Assembly: GCF_022458985.1 (NCBI RefSeq) | Contig: NC_061789.1 | Coordinates: 11,479,707-11,543,706, forward strand | DNA: 64,000 nucleotides | Source of the DNA: Mugil cephalus | Lineage: Eukaryota | Direction: 5' to 3' | Part shown: in pieces, positions 1 to 64,000 of the stretch | How positions within the stretch are numbered: position 1 is the stretch's first letter | Layout: each line of letters starts with the position of its first letter | Notes under the pieces: generated by a model | What the model saw: the letters and a program-made list of their open reading frames with translations, nothing else | Databases searched by the model: none | Told to the model about the DNA's origin: nothing | Translations under genes and position numbers: made by a program

Positions 1-336
1 CACACACATACACTCTTCGACCTGAATCTGAGACAGACGAAATACACGCTGAAAGCAAAGAACACGAGAGATGACGAGATCCAGAGCGAGAGAAGCCTTC
101 AGTCTGCAGCTGTGAGAACTTCAGAGGACGGACGACTAAATAAATAAACACGGACACGTGGAAGGAGTCTGTAGCTGCCGATAAACAGGTTAAAACATAA
201 AGTGCACTGAGGACTCAGGAGGAGGAGAGAGACGAGGTGATGCATCTGACGTGATCATGAGAGCCATCTTCTCCTCCGCGTTGAGAAGCTTAAACTTTAA
301 AGTCTGGTCTGATTCGCGCGAGTCCGTACGCGAGAA

Positions 337-1412
337 TCAGGCGTTGGCCACGAAGCACATGTCCTTCTTCAGGTGTATCTGTAGGCCGCTGGCGCTGGTG
401 AAGGTCTTGGTGCACTGAGCGCAGCGGTACGGCTTCTCCCCCGAGTGAGTGCGTTTGTGCTTCTTCATGGTGTCCCCGTCGCTGAACGTGCGGCAGCAGA
501 ACGGGCAGCTGTACGGCCGCTCGCCCGTGTGGATGCGCAGGTGCCTCCTCAGGTTCCCCCTCTGGCTGAAGCTCTTGGAGCAGAAGGTGCACCGGTGCGG
601 CCGCTCGCCCGTGTGCGTCCGCAGGTGGCGCCGCAGGTCGGCCGACTGCGCGAAGGACTTGCAGCACCAGTCGCAGGCGTAGGTCTTCCGCTTCTGCTCC
701 AGGTGCAGGCGAAGGCTGGCGGCCTGGCCGAACGCCTCGCCGCAGCGGGGGCAGCGGTGGACGAGCTCGGGGATGAACGGGGCGACCGCGCTGACGTCCG
801 CCGGCGACCGCTCCTGGGAGGACTTTCTGCTTTTCTGAGCTTCCCGGGGCTCCGCGCGCACCAGCACCGTCCTCTCGGCCTCCACTCTGCTCCTGAAACC
901 CGACTCTTTCGCTGGAACGTGAGCGCCCGAGTCCGAGCGGCTTTCGGGTTCGCTCACCCTGTACTCGTCCGGTTCAGTCTTGATCAGCGCCGGAGCCGCG
1001 GCCCGGGGCCCCTCCTTGAGTAGCGGAACCTCGATGTGGATTTTGGGGACGGAGGAGGAGGGGGGATTCAGGGAGGAGTGAGAGGGAAGAGGTGAAACTT
1101 TCCTGAATACGTCCTGGGGAAGGTCAGACTTCAGCTCTGGTTCTGGGGGTTTCTTGTCCACCGGCAAGTGAATGGGCCCGGTGAGGGCCTCCCTCTGGAC
1201 CGACTGCAGCTGCACAGGCACCACCTGCTCGTGTGCCGCCTTCGCTGCATTGGCTGGAGGTAGTCCGGGCTGGCTGAGGGTGGAGTCTGGCTCCTCTGAC
1301 CGGGCCCTCCGCTCCTGATCTCCAAGCTGCTGCTCTGGAGCCACGACACCGAGACTGGACCTGGTGGACCCTGAAGAAGAAGCATCGTTTGTTAAATTCC
1401 ATTTAGTTGAAT
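337..1412 (-). CDS. C2H2 zinc-finger protein, terminal coding exon (five C2H2 fingers; stop at 337-339)
   Basis: The minus-strand ORF 337..1443 contains HTGERPH/HTGERPY/HSGEKPY finger linkers and CxxC...HxxxH units (CPRCGEAF..., [10 protein letters not shown]..., [10 protein letters not shown]..., [10 protein letters not shown]..., [10 protein letters not shown]...). Tandem acceptors tttcagCTCTTCAG lie at 1413-1420; the inner AG (exon start 1412) keeps phase with the upstream exon. Confidence 0.7.
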
Positions 1413-2126
1413 CTGAAGAGCTGAAAGAAACACTACAAAGCAAATATTTAAAGGATAGCTCATATTAATTTTCAACAAAAGTATTTGGACACTTTATTCT
1501 AATTAAATATGTTTATCTCAGTTTCATTTTGAATAAGCCTCCTTTCTGGTTCACTTGAACAACATAGATGGAATCGTTTTTTTTTTTTTTGATTTAATCA
1601 AATTGTGGCTAGTCACAGATGTAAATGTATTTCCCTTTTTATGGGAATGACACACGGTCTGACAGTTCCTCAAAGATAGTTCCACAGTAAATTTCAGTTC
1701 TACTAACGACTCACACCACACTCCATGTGATAATTTGGCAATTTAAAGTTCTGTTGATTTATGTAAACATAGCTCATTAAAAATTAAGCACACTTTAACA
1801 AGCAACAGCAGTGTACTTTCGAGGTGAATACGGCTGGGTTTAAAGACAGAATTGTTATCTCTGTCCTCATCAGATCACTGATGGTAAAGAGGAAGTAACG
1901 GGCTACGTGATGAAAAGTCACGTCTATTAAAATTCAGATCAAGATGTTCGGTCTGACAGGTGCCGAACATCCAAGTGTTTCATTATCACTACACGTGCAC
2001 TTTAAAATCCGCGAATCAGCCGATATTTAACGTTTAAACATTGACCCAGTTAATAACCGACGGATTTTTCAGTGCACTTTGGAGCAGTGTTCTCTGGCGG
2101 AGCTAGCCGGCTAGCTCGGCCCTTAC

Positions 2127-2319
2127 TCAGCCACTCGGTCTCGGCCTCCAGCAGCAGGATGTCCCGCAGCTGCCTCCGCAGGCTCTCGTTCTCCCGCTTG
2201 GTTCTAGCCGTCTCCTCCCGGTACTCGGTCACCGTGTCCTCCACCACGTCCAGAATCTCCTTCACCACCACCGTCAGCCGCTCCGTTAGGTACGCGTTCA
2301 GCAGCTGCAGTTTGGTCAT
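2127..2319 (-). CDS. First coding exon of the same zinc-finger gene (teleost ZNF N-terminal leucine-rich domain)
   Basis: ATG at 2317-2319 encodes MTKLQLLNAYLTERLTVVVKEILDVVEDTVTEYREETARTKRENESLRRQLRDILLLEAETEWL and ends at donor CTGA|gtaagg (phase 1). This ERLT...EI...TV.EYREE...RQL pattern is the N-terminal domain shared by many teleost C2H2 ZNFs. Confidence 0.55.
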
Positions 2320-4119
2320 TTTGATGTTGGAATCTCAAACAGCTGCATCCACACCGGAAACAGACAAGACAACAACAAACGAAACCGGAAGCGAGCCTTT
2401 GACTAGAGTCAGTCCTTTAACATAAAAGTGCTCTTAAAAAAAAGCACGTTTTTTTTGTTTTTTGTTTTTCAAACCTCGGAAAAATTACGACAACTTTCTG
2501 TGAGAATTTAAAAGAGACAATAATTTGATCGTTTTCCAGAGGCAGGGAAGACCAATCAGTGTTTAATTGTCAATTGGTTAGGAGCTGCGTTGCAAGAGAT
2601 TTTATGTTTTTTATGAAATAAAAAAGTGAAAAAAATGACCACAAAAAGACACAGCTGTGCTACGTTGAATGACTATACGCCAAAATATTAATTGGTCTTC
2701 ATCTGGGTCTTCTTAGGAATAGTAAAATACAGCTTCACAATGTAAACATTTGTATCTCGTGGTTATCATTTGTTACTATAATATGTTAAATTCGGGTCTA
2801 TAAACACTGTGATGCCCGAGAAGGCGTAGAAAGCCTAGTTTTAAGGTGATCCCTAATATTGTTTACCCATGCCAGAGGGAACATCTGTAATTGAATTAAC
2901 ACGCAAATCACCGTAGTGGCCACTAGAGGGCAGTGAACGATTAATAATTATAAATTTTATTTGTAGGGCGCCTTTCATGGCACTCAAGGTCGCCTGACAG
3001 TAAAATGAATACAAACAGAAAAACAGAAAACATCTCATAAAAAAATTGTGCAAAAAAAAAAACAACAACAACAAAAACACAGCATAAAAGCCTCATAAAA
3101 AATACAATAACATAAAACAAGTGCAGTGAATCAAGTAGAAAAGGCAACTCTGAGTTGAGTATGTAAACCCCCAAAAGAAAACAATCAAAAGCATAATGAG
3201 CTATGCATCATTATTCACACAAGTGTCAGTTTTGGACAAGGTATGGCAAGGATCACCTCATCCTTGTATTATGGATTGGATTATACTCACAGTACCGCAC
3301 GCAGGGGTTCATAATATAACCTTTTCTTTTACCAACAGAAGAAAAATTAACCAAAATATCCAGGTGATTTCCATTCCAACACAACACAGAGTCAAAGCCA
3401 TCACTGAACATCAGTTTAAGGATTATAATTTCTCTGCTAAATGATCCCCAGCTAACATATTTGTGGCCAATTCACCAGCATTAGACCAACAACACAGTAA
3501 GTAGCCCCAGTGCTCTGCTTCCACAGCATTATGATTTCCTCACATAGGCTACTGTACATGATGCGTTTTTTTTTTTTTTTTTTTAAAAAAGGACTTTCCA
3601 CAAAGATTTTTTAAGACATATTTTCTTGTTAAAGTCCCTCTGTGAATAATCTCTGAAGACAAATGAATAAGTGTTTGTTACTTGAGGTATATCCACTTCA
3701 CAAAAGGTGTCTCTATCCTGTCCCAATAGCATTTTCTTTAAACAAATTATTGCCAACATGGGTTCATGTTTCTGCGGTCAGAATAAAGTCAATATCTGGA
3801 AACAAAATAAAATTTTCACTTAAATCGAGCTAAATGAGTGATACAGGGGCTTGGAGCTGGTTTGTCTCAACTAGAAGTTTTTGTGATTTGTGGCAAGATG
3901 ACCAGGATCCAGAGACAACTGTCATTAACGTGTTCTTAGTTGCAACAGATTGACAATGTTTCTCAATCTTTCATTTCATCGTGCTCTGATTGACAGGTAG
4001 TGTTAACCAAACAAGCACGGGCGTTTGGTTAACACTGAAATACGACTAATATTTAAGCCTATTTAAGTCATGTATGACTTTATACTCACAAAAGGGTTTA
4101 GTCGCTTCTCATGCATGTC

Positions 4120-4290
4120 TCTCGTCTGCAGCGCAGCGTGACGAGGCAGCGGCGTGCGCGCCGTGCGTACATGTGAGGGAGTCATGGATGCATGGAGGGA
4201 GCATGCAGCGCGCTGAGCGCGGGACAGCCCCGCCCCTCGGTGACAGACAGAGGAGCGGCAGCGGCGTTAAGTGTGGAGGAGCCGTCACAT
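4120..4290. promoter_or_regulatory. GC/CpG-rich island with an Sp1-type GC box (gccccgcccc); candidate promoter, possibly an upstream non-coding exon of the ZNF gene
   Basis: A local run of CG dinucleotides (gcgcgccgtgcg, cagcgcgctgagcgcggg, gccccgcccctcgg) sits in otherwise AT-rich sequence. Confidence 0.3.
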
Positions 4291-7200
4291 CACAAATCGG
4301 TGTAAGAGAGAATTAGAACAGGACTGAGTACGTCCCGGTACGTCGTAAACAGTCCCGGTACACCAGGAGTTAAAATCTAGAAATGCCAGGAGCATACTCC
4401 GTTCCATACACCTCGACATACCCAAACGACGCCACTGATTCACATAGTACAATACAATCTCATAATAATGCAGCAAAATCTAATTTTAATTAAAACAATC
4501 CAAAAAGGGGGGAAGCACAGGGCCTGTGCTGACTGCTACAACAAAGTGTATTTAATCTGCTTATATAACATCAGATTGAAGAACTGCAGTGAAGCCTCTG
4601 AACAACACTTATAATCAGTGTCAATGTCTAAATCAGATGGATCCTGCAGTCGTAGACTCTTACTGCTGCATTGTTGTGATAGTGCTCAGTCAGCAGAAAG
4701 ACAAGAGGACGAGGATCTGCAATTTACACACACTTCATCAAGTCCACACTGGAAGTAGGTATTCTTTCTTCCACAATAAGAGTATGAAAGCGTCCCGGAG
4801 TCCCATATAGAAATCAGTGCTGATGAAAATGTTTTTAAACTGTGACTTTTTGATCTCCTTTAATGCACCACATTATTCACATGAAAACACCGCAATCGCT
4901 GTCTTCATGTGAAGATTTATCACGACTTGCAGTGATGTTGTTTTGTCCCTGTTTTGTGTTGGTTTTACACTGGTGTCAAACCTGGATTTGGTTTGAGACA
5001 GATTTCAGTTCAACCTGCCCACAGCTTATTTTAGTTTTGGTTTTAAATTGGATTTGGATGTGGTTTTTAAGCATTGTTCAGATTGATTTTGTATTTGGTT
5101 CAAAACTGGTTTTGAACTAGTTTTTAGTGGGTTTTTGGAGTGGAACAGAAATAATTTTAAACTGGTTTTAGACTTTTATTTCAGACGTAAGACTGGATAT
5201 AAAATGTGTGTTTGTTTTTTTCTTTTGAGTGTCATAAAGAATTTGTGATGCAGTTCCTCTGTAATTCAGTCTTCTGTCTCTTCAAATAATTCGGACTGAT
5301 GCTGACTGACTCTGTAGATGTCTGACAATCTGTCCTAAAGCTAGATTTCTTCTGTAGGACCAAGGTACAGGACTGATGACCCCTCACTGATCAATTACAG
5401 ATATTTTATGGACAAATTATAGATATGTCCACAGGTCTTTGGTTTCTCAGTAATCCAGCACTGTGCCCATGTTAAATAAACCAGTATGTGTTAACAATAA
5501 ATGGATGTGATGCTCTTAGTGTCCTTGCAGGGACATGAAAACAAAACCAACTAGGCTTTTATTTTGGAAGCTTCTTCAGTCCGTGCTCTTAACTTGAGTG
5601 AGCTTCACAGTGAGGGAAGACAGAGAAAATCAGCTATTGGACTGCAACACACACACACACAGCGTACACGCAAACACGCACACACTCACACTCTGTGAAT
5701 GCACCCCTCCCTTCTCCATACTTCTTGCAGTGGAGCAGACAGAGCTGCTGCAGCGACTCCCCGCATCATATCAAACACATCCGACTGAAAAGGAGCTTCT
5801 TCACCGTCCCCCCCACAAGATTTCTGTGTTTTTGAGCCCATCTAGCATCTTGCATCAGATTTTTTTTGAGTACAATTGTCTCTCAGCCTCCCGTGAGTGG
5901 ATTGCTCCTCCTGAATCTCCTGCAGAGACAACATGCACCTCAGCCTGCAGCTTCCTGTGGACTAGGACCAGGTGAGCTGCTGGACAAAAATGCTCCGTTT
6001 CACACGCTGGGGGTTTTCGAAACATGTGCTGCCGTCTCAGTGGGTGTGTCTGACGGATTTTTCCCTTTCTTCTCTGAGCCTGTGAAGCATTTGCTGCATC
6101 CGAGTGTGTGTGTTAATTATGTATAGGACATTTGGGCTGCTTTGATGGTGCTACCTCCCCGTTATCAGATTCTGCTGTCTCACAGGTCTTCACTCAGTTC
6201 AGTCAACAGAGGCTGTTGTGGTATTCTTCTAGAAAACACAGAGACGCCCGGTTGGGGCATCACTGCTCTTGTTCTGCTTGTGTTATTCTTTTTTTTTTTT
6301 TTTTCTGGTGAAACATGTGAAAAAAATGATGAGAGCGTGGCTGTAGCTATCGATTATTCTCAGATATCTGGTTTTATTCACAAAGAAACTCAAAATGAAC
6401 CGGATCTTTCTTTATTATTGTAAATAATTGATGTTTGAACAACTGATTCAGCACAAAACCAGAATGCAACCATTCCCCCTTTAAATAGGCTGAGTAAAAA
6501 CACTATGAATAAAACATTAAAACACTAAAAATAGTGTAACTGAATAAAAATTCAGTTTTGCCTAAAATCCAAGTACAATAAATAGACATTTCTATAAATG
6601 AAATATCACTACAGTTTTGTAATAACTAAACTGTTTACTAACTGATTACTAAATAGATTTTAATCATCTGTTTGGGTTCTTCAGTAACAAAGAGGAGGCA
6701 GAGACACAAGGTTTTAGTGGAGTGTACAGTAACGCCAACATGGCTGCACAAACACAAAATCATGTGTGGCAGTCAGCAGGATGCATGCTGTTGCTTTGAT
6801 GAGGCAGAGAAACAAACAGATTTCTTTTTTTGTTTGTTTGTTTTTTTTTCGGTCTGCTGATGATCTGGACCCTGAAATATGGTAAAGGTTTGCGGAAATA
6901 TTAGCTTGAATCTCTATTTCAGTGACGTTAGGATATTTGTGGGGATCAACAAAACAGGAAACTTGAAGCTGGTTTTGCTGACCCATCCATCCACCCCAAC
7001 CTCCTCCCTAAGTCACTGTGTTTTTGACCAAAATGGAGAAGATGTTTGATACGACCTATAGAGGTCGCCCAATGATTAAAATGTAATAATGAGGTCATAA
7101 TAAGCCGCTCACCGTGAGGTCATTTTTAATTAGGACAGTCTCCTTAGTTTCCAGTAAAGCAGTGAATGTAGCCAGCATGTGTCAGCGGGTTTAATTATTG

Positions 7201-10200
7201 AGTGTGGATGGAGTGGGCGTATCAAACTGTGGAAAAGGGTTTAGGCGCAAAATGCTACTTTTTTTTTTTTTTTAACTACCTTGGTTACTTAGGGACCTCT
7301 TTACGTCGGACCAACTCAGTGACGTTAAAGTCAAAACTCTGGGCTTTAGATGACTGTCTGTATTTAAACATGGGTCCATGTGTTTGAGCTTGAAGGTCAG
7401 CGTGGTGTCTCTGGTCCTCTCCTTCTTGGCAGCCCCTCACTCCATCAGCTCCTCCCAGTTAATTAAAAAATGGTCAGAGGTGCAGCTGAGGTGGACGGGA
7501 GACAACAATGCAGACAGTCGGCAGCCCGTGAAGACACTAAGCTGTAACTGGAAGCAGCCACACCCTTAATTATCCATAATTAATCCTTGATATAATTTAA
7601 ACAGATGAGTTGCATAGAAATTCTCCTCTGCAGAGTTCTCATGAAAGGAGACAGTACCTTTAGAGATCAAAGCTGCTTTTGTACCAGGCTGTAAACAGGT
7701 TTTTTTTCTGTACATTTGGACATTTTAACATGGTGGTCTATTGAGATTAATTCAAATAGTTGATTCAGACCATCCTCCAGATGAAGACAGTTCTTTATAT
7801 TTCAGACTAACACCATATAGTGTGTTTGGAGTCATTATCTTCTCCACAGGATGGACTTGGACCGGCGATCAGATACCTCCTACTGAGGATTAAATATGTG
7901 TACAGATGGCTGATCTGTTCAGATTAAAAATCCTTATCGATTAAGTTTTATATATATTTTTTTTTTGTCATGTTCCAGTTTAAAATCAACTGCGGCCAGT
8001 TTCACTTAGTCTAGTTTGAAGACAGAGACACTCATTCATACTTTTTGTATTGAAACCAAAATCAAAATCAACGCAAATCTGACTTTTGTATAAACTAGTA
8101 ATGTGTTATTTTCTGTTGAGCAAATAAAACCGAGTCGAACGACACAAAGCCATTATGTTCACGTCGTCCAGTATTTCATTTAAGGTCGTATCGGGGCAGC
8201 GCATCAGCCCACCGTTGGTTGAACTATCTCATCATGAAACAAACATTATCAAAGCGCGGAGTCATTATCCCGCTGCAGCAAGGCTAAAAGCAACAGAGAG
8301 TGATGCTTTAATGGCCTCCCTCCTCTTCCTGCTCAGTGTCCTACAATAATCCTGCCACACTGGACACCAAGCAGCTGCACGTTAACCGATGTGGGAGTCG
8401 ACTGTTAAGACGCCAGCTCCTTTAATGACCCTCCAGCGTGTCATTAGGGACCTTCAGGCTTCAGTCAGCACATAATGTCAATAAGAACAAAGTCCTCAAA
8501 CTCTGACGAGAAAATCCGCATTGAACTGTAAAGGTATGCTCTGTGTTCATAATGAACCTTTAAGGTCATTTAAGGCTTAACATAACACATCATGATTATT
8601 TATAGTTCATGAACAACTGGAAAACTCTTTAACCATCAACTGGAGTTGACTCTGGGCTACAAGTCTGAGGGAAACCTATAAAATGTAGATGTATTATGAA
8701 GTCAATCCCAGATTAAAATGCAGTTATTAGCCACTTCCTGTTACAGCAGTGTGCTTCACCCGACATGACGTCGGGTCTTTTTGAGATTTCTTTGTCTTAC
8801 TGGAGAAAGACACATCTGCACAAGGAAGAGTTCTTAGCCTTTCTAAAGTACATTTAAGTTTTATAATATATATACACCTACTTTTATATGCATGCGAAAC
8901 TCAAATTTTCCAGCCTTTTCCATGAAAATAAAAGCACAAACCTTGCTAAAAAGTATATTAGAAGTTTATTTTCTTCTTTTTTTGTTGTACAATGAAAACC
9001 TACATTATTTTCCTGGTCCTGCCTATAAATATAACTGTTCAGTCCTAGAAAAATTTGCTTAAAAGTACGAAAAAAAAAAAAAAAATCTCCATGCATGGAT
9101 GACTGTTATATGCGACTAAAATGAGTAAAAGGTGAAAAGAGGTCAAATTAAACATCTAAGAGGCTTCCAGGTATTTTTCCTGCGGAATAATCCTTTAACT
9201 CGCTCTAACTGAATCTGCTGCTATGCATCAGAAAGACATGCAGTAAAACACTGCACCTCTAGTAACACTCCCCCCATCCCCCCCCCTTGTCTGTGCTGCA
9301 GCATTTGGTCCTCAGTGGTAGGGTGGTTCGGGGGGGGAGGTGGGGGTACAAGTCATCCATCGAGTCCTGGCAGGTCATTACAGTACTCCAAGTGTCAGAG
9401 CTGCAACAGAGCTCCCTCCAAATCTGCTCTTCAAGAAGCAGCTCGTCGTCCGTGTTGTCGCTCAGATCAATGAAATGACCGATCTGCAGCGTAAATGGCA
9501 TCACACAAAACTGCGCCAAACTGCATTTTTCCCCCCTTTGTTTCACATAGACACACGAGAACAGGTCATTAATTCAGACTAAAAGGTTGATATAGCTTTT
9601 CTGGGTCCTCTTTTAAAAATGAAACTATCTATCTAATAAGTTTTCTTAAAAACAAATTGCTGGAAGAGTCGAAACAATAAATCTGAACGCGTAAATATTC
9701 AGGTTTATTCTCCACGCGTGCCAACTCGATATATTTTCCTTTGACTGTACAATTTGTAGCTTTACTTCACAATAACGCTTAAATGAAATTAAGCGATTAA
9801 ACCACTCCGCTAACTGCTCTGTAATTATTCCGTGTCATTAGAAATGTAATTAGTCAGTGTTCATGCAGCTGAATGATGACTGACAACTTCGTGCTGGCCT
9901 CTTGGTAACTGCAAAATGACATGATTGCTCCTGGAGCGATCCACCAACACAAACCACCAGGTGGTTGAAACACGCTGCTGAGTCAGCGGAATAAACCAAG
10001 AACCTGCCCAACCCACACACATGCAGCAGATCTGCTTTATAAATATTGTCTTCTTCTTACCCTCTTTTGTTAAGTCAAGATGATTCTTAACAGCTCCTGT
10101 TAGATAAGCTGTCAGAGAACACAGCACTGACACTCACGACTCTTAACATGGACCAAATGGAAATCATATAAAGGGATCTTATCTGAAGACGAAGAATCTA

Positions 10201-11186
10201 ATTTTACGAGTGCAGGGTTGAGAATCCTCTGAAAATCCAGACTCAGCTGTAATATCTCTGATTACGGACACAGGAAACCCTCCCTCAATGTCACGTGCAG
10301 CCAGATTTAGTTTCCACCGCAGGGACCTCAAAGAGACGTCTGTTTCTGACAGCAAAGCAGAAAAATGTAATAATGTTCTTTCATTACAGAACAGACAGTT
10401 TAATATTCTCTGTGAAATCTCATGACTCACTCTAGAGATGCTGCAGTTAATAACACTGTAGTTATTTGATAACGAAAAACAATCCGAACACAAGTAGAAG
10501 AGCAGCTGAAAAGAAAGAACAACTCCACCAAACCCAGATCTGAGCTCCATAATCACTAACTACAGCCACTGTTCTTTGGACAAGCGTGGATGTGCAAATG
10601 AGTGATTTCACAGCTGAGGATTCAGATTCTCGATGAACCAAAGGCTAAAGGAGACTAAAGGAGATAAAAGTCATATTGTACACTGATGACACTGATGCAG
10701 AGAAAAACAGTGTTTATATAAATGAATTTGTGTCTAAAATGTGGGATTGGAGTTCCCCAGGGATCAAACCCGGCTCCTCTTTTCTTTTTACTTTAACGTT
10801 CGTTTGTACAAATTATTCAACACCATGTCATTTTAATTTATAAAAACAAGCATTTGGTGAACAACGTCCTGTATAATATGTGTGTTTTAACAATACTGAG
10901 ACAATATTTCAAAAGAAATACTTTTTTAATTTTCTTTTTAAATATTGTCTGAGGTTCAAACTGTGAATAAACTAATCATTAGATTATTAAGACATCCCAT
11001 TTTGACACCTTCCTTGTTACATATTGCATCCACTATATTTTGTCTACAAATCAATCAACACAACCATGACAACCATCTCTTTATCAATTAGCAGCCTTGT
11101 CACTGGTTCCATCTCGTTAATCTTTTTCAGAGCGAGCCCTTCCTTCCGATTTTATTCAAAACACTTAGCTTCGTCAGTACAGTCCA

Positions 11187-11298
11187 ATGGCCGCCCAGCA
11201 GCCCAACAGCATGGAGGAGCCCCAGCCCCCAATGAACACACAACCAGAAGGAGACGCCGTGACTTCTCAACCAACCAGTGCAGAGCAACAAACGACAG
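11187..11298 (+). CDS. prrt2: prrt2-like, first coding exon (acidic/Pro-rich N-terminus)
   Basis: ATG at 11187 encodes MAAQQPNSMEEPQPPMNTQPEGDAVTSQPTSAEQQTT. Donor ACAG|gtgctc at 11298 is in phase 1 and joins exon 2 to read ...[12 protein letters not shown]. Confidence 0.45.
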
Positions 11299-11916
11299 GT
11301 GCTCCTGAGATCAAGCAAACAGAGGAGGGGAAAGCAATGGAGCACCTGGCGGTGATCAGTGACAACACAGAGACCAGTAAATATAGCTCAGACAGAAACT
11401 TCTGTAATATAGAAAAGGATGATAGACTGTCAAGTGAATCTAATTTAATTATACAATATTATCTACCATAGTTAGAGTCCTGTTATCCATAGACCTAGAG
11501 TCCTGTTGTCTAATTCATCATTTGTTGTGTTAAGCAAAAAAATATGTTGCTTCAGAAAGATTCTCAGTCATCCAAATGTATTAGGTTATATTTCAAACTA
11601 TTATTACAATTGAATGATCAAGTGAGTGAGGACCACTGACATTAGATTCTTCCTCAGCCCCAACCTGGAGGAGACAAACAACTATTTTCCATCAAAGAAA
11701 ATCAGATTTGTAGTTGATGAGTTCTGTCTGACAAGTGCCCGAAGGTCACAGTTTGATAACCATAGCGACCAACGTGAACCATAGTGGAGTAGAGAGAGCT
11801 GATGTCAACCTGTGTTAGATCTTGCAAATGATCAAAATTGTTATTCTTTTGGCAGTTGTGTGCACAGCAATTTGCAATAAATGAGACTGGTGTTGGTCTG
11901 ACCTAGTCTCTGCTAA

Positions 11917-12237
<321 letters not shown>

Positions 12238-12908
12238 TAGAAGACCATAAAACCTAGTCAATTAATGTCTGTACACGGATCAGCCACAACATTAAAACCT
12301 GACCTGAGAAGTAAATAACACTGATCATCTTCCCTCCTGTCAACCCAAAGCAATATTCTGTTGCCAGACACCACAGGAACCCTCAGAAGGACCATGTCCA
12401 TACTCTGAGGAGTCAGACATGTTTTGGAGGCAGAAGAGGGACCTAATAATGTTATAATGTCATAATGTTATGCCTGATCGTTGTAGAATCCAATAAAAAT
12501 GTCTCAGTGCAAATTAAAGCTGCAACAGTTGATTTAAGGACGTTAGAGGAGAGAGTTTGACATGTTAACAGCTCATAGAGGTGCTAAAAATGCAGTCTAC
12601 AACACAGTCAGTCCACTTGACTGATGAACTTGAGTCCGATTCACCTTCTTTTAGTTCTAGTTCTTTTTGGACTCTAGTGGCTCCTGTGGGAAATATTTAG
12701 CTCATCAGCTGCTATAAACAGAAAAACAACTGCATACAGAAGCAGAAATACAGCAAAAACTAGTGATCAAGCTTGGACCTTTTAACGCTTGCACCAAAAC
12801 TGGAGCTTTACTAGAGAACTGATATGCACCGTCACACATCTGCTGACCTAACAAAACGTGTTGTCATGAGTTTAAGCTTTGACTTCTTCATCCCCTTTTT
12901 CTGTTCAG

Positions 12909-13041
12909 TCCCGAAACAGCCTGCAGCAAGGCAACATTGATGGAGCTCGCCGCCTTGGCCGCAACGCCATGGTGCTGTCTGTTGTCTCCATTTTAGGAGG
13001 GATCGCCATCATTGCTGCAGCCATTGCCCTCAACTGGGGAT
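12909..13041 (+). CDS. prrt2: prrt2-like exon (second CD225 helix)
   Basis: Acceptor ccccttttttctgttcag. Encodes [44 protein letters not shown] (human [44 protein letters not shown]). A strong donor GAT|gtaagt at 13042 matches the homologous position where human continues VYK. Without splicing the ORF reads through to a stop at 13130. Confidence 0.7.
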
Positions 13042-13175
13042 GTAAGTCTGACCTTGTGAACCTTATGCCCCGAGAGGAAGTTATGTCTGATCTGAAAAGT
13101 CAAGTAAAACACGTGTTATCCACAACGTGAACCCTCTGTAAATCTCTGTGGATTGTGTCTTTTTTGTCTCTCCAG

Positions 13176-13192
13176 TGATTTTAAAATCCTGA
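13176..13192 (+). CDS. prrt2: Possible terminal micro-exon of prrt2 (adds ...LILKS then stop)
   Basis: Acceptor tttttgtctctccag|TG at 13175/13176. With the phase-1 donor at 13041 it gives T+TG = Leu, then ILKS and TGA at 13190-13192. The alternative is read-through of exon 3 to 13130. Confidence 0.3.
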
Positions 13193-16100
13193 TCAAAAGC
13201 AGCCCGCACAGCAAGACCGACTTCACGAAAAACAACTAACCCGACCTGACACGTTCCCCCGCATTCACGAAGCACTCTTGTACTCAAGCGCCTGCACTGG
13301 ACGAAAAAAAACAAATACAGTTCTGTTCCCATTCTTTGCTGTTGTTTCTTGCTGCACGACGAGCATGGTCTGCCTGACGCTCTACCTCTGACACGACTGA
13401 TGAACACAATCCTGACACTGACGTCCGATCTGGAGATGGAGAGATGGACGGATCACTCTGTGGTAGCAGCTTATCTCCTCCTCAGACTGTTTTCTCCCAT
13501 CGATGATGTTGTCATGGAGATGGACATCTGTCTCCATGGAAATGGGATTATTCTGGTCTCCAAATGAGGTCCAGGAATGGAGCAAACTTGGGGACGTGTA
13601 TTTCATGCTTTGATGCCAAATAATTAGAAACTTGGTCTCAGCTGAACTGAAACTGGGAAATGGTGCTGCTGTGAACATGAACTGAGTCTTTTTACTGTGA
13701 AGGGATGAAGGAAAAGGACCGAGTGAACTGTGTAAAGACAAAGTGGAGGACTGTTTCATGCCATCAAGTCACATCTGGGTTAGTTTCTGTTTTTCCCGTT
13801 TCTTTGACTCAGTGAAAACTGTCATTCAGGTTTTTCTTTCCTTGGTTTTATTGGTCTTTGTGGAAAAAAATGAATCATGTTCCTGAGGTTTACTTTCCAA
13901 ATTCCAAATTTCCAATCATTCAGATACAGCAGCTGCTATAAAACCAACAAAGTTAATTCAGCCCTTGTTGTCCTTAGTCCCAGTTTCATCGTGGATCTTT
14001 CAGTACGTGAACATTTTGAAATCAGATGAGACTGAAAAATAACACCACCTACGTGTCGCAGAAAGAAAGATTATGCTGAGTCGTGGTCCTCTGAGTCCCT
14101 CAGATTCAGCCATATCTAATTATTCTCTCTGACCGCAGCCTGTTCTACTTAATGGACCTAAAGTGATGGACAGTTTTATATTATTCTCAGCGAACTCCAG
14201 GACTTCTATTAATTTGGGTGGTTAAGGTTACACCGCACATCTCATCTTACGATGTGATTTCACATACTGCGGATCAATTTTTCCTCTGCAGCAGTTTCAT
14301 TTCAATCTCCTGTTTCTTCACAAGCCCCTAACGCTCCAGGTTTTTATTGGCCCTCTTCACATAAAGTACATGGAGATGCTTTCAGTATCTGGTCTCCTGG
14401 TCCAGTATCAGGCTCTAGCTCAGTCTCAACTGCATATAACATAATAACCGTGCCGTATGCCGTTGGTAGTGGACACAAATTTCCACATTATACTCGTTTA
14501 TGAAGGATTATGTAAAATAAATCCCACCATTTTCTAGTTTTTGACCTCTCCATCTACCACATCTGTCTTTGAGCTATGTTGATCATTTTGCTCATTTCCT
14601 GCCTTTCGGTTTCTAACTTATCTCTGATTACTGACGCCAACATTAAACATCTTCACACTGTTCGTTATCGCCAGCACAACATCAATGCTTCCTTCACTAC
14701 CATCAGTACCATAAGGAAAAATATGGACTGTCATGTTTGACTTAGTACCCGAGTCATCTGTTCTTGTGACTTCCCTACATCAGATAATCAGATAATCCAA
14801 GGGAATGAATCCTATTGATTTGATCTCCGCCGTTTTTTCACGCTTGTTCATAAAATAACATGGACATGGTAAAAATCTGTAAACAAAATCCAAATGTTGG
14901 GAAAGTTGTCTTATCGATAAAACTAAAATTGGGCAAAGAACCGGTAAATAAATGAACATGAATCGCGTGACTTCAGCGTCCACTGAACCTTTGGCTCCGG
15001 TGGAGAGAGGAAAAATCTGTATGAAATCAACGAGGAAACGTCAGCCGTCCTCGCATTACTTTCTATATTATTTTTGTTTTTCAAATTTGTCCATGGATGT
15101 ATTAATGACAACTGGATACTGGACTCAAACGCGGCTGCAGCTAGCTTAAAAAATAAAACTGACTTTTTTTTTTTTTTTACAAAAATGATACCTCGACGGA
15201 TTAAAACTTCAAAAAAGATTAAAAAACAAGCGCGTTTACAGTTTAACACACGTCTCTTTTATAATAGGGTTATATGAAGAAAATGGGGTTTTCACTGCAA
15301 TACCATGACTGGTCCCTAGGCAGCATTTGCAGCAAGGCACTGTACCAGCTCTATTGATACATCCATGGATTTGACTGCAGCTGTTTTAATGATCTCTCGG
15401 TGCCAAACCCCAGAGTGTGTACCAACCAGCACAGAACAGCTTCCCCTTTTAGCCTGATTTATGGAATGTATGCACGCTAACAGACACTTTTGTGGACAGA
15501 TTGTTTTGGGAGAACGTCGCGGAAATAAGCTGTTGTTACGGACGTTAATCAGCCCCTCGTCTCCTCTAACCTGTGCATGTTTACAGTATTTATTACAGAA
15601 TGCTTTTACATAAGACTGTAGCCTCATTTAGCAAGCAAGCTAACTGAGTAGCACTTTGTAAATAGATGGTATGAGAAAGTAAAGATACCCCCTTCTTCTT
15701 TTTGCTTTATCATGGACTGATTCAACCTGGCACCCAACAAAAAATGCGCTTAAATGTTCAGATCAAAGGTTCAAAGCAGTGACATGATTGAACCGATCAG
15801 TGTGTAGAGGTGAGGTCAGGTGAGGTCAGGCTCAGAGGTGAGGAAGGAGGGGAGTGTCTTATAGTGCTGCGTTCATGTCATACGGGACAAATCGACACAC
15901 TTTCATTGATTGGAGGCGGCCATTTTTGTTTGGTTTTCAGACATGTCTATAACGCCATATTAATGCGTCTCCAAGGGTTATAATATTTACAAACCTGAAA
16001 CACATAATTACAAAATCTATATGCTATGGCATGAACGCAGCATTAAGGTCATGTCCATCCCGTACACACTTTCACTCCACTCACTCCTGTACTGTATGTA

Positions 16101-19100
16101 GCATGCCTGTTTACTAATCATATTATGCAAAGAGTAAAAAGTCCCAGCAATCGCTAACTTATCTGATTTTTTGCTATGGTAATGTACTCGCACATGGTTT
16201 TTATGGACTTTGCTTGCGCTACCTCTCAGAGTTGCCTACAGTGTTTAATCAATCACAACTCATGTTTCATTTCATCATGATGATTTTAACTGACTGTTAA
16301 ATCTCTCGTATTTCTGTTTGTAATTTTGCTCAGTTAACGCTTCTTTTGGAGATTTTCACGGCTAACGTTGTAATTTCTTGACAATATCGTGCAAGATTTT
16401 GATTGTGAACACATTCCCACGAATCTATACAGTCATTTGTCTCTGATTCAGCTGGCACAAGATGTGTAAATAGAACAACCACTATAGTATATGTACATCA
16501 AACAGAAAACTGCCCTATAGGAAACATTATGTCTAACACTGAGAAGTGAAAAGGTCAGAGGAAGATTTTGCAGCAGAGGTGTCTTGATCTTAAATAGCTG
16601 GTGAGATTTGATTTTAAGATTCAAAATTTACAGTGTAGGTGGCGATTCAATCGCAACGCAAGAGTCAGTTGGATTTTAGGGTAACTTAGCTGGATTTTTA
16701 TGTCCACAGTAAACTGACAGTGCCTTGTTCTCCAGTGAGGTTGAATGTAAAATGATAAAGTGTAAGTCCGCAGAGCTAAAGCTAACTCAAAGGAAACTAG
16801 CAAGCTGTGCAGTAAAATAAAAGTTCCTCAAGCGAAACCAACTCGTAAATAATATTTGAAAATGTCTAGACTTCAGATGGAAAATTTGCAACAGCGAGTA
16901 GCACAGCGAGGAATTCATTGTTTATCAGGTATGGCTACATCATATGGACTGAAATGACTGTAAGCCTAGGTAACTTAGTGTAGCACAAAGACTGAAAGTG
17001 GGACGTACCAATAGCTAGCTAGCTACCTAGCTAGCTAAAAAGCTGTTGCAAGAGATGAAAAAAAAAACAAAAAACACCATGTTAAATTACATGTCTACAT
17101 GTTAATTTAAACTCTTGACTACATACACAATTCCAGGTTATGTTAGCATATCTTAGCACACAACTGAATTAGAGGATATGTTTAGCTATCTACTTGGTTA
17201 GCTAGAAAACTGCCTTCCAACAAGACTTAGCAAAGAAGATGATGTGTAGAAGACAACTGTTTTGTAACATTAGTATTCAAATTTCAACAAGTATGATTTT
17301 CAAATTATCTGTATTTGATTATAATGTGCACCCAAAATAATTGTCAGCAGTACATAGCCTACTGTATGCTGCAGATTAATTTGACCAATGTGTTAGTTTA
17401 AACTTGTTTTATTACACCTGACTACTGAAAGAAGTGCAGCATTTAGCCTAGCTCAGTACATACTCTGTAATTAAGGGATAAATGTTAGCTATCTGACGCT
17501 AACATTTAGCAAAAAAAATAGATAGCAACAGATAGCAAAAAATAATCTCAAATTAATTTGTTAGCATAGCATAGCACATTTCAGTAAGTCTCAATATAGG
17601 CACAACCGTTTCCCACACATAAATGTAACAATAAATAAAAAGCATGCTCAAATCCCCTTAGCTTTAATATATATTGAGATATGTTAACTTTGACATTTAA
17701 ATATATTTAAAAGTCCAAAGGTTTGAGGCTATTGATCCAAGGCCACTTCTTCCAGCTCATAGTTTGCTGCTTCAAATTAGATTGTAATATTTCCAGGATA
17801 TCCATTAAGCTTCAAGAATTTGACAGTTTCACTATAGATTAAACTGTTAAACTGTATTATTTTGTTTTAGAAATACTGAAAATCTTCCAAAGGACTTCTC
17901 ATTTCGAATACAGTCTACTGTACATGCTGTGTAAATGCTGTATTTATTGTAGGTTGGTTAGTTTGATGTTCACTTTAACTCTTTGCACTCGTCAGATTCT
18001 CTGCTCTTGTTTATCTTTATTTGTAAATGCTCTTTAGACACCTGATTACCTGATCTTTGTATTTTTATATTGCTCTTCTCATTGTCTGGATCTCTTTTGT
18101 ATTTATATGGTAATCTCCTGTTTGTAACACTCAGTATAACCTGCTTCCAGCTTGCTTATTTTATTTTATTTTACGTTTTTTTAAAAACCAGCAAGATCAG
18201 AGGACGTTGTAAGCATGATAGATCGTCAGCTGACTTCATTATGTCCTCCTCGTATTAGTGATTGCTCGCTCCTGACACCAGACTCTCTTTGTGCCTGTGC
18301 ATGCCTTAAATTATGGAGCATACTGAATGAGTATGGGTGTACACAATACATTTATCAAAGACACCGTTGTTGAGTATTGGATCATGTTTGAAGGGAATAA
18401 ATCACAGTTATATACGACTTCCTCCGTGTCTGCAGGCGCGTGAATGCACCTGGGAGTAACAGCACAGTAACACCCGTCAGGGTGACACATTTACTGGCGA
18501 CAACACAGGAACTAATCCAGCAGGGATCGAACTGATGTTCACAAACTCTCACACTGCCTGACGGATGCAATCACAGGGTTGTAAAAGTTGTTACAGGAGG
18601 AAAATTGAAACTATGACTCGTATCTATGAATTACTGCTGACTGTGATATTATCAATATATTCCTGTAACAAATTTTTACCAACTTTAAAGAAACAATTAG
18701 GTGGTAAAGTGGTGCGGTCGTTCACTGGTGATTCTAATCTGGCGTGAGTGTCCACTATTTCATTACATTGTTCCTGCGATTCCCAAAAATATGCATCACA
18801 AATTATTTACCTAATCTATAACGAATGATGTAGCTAAATGTTTAACTCAAAGCAGAACCATAAATAAGCATAAAGTTGGTCCTATTTGTGACTCCAGATA
18901 TTGCCTCTTCAGGTACACAGGTTTCCGCAATTTGCTTTTTTCTGCTTCAAGTGTCTTCAGGTTCTATCCGGAGACAAAATATCTCATTAGATCGAAGTAA
19001 AATTTATGAAACTTATCCTATAATTTTGTTTTTTTTGGTCCATGTTTTTTCCACTCTTAATTTAGCAAGGCTGATCAAATCTTTAAAATTTCATCAAATT

Positions 19101-19835
19101 TAATCTCACAACAGTAAATTTTATGTCATAACATTTTAAAAACTAATTCTCACAATTCTGGTGATTTAGTTAGTCAGTTTGCCTTCAATAACGATAACCT
19201 TCTTATTGATGATATTTCAATTTTATGTCATGATTTTGACAATGGAATTCTAATTTTAAACATTTTAAAATCTGCTATTTTTTTTCTATCCCGTTAGTTT
19301 ACCCGTTTTATGTGATAATTTTAACTGACTGACCTTTCTGCTCCATTTCTCGGAAAACTACAAACAATTCACAACGTCTGTTGGCCGTAAATAGTGCTGT
19401 TAACGGTAAAAGTGTAGCGTCAGCAACAGAATGAGTCACACAGTGCATAAAAATCAGCTTCATAGGTGGATCTAGACGAAGTGTGTGGGTGTTTAGGAAT
19501 AAAATATTAATTACTTAAAAAGTCAGTTTTTGTTCCCGTTATGTAAAAATACTACTTTAAAATCTTAACAAGCCTCATCTCGGCATGCTTTTTTAAAAAA
19601 TATATTTATTTATTTTTATTTTTTTAAATTTAATTTTAATATGACATTGAAATTGGGAGAGTGAAGGAGGAGTGGGAGACGTAATGAGGCATCGGTCTTC
19701 ATTTCTTGCAACCTGTTTCTAGGGCGAGAGAACGGGTTGTCACGGCAACTGTCGCCAAGGGAGTGAAATGCTGGGATGGAGATCGAGAGAGAGAAAGAAA
19801 GAGAGGTTTGGTTCCTGAATGTTAATAAAAGATAT

Positions 19836-19860
19836 CTCTCTCTCTCTCTCTCTCTCTCTG
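19836..19860. repeat. (CT)n microsatellite
   Basis: ctctctctctctctctctctctctg. Confidence 0.9.
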
Positions 19861-19899
19861 CGAGCTTCATTTGAATTTTAGATTCCTATAAATTATTAA

Positions 19900-20350
19900 G
19901 AGGCTCCACCGCTGAGGCTACAAGAGGAGAGATCAAGAGATAAAGAGGAGGAGGAGGAGGGCAGGACGGGGGGGCTGGGGTGGGGGTTAGGACAGGAGGG
20001 GAAAGGGAGAGGAGGCGCAGGAAGGGGAGCTGCAAAACACAGAAGGAAAGCAAAATGAGAAAGTGCTTGCGTTTTATCTACGTGGGCGCAATGTCGAGTC
20101 TTCATCGAGACAAATAGAGGCGTCCAAGGGCGTCGGCGGGAGACGAGAGGGAGGAGACGGAATGTGGAAAAGTGAGCGGCGAGAAAAGACTGATGAACAT
20201 AAACGGAGGAGGGGGGCAGTGTGTCATAATGCAGCTGAAAGGAGGGGAGGAGGAAGAGGAGGAAGAGGAGGAGGAGGAGGAGGAGGAGGGGGCGGGGTTG
20301 CCATATGAGAGGAGAGGAAGACAATAGGAGAGGAAGAAGTAAGTGGAAGA
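19900..20350. repeat. Polypurine (GA/GGA-rich) low-complexity tract about 450 bp long
   Basis: Strings such as gaggaggaggaggagggcaggacggggggg and ggaagaggaggaagaggaggaggaggaggaggagggggcgggg. It yields the spurious low-complexity ORFs 19896..20396 and 20063..20308. Confidence 0.8.
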
Positions 20351-20502
20351 AACTAATGGAGCTGTAGGTACTTGGAAAAATTTTATTTTCCTCCAAAAAT
20401 ATTTATACGTTCATCCCACTCGGGGAAGTTTGACGCAGTCCAGAAATAGTAGAAACAGTTTAAGCTGCGTGTGGCTGACTTCTCTAACTTCTCAGTGAGG
20501 AG

Positions 20503-20520
20503 TGTGTGTGTGTGTGTGTT
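20503..20520. repeat. (GT)n microsatellite
   Basis: gtgtgtgtgtgtgtgtgt. Confidence 0.9.
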
Positions 20521-23500
20521 TGCTTCCTGCTGTTACCAGAAATGAGTGTGAAGATTCCCCCGATCCACCGGGACGGCAGCTCTGCCTCTCAGGCCGAGGA
20601 CGAGACACAAACAGAACACCCGACCACAGATAATACACAGAATTAAATGCTCCAAATGTGTGTGCCGTCATGTACAGTAAATACATAAGCATCATAGGAG
20701 GCGCATCTCACAGGTGAGGTCACATGGTCAGGCTCCAGGAAGTGCGAGTGTGGCGTGGCTGCAGGACACGTCGAGGAAGCAGTAAATGTCATCTGAGGTT
20801 AAAAAAAGAAACGGCGCTGCAGTTTTGTAGCTCATAAATCTAAACGCACACTTTTAGATTGAATGCACTTTTAGATAGACATCCATAAATCCGACTGGAA
20901 GCTGGCAATGACCATTCACTCGTTTTCCGTAACGTCTTGTCCTCTAGACGTTCGGGCTGCTGGAGTCCATCCCAACTGTCATCTGACATTCACAGTCAAG
21001 CCAAGTTAGAATCATCAGGTCACCTAACAAGAGTGTCTGTCTCATTCGCTCTGGTCTACGTGGCAGTTTTGAGCCCCTAACTAACGGGGGTTAGTCGTTC
21101 CCCTTTCGTGGCTCAGCGGAGCTCTCACGTCACCCTCGACCTTCTCGGGCCGCCGGGACCTCGGCGGGACGCCGCCGCTGTCAGGCGTCCAGCTGAGGGG
21201 GTTTCGTCTGTGACCTTGCGTCGACTTTGTTGACTTCAACTGAGACTAACTTTCAGAGGAACGGTCAAAGAGCGGAGCCACGCTAAGAGGCGTTCAGAGG
21301 GATGTTGAGTCATACATGTGTTTGTCTGAGGCCTTTCATTGACTATTTACAGATAGAACGGTTGCACATTTGTTTCTCTGGAGTGTCTCTGGAAGGTACA
21401 ACTGTGTGCATGTGTTAACTGACAGAGCACAAGAGGTTAAGGTCATTAAACAATAATTGCAATAGTTTTTATATTTCAAGCAAAAGTAGAATAAAAAAAT
21501 AGATTTTTAGCTTCTAAAAGTGGCGTTTTTGTTTAAAATTTTCTTGGAGATATTTGCAGGGCTCACTTTAAGACAAGCACACTCTTTAGGTCACTCTCAG
21601 TGAACTCTCACAACTTAGTTTTTGTGGCTATACCTGCTTTTTTTCATCTTTTATTTTGTTGCTTTAGTAGAAAAAACGGGAGTGAACTGCTCCGCTGATG
21701 CTCATGACAAGAAAAATACAAATTATTAATAACTGAAAACTTTATTTTTGATATTTGTTGAAAATATATTTTTATTTATTGCACGTTATCGCAGCTCTTG
21801 ACCTTTTTTTTACGTACAAAAACATCCGTCTATCATAAATCAGAGCTGATCGTCAGCTAATTGATATTGACAATCTAGTTCACCGACAAATCCTGAACCC
21901 AACGTGGAGGTCAGGACCTCGGCAGGCGGGGACGGAGAGAGCGAGCGAGAAGATAAGGAGAGACACATATGAGAGGAGACAGCTGGAGAGAATTACAGTC
22001 AGCCTTGAAGGATTTCATTAGCGTCGCCTGATTCGATTACCTGATCGATGGATTGAGTTAAAGAGGAGCCCCCTCTTCTCCTGATCTGAAACTACTTGGC
22101 AGCAGTTGGTCCTGACGTGCGCTCGGAAGACGGGATCGCACCAGCATCCCAGTGTTACTGTGTTTCCCTCGTTTCACACCTGGAGTTTTAAACGATTGAC
22201 CCATGTGTTGTGTTTTGAGTTGTACTCAGTGTTGGTTTACTTCATAAGCTTTCTTGAGTTTTCTTCAGTGGGTGTGATGAGCAGAGAGTACACTGGCCAA
22301 AGCCAAATACTGTAACTTACCCACAGCATTGATAGGGCTAAGAGCTCCCCCTAGTGGTCTGCTGCAGAGCTGCTCAGGTTCAAAGGTCCAGGCTTTGTCT
22401 GCTCACATCCATCTGTAACAAGGGGTTTTAGTTTGATTAATATCTCCTCTGCTCCACTAATCAAATTATTTATTTCTTCATCGCATACACCAATCAGGCG
22501 TAACATTATGACCGCTTTCCGAATATTGAGTAGGTCTCCCTAGTGCCTCCAAAACAACAGGAACAACAGGAGGTTGTTAGTGGGGACATTTGTGTCTCTG
22601 TGGATCATCTCACTTGATCAATTTGGGATCTAGTGAATCTGGAAGCCAGGTCAACACCTTGTGCCGATTGGTGTATCCCACCAGTGGTTCTTGACCCTTT
22701 TTTCAGTGATGTAGCCCTTAGACCAGATGTAGACCAGAGAAAAGCATTTCTGGTTGAAAAAAAGAACTGACTTAGATTTTCCACAACTTTCTTGAGAATA
22801 TCTGTTCCCATTTTATCAACTACGACAAAGGTACAGTCTTTAATTTCTCCAGCCTGGTCTCGGCTAAAACACAACAGGAAGGAAGGAGCGGGTCTTCTCA
22901 TATGGTGAAATGGTTCTGAACAATTAAAATAAATCAATGAGAGCATCGCATAAGAGGCTAAGAGGCTTCCAGGGTTTTGGCTGATGTCTTTGAGTCTTTC
23001 CGCTTCGTATCTTAAGTCAGGGCCGTGCACAGGCCTCTGGAGGGGCCGCTGCTCACAGTTAAAGGTTGGTACATGGAGCATGGATTTGAAACATACCTAG
23101 TGTTTGCCTTTCAGAGCCTCACGCAGTCCCTTTTTGTTTTTCTTTCAACCTCCTTTCCTTACGAGGTATCTCTGCAAAATGACATACGATTTATAAGGTA
23201 GAAGAATGAATGAATGTGCTCCGTTGTGCTGATTCAAAATCTACCCTTTATTATTCCAAAAGTTATTAACAAGTACTGATATGTTTAATGAGAGGCTGAG
23301 AAAATCACAATTCAAACTCTCCTAATTATTACTGGTGTTGTCTTTATACTGTAATAGTCCAAATAGCCTGTGCCTCATTATCTCTGGAAACAGGAAAAAC
23401 ACTACTTGACAGTAAAATGATCCATCTCTCTAATGCACTTTGCCCAGACAAAAGGAACAAAAAGAAGCTTGACATACTTTTTCCCCTCAGCACGATGTGT

Positions 23501-23657
23501 GGTTAACGAGAGGAGCTTTTAACGAGCTTGGGAGAGGTGCAGAATCAGACGCACAACAACCCACACAGGAAGGATAATCGTTTCAACATGTCATGCCATC
23601 TTGCAGGAATACATCGTGCACGAGCGAATACTGCTGCAAAACCTACTCACCGGGACG

Positions 23658-23688
<31 letters not shown>

Positions 23689-25120
23689 AATTACTACGAC
23701 GTCGTTAGCCATAGCTAGAGGGCACGTCTGATAAATAATACAAAATAATAATAATAAAAAAGAAATATAGAAAATAAATTAATGAATATACAACATAAGA
23801 AACGTAGACAGTCTTAAGATACTTCTATCATACAGTCTCTTTATGAATAAAAGAAAAGTTCTAAGTAATTTTTAATTATCGAGCAGCGATTAGCTAACGT
23901 GACTTCCGCTTTCGAGATCCGGCAGAATAAAGACGTTTAACAGCCTACTGAAAATAAATTTCCTCTTATGAACTTGGACTTGGAATATTTGGTAACTTAC
24001 AATTTATTAAATAACTATTTTAAAAAAATATTATTGAATTTGAATTTTATGTGTTTTTTAAAAAAATATTTATTAAAATATTCATTATTCTTATCTATCA
24101 TTTTATTATTCTTATTTGATGATTTAAAAAAAATGTATACATTGACATTATTTTTAAAATATTATCTATCATTATTATTCATAATTTGTTATTGTTTTTT
24201 AAATATACATTTTGTTTAATGTCACGTACCCTCTGGAGTACCTTCAAGTAGTATATACAAAAAAGAGAGAGAAAACAACTCAGTAAAGTATCCGTTTTTA
24301 ATATTGGTAAGTATACCAGCAGCAGCAGCAGCACACAGGTCTTAACGTAGGAACAACAGCACTTTTTAAGGCAAAGAGAAAAACTACACAACCTCCACCA
24401 CAGAAGTAGAAATGCTCAATACAGACTATACGTTTATATTTGTTAATTTCTGTGGCTATAGTGCAAAGCAGAAAGGGAAATCTTTGGCTTTTAGGTGTCA
24501 ACAAAGTAAACAAAAAGTTATGAAGTTGTTAGGCACAATTATTCCATTAACAGCATCAGTTCACTGACACATCACATGTTGTCAGTTCTGCTCTGTCAAA
24601 ACTCAGAGTCTCATTTCTTCTGTAAAGTAATGATCAGTAACAGTGAGCATCGCGTCTACGTTGTACAACCTGGAGAAAATAAACCAAGGACGTGAGTCTG
24701 CTTCCCTGCTCCGTCTGAAAGTGTGTCATCTAATAAACAAACAGCAAATTTTATTTTTAGAGGTCTGACATTTTTATGCAGAGAGTGAAATGCGTTTTAA
24801 TATTAGACGACCCACTTTTATGTAAGAACAATGAAACAGTTCCTTTTATTTCTCATGCTGAGTTTTGAACATAGAATTTTGATTGTAGAGAAGCAGTGAA
24901 TCTAAGGATTCAGTAACTTCCTGGTTATATAAACTGGACAAACTTTGTTTAATTTTTCTGATCCAAGCATAAGATAGAAAGTATAGAAAAAAGGGTTTTC
25001 TTTTAAGCTTGTTTGTTTATTTTAATTGTTCACGCTGTACATTTGCATGAACATAATTCTAGTAAACATTACTTGTGGCGCGGTCAGCTTTTTTTATTTT
25101 TATATTTCCCCTCCCCTTCC

Positions 25121-25252
25121 TCACGGTGCTGAACCCTGTCCCAACCCTGGCAGCGCCCCCAGCAGGCCGTTGGCCGTAGTGAAGAGGTTTATGGGAGACG
25201 AGCCATCCGTGATGAGGGTGGACTTGAGCCCCAGAGCCTGGAGCATCTTCAC
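25121..25252 (-). CDS. mvp: mvp copy 1, exon 16 (last; stop at 25121-25123)
   Basis: Acceptor cctacag|GTG. Encodes [43 protein letters not shown] (human ...[32 protein letters not shown]...). An AATAAA signal on the minus strand lies at about 25015-25020. Confidence 0.85.
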
Positions 25253-25368
25253 CTGTAGGAAACAAACCACTGTGAGTTTAAAATCCTGCACAAAGTCAAG
25301 GTACTTCTAATGAGCCGCTTTACGTCCTCTCTGAAGTAGATTTTAATTTCTAGTTTTTGGTACGGTAC

Positions 25369-25557
25369 CTGCAGCTCTGGTCCGGCTCTGGCGATCTCCT
25401 TCAGCGTGTCACTGCCCAGACTCTCCACCAGCTTCTTGAAGCGGGCACTTTCGATTTGAGCCAGACGCTCCTGCTTCTCCACCTCCAGATTATCCATCTC
25501 CTTCTTATAGTTGAGCTCCTGCTCACGCGCCTTCGCCAGGCGCTGGAGCTCCGCCTC
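25369..25557 (-). CDS. mvp: mvp copy 1, exon 15
   Basis: Acceptor gtgtgcgcag|GAG, donor CAG|gtaccg. Encodes EAELQRLAKAREQELNYKKEMDNLEVEKQERLAQIESARFKKLVESLGSDTLKEIARAGPELQ. Confidence 0.85.
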
Positions 25558-27029
25558 CTGCGCACACACACAGAAAAAAAAAAAACACAGATGAAAACAA
25601 ACTTCTGATTAAATCATTTTGGTGACCGACATGCTGTAGAGATGAAAGTCATATGTACTTAACAGAGCTTTAAGGTTGGCATTAAACAAAACGTGCAGCC
25701 GATTATCCCAGCGCATGCTGTTGTGGGCGGAAGTAGAGATGGTAGTGTATGTTATCGAGCTTACTGTCCGGTGGGAAGACAGAGTTGAGGAGGCTAATGA
25801 GCGCGAGAGAGCTCGATATTCAGAGATGGCAGCAGAAGCTGAGCAGCGAGGGTAGAGCGACTGCGTGCGGCCGGTGGAGGTGGGTTGCCGTGGAACCCAC
25901 CATCTCCTGTGTGAGCTGGGCATTCGTGGGAGAGAACAAAGGGTGACATGTCCCTGGCAGCAGAGCGATCAAGTGAGTGGCTGTGGCTGAGGAGGAAACA
26001 TGCTAGCTGGGGAGCATGCTGGGGAGCAAGGTTAGGCTAGCTGGTTTTAGTAGTTAGTAGTAGGGCTAAGCTAATCTCTCGGTTGAAAGTTACACGGTTG
26101 TGTGGTGGCAGCATGGAGAGGGGGCCCCCCAAGACACTGGAACTTACTGTTCAGCCTTCTTGAGGTGTCGTGGGCCTTAACAAAACATCGGTGAAGGGAG
26201 GTGCCCACTTGAAAACCCCAAAGATGTGTCGCGTACTGCCTATTGCCGTTGGCTAGGCTAGTTAGATGGCATCTTCTTGTTGGTTGCTAACCGGTAGCTG
26301 ACAGCGAGCCTGCTGGTCGGTTTTTCAGTTGGACTGGGCTTCTAAAGTCAGCCCTGGATGCCTAAATATTGAGCAAAAAATGACCATACTCCATCAGTTT
26401 ATTTATAAGAAGGAAAATAAAGCAATGCAAGCAATTTTCTACCTAAATAAAATTGCCAAAAAGCAAAAAATTTCCCCTTGCTGACAAAAAGAACTTTTTT
26501 TTAATTAGTATTTTTTAAAGAAATTTCTTTGAAATGCCCTAAAACATTTAACACCTCGGCAGGCTTTCTGTGAGCTCCAAACCACCACGCGTCCCAACAT
26601 CCACAGGCCCAATTTCCCTATTTTTGATATGAAAATTAGGTTGGTTGGAAATTTAGTTTTTGTAGTAGCGACACAGCCAAGTCGTTTCAGCATCTCAGAG
26701 GCGTGCAGTAAGAGACATGCAGCAGCCCACAGTTATCCACTGAAAAGCTGCCAACACCGGCCGGGTTCTTATTCTTGTACTTACCATTACCATTTCGTTA
26801 CAGTACTCCATCCTCTTTTCTACCTACAAAGTCTTCTGAAATCCAGTTCCTCAAATTATTCTCCTCCTCCTCTTGCGTCTACTCCTGTTGATTCTATCAC
26901 TCCCAGCTCCTCCTTTTTTCACAGCTGCTAATTATTGGCATCTCTACATCAGTCGTACCAGCAGCTCCGGTGTATTTTATTGAGCTCATGCGTGGAGTTT
27001 TATGCTAAGAACAGTAAGAGTGGGCGTAC

Positions 27030-27156
27030 CGCCTCGATCCTTTGAGCCTCTGCCTTCAGTTTGGCCTCGCTGACTGCCGCCTCTCCCTGGATGCGAGCCG
27101 CCTCAGCGCGGGACTGAGCCTCCGCCTTAGCAGCTCCCGTGCTCTCCACCGCAGCG
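27030..27156 (-). CDS. mvp: mvp copy 1, exon 14
   Basis: Acceptor tgtgtttcag|C, donor GCG|gtacgc. Encodes (S)[42 protein letters not shown]. Confidence 0.85.
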
Positions 27157-27269
27157 CTGAAACACAAGCGCCATCGATTCACTGGGACATTTATACTAAA
27201 CAGTTGCATGGACTCAGCCTCATCAGGCTTCATAGTTTAACATCATTCAACATCAAGGTGTGCATTCAC

Positions 27270-27386
27270 CTGAGCGCCTCCAGCTCCAGCAGTTCCTTCC
27301 TGGCTTTCTCCGCCTGGGCCTGGTCGGTGATCTTCTGCCTCTCCAGCTTCCCCCGAGCCTCCTGCTCCAGACGCTCCGCCTCATGT
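27270..27386 (-). CDS. mvp: mvp copy 1, exon 13
   Basis: Acceptor gtgtgcag|A, donor AG|gtgaat. Encodes (R)[38 protein letters not shown] (human [38 protein letters not shown]). Confidence 0.85.
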
Positions 27387-27472
27387 CTGCACACCAACAA
27401 CACGTCATGAAGCCCGGCGGCTTTTCAGCAGCGCTAACCGCTCAAAATCTCAAACTTGTGTGTCTGTGTGAC

Positions 27473-27684
27473 CGTGCGGCCGCCTCCTGGGAGTTGGTGG
27501 TGATCTCGATGGCCAGCTGGACGCTCTTCTGCAGGGCGTCTCGGGTCCTCTGGTCGACAGGCTCCACGGACTGGATGTCCACGCTGCTGATCACCAAGTT
27601 GTTCTGTTTGAAGCAAAGGTTGGGGCGGATCGCCATCTTCTCGTCGAAGCCGAACACAGCGGAACAGATGATCCGGTTGGAGTT
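27473..27684 (-). CDS. mvp: mvp copy 1, exon 12
   Basis: Acceptor tcgtctgcag|AAC, donor CG|gtcaca. Encodes [70 protein letters not shown]. Confidence 0.85.
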
Positions 27685-27809
27685 CTGCAGACGAGACAGA
27701 ACTTAAGATTTAAGAAAGATGTTTCTCTGGAATAAAGGGATATAGATTTTGGTCCATTGTCTACAAACTAGTTCGTCATTTTTTTTAGTAAAAAAACAAA
27801 CACACTAAC

Positions 27810-27954
27810 CTTATGGAAATCATCAAACTGCACCGAGGCGACGGCTCCTCTGATCTTGGAAGCGATGGCTTTACAGGCATCTCCCACAAAGTCAGGAACT
27901 GAAAACAGAGTTGCTGCAGAAGCAGAGTCGGCCGGCAACTTGATGTCAAAGTGC
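27810..27954 (-). CDS. mvp: mvp copy 1, exon 11
   Basis: Acceptor ctcttcag|G, donor AAG|gttagt. Encodes (W)[48 protein letters not shown]. Confidence 0.85.
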
Positions 27955-28052
27955 CTGAAGAGGGAAACACAGTGAAGACCTGTGTTACAGATGATTGTGA
28001 TCATGAAATAGTAAAACCGGAGGTGTTTTCCGGCGTTGGACTGTGTGGTTAC

Positions 28053-28250
28053 CAGTTGTAGGAGAGCTGCAGCTGCAGGCGGGCGTGGTCCGCCGTCTCT
28101 ATGGTGATGATGTCAGTGAAGAAGTCTGGCCCCAGCAGGAGGCAGATGGCCTTGATGACGTTGGGCCTCTTCGGTTTGTCCCCGGACAGCGACAGCACGG
28201 TGAAATGCTCATCGGGTCCCAGCATCACCAAGTCCGGCCCAAACATCACC
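28053..28250 (-). CDS. mvp: mvp copy 1, exon 10
   Basis: Acceptor tgtctgcag|G, donor TG|gtaacc. Encodes (R)[65 protein letters not shown]. Confidence 0.85.
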
Positions 28251-28326
28251 CTGCAGACACAACACGATCAGCTCCTCTATCCAACCTCTACACCCAACAC
28301 CCACACAGTCAGGAGAGACGCCCCAC

Positions 28327-28562
28327 CTGGCTTTCTTCTCTCTGTAGTCGTACACCTGGACAGCGGCGTTGTGAGGGACCCTGTAGGAGACCACCCTGGT
28401 CTTCTCCCTCCGCCCGTCCTCTCCCATATTTTGGCGGTCGGAGCGGTCGGACAGCGGGTCGAGGCGGGCGGCCAGCAAGGCCTCGACCTTTGGAGGAAGC
28501 TCCTTCTCCCACAGCTCCTCATCCTGGGTCAGCATGTAGGTGTGACCGATCACCGCTCGCAC
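28327..28562 (-). CDS. mvp: mvp copy 1, exon 9
   Basis: Acceptor cctctcag|GTG, donor AG|gtgggg. Encodes [78 protein letters not shown]. Confidence 0.85.
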
Positions 28563-28633
28563 CTGAGAGGCCGACGGCACACGGTTAGCTCATAGTCACA
28601 TGAAGCCGGAGCAGAAAACCAGTTAGCTCGCAC

Positions 28634-28864
28634 CTTTCCAGTCTTGTTGTCCCTGACGTAGATCCCCTCGTTCTCGTCCAGGGGGATGGCCTCTTGCCTC
28701 AGCACCACCTCCACCGTGGCGGGGGGGACGTACTCGATGGGGCCCCGCAGCATCCAGCGGTCTCCGGGGCGACGGAGGATGCCGCTCCTCCGGGTGCGCT
28801 TAGGCCTGCTCTCCATGGCCCCCTCCTCTTCCTCCTCCTCCTCCTCGTAGTCCTGCTCCATGTG
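28634..28864 (-). CDS. mvp: mvp copy 1, exon 8 (carries a lineage-specific poly-Glu plus basic insertion)
   Basis: Acceptor tctctgccag|CAC, donor AAG|gtgcga. Encodes [77 protein letters not shown] (human ...[57 protein letters not shown]). Confidence 0.85.
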
Positions 28865-28924
28865 CTGGCAGAGAGAATGGGGCAGAGACAGGAGGGGGGT
28901 GGAAATAAAGGTTAATGTGGGGAT

Positions 28925-28975
28925 GCATTGGCGTGGAGGAGGAGAAGGAGGAGGAGATGGAGGAGGAGAGGGGAT
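28925..28975. repeat. 12-bp minisatellite (ggaggaggagaa)n in mvp intron 7, 3 units here versus 6 in the paralog at 46525-46612
   Basis: Unit 1 reads ggaggaggagaa ggaggaggagat ggaggaggagag. Unit 2 has ggaggaggagaa five times, then ggaggaggagag. Confidence 0.8.
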
Positions 28976-30371
28976 CGGAGGAAGGCACTGATTAAAAACA
29001 ACAGAGTAAGTGAAAAAATAAAGCGATGGAGTAATAAAAAGAAGAAGAAATGAACGGAGGGACGTCGGGAGAGAAACAAAGAAAAGTGTGTGATGAGTTA
29101 GCAGGAAGAAAAAATGAGGACTTTGACACGATGTCACCTGACCCACAGGTGTGTCTCACCTTTCTACCTACATACCAGAGCTGCTTTAAGAACGTACAGG
29201 TGGTCTTTCTTCCAGACACGCCTCTGTGAAAGCACTATTTGATTTTCTAATCTCCTCCACCTGCTGCTTGAGGACCGGTTACACAAGATCAATGGTGCAA
29301 TGTACATCTCCTCCACCTGTCACTGCAGCAGCTCCTCACACAGAGGACGGACGGGGTTAATGTGTTTGAGCTGGGCGTTGACTGTCAGATTCCTGTAGTT
29401 CACCGGGACAAAGTGCGCAAGGGGCGAATGGCAGGGTGAAGAAATCTAAGCCACGCTGCAGTGAAATATGACAGCAGCTCAACCAAGATGCTCCTGCTAC
29501 ATAACAATCAGGGTGACCCCTCTGCTTCCCACCACTTAGTGACAGCAATGTGTCACTCAGTCGTTTAACAAGCTCCAACCCCAAAATGCAGCGTTTTTGT
29601 GCAAATATCGAATCAAAAAGTGTCAAAAAGTCTACATTTTAATTAGACTTGATGTCAATTTCATTGTTCTTTTTATTGTGTTAAACTTTTCTTATTTTTA
29701 ATAGGGCTGGGCGGTATGACAAAAAAATTATTTTTTTGTTCACAACATTTTCTACGGGTTGAGAGAGGAGTTAATACAGGAGATTGACTGAGGATGGACT
29801 ATTTTACTGCGATTATGGGTAAATGTTGGTGTGGAAATTTACAGCTCAGAGATAAAAAACTAATTAAATGTCATTAATATAACATGAAGAAACAAGGACA
29901 ATTATTGTTTCATTTATTTTTACATATTTATTCATATTTAAACTACTATATCTGTAATGTTCATAGCAGCGCAGATGGCTACTGTAATAGTTGTAGTCTG
30001 CGCGCAACATTTTTTTGTCATTCATAAAAGATAAAATTGGGGACACTTCCTGGGATCTCGGTGATAATAAAACCAACTTGAGGCTTTAAACCTGTTCTTG
30101 TTGCAGCTTCGTGTTTCCTGAACTTTTAGCCTGTCTGGCGTCCTGTTGTTTCGTGCAGCTTTACGTACGCATGATGAACCACATTGGTTTCAGCTTGTTA
30201 CACTGTAGTAGATTTGATTCAGTTATTGAAAACAAATCAAACCAACACAGTGGTAACATCTGAATCGCCACCGGGGCCACTTTGTCCCGGAAAAGTTGGA
30301 CCCCGAGGTCAAAAAGTTTGAAGACACCTGCTCTATAGGACGTCCACTTTTCCGAATCAGTCTGCCCTCAC

Positions 30372-30497
30372 CTCCTCGGTGTCGGTGAAGGCCTCCACGG
30401 CTCGCAGCACCAGGCCCTCCTCCTCCGACAGCACGTACACGTCCTGGATGCCCTGTTCAAGATGCTCACCCGGCTGCAGGAAAAAGGAGCGCTCACC
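30372..30497 (-). CDS. mvp: mvp copy 1, exon 7
   Basis: Acceptor cctccttccag|GGT, donor GAG|gtgagg. Encodes [42 protein letters not shown]. Confidence 0.85.
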
Positions 30498-30586
30498 CTG
30501 GAAGGAGGTAGATTAGTGTTTTTTTTGATTGATTGGGTATGTGACTTTACTATAAACACTAAACACTGTATCCGGAGGCATCTCAC

Positions 30587-30823
30587 CTTCACCACCTTCT
30601 TCTTTCCCAGCTGAGGCTTGCCGTCGTGCCCGACCGGGTCCAGGATCACGCAGTACTGCCTGCTGCTCAGGGTGGTCACGTTTACCACGCCCACCACCTC
30701 CTCCGCCACAGAGGGGATGTGGGCCTCCCTGTCGGCCATGGTGACCAGCCACTCCTCCCCCGTGCGGCGGTCCTGTCCGCCGGCGTCTTTGAAGGGCCGC
30801 AGGGCGCGGACGTGCAGCGCTTT
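30587..30823 (-). CDS. mvp: mvp copy 1, exon 6
   Basis: Acceptor gcgcctccag|AAA, donor AAG|gtgaga. 237 nt encoding [79 protein letters not shown]. Confidence 0.85.
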
Positions 30824-31191
30824 CTGGAGGCGCAGCAAAGATATGTCAGACGGTCCGCAGCTGTTTGTGAACGCACCATAATTGAAGTTTCTAAGAGCTG
30901 CGTCCAGGCACATATATAATTAGAAGTGTCTCCGTCATAAAGATGCTGCTGAGACGTTAATAACCACTGTTTTATCTACAATCCTGTTCTCAACCGTTCT
31001 GTTGTTTATTCACTTCTGGGTTTGTAAAATAGGAAGTAGCAAGAAATCTATGTCACAGTTCCGCAGTTTTTTTATACATGTCACCTGAGCCACATAGTGG
31101 TAACCACATGATTCTTACTTGGCCGTGAAAACAGGAAGTGGCCTCTATCTTTACAGCAAGTGGAAACAGAAACAGATGAAGCGGAGAGTCA

Positions 31192-31286
31192 CCTTGTCGG
31201 TGAGGATGAAGGCGTTGACGATGTCGATGACCTCCTCGTGAGCACCTGGAAGGTACGCGCCCACTTTGCAGACCAGCCACTCGTCG
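31192..31286 (-). CDS. mvp: mvp copy 1, exon 5
   Basis: Acceptor aaatgtgcag|GC, donor AAG|gtgact. Encodes (G)[31 protein letters not shown]. Confidence 0.85.
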
Positions 31287-31437
31287 CCTGCACATTTAGC
31301 CACGAGTGGGAAAAAAAAAACGTGACAGGAAGGAGAAGAGAAAGAAACCTTAAATCTTTGTCTTTCTAATCTATTGTTGGTATTATGTGAAGTGTTCTGT
31401 GTGAAGAAAGTTTGATTTTTGTGTGTGTGTCTGTTAC

Positions 31438-31569
31438 CTGTGACCCTCTGGACTCCGCCTCGGTCTTTGCCCTCCTTGCGAGCTCTCAGCCTGATGGCCT
31501 GGTTCTCTCGGATCACTGTGGCCTTGATGGTCTCCAGAACCGCCACCTCCTTCCTGGGGATGTAGGTCC
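31438..31569 (-). CDS. mvp: mvp copy 1, exon 4
   Basis: Acceptor ttcttccag|GG, donor ACAG|gtaaca. Encodes (G)[43 protein letters not shown]. Confidence 0.85.
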
Positions 31570-31821
31570 CTGGAAGAAAACCAGATGTTGTTAGTGGGGA
31601 TCTTTGGGTCCTATGGGTTGAGGGGAGGGGCCTCTGTGGGTCATCTCACAGATACTTGATCAGTTTGGGATCTGGTGAATTGGATTTCAGGAACGATGGG
31701 GCTGATCTGTTCAGAAATCTGGAGGAAAAATATTCCTTGGGGAAAACATCAAGAATAAAAGAAAGTGACCAAAAGGCTTGAAGATGCACTGAGAGTTTTT
31801 CCAGGAGCTGTGGGATCCCAC

Positions 31822-31945
31822 CTGGTCCTTCGAACAACCACTCGTCTCCGGCCACTCTCTTCTCCCCTCCCGCCTCCTCAAAGTCCAGCAGAGCCTGCAG
31901 ACGCAGCGCCGTGTCCGGATACACGATCTGCAGAGGTGTCGGATC
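31822..31945 (-). CDS. mvp: mvp copy 1, exon 3
   Basis: Acceptor ttctccttcag|GAT, donor CCAG|gtggga. Encodes [41 protein letters not shown]. Confidence 0.85.
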
Positions 31946-32073
31946 CTGAAGGAGAAAAACAAACAAACAAAAAAAAAGATTACCTTTCTCAACGTAGTTT
32001 CTCTTTATTTAAAGACTGACTTTTATTCTAATCTTTTGATTACAATAATCTAAAGCCTGGTTTCCATGCCAAC

Positions 32074-32269
32074 CTTCTGGATCTCCTCTCCTGGGTACAG
32101 AGGGAACGGGTCCTGCGTCAGGCGGATCTCCAGGTCGGCGTGACGCAGCTTGGCTTGACCCGATTGGTCAAACAAAACCTGGCCGTTGTCGTCACGGGCA
32201 ACGGGGTTGGCGATAACGCAGTAGTGACGCGGTGCAACCATCGTCATACGAACCGGTAAAAAGAGCACT
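32074..32269 (-). CDS. mvp: mvp copy 1, exon 2
   Basis: Acceptor ttttttaacag|A, donor AAG|gttggc. Encodes (R)[65 protein letters not shown]. Confidence 0.85.
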
Positions 32270-32408
32270 CTGTTAAAAAAGAAAAAAAAGAAACTGATGT
32301 TAAATTCTGATTTGAATAAGAGATGTGAGACACTGACTGGAAATGGAGCTGAAACTACATGAAAGACAATCAAACTCCAGCAGCTACAACACAGAGAGTC
32401 TGTCCCAC

Positions 32409-32527
32409 CTCTCATTGTCCTGGCGGATGTAGGTGAGTGGTCCAACCTCCACGCGGGCGATGTTGGTGTTCTGGTCCAGGACGTGGATATAGTGATGAGG
32501 AGGGATGCGGATGATGGATGCATCCAT
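32409..32527 (-). CDS. mvp: mvp copy 1, first coding exon (start codon ambiguous)
   Basis: Donor GAG AG|gtggga. The ATG at 32525-32527 gives [39 protein letters not shown] (human [41 protein letters not shown]). In-frame ATGs also lie upstream at 32537-32539 (MEAL, not conserved in the other copies) and 32570-32575 (MMSKK...). A candidate acceptor cctgtgcag sits at 32588-32596, so the true start may be [12 protein letters not shown]..., which would put the exon's upper end near 32575-32587. Confidence 0.7.
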
Positions 32528-32639
32528 CAGGGCTTCCATCTCAGGCCCACGGTTTCCACCCTTCTTAGACATCATGGCAAAGAAACGCTGCACAGGAACA
32601 GAAACATGTGGAGGGCTTTAGGTCCACGCCATGTACGGA

Positions 32640-33180
32640 TTCCACTGAACACCCCGACCCCTACGGCTAAACTGACTGTTGATACGAACACAGACAAAAG
32701 AAGCAAGTACGAACAGACAAAGAATGCAAAAAAAAAAAGATTCAAAAAGACACAAAAAAAGACCCCAAACACACAAAAAATTATCATCAAGTTGCAAAAA
32801 GCAGCCACAACGACACAAATAACCAGAAACTGACAAAATACAATGACAACAGATGAAAAAAACAAAACTCAATAATGAAAATACAATGTGGGCACATAAA
32901 ACACCCACAAAGATAAAAACACAAAAAAACAAAACAACTTCAAAGATGCAAAAGAAGCACACCTGGTAATATCTAAAAAACAACCTCAAAGTTGAAAAAA
33001 AATAAGATCTCAGACACAAAAACAACCACAAGAAAGTAGAAAACCCCACAAAGATGCACAAAACAACCACTACAAAGCCAAAAAAGATCTCAAAGACAAA
33101 AGAACAACCAAAAACACATAGAAATGCAACAGAAGGAGAAAAAAATATGTAAAAACAACAACAACAAAAAACATTAAAGG
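32640..33180. repeat. A-rich low-complexity tract (degenerate CAAAAA/ACAAAA repeats) immediately 5' of mvp exon 1
   Basis: Visible as caaaaagacacaaaaaaagaccccaaacacacaaaaaatt... and it generates the spurious F/L-rich minus-strand ORFs 32572..33070. The paralogous tract is at about 50290..50830. Confidence 0.7.
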
Positions 33181-34780
33181 GTCTTTATTCTTTTATGCGC
33201 CAATATTCATCATTGTGAATGAATGTGTGGATGTTCTGTCTCCATATCTCAACCACGAGTCTAACTGATGACAGATCAATGGACGACAGATTAACTGAGT
33301 TTATAAGACAAGCTCTGGTTTCATTCATTTTTATCAGTTTAAAGTCAACTAAACAAAGTTGAGCGTGTCCACTTGGGTGAACACTGAGATCACAGAGAAG
33401 TGCAAGAAAAAAAAAAAAGAACAGAGACACACCTTGGTGCAAAGTCAACCCCAGACGGGTTTATCTCGTTTATCTTGTGACACAATCGACGATTGTTGCT
33501 GATTGAATAGTACGAGTCAGTTTACTGAGCATCAGAACGACATCTGAGCGTCAGCAAGACACAATCTGGGGCCAGTAACCAATGGGACGGTCGATGGGAA
33601 AATAAGACGGGGAAATAATGTGATGGACGTCTGTTGCAAATGCGTCAAGAGAAAATGTCATGAATCAGCTCTTCTCACCGCTATCATAAAAGTCTTTAAG
33701 AATACATGCAGCTCATGTGACAAACACGAATCAGTGCATCAATAGAAAAATCAAAAAGACTTAATCGGAATCTACCTGGACAACGTATGTGCATGTAAAC
33801 ACGTAACTCCGACTAAAATCAGAGTTCTCTTTATCCAATTAAGACGCCCAGATAATGTGATTGGAATTCGGTTTTCTCTGCCATGTATACGCCTTAATCA
33901 GACTACAATCGGATAACGCATGTTGCTCCACAACCGCTGCACTGGCACGTGACCCCTGAACAAAAACATTGAAGAAAGCCGATCGCAGAAGAAGTTATTA
34001 GATTTTTTTTTCGGTGCATGTAAACTCGGACAAGGACTGTAGTCAGAAAGTCGAGTTTTGAGCATAGCTCGGTTAAGCTCTGCATGTAAATGCACTGACT
34101 GTTTGGACTCAGCCCATTCAAGGCTGCATGGCTCCTTTTGTTCCCCAGACAAAGAAGGTCTTTGAACTCAACCTCCCAGCAGCCTTCACCTTTTTACACC
34201 TAGGTGTGAAACCTCCACTCTTGACCCCCATTGGTCACTGTGTGGCCAAAACCTCTGAGGTCATCGAGCCAATAAAAGGGGGGGGGGCGCTTCCCCTTAC
34301 TCTCTTCTCTTAAGCTGTATTTCCATACACAGCCTACCTCTACACCACTGCGCACCACAAACTTTAAATCGACATTTCCGTTGATAGAAGGTGGGCCAAA
34401 CGAGGCCAAAGGGATACTTTTCCAGGACTTAAAAGTACCTCCTCTGTGGTTGGGCCGAAGTAGGTGAATTGGAGTTGAAAATGTGAAGTAAAATGCTGCT
34501 TACTACTGATTGGTTAGAAGAAAAAAAAAATTGTCACGATGCAGCGCCAGGTACAAAGCTGGATGTTTTGACCAGACGGACACTCCTAAGCAATGGAAAA
34601 GGTAGTTAAAAAAAGGTGGTGAGATGTGGAGTTGTTTAGCGGTAGGCTGCATATGGAAATCTGGGCCTAGTTAGCTTATCTTGCACATAACTTGACCAAG
34701 CATAGAATACTTCAACCTTGCCAATGTATGTATTGATTGAAACTGGTAAAATACTTTAGCTCATGACTGTTGTCTATAGA

Positions 34781-34952
34781 CCAGTGTTTCCCAGTCCTGC
34801 ATGTTTTAGATGTTTTCCTCCTCCACCACACCTGATTCAAATGAGTGGCTCGTTATCAGGCCACTGATCATTTGAATCAGGTGTGTTGGAGCAGGAAACA
34901 TCTAAAACATGCAGGGCAGTGTTCCTCGAGGACCAGGATTGGGAAACACTGG
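34781..34952. mobile_element. hAT-like palindromic MITE (172 bp) with 8-bp target-site duplication
   Basis: Termini CCAGTGTTTCCCAGTCCTG...CAGGATTGGGAAACACTGG are perfect inverted repeats, and the whole element is a near-perfect hairpin. It is flanked by TCTATAGA (34773-34780) and TCTATAGT (34953-34960). The paralog at 52385-52556 has a TIR point change (CCGGTG). Confidence 0.7.
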
Positions 34953-35442
34953 TCTATAGTCTATAGTCAGTAAACCTGTAACTTGAATTTGAAAATCGTG
35001 GTGAACAAAGGACACACCTTTGTTCCCCTCACATCACATGTTGGCCTTAGCGTCCATCATGGAGACCAGTTGTTTGTAAACCTCTTTGTCTCTGGACCTT
35101 TCGCATTGTTTCCCTCACATAGACACTTGGCTTCTTCACACTAACACACACATATCCACATGTGTACATAGTTAAGTGTTTAAAGTTTTGTTATTTCAGT
35201 TTTTAGATGTGTCGGATAAAATTCCTTGAAACTTGAAACGTTGCTCATCTGTTAATGTTGTAGAGGAGTGAATGTGCCAACCTCTACACTGTAGAACCCT
35301 TGAATCCTTCAAATTTGCTACTATTAATAAGGTAATATTGTTTGTGATTATTAAGTTAATTATTAAGTTAATTAACAACATTCAGTGTTAATAGTTAGCA
35401 AACCCACCTTTATGAGACAGATTTGTTAAATAACTGAATTTT

Positions 35443-35565
35443 GATTAATTTCTGACTTTTAATTCTTCATATGTCAGTGATGGCATCACAATTTTTCATA
35501 AAAAAATAAAATAAAATAACATAAAAACACTGACATATAAAGGGTTAAAAGTCAGAAATTTATCA
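35443..35565. repeat. Imperfect palindrome, MITE-like (~37-bp arms at ~85% identity around a ~48-bp A-rich spacer)
   Basis: Left arm gattaatttctgacttttaattcttcatatgtcagtg; the right arm cactgacatataaagggttaaaagtcagaaatttatc is its reverse complement. The deletion junction of truncated copy 3 (38722) maps to the inner edge of the right arm. Paralog at about 53043-53165. Confidence 0.55.
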
Positions 35566-36197
35566 AACTTTTGGTATTATACTTAGTAAAGAAGTGGATT
35601 AAATGATTCAGGTTAAAAAGTAGAAAAAAATATTGAATTAAATATTATATTAAATTAAAATATGCTATATAATATGCTTCAGGGCATTTTTGTCCCTTAA
35701 TGGTAACAACGTAATAATTTTATAATCAGGTATGAGGATTAAATTCTCCCTGAAGCAGAATAAATAGGTGTGTATGACTTTTACTTGGAAACCCTCCCTC
35801 TGAGGTCATTAAACAGCTGATTCATGCAAAGGCAAAAATACACTCCAAAGAGCCTGCTCCTTTCTAAACCATGGTCCGGACGAATCTCAACAGACAGTAC
35901 GCATCTTTACATTGCATCCTGGTTTACACTCAACACCAGTAAACAGCAAACAAAAAAAAGAAACTGCCAAACCACTTCCGCATGATATACCTCAACGACA
36001 AACTGCATGAGAAATAGTGTTCATGTAAATTCCCAGGCCTCGCAAAAGACAAACATTGACATTTATACGATTTACAGGCTTTAGGATTTACATAAATGTT
36101 TCATATTTATTTTTAATATTTAACCCGTGAATCCAAAGGGAGATTGCAGAGAAGAGTTGTGGAGAAGACGCACTCGGAAATTGCTCCAGCGTCTTAC

Positions 36198-36355
36198 CTG
36201 TGCTCTTTGCGGCTGTACGGGAAGACGTGCGGCCGAATCCGGGCGGAAAGAGTCAATTTTAAGAAAATGAGAATAAGTTCACAGAGTAAGAGGCCGCAGA
36301 CGGAAAGGAGATTCGTCTGACGGGAAATGTGTGTCGTGTGGGCGTCAGCAACAGT
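36198..36355 (-). promoter_or_regulatory. mvp: Candidate mvp promoter and non-coding first exon (element Y, copy Y1)
   Basis: The minus strand reads ...GCCGCACGTCTTCCCGTACAGCCGCAAAGAGCACAG|gtaagacg with a consensus donor. Just upstream lie CACGTG, TGACGgg and GC-rich motifs. It sits 3.6 kb 5' of the mvp exon 1 acceptor, and human MVP also has a non-coding first exon. The element recurs four times, always 5' of an mvp copy or fragment. Confidence 0.35.
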
Positions 36356-36900
36356 CACGTGGGTAAAAAAATAAATATAGAAAATAAATGAGAAAACATT
36401 TATGAGACAACATAAGAAACGTAGACAGTCTTCAGATACTTATATTATACGGTCTCCTTATGAATAAAAGAAAAGTTCTGAGTAATTTTTAATTATCGAG
36501 CAGCGATTAGTTAACGTGACTTCCGCTTTCGAGATCCGGCGGAATAAAGACATTTAACAGCCTACTGAAAATAAATTTCCTTTTATGAACTTGCACTTGG
36601 AATATTTAGTAACTTACAATTGGAACATTTATTAAATAACAATTTTTTAAAAATATAGTTGAATTTTATGTTTTTTTTTTAATTTTTATTAAAATGTTTA
36701 TTATTCTTATCTGTCATTTTATTATTCTTACTTATGTGATTATTTCCAAAAATATATATACATTGACATTATTTTTAAAATATTATCTATCATTATTATT
36801 TATAATTTGTTATTGTTTTTTAAAATATACATTTTGTTTAATCTCACGTACCCCCTGGAGTACCTTCAAGTAGTATATACGGTCAATGATACCCCCAGGA
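36356..36900. repeat. AT-rich element A', second copy of the mvp 3'-flank element at 23740-24260 (also at 41340-41860 and 53950-54480)
   Basis: Shared string gaaatatagaaaataaat...aacgtagacagtcttaagatac...cgagcagcgattagctaacgtgacttccgctttcgagatccggc...gaacttggacttggaatatt... The Y1|A' boundary at about 36355 marks the older tandem-duplication junction. Confidence 0.7.
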
Positions 36901-37084
36901 CATTTTGAGAACCATGATCTCCATACATCCACTGAATATCACCCTACTGTATACCCACTGTTGTAGTTGATTTTAAGTAGTGCAAGTATTTTAAACTTTG
37001 TAAAGAAAGTAGAACGTTCCATAAATAAAAAAAATAAAAAAAAAAGAGAGAAAACACCTCAGTAAAGTGTCAGTTTTTAAAATT

Positions 37085-38722
37085 GTTAAGTATACCAGCA
37101 GCAGTACTCGATGGGGCCCCGCAGCATCCAGTGGTCTCCGGGGCGACGGAGGATGCCAATCCTCCCCCGTGCGGCGGTCCTGTCAGCAAAGATATGTCAG
37201 ACGGTCCAAAGGAAGGAGAAGAGAAAGAAACCTTAAATCTTTGTCTTTCTAATCTATTGTTGGTATTATGTGGAGTGTTCTGTGTGAAGAAAGTTTGATT
37301 TTTGTGTGTGTGTCTGTTACCTGTGACCCTCTGGACTCCTCCTCGGTCTTTGCCCTCCTTGCGAGCTCTCAGCCTGATGGCCTGGTTCTCTCGGATCACT
37401 GTGGCCTTGATGGTCTCCAGAACCGCCACCTCCTTCCTGGGGATGTAGGTCCCTGGAAGAAAACCAGATGTTGTTAGTGGGGATCTTTGGGTCCTATGGG
37501 TTGAGGGGAGGGGCCTCTGTGGGTCATCTCACAGATACTTGATCAGTTTGGGATCTGGTGAATTTGATTTCAGGAACGATGGGGCTGATCTGTTCAGAAA
37601 TCTGGAGGAAAAATATTCCTGGGGGGAAAACATCAAGAATAAAAGAAAGTGACCAAAAGGCTTGAAGATGCACTGAGAGTTTTTCCAGGAGCTGTGGGAT
37701 CCCACCTGGTCCTTCGAACAGCCACTCGTCTCCGGCCACTCTCTTCTCCCCTCCCACCTCCTCAAAGTCCAGCAGAGCCTGCAGACGCAGCGCCGTGTCC
37801 AGATACACGATCTGCAGAGGTGTCGGGTCCTGAAGGAGAAAAACAAACAAACAAACAAAAGATTACCTTTCTCACAGTAGTTTCTCTTTATTTAAAGACT
37901 GACTTTTATTCTAATCTTTTGATTACAATAATCTAAAGCCTGGTTTCCATGCCGACCTTCTGGACCTCCTCTCCAGGGTACAGAGGGAACGGGTCCTGCG
38001 TCAGGCGGATCTCCAGGTCGGCGTGACGCAGCTTGGCTTGACCCGATTGGTCAAACAAAACCTGGCCGTTGTCGTCACGGGCAACGGGGTTGGCGATAAC
38101 GCAGTAGTGACGCGGCGGAACCATCGTCATACGAACCGGTAAAAAAAGCACTCTGTTAAAAAAGAAAATAAAAAAACTGATGTTAAATTCTGATTTGAAT
38201 AAGAGATGTGAGACACTGACTGGAAATGGAGCTGAAACTAAATGGAAGACAATCAAACTCCAGCAGCTACAACACAGAGAGTCTGTCCCACCTCTCATTG
38301 TCCTGGCGGATGTAGGTGAGTGGTCCGACCTCCACACGGGTGATGTTGGTGTTCTGGTCCAGGACGTGGATGTAGTGATGAGGAGGGATCTGGATGATGG
38401 ACGCATCCATCAGGGCTTCCACCTCAGGCCCACGGTTTCCGCCCTTCTTAGACATCATGGCAAAGAAACGCTGCACAGGAACAGAAACATGTGGAGGGCT
38501 TTAGGTCCACGCCATGTACGGACTCCACTGAACACCCCGACCCCTACGGCTAAACTGACTGTTGATACGAACACAGACAAAAGAGGCAAGTACGAAGAGA
38601 CAAAGGATGCAAAAAAAAGATTCAAAAAGACACAAAAAAAATATCATAAAGATGCAAAAAGCAGCCACAACGACACAAGTAACCTGAAACCGACAAAATA
38701 CAATGACAACAGATGATGGAAA
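37085..38722 (-). pseudogene. mvp: Truncated mvp 5' fragment (copy 3): exons 1-4 with introns, ending in a mosaic junction
   Basis: Exon 1 is 38292..38411 ([10 protein letters not shown]...), exon 2 38152..37957 (VPPRHYC), exon 3 37829..37706 ([13 protein letters not shown]), exon 4 37452..37321. Intron 4 continues down to 37212. Then 37105-37157 copies an exon-8 interior piece, 37158-37184 an exon-6 interior piece and 37185-37207 an intron-5 piece, followed by the AT-rich element. Retained intronic pieces argue against a retrocopy. Confidence 0.8.
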
Positions 38723-39568
38723 AAGAACACTGACATATAAAGGGTTAAAAGTCAGAAATTTATCAAACTTTTGGTATTATACTTAGTAAAGAAGTGGATT
38801 AAATGATTCAGTTTAAAAAGTAGAAAAAAATATTAAATTAAAATTCTCCCTGAAGCAGAATAAATAGGTGTGTGTGACTTTTACTTGGAAGATCTCCCTC
38901 TAAGGTCATTAATGCAAAACAGCTGATTCATGCAAAGGCAAAAATACACTCCAAAGAGCCTGCTCCTGTCTAAAACACGGTCCGGATGAATCTCATCAGA
39001 CTGTACACATCTTTACATTGCATTCTGGTTTTGTTGTATATTGATGCGCTGAAGAAAGAAGTGATCACCGCTTAAAAAGGTTTATTTACAAGAAAGAACA
39101 ATGTCAAAAACTCAGCCGAATCTGAGAGGGCTTCTCGTTCAGCTCCACCATACACACACAAAACTTATGTCCTTATATCTGGTTAGTTTTAAGATCTGGC
39201 ATTTGGTAAATGACTTTTTGACCTCAAACATACACACTTTATACACACTTCACATACACAAAAGGGAAAGAAGAGAAAAACAAGAAGATAATTTACTACA
39301 GTTTCCACTCAACATCCGCAAACCAACAAAAGAACCTGCCAAACGACTTCCGCATGATAAACCTCAACGTCAAACTGCATGAGAAATAGTGTTAATTAAA
39401 GTCCCAGGCCTTGCAAGAGACAAACATTGACATTTATACGATTTACATGCTTTAGGATTAACATAAACGTTTCATCTTTATTTTTAATTTTTAACCCGTG
39501 AATCCAAAGAGAGATTGCAGAGAAGAGTTCTGGAGAAGATGCACTTGGAAATTGGTCCAGCGTCTTAC

Positions 39569-39780
39569 CTGTGCTCTTTGCGGCTGTACGGGAAGACGGG
39601 AAGACGGTCGGCTGCTCAAGCGAATCCGGGCGGAAAGAGTCGATTTTAAGAAAACGAATAAAAGTTTACTGAGCAAGAGGCCGCAGACGGCGAGCGAGGG
39701 GGAGATTGTTCTCTGTTACCGGAAGAGGAGGAGAGGTCGCGTCAGTTTCTGGGTAGTAGCAGTGACGTAGGACGTATTTC
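39569..39780 (-). promoter_or_regulatory. Element Y copy Y2, 5' of truncated mvp fragment copy 3 (candidate promoter plus non-coding exon)
   Basis: Shares the CAAAGAGCACAG|gtaagacgctgg donor, with upstream ccggaag (ETS-like) and gtgacgtaggacgt (CRE-like). Carries a 30-bp insertion relative to Y1. Confidence 0.3.
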
Positions 39781-40910
39781 AGTAGCTCAGGAAATCTCCT
39801 AATCTCCTAATTTATAATCAGTTAGTCCCTTAGAATAAATATCTGTAAGTTATTTATTTTATTATTATTATTTTTAAAAACTTTATATAACAATGGCTTA
39901 CTCATTTTTGACACTTTACTCATAATTAACATTTTAAAAAGCCTTTATTCTGGCACAAGAGCACACAACAAGATTAAGGGTATTACTTCTGACAAATATT
40001 CAATCAGTAAATACGAACAGATGACAGACCACATACAGTCTTAAAACGTCAATGAATTATATAAAAGATGTCAATAGTAGTGTCATGTGAAAGAAATGAT
40101 GCATTCAAAAATTAAAATAGTGCACTTGGACTGATGACGCATGGGTAAAAACTTAGTTTAGTTTATTTCGAACATGTTAAAAGCAAACAAAATAATCATA
40201 CACCATACAAGGGACATAAAGAACCTAAACAACAAAAAGAAAATGAAAAATAAAGTTAAAATTACAGATTTTACATGACCAAAAAGAAGTGGAAGTACAG
40301 ACTTATTTTATCCCACCCCTTCTTAATAGATCAATAGTATTTGTATATTTGTATAATCATAGCAATATTCTGTTTTGAAATCTGTGTTTGTGCCTTCTTC
40401 ACTGCTGCACAGGTCTTCCACCCTTCTCCCCATTCATGTGTCGAGGCTTTTTAAGGTGTCTCCTAAAGCCAATGATTAGTTCATTTTCATTTATTTGGAC
40501 TACTTATGGGCCCAAACAAAGAATGACAGTATGTATAGACCATTGGGAAAATCTGGATATCCTAAAGCAAAATGCCAGGCATCACTTTATATTCAGTTTG
40601 AAGTAGCTCAGTCTCAGTAAAAAACTTAAGAAAAAATAAAACACAGGCTCAGGATAACATTATAGATATTTAATGGGTAAACAAACAATTCAGCTGAGAG
40701 GACAAAGAATGCACAAAACAAGGGGGAATATCAAAAGAAAAGCACGCACACAGATAACATCCAGCTCCAGTTTAACCCTTACATGTTTAATTCGTTTTAT
40801 AAACCACTATTTTAATGTTTTTCTGTCAAAGATATTGTTTATCCAACTAGAACAGAGTAAAATAGAATATTTCTCAATATGAAGCATTGTGTGAAAGGTT
40901 TAAAATGATT

Positions 40911-41100
40911 GCTTAAAGAGAAGTTAAATAAGGTGACACAAAATAACGTAAAACTTTTAATGAAGTTCATCATGTTTATCGTTTCAATGCTGGCCAGTGG
41001 AGTTCATCAGGGAATGATGTTGGGTCTTCTTTATCTTCATTTTTTTTCTATGAACTTCTAATTATTTTTTTCAAAAGAAGTTCTTCATGATTAAATCTTC
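40911..41100 (+). mobile_element. Degenerate reverse-transcriptase fragment from a LINE/non-LTR retrotransposon, just inside the unit 1 | unit 2 boundary
   Basis: Encodes ...SMLASGV(H/P)QGMMLGLLYL..., a decayed version of the RT motif GVPQGSVLGPLLF. The paralogous ORF 58465..58647 reads MLASGVPQGMMLGLLYLQFF. Confidence 0.45.
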
Positions 41101-44100
41101 TAATTTAAGGTTATGAACCACCGATGAGCTACAGTTCATCTTTCCAATGGTTCAGCTAAGAAACAAAATCTATGTTTTATATCCAAGATTTGTCTTGAGA
41201 GGATTTCTACTCTTTTTCTGTAAAGGATAATCATTTCACCATGTCACGCCATCTTGCAGGAATTCATCGTGCACGAACGAATACTGCTGCTGATTTTTTT
41301 TTTAAATTACTCCGACGTCGCTAGCCATAGCTAGAGGGCACGTCTGATAAATAATAAAAAATAGTAATAAAAAAGAAATACAGAAAATAAATTAATGAAT
41401 ATACAACATAAGAAACGTAGACAGTCTTAAGATACTTCTATCATACAGTCTCTTTATGAATAAAAGAAAAGTTCTAAGTAATTTTTAATTATCGAGCAGC
41501 GATTAGCTAACGTGACTTCCGCTTTCGAGATCCGGCAGAATAAAGACGTTTAACAGCCTACTGAAAATAAATTTCCTCTTATGAACTTGGACTTATTTGG
41601 TAACTTACAATTTATTAAATAACTATTTTAAAAAAATATTACTGAATTTGAATTTTATGTGTTTTTTAAAAAAATATTTATTAAAATATTCATTATTCTT
41701 ATCTATCATTTTATTATTCTTATTTGATGATTTAAAAAAAATGTATACATTGACATTATTTTTAAAATATTATCTATCATTATTATTCATAATTTGTTAT
41801 TGTTTTTTAAATATACATTTTGTTTAATGTCACGTACCCCCTGGAGTACCTTCAAGTAGTATATACAAAAAAGAGAGAGAAAACAACTCAGTAAAGTATC
41901 CGTTTTTAATATTGGTAAGTATACCAGCAGCAGCAGCAGCAGCACACAGGTCTTAACGTAGGAACAACAGCACTTTTTAAGGCAAAGAGAAAAACTACAC
42001 AACCTCCACCACAGAAGTAGAAATGCTCAATACAGACTATACGTTTATATTTGTTAATTTCTGTGGCTATAGTGCAAAGCAGAAAGGGAAATCTTTGGCT
42101 TTTAGGTGTCAACAAAGTAAACAAAAAGTTATGAAGTTTTTAGGCACAATTATTCCATTAACAGCATCAGTTCACGGACACATCACATGTTGTCAGTTCT
42201 GCTCTGTCAAAACTCAGAGTCTCATTTCTTCTGTAAAGTAATGATCAGTAACAGTGAACATCGCGTCTACGTTGTACAACCTGGAGAAAATAAACCAAGG
42301 ACGTGAGTCTGCTTCCCTGCTCCGTCTGAAAGTGTGTCATCTAATAAACAAACAGCAAATTTTATTTTTAGAGGTCTGACATTTTTATGCAGAGAGTGAA
42401 ATGCGTTTTAATATTAGACGACCCACTTTTATGTAAGAACAATGAAACAGTTCCTTTTATTTCTCATGCTGAGTTTTGAACATAGAATTTTGATTGTAGA
42501 GAAGCAGTGAATCTAAGGATTCAGTAACTTCCTGGTTATATAAACTGGACAAACTTTGTTTAATTTTTCTGATCCAAGCATAAGATAGAAAGTATAGAAA
42601 AAAGGGTTTTCTTTTAAGCTTGTTTGTTTATTTTAATTGTTCACGCTGTACATTTGCATGAACATAATTCTAGTAAACATTACTTGTGGCGTGGTCAGCT
42701 TTTTTATTTTTATATTTCCCCTCCCCTTCCTCACGGTGCCGAACCCTGTCCCAACCCTGGCAGCGCCCCCAGCAGGCCGTTGGCCGTAGTGAAGAGGTTT
42801 ATGGGAGACGAGCCATCCGTGATGAGGGTGGACTTGAGTCCCAGAGCCTGGAGCATCTTCACCTGTAGGAAACAAACCACTGTGAGTTTAAAATCCTGCA
42901 CAAAGTCAAGGTACTTCTAATGAGCCGCTTTACGTCCTCTCTGAAGTAGATTTTAATTTCTAATTTTTGGTACGGTACCTGCAGCTCTGGTCCGGCTCTG
43001 GCGATCTCCTTCAGCGTGTCACTGCCCAGACTCTCCACCAGCTTCTTGAAGTGGGCACTTTCGATTTGAGCCAGACGCTCCTGCTTCTCCACCTCCAGAT
43101 TATCCATCTCCTTCTTATAGTTGAGCTCCTGCTCACGCGCCTTCGCCAGGCGCTGGAGCTCCGCCTCCTGCGCACACACACAGAAAAAAAAAAAAACACA
43201 GATGAAAACAAACTTCTGATTAAATCATTTTGGTGACCGACATGCTGTAGAGATGAAAGTCATATGTACTTAACAGAGCTTTAAGGTTGGCATTAAACAA
43301 AACGTGCAGCCGATTATCCCAGCGCATGCTGTTGTGGGCGGAAGTAGAGATGGTAGTGTATGTTATCGAGCTTACTGTCCGGTGGGAAGACAGAGTTGAG
43401 GAGGCTAATGAGCGCGAGAGAGCTCGATATTCAGAGATGGCAGCAGAAGCTGAGCAGCGAGGGTAGAGCGACTGCGTGCGGCCGGTGGAGGTGGGTTGCC
43501 GTGGAACCCACCATCTCCTGTGTGAGCTGGGCATTCGTGGGAGAGAACAAAGGGTGACATGTCCCTGGCAGCAGAGCGATCAAGTGAGTGGCTGTGGCTG
43601 AGGAGGAAACATGCTAGCTGGGGAGCATGCTGGGGAGCAAGGTTAGGCTAGCTGGTTTTAGTAGTTAGTAGTAGGGCTAAGCTAATCTCTCGGTTGAAAG
43701 TTACACGGTTGTGTGGTGGCAGCATGGAGAGGGGGCCCCCCAAGACACTGGAACTTACTGTTCAGCCTTCTTGAGGTGTCGTGGGCCTTAACAAAACATC
43801 GGTGAAGGGAGGTGCCCACTTGAAAACCCCAAAGATGTGTCGCATACTGCCTATTGCCGTTGGCTAGGCTAGTTAGATGGCGTCTTCTTGTTGGTTGCTA
43901 ACCGGTAGCTGACAGCGAGCCTGCTGGTCGGTTTTTCAGTTGGACTGGGCTTCTAAAGTCAGCCCTGGATGCCTAAATATTGAGCAAAAAATGACCATAC
44001 TCCATCAGTTTATTTTTAAGAAGGAAAATAAAGCAATGCAAGCAATTTTCTACCTAAATAAAATTGCCAAAAAGCAAAAAATTTCCCCTTGCTGACAAAA

Positions 44101-45432
44101 AGAACTTTTTTTTAATTAGTATTTTTTAAAGAAATTTCTTTGAAATGCCCTAAAACATTTAACACCTCGGCAGGCTTTCTGTGACCTCCAAACCACCACA
44201 CGACCCAACATCCACAGGCCCAATTTCCCTATTTTTGATATGAAAATTAGGTTGGTTGGAAATTTAGTTTTTGTAGTAGCGACACAGCCAAGTCGTTTCA
44301 GCATCTCAGAGGCGTGCAGTAAGAGACATGCAGCAGCCCACAGTTATCCACTGAAAAGCTGCCAACACCGGCCGGGTTCTTATTCTTGTACTTACCATTA
44401 CCATTTCGTTACAGTACTCCATCCTCTTTTCTACCTACAAAGTCTTCTGAAATCCAGTTCCTCAAATTATTCTCCTCCTCCTCTTGCGTCTACTCCTGTT
44501 GATTCTATCACTCCCAGCTCCTCCTTTTTTCACAGCTGCTAATTATTGGCATCTCTACATCAGTCGTACCAGCAGCTCCGGTGTATTTTATTGAGCTCAT
44601 GCGTGGAGTTTTATGCTAAGAACAGTAAGAGTGGGCGTACCGCCTCGATCCTTTGAGCCTCTGCCTTCAGTTTGGCCTCGCTGACTGCCGCCTCTCCCTG
44701 GATGCGAGCCGCCTCAGCGCGGGACTGAGCCTCCGCCTTAGCAGCTCCCGTGCTCTCCACCGCAGCGCTGAAACACAAGCGCCATCGATTCACTGGGACA
44801 TTTATACTAAACAGTTGCATGGACTCAGCCTCATCAGGCTCCATAGTTTGACATCATTCAACATCAAGGTGTGCATTCACCTGAGCGCCTCCAGCTCCAG
44901 CAGTTCCTTCCTGGCTTTCTCCGCCTGGGCCTGGTCGGTGATCTTCTGCCTCTCCAGCTTCCCCCGAGCCTCCTGCTCCAGACGCTCCGCCTCGTGTCTG
45001 CACACCAACAACACGTCATGAAACCCGGCGGCTTTTCAGCAGCGCTAACCGCTCAAAACCTCAAACTTGTGTGTCTGTGTGACCGTGCGGCCGCCTCCTG
45101 GGAGTTGGTGGTGATCTCGATGGCCAGCTGGACGCTCTTCTGCAGGGCGTCTCGGGTCCTCTGGTCGACGGGCTCCACGGACTGGATGTCCACGCTGCTG
45201 ATCACCAAGTTGTTCTGTTTGAAGCAAAGGTTGGGACGGATCGCCATCTTCTCGTCGAAGCCGAACACAGCGGAACAGATGATCCGGTTGGAGTTCTGCA
45301 GACGAGACAGAACTTAAGATTTAAGAAAGATGTTTCTCTGGAATAAAGGGATATAGATTTTGGTCCATTGTCTACAAACTAGTTTGTAATTTTTTTTTTA
45401 GATACTCTGGGTAAAAAAACAAATGCACTAAC

Positions 45433-45577
45433 CTTACGGAAATCATCAAACTGCACCGAGGCGACAGCTCCTCTGATCTTGGAGGCGATGGCTTTACAGG
45501 CATCTCCCACAAAGTCAGGAACTGAGAACAGAGTTGCTGCAGAAGCAGAGTCGGCCGGCAGCTTGATATCAAAGTGC
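45433..45577 (-). CDS. mvp: mvp copy 2, exon 11 (His to Arg at the conserved FDDFHK motif)
   Basis: Copy 2 reads GAT GAT TTC CGT AAG (FDDFRK); copy 1 and human have FDDFHK. A 28-bp intronic deletion lies just 5' of this exon, at about 45580. Confidence 0.75.
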
Positions 45578-45650
45578 CTGAAGAGGGATGATTGTGATCA
45601 TGAAATAGTAAAACCAGGAGGTGTTTTCCGGCGCTGGACTGTGTGGTTAC

Positions 45651-45848
45651 CAGTTGTAGGAGAGCTGCAGCTGCAGGCGGGCGTGGTCCGCCGTCTCTAT
45701 GGTGATGATGTCAGTGAAGAAGTCTGGCCCCAGCAGGAGGCAGATGGCCTTGATGACGTTGGGCCTCTTCGGTTTGTCCCCGGACAGCGACAGCACGGTC
45801 AAATGCTCATCGGGTCCCAGCATCACCAAATCCGGCCCGAACATCACC
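45651..45848 (-). CDS. mvp: mvp copy 2, exon 10 (Phe to Leu: [12 protein letters not shown] against [12 protein letters not shown])
   Basis: Copy 1 has cacggtgaaatg, copy 2 cacggtcaaatg. Phe is conserved in human (GPEEQFTVLSLS). Confidence 0.75.
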
Positions 45849-48217
45849 CTGCAGACACAACACGATCAGCTCCTCTATCCAACCTCTACACCCAACACCC
45901 ACACAGTCAGGAGAGACGCCCCACCTGGCTTTCTTCTCTCTGTAGTCGTACACCTGGACAGCGGCGTTGTGAGGGACCCTGTAGGAGACCACCCTGGTCT
46001 TCTCCCTCCGCCCGTCCTCTCCCATATTTTGGCGGTCGGAGCGGTCGGACAGCGGGTCGAGGCGGGCGGCCAGCAAGGCCTCGACCTTTGGAGGAAGCTC
46101 CTTCTCCCACAGCTCCTCATCCTGAGTCAGCATGTAGGTGTGACCGATCACCGCTCGCACCTGAGAGGCCGACGGCACACGGTTAACTCATAGTCAAATG
46201 AAGCCGGAGCAGAAAACCAGTTAGCTCGCACCTTTCCAGTCTTATTGTCCCTGACGTAGATCCCCTCGTTCTCGTCCAGGGGGATGGCCTCTTGCCTCAG
46301 CACCACCTCCACTGTGGCGGGGGGGACATACTCGATGGGGCCCCGCAGCATCCAGCGGTCTCCGGGGCGACGGAGGATGCCGCTCCTCCGGGTGCGCTTA
46401 GGCCTGCTCTCCATGGCCCCCTCCTCTTCCTCCTCCTCCTCCTCGTAGTCCTGCTCCATGTGCTGGCAGAGAGAATGGGGCAGAGACAGGAGGGGGGTGG
46501 AAATAAAGGTTAATGTGGGGATGCATTGGCGTGGAGGAGGAGAAGGAGGAGGAGAAGGAGGAGGAGAAGGAGGAGGAGAAGGAGGAGGAGAAGGAGGAGG
46601 AGAGGGGATCGGAGGGAGGCACTGATTAAAAACAACAGAGAACGTGAAAAAATAAAGCGATGGAGTAATAAAAAGAAGAAATGAACGGAGGGACGTCGGG
46701 AGAGAAACAAAGAAGAGTGTGTGATGAGTTAGCAGGAAGAAAAAATTAGGACTTTGACACGATGTCACCTGACCCACAGGTGTGTCTCACCTTTCTACCT
46801 ACATACCAGAGCTGCTTTAACAACGTACAGGTGGTCTTTCTTCCAGACACGCCTCTGTGAAAGCACTATTTGATTTTCTAATCTCCTCCACCTGCTGCTT
46901 GAGGACCGGTTACACAAGATCAATGGTGCAATGTACATCTCCTCCACCCGTCACTGCAGCAGCTCCTCACACAGAGGACGGACGGGGTTAATGTGTTTGA
47001 GCTGGACGTTGACTGTCAGATTCCTGTAGTTCACCGGGACAAAGTGCGCAAGGGGCGAATGGCAGGGTGAAGAAATCTAAGCCACACTGCAGTGAAATAT
47101 GACAGCAGCTCAACCAAGAGGCTCCTGCTACATAACAATCAGGGTGACCCCTCTGCTTCCCACCACTTAGTGACAGCAATGTGTCACTCAGTCGTTTAAC
47201 AAGCTCCAACCCCAAAATGCAGCGTTTTTGTGCAAATATCGAATCAAAAAGTGTCAAAAAGTCTACATTTTAATTAGACTTGATGTCAATTTCATTGTTC
47301 TTTTTATTGTGTTAAACTTTTCTTATTTTTAATAGGGCTGGGCGGTATGACAAAAAAAATATTTTTTTGTTCACAACATTTTCTACGGGTTGAGAGAGGA
47401 GTTAATACAGGAGATTGACTAAGGATGGACTATTTTACTGCGATTATGGGTAAATGTTGGTGTGGAAATTTACAGCTCAGAGATAAAAAACTAATTAAAT
47501 GTCATTAATATAACATGAAGAAACAAGGACAATTATTGTTTCATTTATTTTTACATATTTATTCATATTTAAACTACTATATCTGTAATGTTCATAGCAG
47601 CGCAAATGGCTACTGTAATAGTTGTAGTCTGCGCGCAACATTTTTTTCTCATTCATAAAAGATAAAATTGGGGACACTTTCTGGGATCTCGGTGATAACA
47701 AAACCAACTTGAGGCTTTAAACCTGTTCTTGTTGCAGCTTCTTGTTTCCTGAACTTTTAGCCTGTCCGGCGTCCTGTTGTTTCGTGCAGCTTTACGTACG
47801 AATGATGAACCACATTGGTTTTAGCTTGTTACACTGTAGTAGATTTGATTCAGTTATTGAAAACAAATCAAACCAACACAGTGGTAACATCTGAATCGCC
47901 ACCGGGGCCACTTTGTCCCAGAAAAGTCGGACCCCGAGGTCAAAAAGTTTGAAGACACCTGCTCTATAGGACGTCCACTTTTCCGAATCAGTCTGCCCTC
48001 ACCTCCTCGGTGTCGGTGAAGGCCTCCACGGCTCGCAGCACCAGGCCCTCCTCCTCCGACAGCACGTACACGTCCTGGATGCCCTGTTCAAGATGCTCAC
48101 CCGGCTGCAGGAAAAAGGAGCGCTCACCCTGGAAGGAGGTAGATTAGTGTTTTTTTTGATTGATTGGGTATGTGACTTTACTATAAACACTAAACACTGT
48201 ATCCGGAGGCATCTTAC

Positions 48218-48453
48218 CTTCACCACCTTCTTCTTTCCCAGCTGAGGCTTGCCGTCGTGCCCGACCGGGTCCAGGATCACGCAGTACTGCCTGCTGCTCA
48301 GGGTGGTCACGTTTACCACGCCCACCACCTCCTCCGCCACAGAGGGGATGTGGGCCTCCCTGTCGGCCATGGTGACCAGCCACTCCTCCCCGTGCGGCGG
48401 TCCTGTCCGCCGGCGTCTTTGAAGGGCCGCAGGGCGCGGACGTGCAGCGCTTT
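48218..48453 (-). CDS. mvp: mvp copy 2, exon 6 carrying the frameshifting 1-bp deletion (at about 48387-48391)
   Basis: See the gene-level entry. The copy 2 donor is also gtaaga where copy 1 has gtgaga. Confidence 0.5.
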
Positions 48454-48835
48454 CTGGAGGCGCAGCAAAGATATGTCAGACGGTCCGCAGCTGTTTGTGA
48501 ACGCACCATAATTGAAGTTTCTAAGAGCTGCGTCCAGGCACATATATAATTAGAAGTGTCTCCGTCATAAAGATGCTGCTGAGACGTTAATAACCACTGT
48601 TTTATCTACAATCCTGTTCTCAACCGTTCTGTTGTTTTTTCCACTTCTGGGTTTGTAAAATAGGAAGTAGCAAGAAATCTATGTCAAAGTTCCGCAGTTG
48701 TTGTTTTTGTTTTTTTATACATGTCACCTGAGTCACATAGTGGTAACCACATGATTCTTACTTGGCCGTGAAAACAGGAAGTGGCCTCTATCTTAACAGC
48801 CACTGGAAACAGAAACAGATGAAGCGGAGAGTCAC

Positions 48836-48930
48836 CTTGTCGGTGAGGATGAAGGCGTTGACGATGTCGATGACCTCCTCGTGAGCACCTGGAAGGTACA
48901 CGTCCACTTTGCAGACCAGCCACTCGTCGC
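48836..48930 (-). CDS. mvp: mvp copy 2, exon 5 (Gly-Ala to Asp-Val: KVDVYLPG against KVGAYLPG)
   Basis: Copy 1 has ggtacgcgcccac, copy 2 ggtacacgtccac. Human is VGAYLP. Confidence 0.75.
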
Positions 48931-51900
48931 CTGCACATTTAGCCACGAGTGGGAAAAAAAAAACGTGACAGGAAGGAGAAGAGAAAGAAACCTTAAATCT
49001 TTGTCTTTCTAATCTATTGTTGGTATTATGTGAAGTGTTCCGTGTGAAGAAAGTTTGATTTTTGTGTGTGTGTCTGTTACCTGTGATCCTCTGGACTCCG
49101 CCTCGGTCTTTGCCCTCCTTGCGAGCTCTCAGCCTGATGGCCTGGTTCTCTCGGATCACTGTGGCCTTGATGGTCTCCAGAACCGCCACCTCCTTCCTGG
49201 GGATGTAGGTCCCTGGAAGAAAACCAGATGTTGTTAGTGGGGATCTTTGGGTCCTATGGGTTGAGGGGAGGGGCCTCTGTGGGTCATCTCACAGATACTT
49301 GATCAGTTTGGGATCTGGTGAATTGGATTTCAGGAACGATGGGGCTGATCTGTTCAGAAATCTGGAGGAAAAATATTCCTGGGGGGAAAACATCAAGAAT
49401 AAAAGAAAGTGACCAAAAGGCTTGAAGATGCACTGAGAGTTCTTCCAGGAGCTGTGGGATCCCACCTGGTCCTTCGAACAGCCACTCGTCTCCGGCCACT
49501 CTCTTCTCCCCTCCCACCTCCTCAAAGTCCAGCAGAGCCTGCAGACGCAGCGCCGTGTCCGGATACACGATCTGCAGAGGTGTCGGATCCTGAAGGAGAA
49601 AAACAAACAAACAAAAAAAAGATTACCTTTCTCAACGTAGTTTCTCTTTATTTAAAGACTGACTTTTATTCTAATCTTTTGATTACAATAATCTAAAGCC
49701 TGGTTTCCATGCCAACCTTCTGGATCTCCTCTCCTGGGTACAGAGGGAACGGGTCCTGCGTCAGGCGGATCTCCAGGTCGGCGTGACGCAGCTTGGCTTG
49801 ACCCGATTGGTCAAACAAAACCTGGCCGTTGTCGTCACGGGCAACGGGGTTGGCGATAACGCAGTAGTGACGCGGTGCAACCATCGTCATACGAACCGGT
49901 AAAAAGAGCACTCTGTTAAAAAAGAAAAAAAAGAAACTGATGTTAAATTCTGATTTGAATAAGAGATGTGACACACTGACTGGAAATGGAGCTGAAACTA
50001 AATGGAAGACAATCAAACTCCAGCAGCTACAACACAGAGAGTCTGTCCCACCTCTCATTGTCCTGGCGGATGTAGGTGAGTGGTCCGACCTCCACGCGGG
50101 CGATGTTGGTGTTCTGGTCCAGGACGTGGATATAGTGATGAGGAGGGATGCGGATGATGGACGCATCCATCAGGGCTTCCACCTCAGGCCCACGGTTTCC
50201 GCCCTTCTTAGACATCATGGCAAAGAAACGCTGCACAGGAAAAGAAACATGTGGAGGGCTTTAGGTCCACGCCATGTACGGATTCCACTGAACACCCCGA
50301 CCCCTACGGCTAAACTGACTGTTGATACGAACACAGACAAAAGAGGCAAGTATGAAGAGACAAAGAATGCAAAAAAAAGATTCAAAAAGACACAAAAAAA
50401 GACCCCAAACACACAAAAAATTATCATAAAGTTGCAAAAAGCAGCCACAACGACACAAGTAACCAGAAACTGACAAAATACAATGACAACAGATGGAAAA
50501 AAAAAAAACTCAATGATGAAAATACAATGTGGGCACATAAGACACCCACAAAGATAAAAACACAAAAAACAAAACAACTACAAAGATGCAAAAGACACAC
50601 ACCTGGTAATATCTAAAAAAACAACCTCAAAGTTGAAAAAAAAAAGATCTCAGACACAAAAACAACCACAAGAAAGTAGAAAACCCCACAAAGATGCACA
50701 AAACAACCACTACAAAACCAAAAAAAAAAGATCTCAAAGACAGAAGAACAACCAAAAAAACATAAAAATACAACAAAGATGCAACAGAAGGAGAAAAAAA
50801 TATGTAAAAACAACAACAACAAAAAATATTAAAGGATCTTTATTCTTTTATGCGCCAGTATTCATCATTGTGAATGTATGTGTGGATGTTCTGTCTCCAC
50901 ATCTCAACCATGAATCTAACTGATGACAGATCAATGGACGACAGATTAACTGAGCTTATTAGACAAGCTCTGGTTTAATTCATTTTTATCAGTTTAAAGT
51001 CAACTAAACAAGTTGAGCGTGTCCACTTGGGTGAACACTGAGATCACAGAGAAGTGCAAGAAAAAAAAAAAAGAACAGAGACACACCTTGGTGCAAAGTC
51101 AACCCCAGACGGGTTTATCTCGTTTATCTTGTGACACAATCGACGATTGTTGCTGATTGAATAGTACGAGTCAGTTTACTGAGCATCAGAACGACATCTG
51201 AGCGTCAGCAAGACACAATCTGGGGCCAGTAACCAATGGGACGGTCGATGGGAAAATAAGACGGGGAAATAATGTGATGGACGTCTGTTGCAAATGCGTC
51301 AAGAGAAAATGTCATGAATCAGCTCTTCTCACCGCTATCATAAAAGTCTTTAAGAATACATGCAGCTCATGTGACAAACACGAATCAGTGCATCAATAGA
51401 AAAATCAAAAAGACTTAATCGGAATCTACCTGGACAACGTATGTGCATGTAAACACGTGACTCCGACTAAAATCAGAGTTCTCTTTATCCAATTAAGACG
51501 CCCAGATACTGTGATTGGAATTCCGTTTTCTCTGCCATGTATACGCCTTAATTGGACTACAATCGGATAAGGCATGTGCACCTGCTCTACAACCGCTGCA
51601 CTGGCACGTGACCCCTAAACAAAAACATCGAAGAAAGCCGATCGCAGAAGAAGTTATTAGATTTTCTTCGGTGCATGTAAACTCGGACAAGGACTGTAGT
51701 CAGAAAGTCGAGTTTTGAGCATAGCTCGGTTAAGCTCTGCATGTAAATGCACTGACTGTCGGGACTCAGCCCATTCAAGGCCGCATGGCTCCACTTGTTC
51801 CCCAGACAAAGAAGGTCTTTGAACTCAACCTCCCAGCAGCCTTCACCTTTTTACATCTAGGTGTGAAACCTCCACTCTTGAGGGGGCGGCGGCTTCCCCT

Positions 51901-53796
51901 TACTCTCTTCTCTTAAGCTGTATTTCCATACACAGCCTACCTCTACACCACTGCGCACCACAAACTTTAAATTGCCATTTCCGTTGATAGAAGGTGGGCC
52001 AAACGAGGCCAAAGGGATACTTTTCCAGGACTTAAAAGTACCTCCTCTGTGGTTGGGCCGAAGTAGGTGAATTGGAGTTGAAAATGTGAAGTAAAATGCT
52101 GCTTACTACTGATTGGTTAGAAGAAAAAAAAAAATTGTCACGATGCAGCGCCAGGTACAAAGCTGGATGTTTTGACCAGACGGACACTCCTAAGCAATGG
52201 AAAAGGTAGTTAAAAAAAGGTGGTGAGATGTGGAGTTGTTTAGCGGTAGGCTGCATATGGAAATCTGGGCCTAGTTAGCTTATCTTGCACATAACTTGAC
52301 CAAGCATAGAATACTTCAACCTTGCCAATGTATGTATTGATTGAAACTGGTAAAATACTTTAGCTCGTGGCTGTTGTCTATAGACCGGTGTTTCCCAGTC
52401 CTGCATGTTTTAGATGTTTTCCTCCTCCACCACACCTGATTCAAATGAGTGGCTCGTTATCAGGCCACTGATCATTTGAATCAGGTGTGTTGGAGCAGGA
52501 AACATCTAAAACATGCAGGGCAGTGTTCCTCGAGGACCAGGATTGGGAAACACTGGTCTATAGTCTATAGTCAGTAAACCTGTAACTTGAATTTGAAAAT
52601 CGTGGTGAACAAAGGACACACCTTTGTTCCCCTCACATCACATGTTGGCCTTAGCGTCCATCATGGAGACCAGTTGTTTGTAAACCTCTTTGTCTCTGGA
52701 CCTTTCGCATTGTTTCCCTCACATAGACACTTGGCTTCTTCACACTAACACACACATATCCACATGTGTACATAGTTAAGTGTTTAAAGTTTTGTTATTT
52801 CAGTTTTTAAATGTGTCTGATAAAATTCCTTGAAACTTGAAACGTTGCTCATCTGTTAATGTTGTAGAGGAGTGAATGTGCCAACCTCTACACTGTAGAA
52901 CCCTTAAATCCTTCAAATTTGCTACTATTAATAAGGTAATATTGTTTGTGATTATTAAGTTAATTATGAAGTTAATTAACAACATTCAGTGTTAATAGTT
53001 AGCATACCCACCTTTATGAGACAGATTTGTTAAATAACTGAATTTTGATTAATTTCTGACTTTTAATTCTTCATATGTCAGTGATGGCATCACAATTTTT
53101 CATAAAAAAATAAAATAAAATAAAAACACTGACATATAAAGGGTTAAAAGTCAGAAATTTATCAAACTTTTGGTATTATACTTAGTAAAGAAGTGGATTA
53201 AATGATTCAGGTTAAAAAGTAGAAAAAAATATTGAATTAAATATTATATTAAATTAAAATATGCTATATAATATGCTTCAGGGCATTTTTGTCCCTTAAT
53301 GGTAACAACGTAATAATTTTATAATCAGGTATGAGGATTAAATTCTCCCTGAAGCAGAATAAATAGGTGTGTGTGACTTTTACTTGGAAACCCTCCCTCT
53401 GAGGTCATTAAACAGCTGATTCATGCAAAGGCAAAAATCCACTCCAGAGAGCCTGCTCCTGTCTAAAACATGGTCCGGACGAATCTCAACAGACAGTACG
53501 CATCTTTACATTGCATCCTGGTTTACACTCAACACCAGTAAACAGCAAACAAAAAAAAGAAACTGCCAAACCACTTCCGCATGATATACCTCAACGACAA
53601 ACTGCATGAGAAATAGTGTTCATGTAAATTCCCAGGCCTCGCAAAAGACAAACATTGACATTTATACGATTTACAGGCTTTAGGATTTACATAAATGTTT
53701 CATATTTATTTTTAATATTTAACCCGTGAATCCAAAGGGAGATTGCAGAGAAGAGTTGTGGAGAAGACGCACTCGGAAATTGCTCCAGCGTCTTAC

Positions 53797-53950
53797 CTGT
53801 GCTCTTTGCGGCTGTACGGGCAGACGTGCGGCCGAATCCAGGCGGAAAGAGTCAATTTTAAGAAAATGAGAATAAGTTCACAGAGTAAGAGGCCGCAGAC
53901 GGAAAGGAGATTCGTCTGACGGGAAATGTGTGTCGTTTGTGCGTCAGCAA
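53797..53950 (-). promoter_or_regulatory. Element Y copy Y3 (candidate promoter/non-coding exon 1 of mvp copy 2)
   Basis: Paralog of Y1 with the same CAAAGAGCACAG|gtaagacg donor and upstream CACGTG. Confidence 0.3.
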
Positions 53951-54683
53951 CAGTCACGTGGGTAAAAAAAGAAATATAGAAAATAAATGAGAAAACATTT
54001 ATGAGACAACATAAGAAACGTAGACAGTCTTCAGATACTTATATTATACGGTCTCCTTATGAATAAAAGAAAAGTTCTGAGTAATTTTTAATTATCGAGC
54101 AGCGATTAGTTAACGTGACTTCCGCTTTCGAGATCCGGCGGAATAAAGACATTTAACAGCCTACTGAAAATAAATTTCCTTTTATGAACTTGCACTTGGA
54201 ATATTTAGTAACTTACAATTGGAACATTTATTAAATAACAATTTTTTAAAAATATAGTTGAATTTTTATGTTTTTTTTTTAATTTTTATTAAAATGTTTA
54301 TTATTCTTATCTGTCATTTTATTATTCTTACTTATGTGATTATTTCCAAAAATATATATACATTGACATTATTTTTAAAATATTATCTATCATTATTATT
54401 TATAATTTGTTATTGTTTTTTAAAATATACATTTTGTTTAATCTCACGTACCCCCTGGAGTACCTTCAAGTAGTATATACGGTCAATGATACCCCCAGGA
54501 CATTTTGAGAACCATGATCTCCATACATCCACTGAATATCACCCTACTGTATACCCACTGTTGTAGTTGATTTTAAGTAGTGCAAGTATTTTAAACTTTG
54601 TAAAGAAAGTAGAACGTTCCATAAATAAAAAAAATAAAAAAAAAGAGAGAAAACACCTCAGTAAAGTGTCAGTTTTTAAAATT

Positions 54684-56320
54684 GTTAAGTATACCAGCAG
54701 CAGTACTCGATGGGGCCCCGCAGCATCCAGTGGTCTCCGGGGCGACGGAGGATGCCAATCCTCCCCCATGCGGCGGTCCTGTCAGCAAAGATATGTCAGA
54801 CGGTCCAAAGGAAGGAGAAGAGAAAGAAACCTTAAATCTTTGTCTTTCTAATCTATTGTTGGTATTATGTGGAGTGTTCTGTGTGAAGAAAGTTTGATTT
54901 TTGTGTGTGTGTCTGTTACCTGTGACCCTCTGGACTCCTCCTCGGTCTTTGCCCTCCTTGCGAGCTCTCAGCCTGATGGCCTGGTTCTCTCGGATCACTG
55001 TGGCCTTGATGGTCTCCAGAACCGCCACCTCCTTCCTGGGGATGTAGGTCCCTGGAAGAAAACCAGATGTTGTTAGTGGGGATCTTTGGGTCCTATGGGT
55101 TGAGGGGAGGGGCCTCTGTGGGTCATCTCACAGATACTTGATCAGTTTGGGATCTGGTGAATTTGATTTCAGGAACGATGGGGCTGATCTGTTCAGAAAT
55201 CTGGAGGAAAAATATTCCTGGGGGGAAAACATCAAGAATAAAAGAAAGTGACCAAAAGGCTTGAAGATGCACTGAGAGTTCTTCCAGGAGCTGTGGGATC
55301 CCACCTGGTCCTTCGAACAGCCACTCGTCTCCGGCCACTCTCTTCTCCCCTCCCACCTCCTCAAAGTCCAGCAGAGCCTGCAGACGCAGCGCCGTGTCCG
55401 GATACACGATCTGCAGAGGTGTCGGGTCCTGAAGGAGAAAAACAAACAAACAAACAAAAGATTACCTTTCTCACAGTAGTTTCTCTTTATTTTAAGACTG
55501 ACTTTTATTCTAATCTTTTGATTACAATAATCTAAAGCCTGGTTTCCATGCCGACCTTCTGGACCTCCTCTCCAGGGTACAGAGGGAACGGGTCCTGCGT
55601 CAGGCGGATCTCCAGGTCGGCGTGACGCAGCTTGGCTTGACCCGATTGGTCAAACAAAACCTGGCCGTTGTCGTCACGGGCAACGGGGTTGGCGATAACG
55701 CAGTAGTGACGCGGCGGAACCATCGTCATACGAACCGGTAAAAAGAGCACTCTGTTAAAAAAGAAAATAAAAAAACTGATGTTAAATTCTGATTTGAATA
55801 AGAGATGTGAGACACTGACTGGAAATGGAGCTGAAACTACATGGAAGACAATCAAACTCCAGCAGCTACAACACAGAGGGTCTGTCCCACCTCTCATTGT
55901 CCTGGCGGATGTAGGTGAGTGGTCCGACCTCCACACGGGTGATGTTGGTGTTCTGGTCCAGGACGTGGATATAGTGATGAGGAGGGATGCGGATGATGGA
56001 CGCATCCATCAGGGCTTCCACCTCAGGCCCACGGTTTCCGCCCTTCTTAGACATCATGGCAAAGAAACGCTGCACAGGAAAAGAAACATGTGGAGAGCTT
56101 TAGGTCCACGCCATGTACGGACTCCACTGAACACCCCGACCCCTACGGCTAAACTGACTGTTGATACGAACACAGACAAAAGAACCAAGTACGAAGAGAC
56201 AAAGGATGCAAAAAAAAAAAAGATTCAAAAATACACAAAAAAAATATCATAAAGATGCAAAAAGCAGCCACAACGACACAAGTAACCTGAAACCGACAAA
56301 ATACAATGACAACAGATGAT
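54684..56320 (-). pseudogene. mvp: Truncated mvp 5' fragment (copy 4), the duplicate of copy 3 with the identical mosaic junction
   Basis: Exon 1 is 55891..56009, exon 2 55556..55751, exon 3 about 55305..55428, exon 4 about 54920..55051. The junction pieces at 54704-54810 match 37105-37211. Because the same junction is in both, the truncation predates the 17.6 kb duplication. Confidence 0.75.
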
Positions 56321-57172
56321 GGAAAAAAAACACTGACATATAAAGGGTTAAAAGTCAGAAATTTATCAAACTTTTGGTATTATACTTAGTAAAGAAGTGG
56401 ATTAAATGATTCAGTTTAAAAAGTAGAAAAAAATATTAAATTAAAATTCTCCCTGAAGCAGAATAAATAGGTGTGTGTGACTTTTACTTGGAAGATCTCC
56501 CTCTAAGGTCATTAATGCAAAACAGCTGATTCATGCAAAGGCAAAAATACACTCCAAAGAGCCTGCTCCTGTCTAAAACACGGTCCGGATGAATCTCATC
56601 AGACTGTACACATCTTTACATTGCATTCTGGTTTTGTTGTATATTGATGCGCTGAAGAAAGAAGTGATCACCGCTTAAAAAGGTTTATTTACAAGAAAGA
56701 ACAATGTCAAAAACTCAGCCGAATCTGAGAGGGCTTCTCGTTCAGCTCCACCATACACACACAAAACTTATGTCCTTATATCTGGTTAGTTTTAAGATCT
56801 GGCATTTGGTAAATTACTTTTTGACCTCAAACATACACACTTTATACACACTTCATATACACAAAAGGGAAAGAAGAGAAAAACAAGAAGATAATTTACT
56901 ACAGTTTCCACTCAACATCCGCAAACCAACAAAAGAACCTGCCAAACCACTTCCGCATGATAAACCTCAACGTCAAACTGCATGAGAAATAGTGTTAATT
57001 TAAAGTCCCAGGCCTTGCAAGAGACAAACATTGACATTTATACGATTTACATGCTTTAGGATTAACATAAACGTTTCATCTTTATTTTTAATTTTTAACC
57101 CGTGAATCCAAAGAGAGATTGCAGAGAAGAGTTCTGGAGAAGATGCACTTGGAAATTGGTCCAGCGTCTTAC

Positions 57173-57350
57173 CTGTGCTCTTTGCGGCTGTACGGGAAGA
57201 CGGGAAGACGGTCGGCTGCTCAAGCGAGAGGCCGCAGACGGCGAGCGAGGGGGAGATTGTTCTCTGTTACCGGAAGGGGAGGAGAGGTCGCGTCAGTTTC
57301 TGGGTAGTAGCAGTGACGTAGGACGTATTTCAGTAGCTCAGGAAATCTCC
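57173..57350 (-). promoter_or_regulatory. Element Y copy Y4, 5' of truncated fragment copy 4
   Basis: Paralog of Y2. Confidence 0.3.
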
Positions 57351-60300
57351 TAATCTCCTAATTTATAATCAGTTAGTCCCTTAGAATAAATATCTGTAAG
57401 TTATTTATTTTATTATTATTATTTTTAAAAACTTTATATAACAATGGCTTACTCATTTTTGACACTTTACTCATAATTAACATTTTAAAAAGCCTTTATG
57501 CTGGCACAAGAGCACACAACAAGATTAAGGGTATTACTTCTGACAAATATTCAATCAGTAAATACGAACAGATGACAGACCACATACAGTCTTAAAACGT
57601 CAATGAATTTTGTAAAAGATGTCAATAGTAGTGTCATGTGAAAGAAATGATGCATTAAAACATTAAAATAGTGCACTTGGACTGATGAAGCATGGGTAAA
57701 AACTTAGTTTAGTTTATTTCGAACAAGTTAAAGGCAAACAAAATAATCATACACCATACAAGGGACATAAAGAACCTAAACAACAAAAAGAAAATGAAAA
57801 ATAAAGTTAAAATTACAAATTCTACATGTCCAAAAAGAAGTGGGAGGAAGTACAGACTTATTTTATCACACCCCTTCTTAATAGATCAATAGTATTTGTA
57901 TATTTGTATAATCATAGCAATATTCTGTTTTGAAATCTGTGTTTGTGCCTTCTTCACTGCTGCACAGGTCTTCCACCCTTGTCCCCATTCATGTGTCGAG
58001 GCTTTGTAAGGTGTCTCCTAAAGCCAATGATTAGTTCATTTTCATTTATTTGGACTACTTATGGGCCCAAACAAAGAATGACAGTATGTATAGACCATTG
58101 GGAAAATCTGGATATCCTAAAGCAAAATGCCAGGCACCACTTTATATTCTGTTTGATGTAGCTCAGTCTCAGTAAAAAACTTAAGAAAAAATAAAACACA
58201 GGCTCAGGATAACATTATAGGTATTTAATGGGTAAACAAACAATTCAGCTGAGAGGACAAAGAATGAACAACACAAGAGGGAATATCAAAAGAAAAGCAC
58301 GCACACAGATAACATCCAGCTCCAGTTTAATCCTTACATGTTTAATTTGTTTTTTTAAACCACTATTTTAATGTTTTTCTGTCAAAGATATTGTTTATCC
58401 AACTAGAACAGAGTAAAATAGAATATTTCTGAATATGAAGCATTGTGTGAAAGGTTTAAAATGATTGCTTAAAGAGAAGTTAAATAAGGTGACACAAAGT
58501 AATGTAGAACTTTTAATGAAGTTCATCATGTTTATCTATTCAATGCTGGCCAGTGGAGTTCCTCAGGGAATGATGTTGGGTCTTCTTTATCTTCAATTTT
58601 TTTTCTATAAACTTTTGATTATTTTTTTCAAAAAAAGTTCTTCATGATTAAATCTTCTTAATTTTAGGTTATGAACCACCGATGAGCTACAGTTCATCTT
58701 TCCAATGGTTCAGCTAAGAAACAAAATCTATGTTTTATATCCAAGATTTTTCTTGAGAGGCTTTCTACTCTTTTTTTCCACTGTATTTTTTAAAGCACTA
58801 TAAATAAAGGTTTACTCAATAACGTTTCAATGTAGATGCATGTTTTAAAATAAGAACTACCTCCAGACTGATTTGACACCCCGGTTGGAGGTATTCTCTA
58901 CCAGACAACTGTGAAATACATGTTGCAATTCATATATATATATATAAAAGACTATAGTACATACATTACATTATTATTACATTATATACCAGCTTTTGTT
59001 AAAAGTTATAATTCTTTCAGTCTTGGTCAAAACTGCTACCTTCCTGTGAGTGCTTCACAAAAAAGCCCCACCGCTTATTTCACCTTTGGAAGCCTTGAAC
59101 TGTCAACATTAAAAAACAAAAACAAAAAAAAAAAAAACACACACACACATCATAAATAGTTCTGAAAACTGAAGTTTTGTTTTAAGTCTTTCATATTGAG
59201 AACAGTGTTGGGGTAAGGAGGGACTTTCCTGAGAATCAGAAATCTAAAACAGAGCATCTCATTCACACAGAGGTCACATGATCACGGGACAACAACAGAC
59301 ACACCAGATTTAACAGTCTTTTTTTTTTTTTTTTACAAATATAACACGTTCATAGAGCTATGGCATGCTATATATGAACACATGATCGATACGTCGCAGG
59401 CTGAAAACAACATTTCATAAACAAACAACAGACAGTAACAGCGAGATCAGGATTGTTTTTAAAGGAATTGTAAGTGAAAATATTTCAGGGAAATCTGTAC
59501 AGACTTTGGTTGAATATGTGCTCCTGTAGTGTACAATATACATATATAGATAACTCTAAATTTAAATACTAATTTGACTAAAATGAATATCAAAAAATAG
59601 TATATGTATATAACTGACACGTCACATGCCGCCTTCCACTGTGCACACATGTGATCTGAGCTGAACATGCTTCTCTTCCCTTTGTATAAACAACACAAGC
59701 GAGCAGTTAATCAGGTCTATAGGAGCTTCACAAAAACACACATGTAGAAAAGGTCAGTTTGAACAGAACAGACACACTGATTAAGATTAAAACGCCACGT
59801 AAGATTGATTGGTATAAAATAGATTTCTTTAAATATCACAAAGGTAAAATTTGAAATGGTCAGACGCAGCGATGAAAGAGCTGGAGAGAAACGAGACTGT
59901 CCAGGTTTTGTTCCAGCAAAAAGAACACTGAGTTTAGTACGAAAGAAATGGTAAAATTATAGGCCTGGATGAGGATAAAGACAGAAACAAGTGGATAGAA
60001 TCCATTTTCGTGTCCTTCTGATGAATCCCCGCCCGTCTTTTAGCTCTGCTTTTGGTCTCCACCAGCTCCAGAAAGTCACCGCTGTGAGCTAAAGGCAGGA
60101 AATGTTCTGAAAACCCAAACAATAAGCTAAAACAGGCTAAAAAGCTCCCGAGTGTGTTAAAGTGCAACAACAGCTGACGTTGGCTCCTAAAAAACCTTCA
60201 ACTCCCAATAAAATAAAATAAAAAAATCTTCTCTAGATATTTCTGCAAGATTGATGTTTGTAATTGCAGTAACTTATCCGTTAGCATAATGCAGCTAGAG

Positions 60301-60886
60301 GAGCTAACTTTAACCAATGTATCAGCATTTCCAAGAATATAGTGTCGCTTCAGTTCAGTGTGTGAACACCTCCTCATCTGGAAGGTCCTGACTCCAAACA
60401 GAGAAGAAGCTGCAACTCTGGACTTCAAACAGGCTTTATTCTAAACGAACAAAGGACGTTACATGTCTCTGTGTCCAACTTTAAATACAGTCTATGATCT
60501 GTCGTCAGAAGCTGGACAGGAGGTGACGGCAGGACTTCAGCTCTATAGTGTAAAAACTTCATGTTACAATATTTGTGTTCAACAGTAAAATGAGTTTCTC
60601 CTCACAGCGGGCCGGTCCATCATCCGAGTCTCTGATTGGTTTGTGTTTGATAAGACACAAATAAAAAATGCTGCTGAGACAGAACCAGGACCAGCTCTGA
60701 CTGAGGTTTCGGAAGCACAGCGGAGTTTAAGTGCTGGTGTTCAGGCTGAGAAACAAGCCGACTGTTTGGCTGTGGCTCCTCCAGCGGTGCAGCTCAGAGG
60801 TTTAAACACTGACGTGGGGAATCCGTGTTTCACTTCCTGAGGTTGAAGGTGGACATTGACTATTTTAGGTTCCGGCTGAAACACCT

Positions 60887-60986
60887 TCAGTCCAACATGG
60901 CGTCCAGCTGGTCGGCCAGGTCGTCAAACATGTTGCCGATGTCGTCCAGAATGGTTCCCGCTGACCTCACCGTGTTGGCTCCACTC
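60887..60986 (-). CDS. caskin-family gene, last coding exon (conserved C-terminal motif; stop at 60887-60889)
   Basis: Acceptor ttgtctcag|G. Encodes (G)[32 protein letters not shown], the [19 protein letters not shown] signature of the Caskin C-terminus. Confidence 0.75.
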
Positions 60987-61067
60987 CTGAGACAAAACAA
61001 ATGTACATTACAATGAAAACTAAAACAGAAGAGACATTCTTTTATTTAACTTGGCTTTGTTTCTCAC

Positions 61068-61371
61068 CCCTCAGAGTTGTCCTCCAGGTTCAGTTTCCTC
61101 TCGACTGCCTTCAGAGCTGCTTCCAGAGAAGTGCTCGTCTGATCCAGTCTCTGCTGGACTACCTCGGTCCCGCATGCAGACTCAGGAGGAAGACCTGGAC
61201 CCACCACACACACCTGAGGCCTTGCTGCTGCCAGAGATGGACTCTGTGGGGCCTGCGGGGTTGGAGCCAAAGCCGGGGCCGGACCTTGGGGCCCGTGGGA
61301 GGGTGAGGACGGGGCCGCGAAGGCCACACTCTGAACCACACTGACGGTCAGAGTAGGAGAGGAGCGTCCCG
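61068..61371 (-). CDS. caskin-family gene, penultimate coding exon
   Basis: Acceptor tcttttccag|CG, donor GG|gtgaga. Encodes (A)GRSSPTLTVSVVQSVAFAAPSSPSHGPQGPAPALAPTPQAPQSPSLAAARPQVCVVGPGLPPESACGTEVVQQRLDQTSTSLEAALKAVERKLNLEDNSE. Confidence 0.65.
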
Positions 61372-61566
61372 CTGGAAAAGACACAAATAAGATGCATAAC
61401 CACAAGAACTAAGAGCAACAAGTACCAAGTCTTTAACAGTTTACATTCAGAGGGCACTGAAACTGAATCAGCTCCACATGAGAGTAAGACCCTGGCTGTA
61501 GGTGCTTTAAACCTGGTCTGGTCAGATTCACAAAGGTCTAAGGTCATAGATCAAGTACAATCTTAC

Positions 61567-63249
61567 CCTGTGAAGCCAGCAGACTGTGGCGGACAGGTTT
61601 CGGGGCGATAGCCGGAGGTTTTGGGGAGAGCGGAGGTTTAATGGGGGACCCCGTAGCCGGACTGGCTGGCCGCTCCAGACCAGCCTCGCTGATACTCAGA
61701 CTGACCTCCTCCTGGCTCTGTGATGGAGGTCGGCTTCCAGACTCAGAGGCAGCTCCCTCTCTGGAAGGGGAGCCCCCGCCTTGCTCCTTGTCTTTGGGTT
61801 TGTGCCGGCGCTTCACTGTGTCCGACTCCTTCAGGTTAAACTCGGGGACCTCCAGACTCTTGCCTGCTGGTTTCTCTGGGGGCTCCAGCACGGCCTCGGC
61901 TCTGGGCGGAGCTGGAGCTTTGGGTCTCTGTTTGATGGTCAGGTTGCCCTCCTCAGCGAAGGGGATGCACTCGCTGGAGCTGTTCTGAGGGGACGAGGAG
62001 CCGTCCAGCCCTCGAACTTTTGTCTCTTCCTCCTCAGAGTCGGACTTCACCCCTCGGTCCAGCTCGGAGCTTCTGCCGGTCTGTGTGGGAGCACACTCGC
62101 TCTGCACCCTCCTCCTCACCCCTGCAGCCTCCCTGGCCTCTACAGAGCTGAGGGATGGGGGCAGCTCCGGCTGGTCTCCGTCCGGTTTTGGTCCTTGGGG
62201 GATGTTCCCCTCCGTGCCTCCTTCTAGACAAGCTGCGATGCTCCTCACGCTCCCTGGACTGTCAGTGACCACCCCACCGGAGGATGAAGTGGTGCTGCTG
62301 TCGCTCAGTTCCCCGCTGGTGGTGCTGCTCACTGAGCTCAGTCTCTTCGGGGGAGGGGGAGGGGGACCTTTTTTCCGAGCGCGCACTGCGAACGACTGGC
62401 TGCGTCCCACGTTGCCGTTCTTCTCTGGGCTCGACTGTAGCCGAGCCAGCTGGCTGCGGCCGGGCTTGCGGGTCAAAGTGGCGTACAACGGCACGTTTCC
62501 AGAACGAAGCGTGGACTCCTCGTCGTCCTCGTCCGGCTCTCCGTCCGACAGGGCATAGCGGGTCATGCTCTGCGTGCGCTTCTTGGGCGGAGTCAGCGTC
62601 ATGGTGTGGTTCTCGGGCCGCGGAGATGAGCTCAGGTCTGTGGAGCCGCAGTGGGAATGAAGGTAGCTGAAACCTTTCAGTGCTGGAGAGCCGTGAGGGG
62701 AGGGGCCGCGGGATCCGGACATCTTGGGCTTTGCGGGGATGGCCGGGTACTTGAACACAGTGGCCGTACCCAGAGGAACCTGTTTGGGCAGAGGCTGCTG
62801 CTGCAGGGGCCTCTGGTCCCAGCCCTCAGGGAGGTTCCTCTCCTTAGCAGGGCTCCCTTCCAAGCTTTCCTGGGACCAGCCGTGGGGGTTGATGGAGGCA
62901 GTCGGGGGCTCCTGGGAGCGCCCGGAGCCTCTGGAACGGGTGTCGATGCTCTCCTGGCTCTGGGACATGCCCACTGCATTCTTGATGGCCAAACCTTCCT
63001 CGCAGCCTCCATATTGGCTGGACATGGCCGTCTGCAGCTCAGTGCTCAGCTCGCTGTCCTGGAAGGTCATCATCTTTGGGGTGTGAGGAGAAGAGCATTC
63101 CCCTCCAGCTTCAGGAGGCTCGATGGTGACGAGGTGGAGGGCCCCAGGGCCTTTGCGTCGCAGCGTGCCTTGCCCCGATTCGGCCTGAAGGATCGCCCTC
63201 TGGATGTCACACAGCTTCTTCACGGCCAGCATCAGCTTCTTCTGGTGTC
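61567..63249 (-). CDS. caskin-family gene, large Pro/Ser-rich exon (1683 nt)
   Basis: Acceptor cctgtag|GA completes Gly, then HQKKLMLAVKKLCDIQRAILQ... Contains KKGPPPPPPKRLSSVSS and many S/P/T runs typical of the Caskin C-terminal proline-rich region. Donor CAG G|gtaaga at 61567. Confidence 0.75.
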
Positions 63250-63324
63250 CTACAGGGGAAGACTCAACTGTCAGATCAAGTCCAAACAGTCACACCGAGC
63301 ACACCCCAACAATGTCTGTCCTCA

Positions 63325-63464
63325 CCCAGCTTGATGATGCCGATCTCCTGCAGATCCTCCCACGTCAAATCTTTGACGATGCTGATGGAGTCGTAGCCGT
63401 TCTCCGAGAGCTTCTTGTGGTACTGCGGGAGGCCGATGGCGCTGAGCCACTCGCCGAGATCAGA
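63325..63464 (-). CDS. caskin-family gene, exon encoding SAM domain 2
   Basis: Acceptor ttcccatag|TCT, donor CTG G|gtgagg. Encodes [46 protein letters not shown] (human CASKIN1 [56 protein letters not shown]). Confidence 0.8.
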
Positions 63465-63543
63465 CTATGGGAACAGGACACGAGTCAGATCCACAGTAGG
63501 TCAGCGCGTTCCGCAGTTACACAGCTGCACGTAAAAGTCTTAC

Positions 63544-63645
63544 TGGGATGTACTCGGGGAGCCACTCCGGGATGTTGAGGTTGCTGATCTCGATGGAGAT
63601 TTTCTTTCGGTGTCCTGGTTTGGTGACTCCGATGGCCGTCAGATC
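63544..63645 (-). CDS. caskin-family gene, exon encoding the C-terminal half of SAM domain 1
   Basis: Acceptor gtctacag|GAT, donor CCA|gtaaga. Encodes [34 protein letters not shown] (CASKIN1 [33 protein letters not shown]). Confidence 0.8.
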
Positions 63646-63935
63646 CTGTAGACGTCAAAGAGTCAGTCAACAACACGCTCAGCTCCAACTCTGCTACATG
63701 CAGAAGATTACAGCCAGGACGGGAAGCTGAGGCTCCAAGCTGACCACAAAATCCTAAACAAACAATAGCCTACTGCAGGTAGAGATCTTCATAGGTCCAG
63801 GAACTAATGTGTGCACAGGTTCAGGTATGTTTTGAGGACGCTGACACTTATTAAAGAGCTTCTTTTTTTTAAAAAAAAACAATCAGCCTACAACAACTGA
63901 ACAGTGTCTTGTTTACTGGAGCAAAGCTTGGTCAC

Positions 63936-64000
63936 CTCGGGAGTCATCCTGCTGATGGTCGGTACGTCATATCCAGCGCTCAGGAAGTTCCCAGTGTACT
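63936..64000 (-). CDS. caskin-family gene, exon encoding the N-terminal half of SAM domain 1 (runs off the window edge)
   Basis: Encodes ...EYTGNFLSAGYDVPTISRMTPE with donor GAG|gtgacc at 63935/63936 (CASKIN1 LLEAGYDLPTISRMTPE). Confidence 0.7.

Follow-up and report, generated by a model that had tools for sequence, protein, structure and literature searches.

The mvp locus of the grey mullet Mugil cephalus raises the question of whether a conserved gene for the major vault protein (MVP) has truly been duplicated in this fish and, if so, in what state its copies are. The stretch of DNA analyzed here (the window; 64,000 nucleotides, GCF_022458985.1 NC_061789.1:11479707-11543706) had been proposed in an initial annotation to hold four mvp-derived segments, and all four were recovered, namely, two sets of 16 exons and two stubs comprising exons 1-4 (Table 1). 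The premise that mvp is normally single-copy also held among related teleosts, as the loci of five other Ovalentaria (Parambassis, Melanotaenia, Oreochromis, Odontesthes, and Girardinichthys) each contain one mvp exon set and no stub. In another assembly, of Parambassis ranga, a pair of near-identical mvp loci was observed. A literature search on duplicated MVP genes in mullet and teleosts returned nothing specific, and an Rfam scan covering the entire window (e.g., for vault RNA and intronic snoRNAs) gave no matches.

Table 1. Features of the mvp locus and its flanks, in window coordinates
Feature	Position	Strand	Description
CD225/PRRT2-like gene	11181..13600	+	Single-copy flank downstream of mvp
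Duplication unit 1	23570..41222		17,653 bp; mvp copy 1 and upstream stub 1; self-BLAST, MAFFT against unit 2
T26 tract	23663..23688		Between left breakpoints of both duplications (23570 and ~23756)
mvp copy 1	25121..32575	minus	Intact 887-aa CDS, 16 coding exons, all introns GT-AG
Copy 1 exons 1-8	32575-32409, 32269-32074, 31945-31822, 31569-31438, 31287-31193, 30823-30587, 30497-30372, 28864-28634	minus	
Copy 1 exons 9-16	28562-28327, 28250-28053, 27954-27810, 27684-27473, 27386-27270, 27156-27030, 25557-25369, 25252-25121	minus	
Older junction	36330..36366		End of upstream block Y joined to start of A' (matches 23756)
A'	36366..36880		Copy of mvp 3'-flank 23756-24258; 7.5% substitution divergence
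Stub 1 deletion scars	37034..37209		Slivers of 3'-flank continuation (24255-24325), exon 8 (28730-28791), exon 6 (30748-30780), intron 5 (30833-30856)
Stub 1 exons 1-4	37321..38458	minus	38458-38292, 38152-37957, 37829-37706, 37452-37321; open frame, AG/GT intact
Y'	38723..39690		Copies of upstream blocks 35523-35642 (97.5% identical), 35741-35925 (90%), 35946-36303 (88%)
Younger junction	41218..41227		Blunt; without long repeat or N; microhomology <=1 bp
Duplication unit 2	41223..58775		17,553 bp; mvp copy 2 and upstream stub 2; self-BLAST, MAFFT
mvp copy 2	42731..50218	minus	Same 16 exons; 1-bp deletion in exon 6 shifts frame
Stub 2 exons 1-4	54920..56057	minus	56057-55891, 55751-55556, 55428-55305, 55051-54920; open frame, AG/GT intact
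Caskin 3' exons	59386..64000	minus	Single-copy flank upstream of mvp; exon 61544-63232 matches Pfam Caskin-Pro-rich

The identity of the gene is clear from both its product and its position. All five MVP Pfam domains score above their gathering cut-offs (Vault, 207 bits; MVP_shoulder, 173; Vault_3, 128; Vault_2, 126; Vault_4, 75), residues 6-867 of the mullet protein align with residues 4-853 of the solved rat and human vault chains (1247-1269 bits, E = 0), and identity to other percomorph MVPs reaches 87-90%. The order caskin, mvp, CD225/PRRT2-like is that of the orthologous position. The mullet locus thus shares its domain set, end-to-end alignment, and both neighbors with vertebrate MVP in its 16p11.2-type neighborhood, but it has two full exon sets and two stubs where the other fish loci examined have one set. 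The protein of copy 1 is identical to RefSeq XP_047427480-82 (isoform X1), and as part of the best explanation this copy appears to be the working mvp gene, the only one that looks fully sound. Its annotation as a 16-exon gene stands, with the proposed span of 25121-32527 extended at the 5' end of the CDS to 32575 and the minus strand now assigned.

The two exon sets belong to two long units arranged head to tail. Self-BLAST aligned 23570-41217 with 41223-58775 in one alignment of 17,751 columns, with 226 mismatches and 42 gap openings (97.0% identity when gaps are counted). In the MAFFT alignment, 17,225 columns match, 225 mismatch, and 306 contain gaps, so that aligned bases are 98.7% identical, as the 98-99% first estimated had suggested. 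The units differ by 1.29% substitutions and 39 indels. Each contains a 16-coding-exon mvp and a stub of exons 1-4 approximately 4.7 kb upstream of it, all on the minus strand, and the sequences flanking the pair are unrelated to the unit ends. The junction between units was found, although at 41222/41223 instead of the proposed 41224/41225, and no run of N occurs anywhere in the 64-kb window, junction included. The left breakpoints of this younger duplication and of an older one, described below, lie less than 190 bp apart, beside the T26 tract. Homology of unit 2 may extend for ~10 bp more, across a 5-bp indel (CTGTA).

Copy 2 has kept much of the structure of its parent, including all 15 introns (GT-AG), all 30 splice sites, the stop codon, and promoter-proximal sequence. 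The description of two full 16-exon genes nevertheless holds for the exon sets only, as copy 2 is frameshifted in exon 6 as assembled; its start at 42731 was correct, while its end moves from 50170 to 50218. The lesion, at 48387/48388, shortens a run of five C on the plus strand to four, and five is the ancestral state, kept by copy 1 and both stubs. The coding sequences of the two copies are separated by 27 substitutions, 19 synonymous and 8 nonsynonymous (pN/pS 0.13). When polarized against 118 outgroup fish MVPs, copy 2 carries the derived residues V205I, G216D, A217V, F531L, H628R, and R820H, whereas the derived residues of copy 1 are confined to two variable sites, 13 and 146. Positions 205, 216, 217, 531, and 628 are invariant in 117-118 of the 118 outgroups and position 820 is R or K in 117, and the adjacent G216D and A217V fall within the invariant KVGAYLPG motif. 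All six polarizable replacements at conserved sites are therefore on copy 2 (binomial p = 0.03). The 5' 1.5 kb behaves in the opposite way to a simple picture of faster decay of copy 2, with 12 private changes in copy 1 and 4 in copy 2. An ATG-to-GTG change at 50182, considered as a lost start codon of copy 2, was dropped, since outgroups show that it is the upstream ATG that is conserved as the start and that position 13 is variable.

These observations suggest that constraint on copy 2 is relaxed relative to its parent, as judged from the replacements, yet that the relaxation is recent or partial: with pN/pS so low, copy 2 has not evolved neutrally during the greater part of the period after the two copies separated. 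Copy 2 is apparently an unprocessed duplicate under relaxed constraint, dead or dying. It resembles young unprocessed pseudogenes in its introns, splice sites, promoter, 98.7% identity to its parent, frameshift, and excess of derived replacements, but differs in that its sole disabling lesion could be an assembly error and in that average constraint is still strong. Given the frameshift and the one-sided replacements, the proposed copy-number expansion of the vault component was overstated.

Whether the mullet itself carries the younger duplication depends on how the assembly is read. The M. cephalus genome was assembled with wtdbg2 from CLR subreads of more than 30 kb at ~160x and polished with Illumina reads, and the genome paper reports no haplotig purging. 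An artefact, in which two haplotypes, each with one full mvp and one stub, were placed in tandem and only the older partial duplication is real, is in our judgment unlikely. In its favor, substitutions and indels at this level could separate the haplotypes of a marine fish with high polymorphism, divergence varies along the unit with strong over-dispersion (index 3.2, p = 8e-10), as expected of recombining alleles, and the pN/pS resembles polymorphism in a constrained gene. Furthermore, adjacent near-identical copies of a single-copy gene, with no reported purging, are what haplotypic false duplications look like, and the Parambassis ranga pair is a reminder that such duplicates occur in assemblies. 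The mullet units differ from such false duplications, however, in their gapless junction and in the strongly asymmetric decay of one copy. The entire structure lies within one contig, and no gap in the assembly or end of a contig separates or bounds the copies. Subreads of this length can cross a 17.6-kb unit, and such reads at ~160x and the wtdbg2 graph favor collapse over tandem inflation, in line with the general tendency of wtdbg2 to collapse rather than duplicate. Moreover, one putative allele would have to bear the frameshift and six replacements, each at a site that is invariant or almost so among 118 fish, with none on the other; this asymmetry is expected of a relaxed paralogue and not of two equivalent alleles of a conserved gene, and it would call for a long period of relaxed constraint, which is unexpected for an allele that still segregates in such a gene. 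It thus points to true paralogy rather than to two haplotypes kept in the assembly. The differences between units also look like real mutations (Ts/Tv 1.47, 18% CpG transitions, structural indels of 26-54 bp). The sequence evidence, from one CLR/wtdbg2 contig of one individual, leans toward a real younger duplication.

If the duplication is real, both full copies might be functional, with doubled dosage or two MVP subunits, and the frameshift might be a CLR homopolymer error; we regard this, too, as improbable. The lesion may indeed be a consensus error of the CLR assembly: it is a G5/G4 homopolymer change of the same kind as 11 of the 39 inter-unit indels, and it lies inside a 424-bp stretch without substitutions distinguishing the copies, where Illumina polishing is blind. 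The intact splice sites, stop codon, and promoter-proximal sequence would fit a functional copy, as would the low pN/pS, which we estimate at ~0.2 for the copy 2 branch, assuming an equal split of synonymous changes. On the other side stand the six derived replacements at conserved positions, all on copy 2 and including the adjacent pair in the KVGAYLPG motif, as well as the outcome of protein searches. In a collection of 5.8 billion proteins, a copy-2-type peptide of 127 aa (exons 4-6; I205, D216, V217) matched only single-exon ORFs of other fish at <=92% identity, with no independent Mugil-type sequence bearing the copy 2 residues. The frameshift-corrected copy 2 protein was likewise absent from this collection, RefSeq entries included, whereas X1 and X3 were present, and no Mugil-type MVPs were found there beyond the RefSeq proteins. 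Exact look-ups of two proteins, one of them of the X3 type, yielded no indexed contig as genomic context.

Each unit also preserves the remains of an older duplication, whose junction, predicted at 36355, was measured at ~36355-36366. The stub sub-unit (3.3 kb) is collinear with the full sub-unit (12.6 kb) over eight segments in strict order on the same strand, which leaves ~9.3 kb missing and bears out the loss of about 9 kb first proposed. On the strength of this strict collinearity, we rejected the reading that the 3'-flank block A and the upstream block Y are separately inserted transposons. The scars that mark the missing sequence are slivers of 24-71 bp joined with microhomology of 1-11 nt (e.g., CTCCTCC), and stub 2 is built in the same way, with an offset of +17,599 bp. 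Because both stubs have identical deletion breakpoints, the deletions precede the younger duplication; in addition, 25 sites support and 4 conflict with the tree ((full1,full2),(stub1,stub2)). The order suggested by the initial annotation, a tandem duplication of ~12.6 kb, then loss, then duplication of 17.65 kb, thus agrees with both results. That the stub is instead the product of one complex replicative event (template switching, FoSTeS/MMBIR) copying disjoint collinear pieces seems quite unlikely to us. The several short collinear slivers and their microhomology would suit it, but serial microhomology-mediated deletions leave the same scars, so that the two look alike in sequence, and perfect collinearity with same-strand order follows most simply from duplication then deletion.

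Divergence between the older full and stub copies falls into two classes in adjacent collinear segments, 86/1107 (7.8%) versus 46/1620 (2.8%) (Fisher p = 6e-9), and even outside exons the low-divergence tract shows just 2.9-3.3% divergence. These two classes support gene conversion, or possibly an equivalent later event, in the older pair; conversion had been proposed as homogenizing the 17.6-kb units, and it is for the older full/stub pair that the idea found support. A 2.65-kb block (32869-35523) that is missing upstream of the stubs was tested as a transposon insertion; its ends show neither terminal inverted repeats nor a target-site duplication, and the indel could run in either direction.

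The stubs lie in homology blocks at 37085-38722 and 54684-56320, exactly where exon 1-4 fragments had been annotated. Their exon lengths are kept, and their orientation is that of the full gene, upstream of an acceptor-bearing exon 5. RefSeq isoform X3 (XP_047427484) joins exons 1-4 of stub 1 to exons 5-16 of copy 1, its protein showing the stub-1-specific residues Q23, T40, P68, V119, and L131 followed by copy 1 residues. With intact exons and splice sites, and with stub 1 used in the X3 model, the stubs appear to be more than inert debris. To the extent that X3 reflects transcription and splicing of stub exons, a stub can plausibly supply an alternative promoter together with an alternative set of exons 1-4 that is spliced to the downstream exon 5; X3 could also be a read-mapping artefact among exons that are 97% identical. 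By our estimate, the open stub frames give no significant sign of selection at such low divergence.

On balance, and with somewhat better than even confidence, we favor the view that the mvp locus, flanked by caskin and the PRRT2-like gene, has undergone a real nested tandem segmental duplication specific to the mullet lineage. In the history we propose, a block of ~12.6 kb, reaching from the 3' flank of mvp across the gene to ~3.8 kb upstream, would first have been duplicated head to tail. The upstream copy would then have shed ~9.3 kb through several microhomology-flanked deletions, leaving the promoter region, exons 1-4, and slivers of exons 6 and 8. A conversion tract or equivalent later event may subsequently have re-homogenized the 5' part of mvp to ~2.8%, while the flanking A and Y stayed at ~7.8%. 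Finally, the 17.65-kb composite would have been duplicated via a blunt non-homologous junction.

In kind, this event is an ordinary lineage-specific segmental duplication and no new kind of biology. MVP function is not known to be dosage-critical. The human 16p11.2 neighborhood is prone to copy-number change, and the mvp locus lies in its fish counterpart. Users of the M. cephalus reference should expect multi-mapping of mvp reads and, at this locus, unreliable SNP calls and expression estimates; the RefSeq isoforms X1 and X3 combine exons of different duplicate segments. In solved vault structures, the waist where the two halves meet is made up of the N-terminal repeat domains. It is very unlikely, although worth stating, that the mullet expresses MVP subunits with alternative N-termini (stub-type versus full-type residues 1-206), possibly from copy 2 as well; if so, heteromeric vaults and altered half-vault association could result, a vertebrate counterpart of vaults built from several paralogues. 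Such vaults are known from Dictyostelium (MvpA/MvpB), trypanosomes, and Leishmania (PMC3595041, PMC12547018), which like the mullet have more than one MVP-coding sequence per genome; their paralogues, however, are old, diverged, and shown to co-assemble, whereas the mullet copies are <=1% apart in protein, and perhaps no more than one of them is used. If real, the mullet locus would offer a clean, datable case of nested duplication, microhomology-mediated erosion, gene conversion, and early pseudogenization in a conserved single-copy gene.

Self-alignment and lifting of exons confirmed the nested duplication with four mvp-derived segments that the initial annotation had described, with coordinates that were all correct within a few bases of our measured alignments. 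Two head-to-tail units each hold a full mvp gene (copy 1 and copy 2) and, upstream of it, a fragment of exons 1-4 (stub 1 and stub 2). The gene lies on the minus strand of the window, and its identity is clear from copy 1. At 100% identity over 875 aa, the best database match of the copy 1 protein was "major vault protein-like isoform X1 [Mugil cephalus]"; the next-best species were ~90% identical. The protein matched five of five MVP domains in Pfam and aligned end to end with the solved rat and human vault shells. Copy 1 is intact: a splice-aware model gave 16 coding exons with GT-AG at every intron and an 875-aa open frame starting at position 32539 (ATG). Since the MVPs of outgroup fish start 12 residues upstream of this codon, the true start is an earlier ATG, at 32575, which yields the 887-aa RefSeq protein.

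Coordinates or sizes of the mapped features and of the segments that make up the stub sub-unit
Feature	Position or size	Content
CD225/PRRT2-like flank gene	about 11.2-13.6 kb	
mvp 3' flank copy	36366-36880 and 37034-37104	matches 23756-24325
Exon 8 sliver	62 bp	stub sub-unit segment
Exon 6 sliver	33 bp	stub sub-unit segment
Intron 5 sliver	24 bp	stub sub-unit segment
5' mvp segment	1.5 kb	part of intron 4, exons 4-1, 294 bp upstream of start codon
Three upstream blocks	38723-39690	match 35523-36303
Stub 1, exons 1-4	38458-37321	repeat of mvp exons 1-4
Stub 2, exons 1-4	56057-54920	repeat of mvp exons 1-4
Copy 2	50218-42731	same 16 exons as copy 1
Caskin flank	61544-63232	Pfam Caskin-Pro-rich

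Several features of the gene deserve mention in their own right. In all four mvp copies, an AG acceptor (CTGTGCAG/CGTTTCTTTGCCATG) precedes the start codon by 15 nt (window 32576-32590 and equivalents), which suggests a spliced non-coding first exon; such an exon may account for the three RefSeq transcripts (XP_047427480-82) that share one X1 protein. Codon 68 (exon 2, window 32234 region) encodes Ala in both full copies and Pro in 117 of 118 other fish MVPs and both stubs (motif MV-P-PRHYC), as in rat MVP; the working gene is therefore derived at this position, while the stubs keep the ancestral state. Exon 8 (28700-28864; residues ~359-395 of the 887-aa protein) encodes an acidic low-complexity insert between repeat domains, where other fish MVPs have a comparable stretch of variable length and sequence and rat MVP only the short acidic stretch EEGESEE. 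An 878-aa protein from Sarotherodon galilaeus with all MVP domains and 89% identity to the query bears the source name "voltage-gated sodium channel type V alpha," apparently a misannotation of the public entry.

The younger event would have duplicated the whole composite. In the self-alignment, 23570-41217 and 41223-58775 formed a single continuous 17.75-kb alignment, and a MAFFT comparison of the units counted 225 substitutions (1.29% of 17,450 aligned bases) together with 306 gap columns, the latter amounting to 39 indels (19 of 1 bp and five of 26-54 bp, among them a 54-bp indel at 34225). No N bases occur anywhere in the 64-kb window. At 41222/41223, the end of unit 1 (...CTACTCTTTTTCTGTA) is joined to the start of unit 2 (AAGGATAATC...) in a blunt junction without a shared repeat and with at most 1 bp of microhomology, which disfavors unequal crossing-over between repeats; the junction looks non-homologous or replicative in origin. 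The left breakpoints of both events (23570 and ~23756) lie 190 bp apart and flank a T26 tract. An AT-rich 13-mer repeat also lies between them, and the region 23570-23780 may mark a spot prone to repeated breakage or template switching. The differences between the units show a biological mutation spectrum, with a Ts/Tv ratio of 1.47 and CpG transitions contributing 18% of the differences (CpG positions make up 6% of bases). Divergence was over-dispersed along the length (index 3.2, p = 8e-10), a pattern that would fit further conversion as well as allelic recombination and favors neither. Immediately upstream of exon 8, the intron contains a GGAGGAGGAGAA repeat, with 2.9 copies in unit 1 (28935-28969) and 5.9 in unit 2 (46533-46603); this 36-bp difference in length would be a convenient marker for telling the units apart. 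Exon 11 (27810-27954 versus 45433-45577) carries six substitutions between the full copies within 145 bp (4.1% versus a CDS average of 1.0%), a local hotspot of divergence, and the adjoining introns differ by indels of 12 and 26 bp.

The older event was mapped by sensitive alignment of 36300-41222 against 23570-36365, which returned eight strictly collinear segments on the same strand. At the older junction (~36355-36366), block Y, the sequence upstream of mvp, adjoins sequence equal to 23756 onwards. Together, the segments and the junction indicate that the stub sub-unit is a copy of a 12.6-kb block without about 9.3 kb, in agreement with the junction near 36355 and the loss of about 9 kb proposed initially. 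The joints between slivers carry microhomology, such as the CTCCTCC where the exon 8 piece meets that of exon 6, which fits a microhomology-mediated deletion or template switching. Every erosion breakpoint is common to stub 1 and stub 2, the units aligning as one piece, and the erosion therefore preceded the younger duplication. Over the 1,518 columns common to all four copies, the topology ((full1,full2),(stub1,stub2)) was backed by 25 sites and contradicted by 4. The two-step history of the initial annotation is thus borne out and refined by the collinear sub-unit, the common breakpoints and these site counts. Because 9 kb of deletions separate stub and full copy, the older partial duplication is safe under every reading of the locus. 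The full copies, but not the stubs, are preceded by a 2.65-kb block. Inverted repeats nested within one another (arms of 36, 31, and 20 nt, complementary at 89-100%) and a hairpin whose arms measure 51 nt lie within it at 34764-34969 and 35429-35578; these elements look MITE-like, but the ends of the block showed neither TSD nor TIR.

Divergence between stub and full sub-units fell into two classes. Block A (the mvp 3' flank) and block Y differed at 86 of 1,107 bases (7.8%), whereas the 5' mvp block together with 35523-35642 differed at 46 of 1,620 (2.8%; Fisher p = 6e-9). Coding constraint cannot explain the low class, since its non-exonic portion is itself just 2.9-3.3% diverged. The likeliest explanation is that stub and full copy underwent conversion over this tract after the first duplication.

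Both stubs retain exons 1-4 with lengths identical to those of the full copies, open frames and intact AG/GT sites, and both lack exon 5. Divergence of these exons from the full copies is 2-3%, with few replacements (A40T in both stubs, R23Q and P131L in stub 1 alone), and intact frames at such low divergence are not by themselves evidence of selection. The residues of RefSeq isoform X3 (XP_047427484) are exactly those of stub 1 through exon 4 and those of copy 1 thereafter, showing that in the NCBI model exons 1-4 of stub 1 are followed by copy-1 exon 5. This splice is a predicted RefSeq model, whose 6-kb intron encloses copy 1's own exons 1-4. A stub-specific base lies 19 nt from the end of exon 4, so that junction reads could separate stub from full copy. 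Each of the two stubs may provide an alternative promoter and exon module.

Copy 2, modeled by lifting from copy 1, has every splice site intact. Its CDS differs from that of copy 1 by 27 substitutions, 19 synonymous and 8 nonsynonymous (pN/pS 0.13), and a 1-bp deletion in exon 6 shifts its frame (run C5 to C4, plus strand, at 48387). The slivers in both stubs cover this site with C5, and the C4 of copy 2 is therefore derived. The nearest copy-distinguishing substitutions lie 173 and 251 bp away, too far for short-read polishing to assign reads, and a residual consensus error is therefore possible. Independently of the frameshift, the eight replacements were polarized against 118 fish MVPs. 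Copy 2 was derived at V205I, G216D, A217V, F531L, and H628R (outgroups invariant in 117-118 of 118) and at R820H (R or K in 117 of 118), while copy 1 was derived only at positions 13 and 146, both variable. All six conserved-site replacements thus fell in copy 2 (p = 0.03). That the duplication is real and both full copies are functional appears unlikely.

Comparison with related teleosts supported a single mvp copy as the norm. Parambassis ranga, Melanotaenia boesemani, Oreochromis niloticus, Odontesthes bonariensis, and Girardinichthys multiradiatus have one MVP exon set per locus, no mvp stub within 10 kb, and caskin upstream wherever the flank is annotated; the nested structure is therefore lineage-specific. 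At an assumed teleost neutral rate of ~3e-9 per site per year, 1.3% divergence would correspond roughly to 2 Myr and 7.8% to 13 Myr. In P. ranga (GCA_900634625.2, LR131980.1), an identical 862-aa MVP is encoded at 7239277-7264802 and 7390105-7415630; these loci, ~150 kb apart, both have caskin upstream and CD225 downstream, are 97.9-99.9% identical in DNA, and reflect either segmental duplication in the very recent past or a haplotype retained in that assembly. Elsewhere in the window, the left edge (337-1443, minus strand) holds a 368-aa ORF with C2H2 zinc fingers, and a ~130-bp block at 21950-22080, without a Pfam family match, shares 71-77% protein-level identity with sequence downstream of the Melanotaenia mvp.

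CIBA_Mcephalus_1.1 (GCA_022458985.1), the one chromosome-level M. cephalus assembly described in papers, is the probable source of the window. According to its genome paper, it was built with wtdbg2.5 from PacBio CLR subreads >30 kb, scaffolded with Hi-C and polished with Illumina reads only (POLCA); haplotig purging is not mentioned there. We consider it improbable that the younger duplication is a haplotype artefact of assembly: the structure is known from a single assembly with no purging step reported, divergence between the units is within what haplotypes might show, and pN/pS is low, but no gap interrupts the contig that contains the junction and the reads are long enough to cross one unit. 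The leaning of wtdbg2 towards collapse, not inflation, also speaks against an artefact. The chief counterpoint is that the six conserved-site replacements and the frameshift are one-sided, which is unexpected for alleles of so conserved a gene, and the case against an artefact is the stronger one. We therefore lean, with slightly better than even confidence, towards a nested duplication that is real, with copy 2 under relaxed constraint.

The locus is best read as one working gene, one young duplicate that is probably decaying, and two 5' stubs; given the frameshift and the derived replacements in copy 2, the initial suggestion of an expansion of the vault component was too strong. The mullet mvp duplication is a fresh instance of a familiar process, and its chief practical effect is mapping and annotation ambiguity at mvp in the Mugil cephalus reference.

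Follow-up and report, generated by a model that had tools for sequence, protein, structure and literature searches.

In the mvp (major vault protein) locus of Mugil cephalus, a shortened copy of the gene lacks a kilobase-sized segment that is present in the full copy, and one end of the missing segment abuts the arm of a palindrome. We asked how this junction arose and whether folding of the palindrome had a part in it. All positions refer to the window, the 64-kb stretch of DNA that was analysed at its full length. Because the gene lies on the minus strand, "upstream of mvp" corresponds to higher coordinates.

Organization of the locus

Translation of the minus strand between approximately 25,100 and 32,575 yielded the exons of the major vault protein (MVP), and in a protein search with a full-length MVP query the best matches by far were two M. 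cephalus isoforms, X1 and X3, of a "major vault protein-like" protein. The next species followed at 87-88%, and no other mugilid was identified. Self-comparison of the window revealed an apparent tandem duplication of 17.6 kb, with unit A at 23570-41217 and unit B at 41223-58775, the two units being 97-99% identical; the indels between them include one of ~55 bp at 34225-34279 and one of 5 nt in the palindrome spacer. Each unit contains one full mvp gene and, upstream of it (to its right), a shortened partial copy in which exons 1-4 are accompanied by promoter-proximal sequence, three very short exon fragments and a remnant of the 3' end. The shortened copy is collinear with the full unit over 36366-39690 in unit A and 53965-57227 in unit B. 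Sensitive alignment resolved it into the source pieces listed in Table 1, which are separated by six collinear junctions (J1-J6); the junction beside the palindrome is J5. Two stretches of the shortened copy, 36881-37033 (153 bp) and 39032-39317 (~287 bp), have no counterpart in the full copy. An origin as a retrocopy was considered and rejected, given that none of J1-J3 falls at a splice site, these junctions being either within exons or between an exon and the 3' region, and that introns 1-3 are kept.

Table 1. Coordinates of the features at and around junction J5 (unit A unless stated otherwise).
Feature	Position	Strand	Description
Source piece of shortened copy	23756-24325		full unit; sensitive alignment
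Source piece of shortened copy	28730-28791		full unit, 62 bp; sensitive alignment
Source piece of shortened copy	30748-30777		full unit, 30 bp; sensitive alignment
Source piece of shortened copy	30833-30856		full unit, 24 bp; sensitive alignment
Source piece of shortened copy	31327-32868		1,542 bp; exons 1-4, introns 1-3 and ~290 bp upstream; sensitive alignment
Source piece of shortened copy	35523-35642		~120 bp; sensitive alignment
Source piece of shortened copy	35741-35925		full unit; sensitive alignment
Source piece of shortened copy	35946-36303		full unit; sensitive alignment
A/C-rich degenerate minisatellite	32700-33175	+	~20-23 bp units (TRF); upstream of mvp exon 1, spans the left breakpoint
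Left microhomology copy	32864-32868	+	AAAAC in unit A; AAAAAC at 50504-50509 in unit B; inside the A-rich minisatellite
Missing segment	32869-35528 (or 32864-35523, given the microhomology)	+	2,660 bp; without counterpart in the shortened copy
Palindrome left arm	35429-35479	+	51 nt, 84% complementary to 35528-35578; full copy only
Palindrome spacer (loop)	35480-35527	+	48 nt, 60% A; last five bases, AAAAA (35523-35527), lie in the junction microhomology
Right microhomology copy	35523-35528	+	AAAAAC; the right arm begins at its C
Palindrome right arm	35528-35578	+	kept in the shortened copy at 38728-38778, 51/51 identical
Piece missing at J6	35644-35737	+	~95 bp; microhomology ATTAAA(T); contains the left arm (35665-35684) of an inverted repeat
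Young patchwork block	37104-38842	-	from 28730-28791, 30748-30777, 30833-30856, 31327-32868 and 35523-35642
Junction J5, shortened copy	38720-38728	+	AAAAAGAAC; unit-B equivalent 56323-56331, AAAAAAAAC
Palindrome, unit B	53033-53177	+	arms 53033-53083 and 53127-53177, spacer 53084-53126 (43 nt)

Junction J5 at base resolution

In the shortened copy, the sequence upstream of mvp is joined at 38720-38728 to CACTGACATATAAAGGGTTAAAAGTCAG, the innermost part of the palindrome's right arm; a direct join to this inner edge near 38722 had been claimed from the sequence alone, and the alignment placed it exactly. The size of the missing segment, which corresponds to 50510-53127 (2,618 bp) in unit B, bore out the ~2.7 kb given by the sequence-only reading, whereas the left boundary given there, 32830, proved to lie ~35 bp too far to the left. 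Besides the remainder of the minisatellite, which extends to ~33175, the segment comprises unique sequence, the palindrome's left arm and spacer, and a nested palindromic element at 34764-34969. Its flanks are collinear between the two copies, with 31327-32868 matching 37210-38727 and 35523-35642 matching 38722-38842.

The left flank in the full copy reads ...CAGATG(G)A(n)C, ending at 32868 in unit A and at 50509 in unit B, and continues with TCAAT. On the right, the flank runs ...ATAAAAAC and then ACTGACATAT, AAAAAC occupying 35523-35528. In the shortened copy, 38710-38738 reads CAGATGATGGAAAAA(G/A)AAC followed by ACTGACATAT. Both the six-way alignment and the three-line junction view placed the crossover inside a microhomology of 5-6 bp (AAAAAC) in both units. 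In the intact copy this direct repeat flanks the segment on either side, and the junction keeps a single instance, an A-run followed by C in both units, as in a microhomology junction, and with a shared A-run of this length the join is not blunt. The possibility that TGG at J5 is untemplated filler was rejected, because the full copy of unit B reads CAGATGG and TGG is thus common to both. The occurrence of the junction in unit B is a copy by descent via the 17.6-kb tandem duplication, not an independent event.

The exact placement also moved the breakpoint away from the centre of the palindrome, or hairpin tip, where the sequence-only reading had put it: it sits at the boundary between the spacer and the right arm, 20-25 nt off the axis. 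Between 32869 and 36300, AAAAAC occurs at nine sites, seven of them inside the minisatellite and two beyond it (33962 and 35523). With so few sites beyond the minisatellite, a microhomology search that started from there would have had few landing places.

The palindrome

The palindrome itself, previously described with arms of ~37 bp, is real: this core (35443-35479 and 35528-35564) pairs at 33 of 37 positions, and the full arms extend over 51 nt, giving an imperfect palindrome of 150 bp in total with its symmetry axis at ~35503.5. Its predicted fold as single-stranded DNA reached -30.4 kcal/mol, compared with -12.1 +/- 2.4 kcal/mol for dinucleotide shuffles (z = -7.7), and a fold as good was obtained in 0 of 200 shuffles. 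No other close-spaced inverted repeat in the window is as long, and arms of at least 30 nt occur at only three loci per unit. The only other match of its left arm in the shortened copy is the kept right arm, reversed.

The term "MITE-like" describes only the shape of the palindrome. Like a MITE, it is a non-coding element of 150 bp with inverted-repeat ends of 51 nt; unlike a MITE, it is paired only over its arms, is present as a single copy in 64 kb and has no identified target-site duplication. A sensitive BLAST search found no further copies in the window, returning only its own homologous positions. The ends of the palindrome are not sharply defined (35429-35443 and 35565-35578), and on inspection no clean direct repeat that could be such a duplication was seen. 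In addition, a degenerate 31-nt pattern of the arm had no exact match among metagenome contigs. The nested palindromic element at 34764-34969 (52368-52573 in unit B), which had been called a "hAT MITE", has CAGTGTTTCCCA-type ends, with outer arms of 36 nt at 89% and inner arms of 31 nt at 94% and 20 nt at 100%.

Evidence for loss rather than insertion

Internal comparisons within the window, on which the polarity rests, support the view that sequence was lost from the shortened copy at J5, not inserted into the full one, in agreement with the earlier description of J5 as a deletion. The minisatellite crosses the left breakpoint, the A content being 49% in the 279 bp before it, 58% in the 307 bp after it and 30% in the remainder of the segment. 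The flanking minisatellite thus continues through the first 307 bp of the segment, which argues for a loss, since an inserted element would not be expected to start with the minisatellite of its flank. The arms of the palindrome point in the same direction. They differ from each other at 8 of 51 positions, whereas the kept right arm differs at 0 of 51 between the full and shortened copies. With the arms 16% diverged, the kept arm at 0% and the block that contains it at 1.7%, the palindrome is older than the copy, and the shortened copy would therefore be without the left arm and spacer through loss or skipping. The same counts led us to reject the formation of the left arm by inverted duplication after copying.

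The opposite polarity would make the 2.66 kb an insertion into the full copy, consisting of a transposable element or nested elements with AAAAAC as target-site duplication and an A-rich tail, and would make the shortened copy the empty site. A direct repeat of 5-6 bp does flank the segment and is single in the shortened copy, and the segment ends in an A-rich, tail-like run, CATAAAAAAATAAAATAAAATAACAT. However, it opens with more of the flanking A/C-rich minisatellite, and a search for transposon termini found no terminal repeats of its own. An insertion would also need to terminate in an inverted duplicate of the target sequence next to it (51 nt, 84%), and this duplicate is 16% diverged, compared with only 1.7% for the empty-site block. 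We therefore regard an insertion as highly improbable.

Age of the shortened copy and its other junctions

Fixed differences between the full and shortened copies were defined as sites common to both units, and they revealed two ages within the shortened copy: ~1.7% in the inner block and ~9% in the flanks at 36366-37104 and 38845-39690 (Fisher p = 2e-18). The flanking values were 49 of 556 sites (8.8%) in the 3'-end pieces (E and E2) and 45 of 491 (9.2%) in the distal upstream piece (T); the inner values were 25 of 1512 (1.65%) in the exon 1-4 block (S) and 2 of 115 (1.7%) in the retained arm region (R). Comparison of unit A with unit B showed that the flanks are not faster-evolving. Coding constraint was rejected as the reason for the low divergence of the inner block, as the non-exon sites of S alone carried 17 fixed differences in 897 sites (1.9%), compared with 1.25% for exon sites. 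The contrast therefore implies that the inner block was derived from the full gene much more recently than the flanks. Its edges lie near J1 and J6 and are placed to within ~100 bp only (local Fisher p = 0.05 and 0.11); J5 is firmly inside it.

The microhomologies at J1 to J6 are 1, 10/11, 1, 0-1, 5-6 and 6-7 bp, in that order. The 10/11 bp at J2 read GCC(G/A)CTCCTCC, and the three exon-derived fragments (62, 30 and 24 bp) are joined head to tail at 37104-37210. The inverted repeat at J6 is 20 nt long and 85% complementary; its right arm (35748-35767) is kept and starts 3-10 nt inside the kept flank, and its fold is weak (-13.3 kcal/mol, z = -2.85).

This two-age pattern suggests either gene conversion bounded by old indels or patchwork synthesis in one step. 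It fits a history in which gene conversion homogenised the homology block enclosed by J1 and J6 in an old duplicate that already carried deletions at both, after which J2-J5 were deleted. The very short pieces together with the microhomologies lead us to lean towards patchwork synthesis over conversion followed by deletion.

Origin of junction J5

We consider it probable that J5 arose by a microhomology-mediated loss between two A-tracts, an ordinary event of known kind, to which the palindrome would have contributed as a facilitating factor at most. The palindrome would have been present first, and its left arm and spacer would then have been lost, either by end joining or replication slippage in the copy once it had formed or, by an alternative route, through a template jump during synthesis of the copy from the full gene. 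The AAAAAC run, which lies against the right arm by coincidence, would have determined the position of the breakpoint, and it is for this reason that we infer little more than a bystander role for the palindrome. Both ends of J5 lie in A-tracts, one in the A-rich minisatellite and the other in the A-rich spacer, and in human cancer genomes no other motif is as strongly associated with deletion breakpoints as A-tracts (PMC4937311). The likeness to microhomology-mediated deletion (MMEJ or slippage) extends from the AAAAAC at both ends, retained once, to the other junctions, which carry microhomology too; the differences are that the loss at J5 is kilobase-sized, above typical MMEJ deletions, and that one of its ends adjoins a palindrome arm. 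Two observations run counter to this mechanism, namely that two arm-edge breakpoints, those of J5 and J6, are only ~115 bp apart, and that the tiny kept fragments (24-62 bp) are awkward for independent stepwise deletions.

The arm-edge position was evaluated with a scan in which every position of a 12.4-kb reference was treated as a hypothetical breakpoint and the 30 nt kept beside it were assessed for complementarity to the 150 nt lost. The right breakpoint of J5 had an empirical p of 0.0068, which becomes ~0.08 when the 12 breakpoints of this copy are allowed for, and the right end of J6 had a p of 0.016 in the same scan. The other ten of the 12 breakpoints displayed no hairpin geometry (p > 0.05), so that four of the five other junctions are without it. 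Two of 12 breakpoints at p <= 0.016 correspond to a binomial p of ~0.016, calculated by hand and post hoc. If the junction of the original discovery is set aside, at least one hit of this kind would arise by chance among the remaining 10 breakpoints with a probability of ~0.15. A contribution of secondary structure to J5 is thus possible. For a causal role, the palindrome would have folded into a hairpin or cruciform during replication and been cut in the loop or at its edge, followed by resection of ~2.6 kb on the left side and microhomology-mediated end joining. The strong fold, which predicts a stable hairpin, speaks for this course of events, as do the breakpoint within 0-5 nt of the loop/right-arm boundary, the same geometry at J6 (left arm and spacer lost, right arm kept) with its 20-nt inverted repeat, and the enrichment of inverted repeats at human rearrangement breakpoints (PMC4937311, PMC4319165). 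As in systems of palindrome fragility (Mre11-Rad50/Sae2 or SbcCD, cruciform resolution; yeast Alu repeats, PMC8053094, PMC10164571), a strong-fold inverted repeat is located at the breakpoint, and one arm and the spacer are lost. Unlike in those systems, the break at J5 is at the stem-loop boundary rather than the apex and is very asymmetric about the axis, one side having lost 0-5 nt and the other 2.6 kb, and recurrence is not apparent here: J5 is a single event, and the instance in unit B is inherited. The spacer of 48 nt is not short and the arms, with 16% mismatch, are not near-perfect, which argues against efficient hairpin cleavage. In yeast, attack by the Mre11 complex is limited to hairpin loops of <9 nt (PMC8053094), fragility declines with the distance and divergence of the arms (PMC10164571), and palindromes with long spacers and imperfect arms were much less fragile in experiments (PMC8053094, PMC10164571); in contrast to the inverted Alu repeats studied there, arms of 51 nt at 84% with a 48-nt spacer fall outside the range of efficient cleavage. 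Moreover, the position of the breakpoint is explained equally well by the only nearby AAAAAC site. We therefore consider breakage of a folded palindrome unlikely as the origin of J5. Of the earlier proposal that a hairpin or cruciform induced the break, the position at an arm edge stands, whereas the cause, with one event and a corrected chance of ~0.08, does not follow from it. If recurrence at the arm edges of inverted repeats held true throughout this fish genome, it would constitute natural evidence for structure-induced breakage with long spacers and imperfect arms.

A single MMBIR/FoSTeS-type event could also have produced the whole young block: five or six times, synthesis on the full gene would have jumped forward at a microhomology, the jump at J5 landing in the single-stranded loop of the palindrome. 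We entertain this account tentatively and hold it to be rather unlikely. The MMBIR model accounts for complex rearrangements in which short templated pieces occur together with microhomology (PMC2621351), and the shortened copy resembles such rearrangements in having several collinear microhomology junctions (six, with 0-11 bp) between short templated pieces (62, 30, 24 and ~120 bp) at a duplicated locus. It differs in having no inverted or out-of-order segments and in being an evolutionarily fixed product rather than a de novo copy-number variant. The inner pieces are equally young (~1.7-3% divergent, compared with ~9% for the flanks), and this equality is compatible with one event but not diagnostic of it; the same pattern would be expected from gene conversion followed by stepwise deletions, and the coarse placement of the block edges weighs against a one-step origin as well. 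The use of the loop as a landing pad would be pure inference.

The shortened copy as a 5' module of mvp

J5 is of small general significance: it is a clean example, resolved to the base, of a kilobase-sized loss between two A-tracts of a young gene duplicate, and a palindrome arm adjoins one of its ends. The local interest is that mullet mvp has a duplicated 5' module, which is used as alternative first exons in the NCBI annotation. In tblastn searches, isoform X1 mapped exon by exon to the full copy (25169-32575), whereas isoform X3 (P0122) drew its exons 1-4 from the shortened copy (38458-37316, minus strand) and, from exon 5 onwards (from ~31290 downwards), used the same downstream exons of the full copy as X1. 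The four exons of the shortened copy are intact and in frame, and the partial duplicate may act as an alternative promoter and 5' exon module of mvp. A more inclusive scenario would have one replication-repair event build the copy, including a jump into the loop of the folded palindrome, the product then being kept as an alternative promoter and four-exon module (isoform X3) and amplified by the 17.6-kb duplication; this combination appears to us distinctly unlikely.

Around the poly-glutamate exon of mvp, both units contain an inverted low-complexity pair rich in CTC/GAG (28809-28973 and 46407-46621). The GAG-rich arm of this pair is longer in unit B, and similar tracts are found at 20239-20361.

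Follow-up and report, generated by a model that had tools for sequence, protein, structure and literature searches.

Four copies of a short element, here called Y, lie 5′ of the major vault protein (mvp) genes and gene fragments in a 64,000-nucleotide stretch of grey mullet (Mugil cephalus) DNA (the window). This arrangement raises the question of whether Y carries the mvp promoter and a non-coding first exon and, if so, what is made from the mvp copies that are truncated. The answer that we favor, with a probability of roughly 75%, is that Y represents the core promoter plus non-coding exon 1 (∼150–200 nt) of M. cephalus mvp, and that it is present four times as a result of two nested tandem duplications.

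A tblastn search of the window with human MVP as the query locates mvp sequences at four places, all on the minus strand: two full-length copies and two 5′ fragments. The nearest protein matches for these genes are the M. cephalus “major vault protein-like” isoforms X1 (XP_047427480/81/82) and X3 (XP_047427484; XP_047427484.1), each of which is 887 aa long. Both proteins match the window at 100%, and all of their introns are canonical (GT-AG); perfect mapping of the two is found only in unit A, the first of two long repeat units described below. The three accessions for X1 correspond to three transcripts with a single encoded protein, a pattern that alternative UTR exons could produce. A search of the literature on Mugil MVP found nothing, and an Rfam scan of the whole 64-kb window yielded zero families. 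The mvp coding features that matter here are the following, where ^ marks a splice junction.

25121–32575, minus strand: coding sequence of the unit-A full-length mvp, with 16 coding exons, all GT-AG, matching isoform X1 at 100%.
32409–32587, minus strand: first coding exon of this copy, with the acceptor ...ttcctgtgcag^CGTTTCTTTGCC and the ATG at 32575.
38292–38470, 50052–50230, and 55891–56069, minus strand: twins of this first coding exon.
37321–38458, minus strand: unit-A 5′ fragment, consisting of coding exons 1–4 (aa 1–206) with ORF and splice sites intact.
54920–56057: unit-B twin of this 5′ fragment.

The four Y copies align well with one another, and all are on the minus strand. Their positions and main landmarks, together with a block in the adjoining intron, are listed below.

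35738–36361, minus strand: Y1. The E-box and putative non-coding exon 1 span 36198–36361, with CACGTG at 36356–36361 and the donor CAG^GTAAGA, so that the exon ends at 36198.
38837–39770, minus strand: Y2, which precedes the unit-A 5′ fragment and holds a 287-bp insertion at 39031–39318. The corresponding part spans 39569–39770, with the donor at 39569, TTCCGG at 39719–39724, and CTACGTCAC at 39762–39770.
53337–53960, minus strand: Y3, the unit-B twin of Y1. The corresponding part spans 53797–53960, with the donor at 53797 and the E-box at 53955–53960.
56440–57321, minus strand: Y4, the unit-B twin of Y2 and the copy nearest to the upstream neighbor gene, caskin. The corresponding part spans 57173–57321, with the donor at 57173, CTACGTCAC at 57313–57321, and a 53-nt deletion within the putative exon.
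36140–36161, minus strand: conserved intron-1 block CA(C/G)AACTCTTCTCTGCAATCTC, ∼30 nt downstream from the Y1 donor.
39511–39532, 53739–53760, and 57115–57136: twins of this intron-1 block.

An earlier note on this DNA had described four copies of an ORF-less segment that ends in a consensus splice donor, and the alignment bears this description out. The donor 16-mer GAGCACAGGTAAGACG has exactly four matches in the 64 kb, one per Y copy, and the junction GAGCACAG^GTAAGACG is invariant among the four, with exon ends at 36198, 39569, 53797, and 57173. The putative exons are 155–196 nt in length and contain neither an ATG nor a meaningful ORF. The boundary proposed for the first copy (36355) needs a small correction, since the E-box that had been assigned to it starts one base farther on.

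Downstream from each Y copy there is an identical acceptor, ttcctgtgcag^C, located 12 nt before the mvp ATG, and the string formed by this acceptor and the start region, TTCCTGTGCAG^CGTTTCTTTGCCATGATG, occurs exactly four times in the window. Joining each donor to the next acceptor would define an intron of 3.6 kb for Y1 and Y3 (36197–32588 for Y1), which is the distance to full-length mvp given in the earlier note. For Y2 and Y4 the intron is 1.1 kb (39568–38471 for Y2) rather than the 0.9 kb suggested for the truncated copies, and the Y copies that precede truncated genes are the second and fourth, not the third and fourth. The 287-bp insertion, which is common to Y2 and Y4, lies in the intron part of the element. 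Y1 is the putative first exon for the unit-A full-length mvp, which it would serve through the 3.6-kb intron.

Other identities for Y were considered and rejected. It is not a transposon, given that only four copies are present and all are accounted for by two duplications. It is also not an exon of another gene or a bidirectional promoter, because it has no ORF and no plus-strand gene is present before the next mvp unit.

Other fishes provide a way to examine whether mvp begins with a separate exon. A polypyrimidine tract and a CAG acceptor are present 0–17 nt before the mvp ATG in eight of the eight teleosts examined (the mullet, C. esox, Clupea, Poecilia, Osmerus, Oreochromis, Parambassis, and Trachinotus). 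This uniformity suggests that a spliced 5′ leader is the rule for teleost mvp genes, and an acceptor conserved directly before the ATG requires an exon upstream. For tilapia (Oreochromis niloticus), such an exon is evident in RNA. Seven independent RNA-seq contigs that encode the exact MVP protein have their 5′ UTR at positions 3077/3107–3278 of the tilapia locus (L006), and from there they jump across a 6.7-kb intron to a site 16 nt before the ATG. These contigs establish a non-coding exon 1 of 170–200 nt in this species. The Logan contig L005 has a 5′ end that resembles a retained intron and gave no information on this point.

The tilapia exon shares several features with the mullet element. 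Both lie between caskin and the mvp ATG, are 150–200 nt long (3077–3278 in tilapia), and lack an ATG, and both end in a G^GTAAGA donor that is followed by a CAGAACT..CTCT..AA.CTC block, with the acceptor 12–16 nt before the ATG. The tilapia donor reads GAG^GTAAGACCCTG, with CAGAACTTTACTCTGAAACCTC ∼27 nt later, and mullet Y reads CAG^GTAAGACGCTG and then CA(C/G)AACTCTTCTCTGCAATCTC; an equivalent arrangement is present in C. esox. When the window and seven genomic loci were searched with a strict 22-nt version of the intronic motif, matches were found only after exon-1 donors (one in tilapia, one in C. esox, and four in the window). The block is also recognizable after the donor in Trachinotus and Parambassis. 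There are differences as well. The tilapia exon body cannot be aligned with that of the mullet. The four mullet copies, whose introns measure 3.6 kb or 1.1 kb, also contrast with the single tilapia copy and its 6.7-kb intron. Tilapia also lacks the canonical CACGTGAC that is seen in mullet Y1 and Y3 and in four other species.

A profile HMM was built from the donor regions of the mullet, tilapia, and C. esox (an icefish). It finds a single match upstream of mvp in Trachinotus (E = 2e-18) and likewise in Parambassis (E = 1e-9). The multi-species alignment reveals a conserved E-box, (A)AA(C/T)CACGTGA(C/G). In C. esox, Poecilia, Parambassis, and Trachinotus, CACGTGA is located 121–206 nt upstream of the GGTAAGA donor, and the corresponding distance in Y1 is 163 nt. 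The tilapia RNA contigs begin in the region that corresponds to this E-box. Y homologs are detected only by the donor-anchored multi-species profile. Searches with nhmmer and blastn, in which Y1, Y2, and the region upstream of Y2 were used singly against the DNA upstream of mvp from C. esox, Clupea, Poecilia, and Osmerus, gave no match, and a Smith–Waterman comparison of Y with tilapia exon 1 scored no better than shuffled sequence.

The location of Y2 and Y4 can be judged from the neighboring caskin gene, whose final coding exon is at 60885–61008. Two related features mark the caskin side of the mvp units.

40628–40710, minus strand: block resembling the end of a caskin 3′ UTR, conserved with C. 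esox, in which ATTAAA is followed by a U-rich tract.
∼58180–58260: original of this block.

The copy at 40628–40710 probably represents the terminal part of the caskin 3′ UTR, which the younger of the two duplications brought along. We rejected the idea that it is the real promoter, because it has ATTAAA and a U-rich tail, is spaced from the caskin stop codon as expected, and can be aligned with the matching C. esox block. The younger duplication also copied ∼1.5 kb of upstream DNA, including this caskin 3′ UTR tail. Y2 and Y4 are located ∼1 kb downstream from the caskin poly(A)-like blocks, on the mvp strand. Only ∼2.2 kb separates the caskin poly(A) block from the fragment ATG, and this interval is all that is available for exon 1 and intron 1 of the ancestral mvp and for its promoter, so the position of Y2 and Y4 fits.

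We considered whether Y could be intergenic DNA that was simply carried along, with no promoter or exon function, while mvp starts elsewhere. The link between Y and mvp in the mullet is based on sequence, and homology searches with single sequences failed; both points favor this explanation. However, the profile relates the element to the exon 1 junction that RNA verifies in tilapia, the geometry of the E-box is conserved, the conserved acceptor demands an exon upstream of the ATG, CpG dinucleotides peak at Y (see below), and the short distance between caskin and the fragment ATG leaves little room for a start site elsewhere. For these reasons, a functionless Y is extremely improbable. From the acceptors, the tilapia contigs, the intronic motif, the HMM matches, the E-box, the CpG peaks, and the position, we conclude with fairly high confidence that Y is orthologous to percomorph mvp exon 1 and the proximal promoter. 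The central proposal of the earlier note, that Y combines the mvp promoter with a non-coding first exon, gains support from the alignment with the percomorph exon 1/intron 1 junction and E-box and from the tilapia contigs.

The sequence motifs that might promote transcription are not distributed evenly among the Y copies. CACGTG, TGACGT, and CCGGAAG had been listed as motifs of the element, and each is present, but the list is a union over copies. The E-box CACGTG is found only in Y1 and Y3 (36356–36361 and 53955–53960), TGACGT and CCGGAAG only in Y2 and Y4, and the related TGACGC in all four. In Y2 and Y4, the E-box has been altered to TACGTC (within CTACGTCAC), a change that is derived relative to the outgroups. 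A second conserved motif, TTCCGG(T/G)A, lies downstream from the E-box. It takes the form TTCCGGTAA in Y2, Y4, and C. esox and TTCCGGGA in Trachinotus and Parambassis, and it is missing from Y1 and Y3 owing to a 14-nt deletion. In a comparison with STAT/GAS-like sites, TTCCGGTAA is one mismatch away from TTCNNNGAA.

The first exon of human MVP is non-coding. The human gene has 15 exons and a TATA-less promoter, in which STAT1, p53, GC-box, and E-box sites are arranged from proximal to distal, and USF1 activates the promoter via the E-box (PMC7916137). The fish order, with the E-box followed by TTCCGG(G/T)A nearer the exon, resembles the human order, although this likeness is a motif resemblance alone. 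No sequence homology is seen between the two, and human MVP is a single-copy gene. The mullet copies also differ in having AT-rich, TATA-like sequence upstream: Y1 and Y3 are now preceded by an AT-rich sequence, R′ (described below), that includes the TATA-like TATATTTAT, with the TATA-like stretch ahead of Y1 at 36371–36379, and the DNA upstream of Y2 has TATAAAT at 39810–39816.

The ratio of observed to expected CpG forms a local peak of 1.0–1.6 at all four Y copies, compared with 0.64 for the window and ≤0.5 for the flanks. Such peaks are expected for DNA that is kept unmethylated in the germ line. The homology between Y1 and Y2 ends a few bases upstream of the E-box, indicating that the four copies share the exon but not the upstream sequence. 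The exon part is the most diverged piece in the Y1–Y2 comparison, with 21% substitutions plus indels versus 8% in the adjacent intron. This level of divergence is normal for 5′ UTRs and is also compatible with the decay of some copies. On the basis of the exon divergence and the 53-nt deletion in Y4, some Y copies may indeed be decaying.

These observations bear on a rival explanation, in which only one promoter class works (either Y1/Y3 or Y2/Y4) and the other is a silent relic whose exon is rarely or never used. Each class has lost one conserved motif: Y1 and Y3 are without TTCCGGTAA and without the ancestral upstream DNA, and Y2 and Y4 have a mutated E-box. The rapid divergence of the exon relative to other Y segments and the Y4 deletion point in the same direction. 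However, the CpG ratio remains at least 1.0 in all four copies despite the 8%–21% difference between Y1 and Y2. Moreover, transcription has to start 5′ of 38458 for isoform X3 and 5′ of 32575 for X1, and the coding exons of the fragment have been under purifying selection (see below). We consider it unlikely that a single class accounts for all mvp transcription.

The same pattern of losses could have another meaning. Y1 and Y3 keep the E-box and lack TTCCGG (STAT/ETS-like) and the upstream DNA, and Y2 and Y4 show the reverse. If this reflects complementary degeneration of the two promoters, then two differently regulated N-terminal variants of MVP could be made. Coding exons 1–4 are present as two sets, each permanently coupled to one promoter, and both sets appear to be under purifying selection. 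We regard this scenario as quite doubtful. If it is true, the variants would differ at seven residues in domains that form the waist of the vault, and they could co-assemble in vaults.

A CpG-rich island, CCGGATCTCGAAAGCGGAAGTCACGTTA, is present in otherwise very AT-rich DNA at 36505–36550 (in R′) and at 23900–23950 (in R, the 3′ flank of mvp), as well as in the unit-B twins of both. It contains an ETS-like site and an ACGT core and hardly varies among the four R copies. Its distance from the Y1 E-box, which is downstream, is ∼150–190 bp. In a blastn search, the island was not conserved in other species.

The coding exons linked to Y2 and Y4 reveal what the truncated copies might produce. The fragment matches the N terminus of X3 at 100%. 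The X3 path uses fragment coding exons 1–4 (38458 to 37321) and then continues in frame to full-length coding exon 5 at 31287 and onward. Thus, the RefSeq annotation already handles the unit-A fragment as an alternative 5′ end of full-length mvp, as is clear from the fact that X3 starts with the fragment coding exons. X1 and X3 differ at seven residues (aa 13, 23, 40, 68, 119, 131, and 146), all of which are encoded by coding exons 1–3. Because coding exon 4 encodes the same amino acids in the fragment and full-length copies, X3 might instead switch copies after exon 3. X3 is a Gnomon model, and making it means skipping four good acceptors of the full-length copy, including the strong one at 32587.

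Reading frames and splice sites of coding exons 1–4 are intact in all four sets. The full-length and fragment sets of unit A differ by 7.5 non-synonymous and 11.5 synonymous changes, and the pN/pS value of 0.21 argues for continued purifying selection on the fragment coding exons. Given that X3 starts with these exons, the truncated copies are probably transcribed, as the earlier note had suspected. Judging from the annotated model, these copies probably are not pseudogenes but look like an alternative 5′ cassette of the neighboring full-length gene.

The product that had been proposed, namely ∼190 aa of MVP fused to junk, is not supported in that form. In X3, the reading frame continues from exons 1–4 into coding exon 5, and the protein is an MVP of 887 aa that carries seven N-terminal substitutions. 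The alternative in which the fragments are stand-alone units, with Y driving an N-terminal MVP of ∼200 aa that is fused to junk, or a non-coding RNA, nevertheless has some grounds. Read from the coordinates, a transcript that joins fragment exon 4 (phase 1) to the 32587 acceptor would encode 206 aa followed by AFLCHDV*, and short N-terminal MVP-like proteins are annotated in other fishes, such as those of Thunnus and Scomber that carry an Ifi-6-16 domain. Against this explanation, the annotated X3 runs in frame from the fragment into coding exon 5. The fragment also lacks its own terminal exon, and a mutation has changed its candidate poly(A) hexamer. Transcripts with a premature stop codon of this kind are expected to be degraded by nonsense-mediated decay. 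In addition, a protein search of RNA assemblies for short mullet N-terminal MVP ORFs found none. We judge the stand-alone scheme to be very unlikely, and the 206 aa plus AFLCHDV* product, which differs from the annotated isoform, to be a possible by-product.

The N-terminal MVP-like proteins of Thunnus and Scomber (P0251, P0254, P0270, P0271, P0274, and P0280) are annotated as “major vault protein-like,” are 268–299 aa in length, and combine N-terminal vault repeats with Ifi-6-16 (PF06140). Truncated 5′ copies of tuna and mackerel mvp have apparently been captured into chimeric genes. A different rearrangement is seen in Clupea harengus (L002, 9487–9901), where three tandem copies of the 3′ part of mvp coding exon 1 are present (9487–9661, 9696–9758, and 9839–9901). 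The annotated mvp CDS of this species starts downstream from these tandem copies.

The proposed organization of the mullet locus is reminiscent of UGT1A and the clustered protocadherins, in which tandem 5′ units with their own promoters share downstream exons to yield variants that differ only at the N terminus. The X1 and X3 models fit this scheme. The mullet unit, however, is a cassette of five exons, namely exon 1 and four coding exons, and there are only two variants per unit, which are seven residues apart and are known here from protein models. The mullet arrangement also departs from the definition of variable first exons, which have no 3′ acceptor, so that only the one nearest the cap is spliced in, because the downstream coding exon 1 has the strong acceptor at 32587.

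The four copies of Y can be explained by the duplication history of the locus. Self-comparison of the window identifies a 17.6-kb tandem duplication comprising unit A (∼23600–41217) and unit B (∼41225–58775), which are 97.4%–99.0% identical. An older, partial duplication is nested within each unit: The segment 31327–32856, which contains coding exons 1–4, is found again at 37210–38716, and Y at 35738–36361 recurs at 38837–39770. Two further features of unit A record the older event.

36366–37103, minus strand: R′, a copy (88%–92% identity) of the mvp 3′ flank R (23756–24325), located directly upstream of Y1.
37104–37180, minus strand: leftover pieces of two further coding exons in the fragment, ∼20 nt from exon 6 and ∼55 nt from exon 8, fused to R′.

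From its sequence and location, R′ is best read as the junction mark of the older tandem duplication. The exon 6 and exon 8 remnants imply that the fragment is what later deletions have left of an originally complete copy. Taken together, R′ upstream of Y1 and the exon remnants indicate that the older event was a tandem duplication of E-box, exon 1, mvp, and R, which was followed by deletions in the upstream copy. The 5′ breakpoint of this duplication lies a few bases upstream of the E-box, which left Y1 and Y3 with the exon and the E-box but with no ancestral upstream DNA. This DNA is retained by Y2 and Y4. Coding exons 5–16 were then lost from the upstream copy, leaving Y2 and coding exons 1–4, and its candidate poly(A) hexamer has changed: ATTAAA (24302 in R) is TTTAAA in R′. 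Finally, the younger 17.6-kb duplication doubled the entire arrangement to create units A and B.

Not all segments of the older duplicates have diverged to the same extent. The introns within the duplicated block of coding exons 1–4 (31327–32856 vs. 37210–38716) differ by 0.8%–4%, versus ∼8% for R, the intron part of Y, and the Y extension. The low intron divergence suggests either gene conversion between the fragment and full-length copies or a separate history for this block. Sequence variants are spread as a mosaic among the four copies. The full-length copies have an additional ∼2.9 kb in intron 1 (32856–35738 and 50505–53337) that is absent from the fragments and has a strong A/T strand skew. 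A search of the extra sequence at 32856–35738 for tandem repeats found nothing notable.

The unit-B full-length mvp carries a 1-nt deletion in a run of five G residues in coding exon 6 (48218–48453), at ∼48.39 kb, which changes ACGGGGGAGG to ACGGGGAGG and shifts the reading frame. This is the only disabling change in the unit-B full-length copy, and it may be either a real pseudogenizing mutation or a homopolymer error of sequencing or assembly. A loss of this type is typical of sequencing errors, and with the 97.4%–99.0% identity of the units over 17.6 kb and the perfect mapping of both annotated proteins to unit A only, it raises the concern that the unit A/B repeat is an assembly artifact (for example, uncollapsed haplotypes) and that only Y1 and Y2 are real. 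The junction between the units at ∼41217–41225 is clean and unique, however, and divergence of 1%–3%, with indels that include the 53-nt deletion of Y4, is more than alleles usually show. The mosaic pattern of variants in the units also argues against an artifact, which we consider rather improbable. A related ambiguity exists in Parambassis ranga, where two loci on one chromosome (L014 and L015), ∼150 kb apart, encode an identical 862-aa MVP and have the same neighbors (caskin-like and CD225). These loci represent either a large segmental duplication or an assembly duplication.

The preferred interpretation of Y as core promoter and non-coding exon 1 leads to a specific model for expression of the unit-A genes. 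From the promoter-type signals and the isoform models, we infer where transcription starts and which copies are active. Transcription would begin at or near the proximal E-box region, and the 5′ UTR exon that ends in CAG^GTAAGA would be spliced to the acceptor 12 nt before the ATG. Y1 is most likely the promoter for the standard mRNA, which encodes isoform X1. Y2 most likely drives a read-through transcript in which fragment exon 4 is joined to full-length coding exon 5 to give X3. The altered poly(A) hexamer and the loss of the 3′ exons would let Y2 transcripts run into the full-length copy.

The gene architecture described here is ordinary and its duplication history instructive, and the gene models are already in RefSeq. 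These results locate, for a percomorph fish, both the promoter of mvp and its 5′ UTR exon, which is of value mainly for annotation and evolutionary history. The conserved proximal E-box and the intron-1 block are candidate regulatory elements. The locus is probably also a compact natural case in which a partial tandem duplication created an alternative promoter plus an alternative N terminus. Vault biology is unchanged unless the two N-terminal variants prove to be differently regulated and functionally distinct.

Several other features were observed in the flanks of the mvp units. Just beyond R, at 23590–23680, a run of 27 A residues is followed by CCTGACGTCCCG^GTGAGTAGG, which resembles a splice donor. 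The unit-B copy lacks this segment, which may be an exon or promoter of a neighboring gene or the tail of a retroposon. Downstream from mvp, long blocks within 11125–22107 are conserved with Parambassis and Trachinotus. This region includes a CD225-family (PRRT2-like) gene at ∼11.1–13.8 kb and several strongly conserved blocks at 15.4–22.1 kb.

Follow-up and report, generated by a model that had tools for sequence, protein, structure and literature searches.

Two full-length and two truncated mvp copies in a tandem repeat

The window (the whole stretch of DNA that was analysed, 64 kb) is a vertebrate, teleost-like locus and contains zero N bases over its entire length. It carries the gene for the major vault protein (mvp) on the minus strand, flanked by a C2H2 zinc-finger gene (340-1464, minus strand), a CD225/PRRT2-like gene (11917-13127, plus strand) and a Caskin gene (61547-63289, minus strand). 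All coding exons of mvp were recovered from stop-free segments with a tblastn guide map. We counted the exon with the ATG as exon 1, and by this count the exon numbering used in an earlier note on this DNA is right. The best match in the protein search had 93% identity (Osmerus mordax), and none was higher. The closest locus, from Osmerus mordax, has the exons alone in common, at ~80% nucleotide identity. Our literature search found nothing relevant on tandem copies of mvp in fish.

Comparison of the window to itself by BLAST revealed a 17.6-kb tandem repeat (about 23570-41217 versus 41223-58775) with 98-99% identity between the units, each of which comprises one full-length mvp and one truncated copy. 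The first full-length gene (F1; 24326-32856, minus strand) is the source of the mosaic pieces described below; its last coding exon ends at ~25124 and its ATG exon spans ~32578-32409. The same self-comparison placed the second full-length gene (F2) at about 41934-50495 and the truncated copies at 37104-38716 (D1) and 54703-56319 (D2), all on the minus strand. D1 lies 4.3 kb from its parent F1 and has the same orientation. Its coding exons 1-4 (38422-38292, 38152-37957, 37829-37706 and 37452-37321) and introns 1-3 occupy 37321-38422 on the minus strand. The corresponding exons of D2, also on the minus strand, are at 56021-55891, 55751-55556, 55428-55305 and 55051-54920.

A collinear mosaic at the 3′ end of the truncated copies

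We mapped the 3′ junction of D1 by searching 37040-37300 against the window with blastn-short and by comparing the sequences register by register. The earlier note had described short pieces of mvp intron 4, intron 5, exon 6 and exon 8 joined to a CAG tract. These fragments do come from the parts of mvp named (E values from 1.6e-23 to 5.4e-8, much better than a 64-kb window would give at random), and they lie where they had been placed, within 1-3 bp; the differences are bases shared at the junctions.

Read along the plus strand, the junction begins with the end of A′, the old paralog of the mvp 3′-flank element A (37040-37104, corresponding to 24261-24325, 59/65 identical, ending in the (CAG)n tract). 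It is followed by an island from the interior of exon 8 (37104-37157 = 28730-28783, minus strand, 53/54, E 1.6e-23), which encodes GILRRPGD(R>H)WMLRGPIEY, and by an island from the interior of exon 6 (37155-37184 = 30748-30777, minus strand, 29/30, E 3.5e-9), which encodes QDRRTGEEW. The third island (37184-37207 = 30833-30856, minus strand, 24/24, E 5.4e-8) derives from intron 5, from a parental site 10-33 nt upstream of the exon 6 acceptor, and the 55-bp deletion between it and the exon 6 island takes out this acceptor together with the first 46 nt of exon 6. The three islands are thus 54, 30 and 24 bp long. Beyond them lies the remnant of intron 4 (37208-37320 = 31325/31327-31437, minus strand), which matches cleanly from 37210 = 31327; the "AA" at 37208-37209 may belong to intron 4, with one mismatch, or be a filler of 2 bp. 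From there, one long alignment (37210-38716 = 31327-32856) covers everything from intron 4 to exon 1, plus roughly 300 bp of upstream sequence.

The parental coordinates climb monotonically on the plus strand (24325 < 28730 < 30748 < 30833 < 31327), and all pieces have one orientation. The pieces had been called out of order, although the earlier note itself lists them in the order of the gene; they are in fact collinear with it. Free order and orientation would give such a collinear, same-orientation arrangement with a chance of 1/48. The truncated mvp amounts to the full gene minus four segments of 4404, 1964, 55 and 470 bp, with three islands left between them, and we conclude that an unprocessed mvp paralog has lost internal segments and that the junction is the scar at its 3′ end.

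The mosaic recurs in the second unit at 54703-54808 on the minus strand (exon 8 island 54703-54756, exon 6 island 54754-54783, intron 5 island 54783-54806), and the rest of D2 (54809-56443, minus strand) contains the intron 4 remnant from 54809, exons 1-4, the upstream region, a 9-bp filler (56320-56328) and a short segment that starts far upstream of the full gene (56329-56443; described for D1 below). The second copy of the junction had been reported as identical to the first. It is present, but it is not wholly identical, as one substitution separates the two (37169 G / 54768 A). That the copies differ by this single substitution bears out the earlier conclusion that the junction predates the split of the 17.6-kb units.

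The mosaic continues on the 5′ side

The scar had been delimited to 37085-37235. This interval is real, but it is only the 3′ part of a collinear mosaic that runs on to 38716-38840. The region shared with the full gene upstream of exon 1 (38423-38716, minus strand, about 300 bp) ends at 38716 = 32856, the limit of homology with the full copy. There the 5′ junction of D1 holds a 9-bp filler, TGGAAAAAG (38717-38725), and a 2669-bp segment of the full unit (X; 32857-35525) is skipped. The filler is followed by a young copy of the start of segment C, which begins 2.67 kb upstream of the full gene. This young copy (38726-38840) is 115 bp long, corresponds to 35526-35640 and has 2/115 mismatches; the probability of two or fewer mismatches in 115 bp at 8.44% divergence is 0.0027. 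At its boundary with the old part of C′, a 99-bp segment of C (35641-35740) is missing. The old part of C′ (38841-39690) is a paralog of C 35741-36303 with 7-9% divergence and holds a private 287-bp segment.

On the other side of the truncated gene, A′ occupies 36366-37103 on the minus strand and is paralogous to element A at 23771-24325; it has a private 154-bp segment at 36881-37033 and terminates in (CAG)3 at 37096-37104. The whole arrangement of A′, mosaic, 5′ part of mvp and C′ is collinear with A, mvp, X and C of the full unit, with six skips in total (4404, 1964, 55, 470, 2669 and 99 bp). Four join-points fall inside 106 bp and two more at 38716-38840, and all the segments map within 12 kb. 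We sought a templated origin for the private 154-, 287-, 99- and 62-bp segments and found no match for them anywhere in the window. A Pfam search of the open reading frames in X found no transposon protein domains.

Two ages of sequence divergence

We compared each part of the truncated unit to its source, counting substitutions only. The islands are 1.9% diverged, the mvp 5′ block 2.2-2.7% and the first 115 bp of C′ 1.7%, whereas A and A′ differ by 8.5-9.2% and the rest of C and C′ by 7-9%. When pooled, the 1.74-kb block at 37104-38840 has 44/1725 substitutions (2.55%) versus 90/1066 (8.44%) in the flanks (Fisher p = 4e-12). Divergence changes abruptly at both edges. There are 6 mismatches in the final 65 bp of A′, versus 1/54 in the adjoining exon 8 island, and C′ passes from 2/115 mismatches to 13/185.

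We asked whether the difference between 8.4% and 2.55% could simply mean that the AT-rich flanks evolve faster. This was ruled out by the comparison of unit 1 with unit 2, in which A, A′ and the old part of C′ differ by 0-0.4% and the mvp parts by 0.9-1.25%.

This is the divergence pattern of interparalog gene conversion, with a patch of low divergence bounded by higher divergence that is not due to the local rate. Such conversion leaves a continuous tract, however, and here six skips break the tract, so either the copying was discontinuous or deletions followed it. Together, the divergences of block, flanks and units give a relative order of events: a tandem duplication of the A-mvp-X-C unit (~8.4%), then the homogenisation of its middle together with the scar (at most 2.55%), then the split of the 17.6-kb units (~1%). 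We infer that the junctions of the scar are not older than the young block, because homogenisation could not have acted separately on islands as short as 24-54 bp. The earlier note had also offered error-prone repair of a large deletion. Since the mosaic lies inside an older duplicate, the contrast of 8.4% with 2.55% points to more than that, namely to copying from a paralog, of the gene conversion, break-induced replication (BIR) or SDSA type. The full-length paralog thus probably served as the template for the middle of the older duplicate unit, with the deletions formed at that time or afterwards.

Features of the breakpoints

Microhomology at the switch points, which the earlier note had proposed to score, is limited. 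The perfect microhomology at the four joins of the 3′ scar is 1 bp (G, 37104), 3 bp (GCC, 37155-37157), 1 bp (C) and 0 bp. At the join of the exon 8 and exon 6 islands, the parental sites match at 10/11 bp (GCCGCTCCTCC / GCCACTCCTCC), with a probability of 3.5e-4 at a random pair of sites, and this is the sole join above chance. The mosaic has three substitutions (37132, 37159 and 37209), and two of the three lie within 2 bp of a join (P = 0.055). Breakpoints are weakly associated with simple repeats (3/12, P = 0.058). The parental sequence on the 5′ side contains an inverted repeat with 51-nt arms (35429-35479 and 35528-35578, 84% complementary) and a 48-nt loop, and the breakpoint at 35526 falls at the boundary of loop and arm, on the inner edge of the right arm. 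This breakpoint, at the start of C, is the only one with a hairpin; none was found at the others. Measured to whichever retained end is nearer, the templates of the islands are 470 bp, 550 bp and 2.5 kb away.

Coding potential of the truncated copies

Neither D1 nor D2 has a stop in its four coding exons, and both retain all their GT/AG sites. The reading frame of exon 4 continues without interruption across the remnant of the intron and all of the mosaic, up to a stop at 37072 (D1) or 54671 (D2). The hypothetical truncated product of 273 aa matches the Pfam families PF01505 Vault (3e-29) and PF17794 Vault_2 (5e-26). The full MVP architecture is missing, as the later repeats, the shoulder and the cap-helix are gone; exons 1-4 alone are present and the tail is an out-of-frame remnant. 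Fixed differences between truncated and full copies comprise 3 nonsynonymous and 5 synonymous changes, and the private changes of D1 comprise 2 nonsynonymous and 2 synonymous codons; both sets are too few to infer selection. Bases specific to the truncated copies lie in codons 28 (ACC), 56 (CCG) and 107 (GTC). The protein search returned no protein with the tail encoded by the mosaic, and the exact products of the two mosaic-spanning reading frames are not on record there. The same search turned up short "MVP-like" gene models in several teleosts.

Because exons 1-4 are kept and the rest of the gene is gone, the truncated copy is most likely a pseudogene, as judged from its sequence. We think it very unlikely that the truncated copies are working genes for a protein of about 290 aa that would combine the N-terminal MVP repeats with a new tail, although the open exons and frame, the intact splice sites and the ~300 bp of retained upstream sequence would allow it. 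The N-termini of MVP meet at the waist of the vault, and if the copies did work, their product could therefore cap or disturb vault assembly. Caution is warranted in annotation, as the locus consists of two full mvp genes and two truncated copies with open reading frames.

A proposed discontinuous copying event and its alternatives

We give about an even chance to a reading in which one discontinuous, paralog-templated copying or repair event made both the young block and the collinear islands. An old tandem duplication produced two units, each with flank A, mvp, X and C. After a break in the old second unit, repair would have copied the full-length paralog by long-tract gene conversion, break-induced replication or SDSA. 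The new strand would have left its template repeatedly and re-primed further along with little or no microhomology, and the product would have been joined to the old flanking sequences A′ and C′. Later the whole 17.6-kb unit was duplicated, or else this unit lies on both haplotypes. The spacing of the breakpoints favours a single event. With independent random deletions of the observed sizes, three islands all of at most 54 bp have a probability of 2e-4 to 8e-4 in a test that assumes uniformly placed deletions and that was applied post hoc, after the region had been picked as odd.

Other observations bear on the same question. The 10/11-bp microhomeology, the base changes near joins (possibly in excess) and the breakpoint at an inverted repeat fit a single event, and microhomeology is a signature of template switching (PMC6902434). 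Counting against it, 4 of the five or six joins have 0-1 bp of microhomology, which is the chance level, and plain end joining fits them equally well. No piece is inverted or out of order, and successive simple deletions predict exactly such collinearity. The two ages would be given equally by gene conversion of an intact second copy and subsequent deletions.

The leading competitor is a stepwise decay in which a full second mvp was kept similar by gene conversion, lost its function and then suffered five or six independent simple deletions by end joining or replication slippage, which chanced to leave three small islands. We regard this as possible but on balance unlikely. Collinearity and a single orientation follow from it automatically, and the joins resemble those of simple end joining. 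Big indels are frequent here (154, 287 and 99 bp in A′, C and C′; 55 bp between the units), and the 55 bp missing between the exon 6 and intron 5 islands could readily have been lost in a small event of their own. Evidence to the contrary comes from the improbable spacing of the islands under uniform independent deletions and the retained 1.5-kb 5′ block, which lost only one 20-bp stretch over the same period; in addition, every deletion would have to fall between about 2.5% and about 1% divergence. Another proposal is a single large deletion (31326 to 24326) joined by polymerase-theta-type alternative end joining, with the islands as templated insertions and no paralog donor. Inserts of 24-54 bp, small microhomologies, an ambiguous 2-bp filler and substitutions adjoining the junctions all suit this proposal. 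Inserts made by polymerase theta are usually templated within tens of bases of the break ends, though, and here they would have to come from 470 bp to 2.5 kb within the deleted stretch. The age boundary exactly at the A′ junction and the second set of skips at 38716-38840 are also left unexplained, and we consider the proposal improbable.

We also considered that the junction could be an artefact of assembly, either as a chimeric join or because the 17.6-kb "duplication" is in fact two haplotypes placed in tandem. The units are ~1% apart, a difference within the range of fish heterozygosity. Yet the junction occurs twice, with one private substitution in it and differing private substitutions nearby, which implies that at least two distinct molecules, paralogs or haplotypes, carry it. 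The window also has no N or gaps, and the pieces are all collinear and set in 1.5 kb of clean homology. We judge an artefact to be very improbable. Least credible of all, and to be given almost no weight, is an origin through RNA (a retrocopy of a misspliced transcript) or through capture by a transposon (Helitron or Pack-MULE), even though short exon pieces are stitched together and the reading frame is open through the mosaic. Allowing for shifts by microhomology, 0/4 deleted segments have both GT and AG ends. The exon 8 island directly abuts the (CAG)3 of the flank paralog, and neither the poly(A) nor the dispersed location of a retrocopy is found. A processed retrocopy, which the earlier note had already dismissed, is excluded, as the copy still has introns 1-3 in full, GT/AG ends included, retains parts of introns 4 and 5 and lies in tandem with its parent. 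Capture by a Helitron or Pack-MULE was rejected because A′ and C′ are collinear paralogs of the flanks of mvp itself and not transposon ends.

Comparison to known rearrangements

The class of mechanism proposed here, discontinuous copying from a paralog, is already well known, and the locus reveals no new mechanism or element. Template switching with complex breakpoints at the ends of long-tract gene conversions has been observed experimentally in mammalian cells (Hartlerode et al. 2016, PMC5104497), and template switching is also known in BIR (reviewed in PMC3678771). As in those systems, a homologous donor would have been copied for kilobases, the strand would have been displaced and re-primed with little or no homology before joining the second end, and the joins show either 0-3 bp of microhomology or the insertion of a few bases. 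The mvp event differs in that it is inferred from an evolutionary footprint in the germline rather than observed, in that it would have used as donor a paralog whose flanks are about 8% diverged, and in that all its jumps go forward on one donor with none inverted.

The earlier note had named template switching of the FoSTeS/MMBIR type as one of two possible origins. The spacing of the joins and the one 3-bp microhomology within 10/11 matching bp agree with this, but the other joins have 0-1 bp and there is no back-and-forth movement. The scar resembles rearrangements such as those of PLP1 (PMC6902434) in its several join-points clustered within about 100 bp, in its short segments templated nearby, in the one join with microhomeology and in the possible excess of point changes at the junctions. 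It differs from them in that there is a net loss rather than a gain, within one copy; the segments are strictly collinear and direct, without the back-and-forth switching typical of FoSTeS; and most joins are without the microhomology of at least 2 bp that is usually reported.

Internally deleted transposons are a further parallel. They arise by abortive gap repair, as in the origin of Ds-del from Ac (PMC3260210) and the birth of MITEs from Tc1/mariner (PMC3814204). Here too, the two ends of the template survive while its interior is gone, the joins carry microhomology or filler, and the proposed process is an interrupted synthesis-dependent repair from an intact copy. The mvp template, in contrast, is a cellular gene that belongs to a tandem duplicate, no excision site is present from which the gap could have started, and the islands kept from the interior derive from the template and follow its order. 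The copies can also be compared to an ordinary unprocessed pseudogene in a tandem array under concerted evolution, as they are intron-bearing, truncated tandem paralogs without evidence of function whose genic part is closer between copies than the flanks are. The mvp scar is unusually composite for such a pseudogene, with its six skips and three islands of at most 54 bp.

The locus offers a clean, base-resolved case from a vertebrate germline, in which a young patch of six forward jumps along a donor sits inside old flanks. It indicates that truncated gene copies and scars that look "exon-shuffled" can form without RNA or transposons.

Structure of the 17.6-kb repeat

The tandem repeat that carries the mvp copies comprises unit 1 (23570-41217) and unit 2 (41223-58775). 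Its left edge lies at approximately 23570, about 100 bp further left than a simple BLAST indicates. Close to this edge, a T26 run in unit 1 (23663-23688) corresponds to only T10 in unit 2, and unit 2 lacks a 23-bp segment. Because the overall divergence between the units is ~1%, they may be two haplotypes arranged in tandem. Divergence was also computed by segment. Segment Y, which is AT-rich (GC ~0.31) and spans 39691-41222 in unit 1 and 57290-58775 in unit 2, differs by 2.5% between units, more than twice the 0-1.25% of all other parts of the repeat.

The mvp copies and their upstream sequence

The true start of mvp is probably an upstream site at ~32578, matching the MVP models of other fish. 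At the first codon of MEALMD, the full-length copy of unit 1 (F1) has ATG (32539), whereas the full-length copy of unit 2 (F2, 50182) and the truncated copies D1 (38422) and D2 (56021) have GTG, giving VEALMD. We counted five private exonic changes in F1 versus one in F2.

A GGAGGAGGAGAA / GGAGAA tandem repeat (28935-28985, and 46569-46582) lies directly upstream of the coding part of exon 8, close to a stretch that codes for EEEEEEEE. When F1 is aligned with F2 by self-BLAST, the alignment is interrupted at this tract and its two pieces overlap, which suggests that the repeat varies in length.

Two hairpin-forming repeats were found upstream of the full mvp and could be MITE-like elements: an inverted repeat with 51-nt arms (35429-35578), one arm of which marks the breakpoint of the truncated copy, and a 124-bp stretch that is 85% self-complementary (34796-34915). 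The plus strand is strongly A-rich upstream of both the full (32870-33200) and the truncated (38601-38660) mvp, with an AT skew of up to 0.29 and degenerate 20-23-bp tandem repeats within these tracts. This composition results in spurious long Phe/Val-rich minus-strand open reading frames of up to 188 aa.

Gene neighbourhood and short MVP-like proteins in other fish

The neighbouring genes encode a C2H2 zinc-finger protein (340-1464, minus strand), a CD225-family (PRRT2-like) protein with at least two exons (11917-13127, plus strand) and a Caskin protein (61547-63289, minus strand; Caskin proline-rich domain, E 4e-40). An imperfect direct repeat (421-666; 84-bp period, 73% identity), located within the GC-rich region of the zinc-finger gene, probably reflects the repeated zinc-finger units. 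In human 16p11.2, PRRT2 adjoins MVP, an arrangement that the PRRT2-like gene beside mvp resembles.

From several teleosts, the protein search retrieved “major vault protein-like” gene models of only 200-440 aa. Three of these short models lie on a single contig of Syngnathus acus, and in Thunnus and Scomber a PF06140 (Ifi-6-16) domain is fused to MVP repeats. Judging from these matches, mvp copies that are truncated or chimeric may be a recurring feature of fish genomes.

Follow-up and report, generated by a model that had tools for sequence, protein, structure and literature searches.

A tandem duplication of mvp in Mugil cephalus with one frameshifted copy, probably a young pseudogene

Results

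Organization of the locus

The window analyzed here, 64,000 nucleotides of Mugil cephalus DNA (contig NC_061789.1 of assembly GCF_022458985.1), contains a clean head-to-tail tandem duplication with a unit of 17.65 kb. Self-BLAST, global alignment, and direct reading of the boundaries place unit 1, which carries mvp copy 1 and the relic of an older mvp duplicate (relic 1), at positions 23569 to 41219 and unit 2, with mvp copy 2 and relic 2, at positions 41220 to 58777. The junction between them (41219/41220) is precise to the base, with neither an N gap nor filler, and the outer flanks have no homology to it. Exons of the two units differ by substitutions at 1.05% of positions, introns at 1.16%, and intergenic DNA at 1.36%, and the global alignment contains 37 indel events, 36 of them noncoding. 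At typical teleost rates, the noncoding divergence of 1.2 to 1.4% would place the duplication of the segment holding mvp and the relic, roughly, a few million years ago. The longest identical tracts shared by the units (659, 637, and 512 bp) are mildly above the uniform expectation. The largest difference in homopolymer length is found near the unit start, close to the duplication boundary, where a poly-T tract has about 27 T in unit 1 (23662 to 23688) and about 10 T in unit 2 (41295 to 41304).

Three genes flank the duplication: a C2H2 zinc-finger gene (340 to 1464, minus strand), a PRRT2-like gene with a CD225 domain, of which two exons were seen (11917 to 13127, plus strand), and a Caskin-like gene (61547 to 63289, minus strand) recognized by its Caskin proline-rich region (E = 4e-40). 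The position of the PRRT2-like gene near mvp echoes the gene order of human 16p11.2.

Copy 1 (25121 to 32575, minus strand) comprises 16 coding exons, separated by 15 introns that are all GT-AG, and has an intact open reading frame of 887 amino acids. Its product is 100% identical to XP_047427480/81/82 (Mugil cephalus major vault protein-like isoform X1) and aligns end to end with human MVP (1263 bits, through residue 853). Pfam recovers four stretches of Vault, together with Vault_2, Vault_3, Vault_4, and MVP_shoulder (residues 555 to 673). The protein has the architecture of an MVP, with an N-terminal array of vault repeats followed by the shoulder domain and the cap-helix/cap-ring (from Pfam and the human alignment); its uninterrupted frame falls within the expected length of about 860 to 890 amino acids, and copy 2 as assembled has no such frame. 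The two full genes share 22 departures from the fish consensus, e.g., P123, Q255, and H530. Exon 8 opens with an acidic, E-rich insertion that human MVP does not have, and intron 7 contains, immediately before exon 8, a GGAGGAGGAGAA microsatellite that in copy 2 (46533 to 46603) exceeds its copy 1 counterpart (at about 28934) by 36 bp. Two database records look wrongly labelled: a full-length MVP from Sarotherodon galilaeus carries the name "voltage-gated sodium channel type V alpha," and nr lists a cichlid-type MVP as an unnamed Mustela putorius furo product, probably through contamination.

Relic 1 (37105 to 38458, minus strand) derives from an older duplicate of the whole gene; relic 2 (54704 to 56057, minus strand) is its copy in unit 2 and has the same internal deletions. 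Each retains exons 1 to 4, with an open frame and intact splice sites, followed by internally deleted remnants: the last 24 nt or so of intron 5, then 24 nt from exon 6 and some 56 nt from exon 8, and finally mvp 3' flank. The exon 6 remnant includes a run of five G in both relic 1 (37160 to 37177) and relic 2 (CGCATGGGGGAGGA). The relics are about 4% diverged. Because they decayed by internal deletion and sit beside the full copies, the locus appears to have gone through two successive rounds of mvp duplication and decay. At residue 68 both full genes have A (copy 1, 32269 to 32074), and 99% of fish and both relics (38152 to 37957 and 55751 to 55556) have P. Certain mullet-specific changes at conserved positions therefore date from between the first duplication and the second. 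The NCBI isoform X3 (XP_047427484) consists of the 5' exons of relic 1, including its private R23Q and P131L, joined to copy 1, and reflects either a genuine alternative 5' cassette or a chimeric prediction.

The frameshift in copy 2

Copy 2 (42731 to 50218, minus strand) has the same 16 exons as copy 1, is 99% identical to it, and retains its ATG, its TGA, and all 30 splice sites. All 15 introns lie inside the 17.65-kb units, the pattern of a pseudogene produced by genomic duplication together with its introns and flanks. Coding exon 6 of copy 2 (48218 to 48453, minus strand) measures 236 nt, versus 237 nt in copy 1 (30587 to 30823); there are zero substitutions between the two exons, which differ by the deletion alone. 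The one-base loss that the original prediction had placed in this exon (C5 to C4) is confirmed and is the sole indel across the 2664-nt coding sequence.

The shortened run occupies positions 48388 to 48391 (minus strand; G4 on the coding strand, codons 260 and 261), and its homolog in copy 1 is an in-frame C5 run at 30757 to 30761 (minus strand). The coding strand over this site reads CGC ACG GGG GAG GAG TGG CTG GTC ACC in copy 1 and CGCACGGGGAGGAGTGG in copy 2. The encoded segment RTGEEWLVT is conserved to human, as had been proposed, and hardly varies among 118 fish, in which T259, G260, E262, W263, and T266 are invariant. Five bases are the ancestral state, present in three of the four copies of the motif in the window (copy 1 and both relics); the G4 of copy 2 is derived, because the exon 6 remnants of both relics also carry G5.

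The shifted frame runs into a TAA at 48313 to 48315 (minus strand, codon 285). A stop soon after the frameshift had been anticipated, about 30 codons on; we count 24 aberrant codons. Between this TAA and the last exon junction, farther downstream, there are 1676 nt of mRNA. As assembled, copy 2 specifies 260 native and 24 aberrant residues, a product in which Pfam finds Vault and Vault_2 alone, with the shoulder and cap-helix absent. The DNA of copy 2 still encodes the shoulder and cap regions, out of frame as assembled.

Polarity of the replacements

The coding sequences of the two copies differ by 28 substitutions, 20 synonymous and 8 nonsynonymous, which were polarized in an alignment of 118 other fish MVPs, the relics of the window, and human MVP. 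In copy 2, six derived replacements occupy positions with at least 91% conservation across the 118 fish, and five of the six positions are also conserved in human MVP; copy 1 has zero replacements of this kind. These six, all on the minus strand, are V205I in exon 4 (49087; V in 118 of 118 fish and in human), G216D and A217V in exon 5 (48903 and 48900; G and A in 117 of 118 fish and in human), F531L in exon 10 (45800; F in 118 of 118 fish and in human), which is the sole transversion in the comparison of the mvp coding sequences, H628R in the shoulder domain, encoded by exon 11 (45437; H in 118 of 118 fish and in human), and R820H in exon 15 (43052; R in 107 and K in 10 of the 118 fish).

The original prediction listed the changes from RVTG to RITG, KVGAYLP to KVDVYLP, EHFTVLSLS to EHLTVLSLS, and FDDFHK to FDDFRK, each of which we recover, and it correctly assigned the conserved state at these sites to copy 1 (117 to 118 of 118 fish MVPs, and human MVP). 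It did not include R820H or two further differences, M13V and A146V, which fall at positions that vary among fish. Because the relics carry the copy 2 state at both of these positions, the changes are assigned to copy 1, as V13M and V146A. The contention that replacements concentrate in copy 2 holds for conserved sites; in the full set, copy 1 accounts for two of the eight replacements.

Over the 5' 1.5 kb of both genes (31300 to 32900 versus 48940 to 50550), polarization by the relics yields 12 derived changes in copy 1 and 4 in copy 2, and all six differences in exons 1 to 3, including V13M and V146A, are derived in copy 1. This asymmetry, opposite to that in the remainder of the gene, could be due to chance or to patchy gene conversion of copy 2 by a relic.

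Selection on the two copies

Between copies 1 and 2, dN is 0.004 and dS is 0.032, for a dN/dS of 0.11 to 0.125. Under neutrality about 70% of substitutions would be nonsynonymous, and the chance of 8 or fewer among 28 is below 1e-4. The ratio sits at the teleost background for MVP of 0.11 to 0.15 (dN/dS is 0.11 to 0.18 over the comparisons of mullet with six other fish and among those fish). A rough split of the synonymous changes, polarized with the relics and six distant, noisy outgroups (dS of 0.44 to 0.61), attributes about 10 of them to the copy 1 branch and 8 to the copy 2 branch, which puts branch omega at about 0.06 and about 0.22, respectively. The value for copy 2 is below 1 (P of about 0.03) and not significantly above that for copy 1 (Fisher test, P = 0.22). 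Because dN/dS is at background and omega on the copy 2 branch is below 1, purifying selection appears to have acted on copy 2 through most of its history, and whatever decay there is would be very recent.

The relaxed constraint suggested by the original prediction is not visible in dN/dS, the test that it had asked for, and emerges instead from where the replacements fall. Conservation reaches at least 90% at 81% of MVP positions, the share that random placement of differences would give. Among ten independent close pairs of functional fish MVPs, 40 of 142 differences (28%) fall in such conserved columns, versus 6 of 8 in the mullet pair (Fisher test, P = 0.011). On the copy 2 branch, the six conserved-site hits observed compare with about 0.9 expected (Poisson P of about 3e-4), an expectation scaled from the 17 such substitutions on the mugilid branch (dS of about 0.25) to the copy 2 branch (dS of about 0.014). 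The recent replacements of copy 2 fall on conserved and variable positions as if by chance alone, and this means relaxed constraint, as in a pseudogene; with a branch omega still near 0.22, the signal is recent or partial.

The exonic differences comprise 27 transitions and 1 transversion, as opposed to 103 and 87 in noncoding DNA (P = 5e-6), and half of the exonic changes lie in a CpG context. Synonymous divergence, at 3.2%, is nearly three times that of introns (1.16%). CpG context probably accounts for part of the transition excess and of the high synonymous divergence. The coding sequence contains one indel, versus about 5 expected at the noncoding ratio of indels to substitutions; as a test of selection this deficit was set aside as unclean, because most noncoding events occur in long A/T runs and microsatellites, which are absent from the coding sequence.

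The missing base and the assembly

Exact matches to isoform X1 and to the relic-derived residues of isoform X3 indicate that the window comes from the assembly CIBA_Mcephalus_1.1. This assembly was produced from PacBio Sequel II CLR subreads with wtdbg2 and a single Illumina POLCA polish, and the PacBio reads used were longer than 30 kb, exceeding one duplication unit (PMC9247318). The indel aside, positions 48216 to 48640, a stretch of about 425 bp around the run, show no difference between the copies. Gene conversion was rejected as the cause of this identical tract, there being no multi-kilobase converted blocks between the units. The disabling deletion of copy 2 is seen in the assembly at a site where short-read polishing could not have mended an error: because the copies are otherwise identical over the tract, 150-bp reads would be unable to correct the run, and because genuine G5 reads of copy 2 origin would find a perfect match in copy 1, a consensus error in the C4 run would survive.

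Noncoding runs of 3 to 5 nt differ in length between the units in 2 of 875 cases (0 of 77 for 5-mers and 0 of 192 for G/C runs), and nearly all 1-bp indels between the units sit in A/T runs of at least 6 nt. Because length changes in short homopolymers are this rare, residual consensus noise in the duplicated 35 kb is low.

The repaired copy 2 protein was absent from a collection of 15 billion proteins, which fits, weakly, with copy 2 not being annotated as coding. The top protein matches included the three models based on copy 1 and no M. cephalus mvp flagged "LOW QUALITY PROTEIN." Residues 121 to 284 of the raw copy 2 translation had no match above 88% identity in the protein collection, and so no mullet fragments.

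Discussion

The reading that we favor, with a probability of roughly 0.6, is that copy 2 is a young, unprocessed (duplicated) mvp pseudogene in Mugil cephalus and that its frameshift is real. The earlier suggestion of a nascent pseudogene is retained on account of the frameshift and the six conserved-site hits, with the qualification that dN/dS is at background and that the decay would be very recent. The locus has behaved in this way before, each unit bearing the relic of an earlier decayed mvp duplicate. Several observations speak against a pseudogene: the disabling lesion is single and lies in a homopolymer, with the start, stop, and 30 splice sites intact; pairwise dN/dS is at the teleost background, with the copy 2 branch below 1 and not above copy 1; and a consensus error at the run would survive the CLR/wtdbg2/POLCA pipeline. 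A literature search on mvp duplication in fish returned nothing relevant.

The history that we propose begins with the head-to-tail duplication of a 17.65-kb segment containing mvp and an already decayed relic. Purifying selection would then have held both full copies for most of the time, until redundancy released copy 2 and six replacements accumulated at otherwise conserved residues. In the latest step, slippage in the G5 run of coding exon 6 would have lost one G, a deletion that we infer to be present in the fish itself, and the shifted frame would end at the TAA 24 codons on. Because this stop lies 1676 nt before the last exon junction, the copy 2 mRNA is a predicted target of nonsense-mediated decay. 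Any protein made from it would contain about four and a half vault repeats and be without the later repeats, the shoulder, and the cap-helix. The shoulder and cap-helix are needed for vault assembly, and copy 2 would presumably have lost its function.

The missing base might instead be an error in the assembly consensus, a possible but less probable reading in which copy 2 would be an intact second paralog, somewhat relaxed through its redundancy with copy 1. CLR reads assembled with wtdbg2 and polished once with short reads could yield such an error, the lesion is a 1-bp homopolymer contraction within an identical stretch of about 425 bp where 150-bp reads are unplaceable, and everything else required for the expression of copy 2 is intact. 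The dN/dS values, 0.12 overall and about 0.22 on the copy 2 branch, are both below 1, and NCBI flags the MVP of another fish assembly as "LOW QUALITY PROTEIN," so such assembly frameshifts do occur in mvp. However, discordance in short homopolymer runs is very rare over 2 x 17.6 kb, affecting 2 of 875 and sparing the G/C runs and 5-mers altogether, and consensus errors leave six point substitutions at conserved residues unexplained; hits at residues at least 91% conserved, five of them to human, are hard to square with a fully functional MVP. A fuller version, which we hold to be doubtful, combines an artifactual frameshift with two expressed MVP paralogs, at a locus that looks single-copy in the other fish examined, and the use of relic exons 1 to 4 as alternative 5' cassettes, of which isoform X3 would be a sign; the locus would then be an mvp array undergoing birth and death, and its second vault subunit would be diverging.

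It is quite improbable that each chromosome carries one mvp gene and one relic and that the units are haplotypes falsely laid in tandem, with copy 2 being an allele. False duplications are a known assembly artifact, and haplotypes in a large marine population could reach the unit divergence of 1.1 to 1.4%, but the junction is base-precise and gapless, with outer flanks that lack homology to it, and reads of more than 30 kb exceed one unit. Moreover, wtdbg2 tends to collapse haplotypes, not to duplicate them, and the locus carries an older, certainly real, tandem duplication. The six conserved-site hits and the frameshift also imply a long period of relaxed constraint, which fits a redundant duplicate better than an allele. 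We consider it most unlikely of all that the frameshift is real and the product of copy 2 useful, whether as a 284-residue N-terminal vault-repeat fragment or as an in-frame isoform that skips exon 6. The truncated protein does still match the Vault and Vault_2 models, and exons 5 and 7 are both phase 0, so that skipping exon 6 keeps the frame; yet the skip loses 79 residues and cuts through repeat domains, the truncated protein is without shoulder and cap-helix, and a stop far upstream of the last junction would be expected to trigger nonsense-mediated decay. A cryptic acceptor directly after the run (…GGGGAG/GAG TGG) would be in frame and was rejected, the sequence upstream of it being purine-rich and without a pyrimidine tract.

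For annotation, the second M. cephalus mvp locus is best treated as a pseudogene or flagged for a read check, and not as a second vault gene, and the duplication and relic structure accounts for the chimeric-looking isoform X3 model. If copy 2 is a pseudogene, the locus offers a snapshot of a duplicate near death, with dN/dS at background, a recent burst of conserved-site replacements, one frameshift, and an older decayed duplicate beside it. This is textbook gene birth and death, a matter of ordinary genome turnover that opens no new question.

MVP structures are known from human and rat (e.g., 4V60 and 4HL8). Copy 1 is like known MVP in all Pfam domains and in its alignment to the human protein; copy 2 shares the 16-exon structure and as assembled encodes only the first four and a half repeats. 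Whereas mvp appears as a single gene per species among the fish matches, the mullet locus has two full copies and two relics. The lesion in copy 2 resembles the frameshifts behind "LOW QUALITY PROTEIN" models, such as the MVP of Acanthochromis polyacanthus, in being a single-base homopolymer indel in an otherwise perfect gene, within a long-read assembly polished with short reads; unlike those cases, copy 2 also has six conserved-site substitutions, and its corrected model was not found in the protein collection. Relative to unprocessed pseudogenes in general, copy 2 is unusual in being very young, in having one lesion, known from the assembly alone, and in having a dN/dS well below 1. It is like them in that its introns and flanks were duplicated along with it, in its early frameshift and premature stop, in the intact sister copy adjoining it, and in the replacements at conserved residues, which the disabled copy has in excess.
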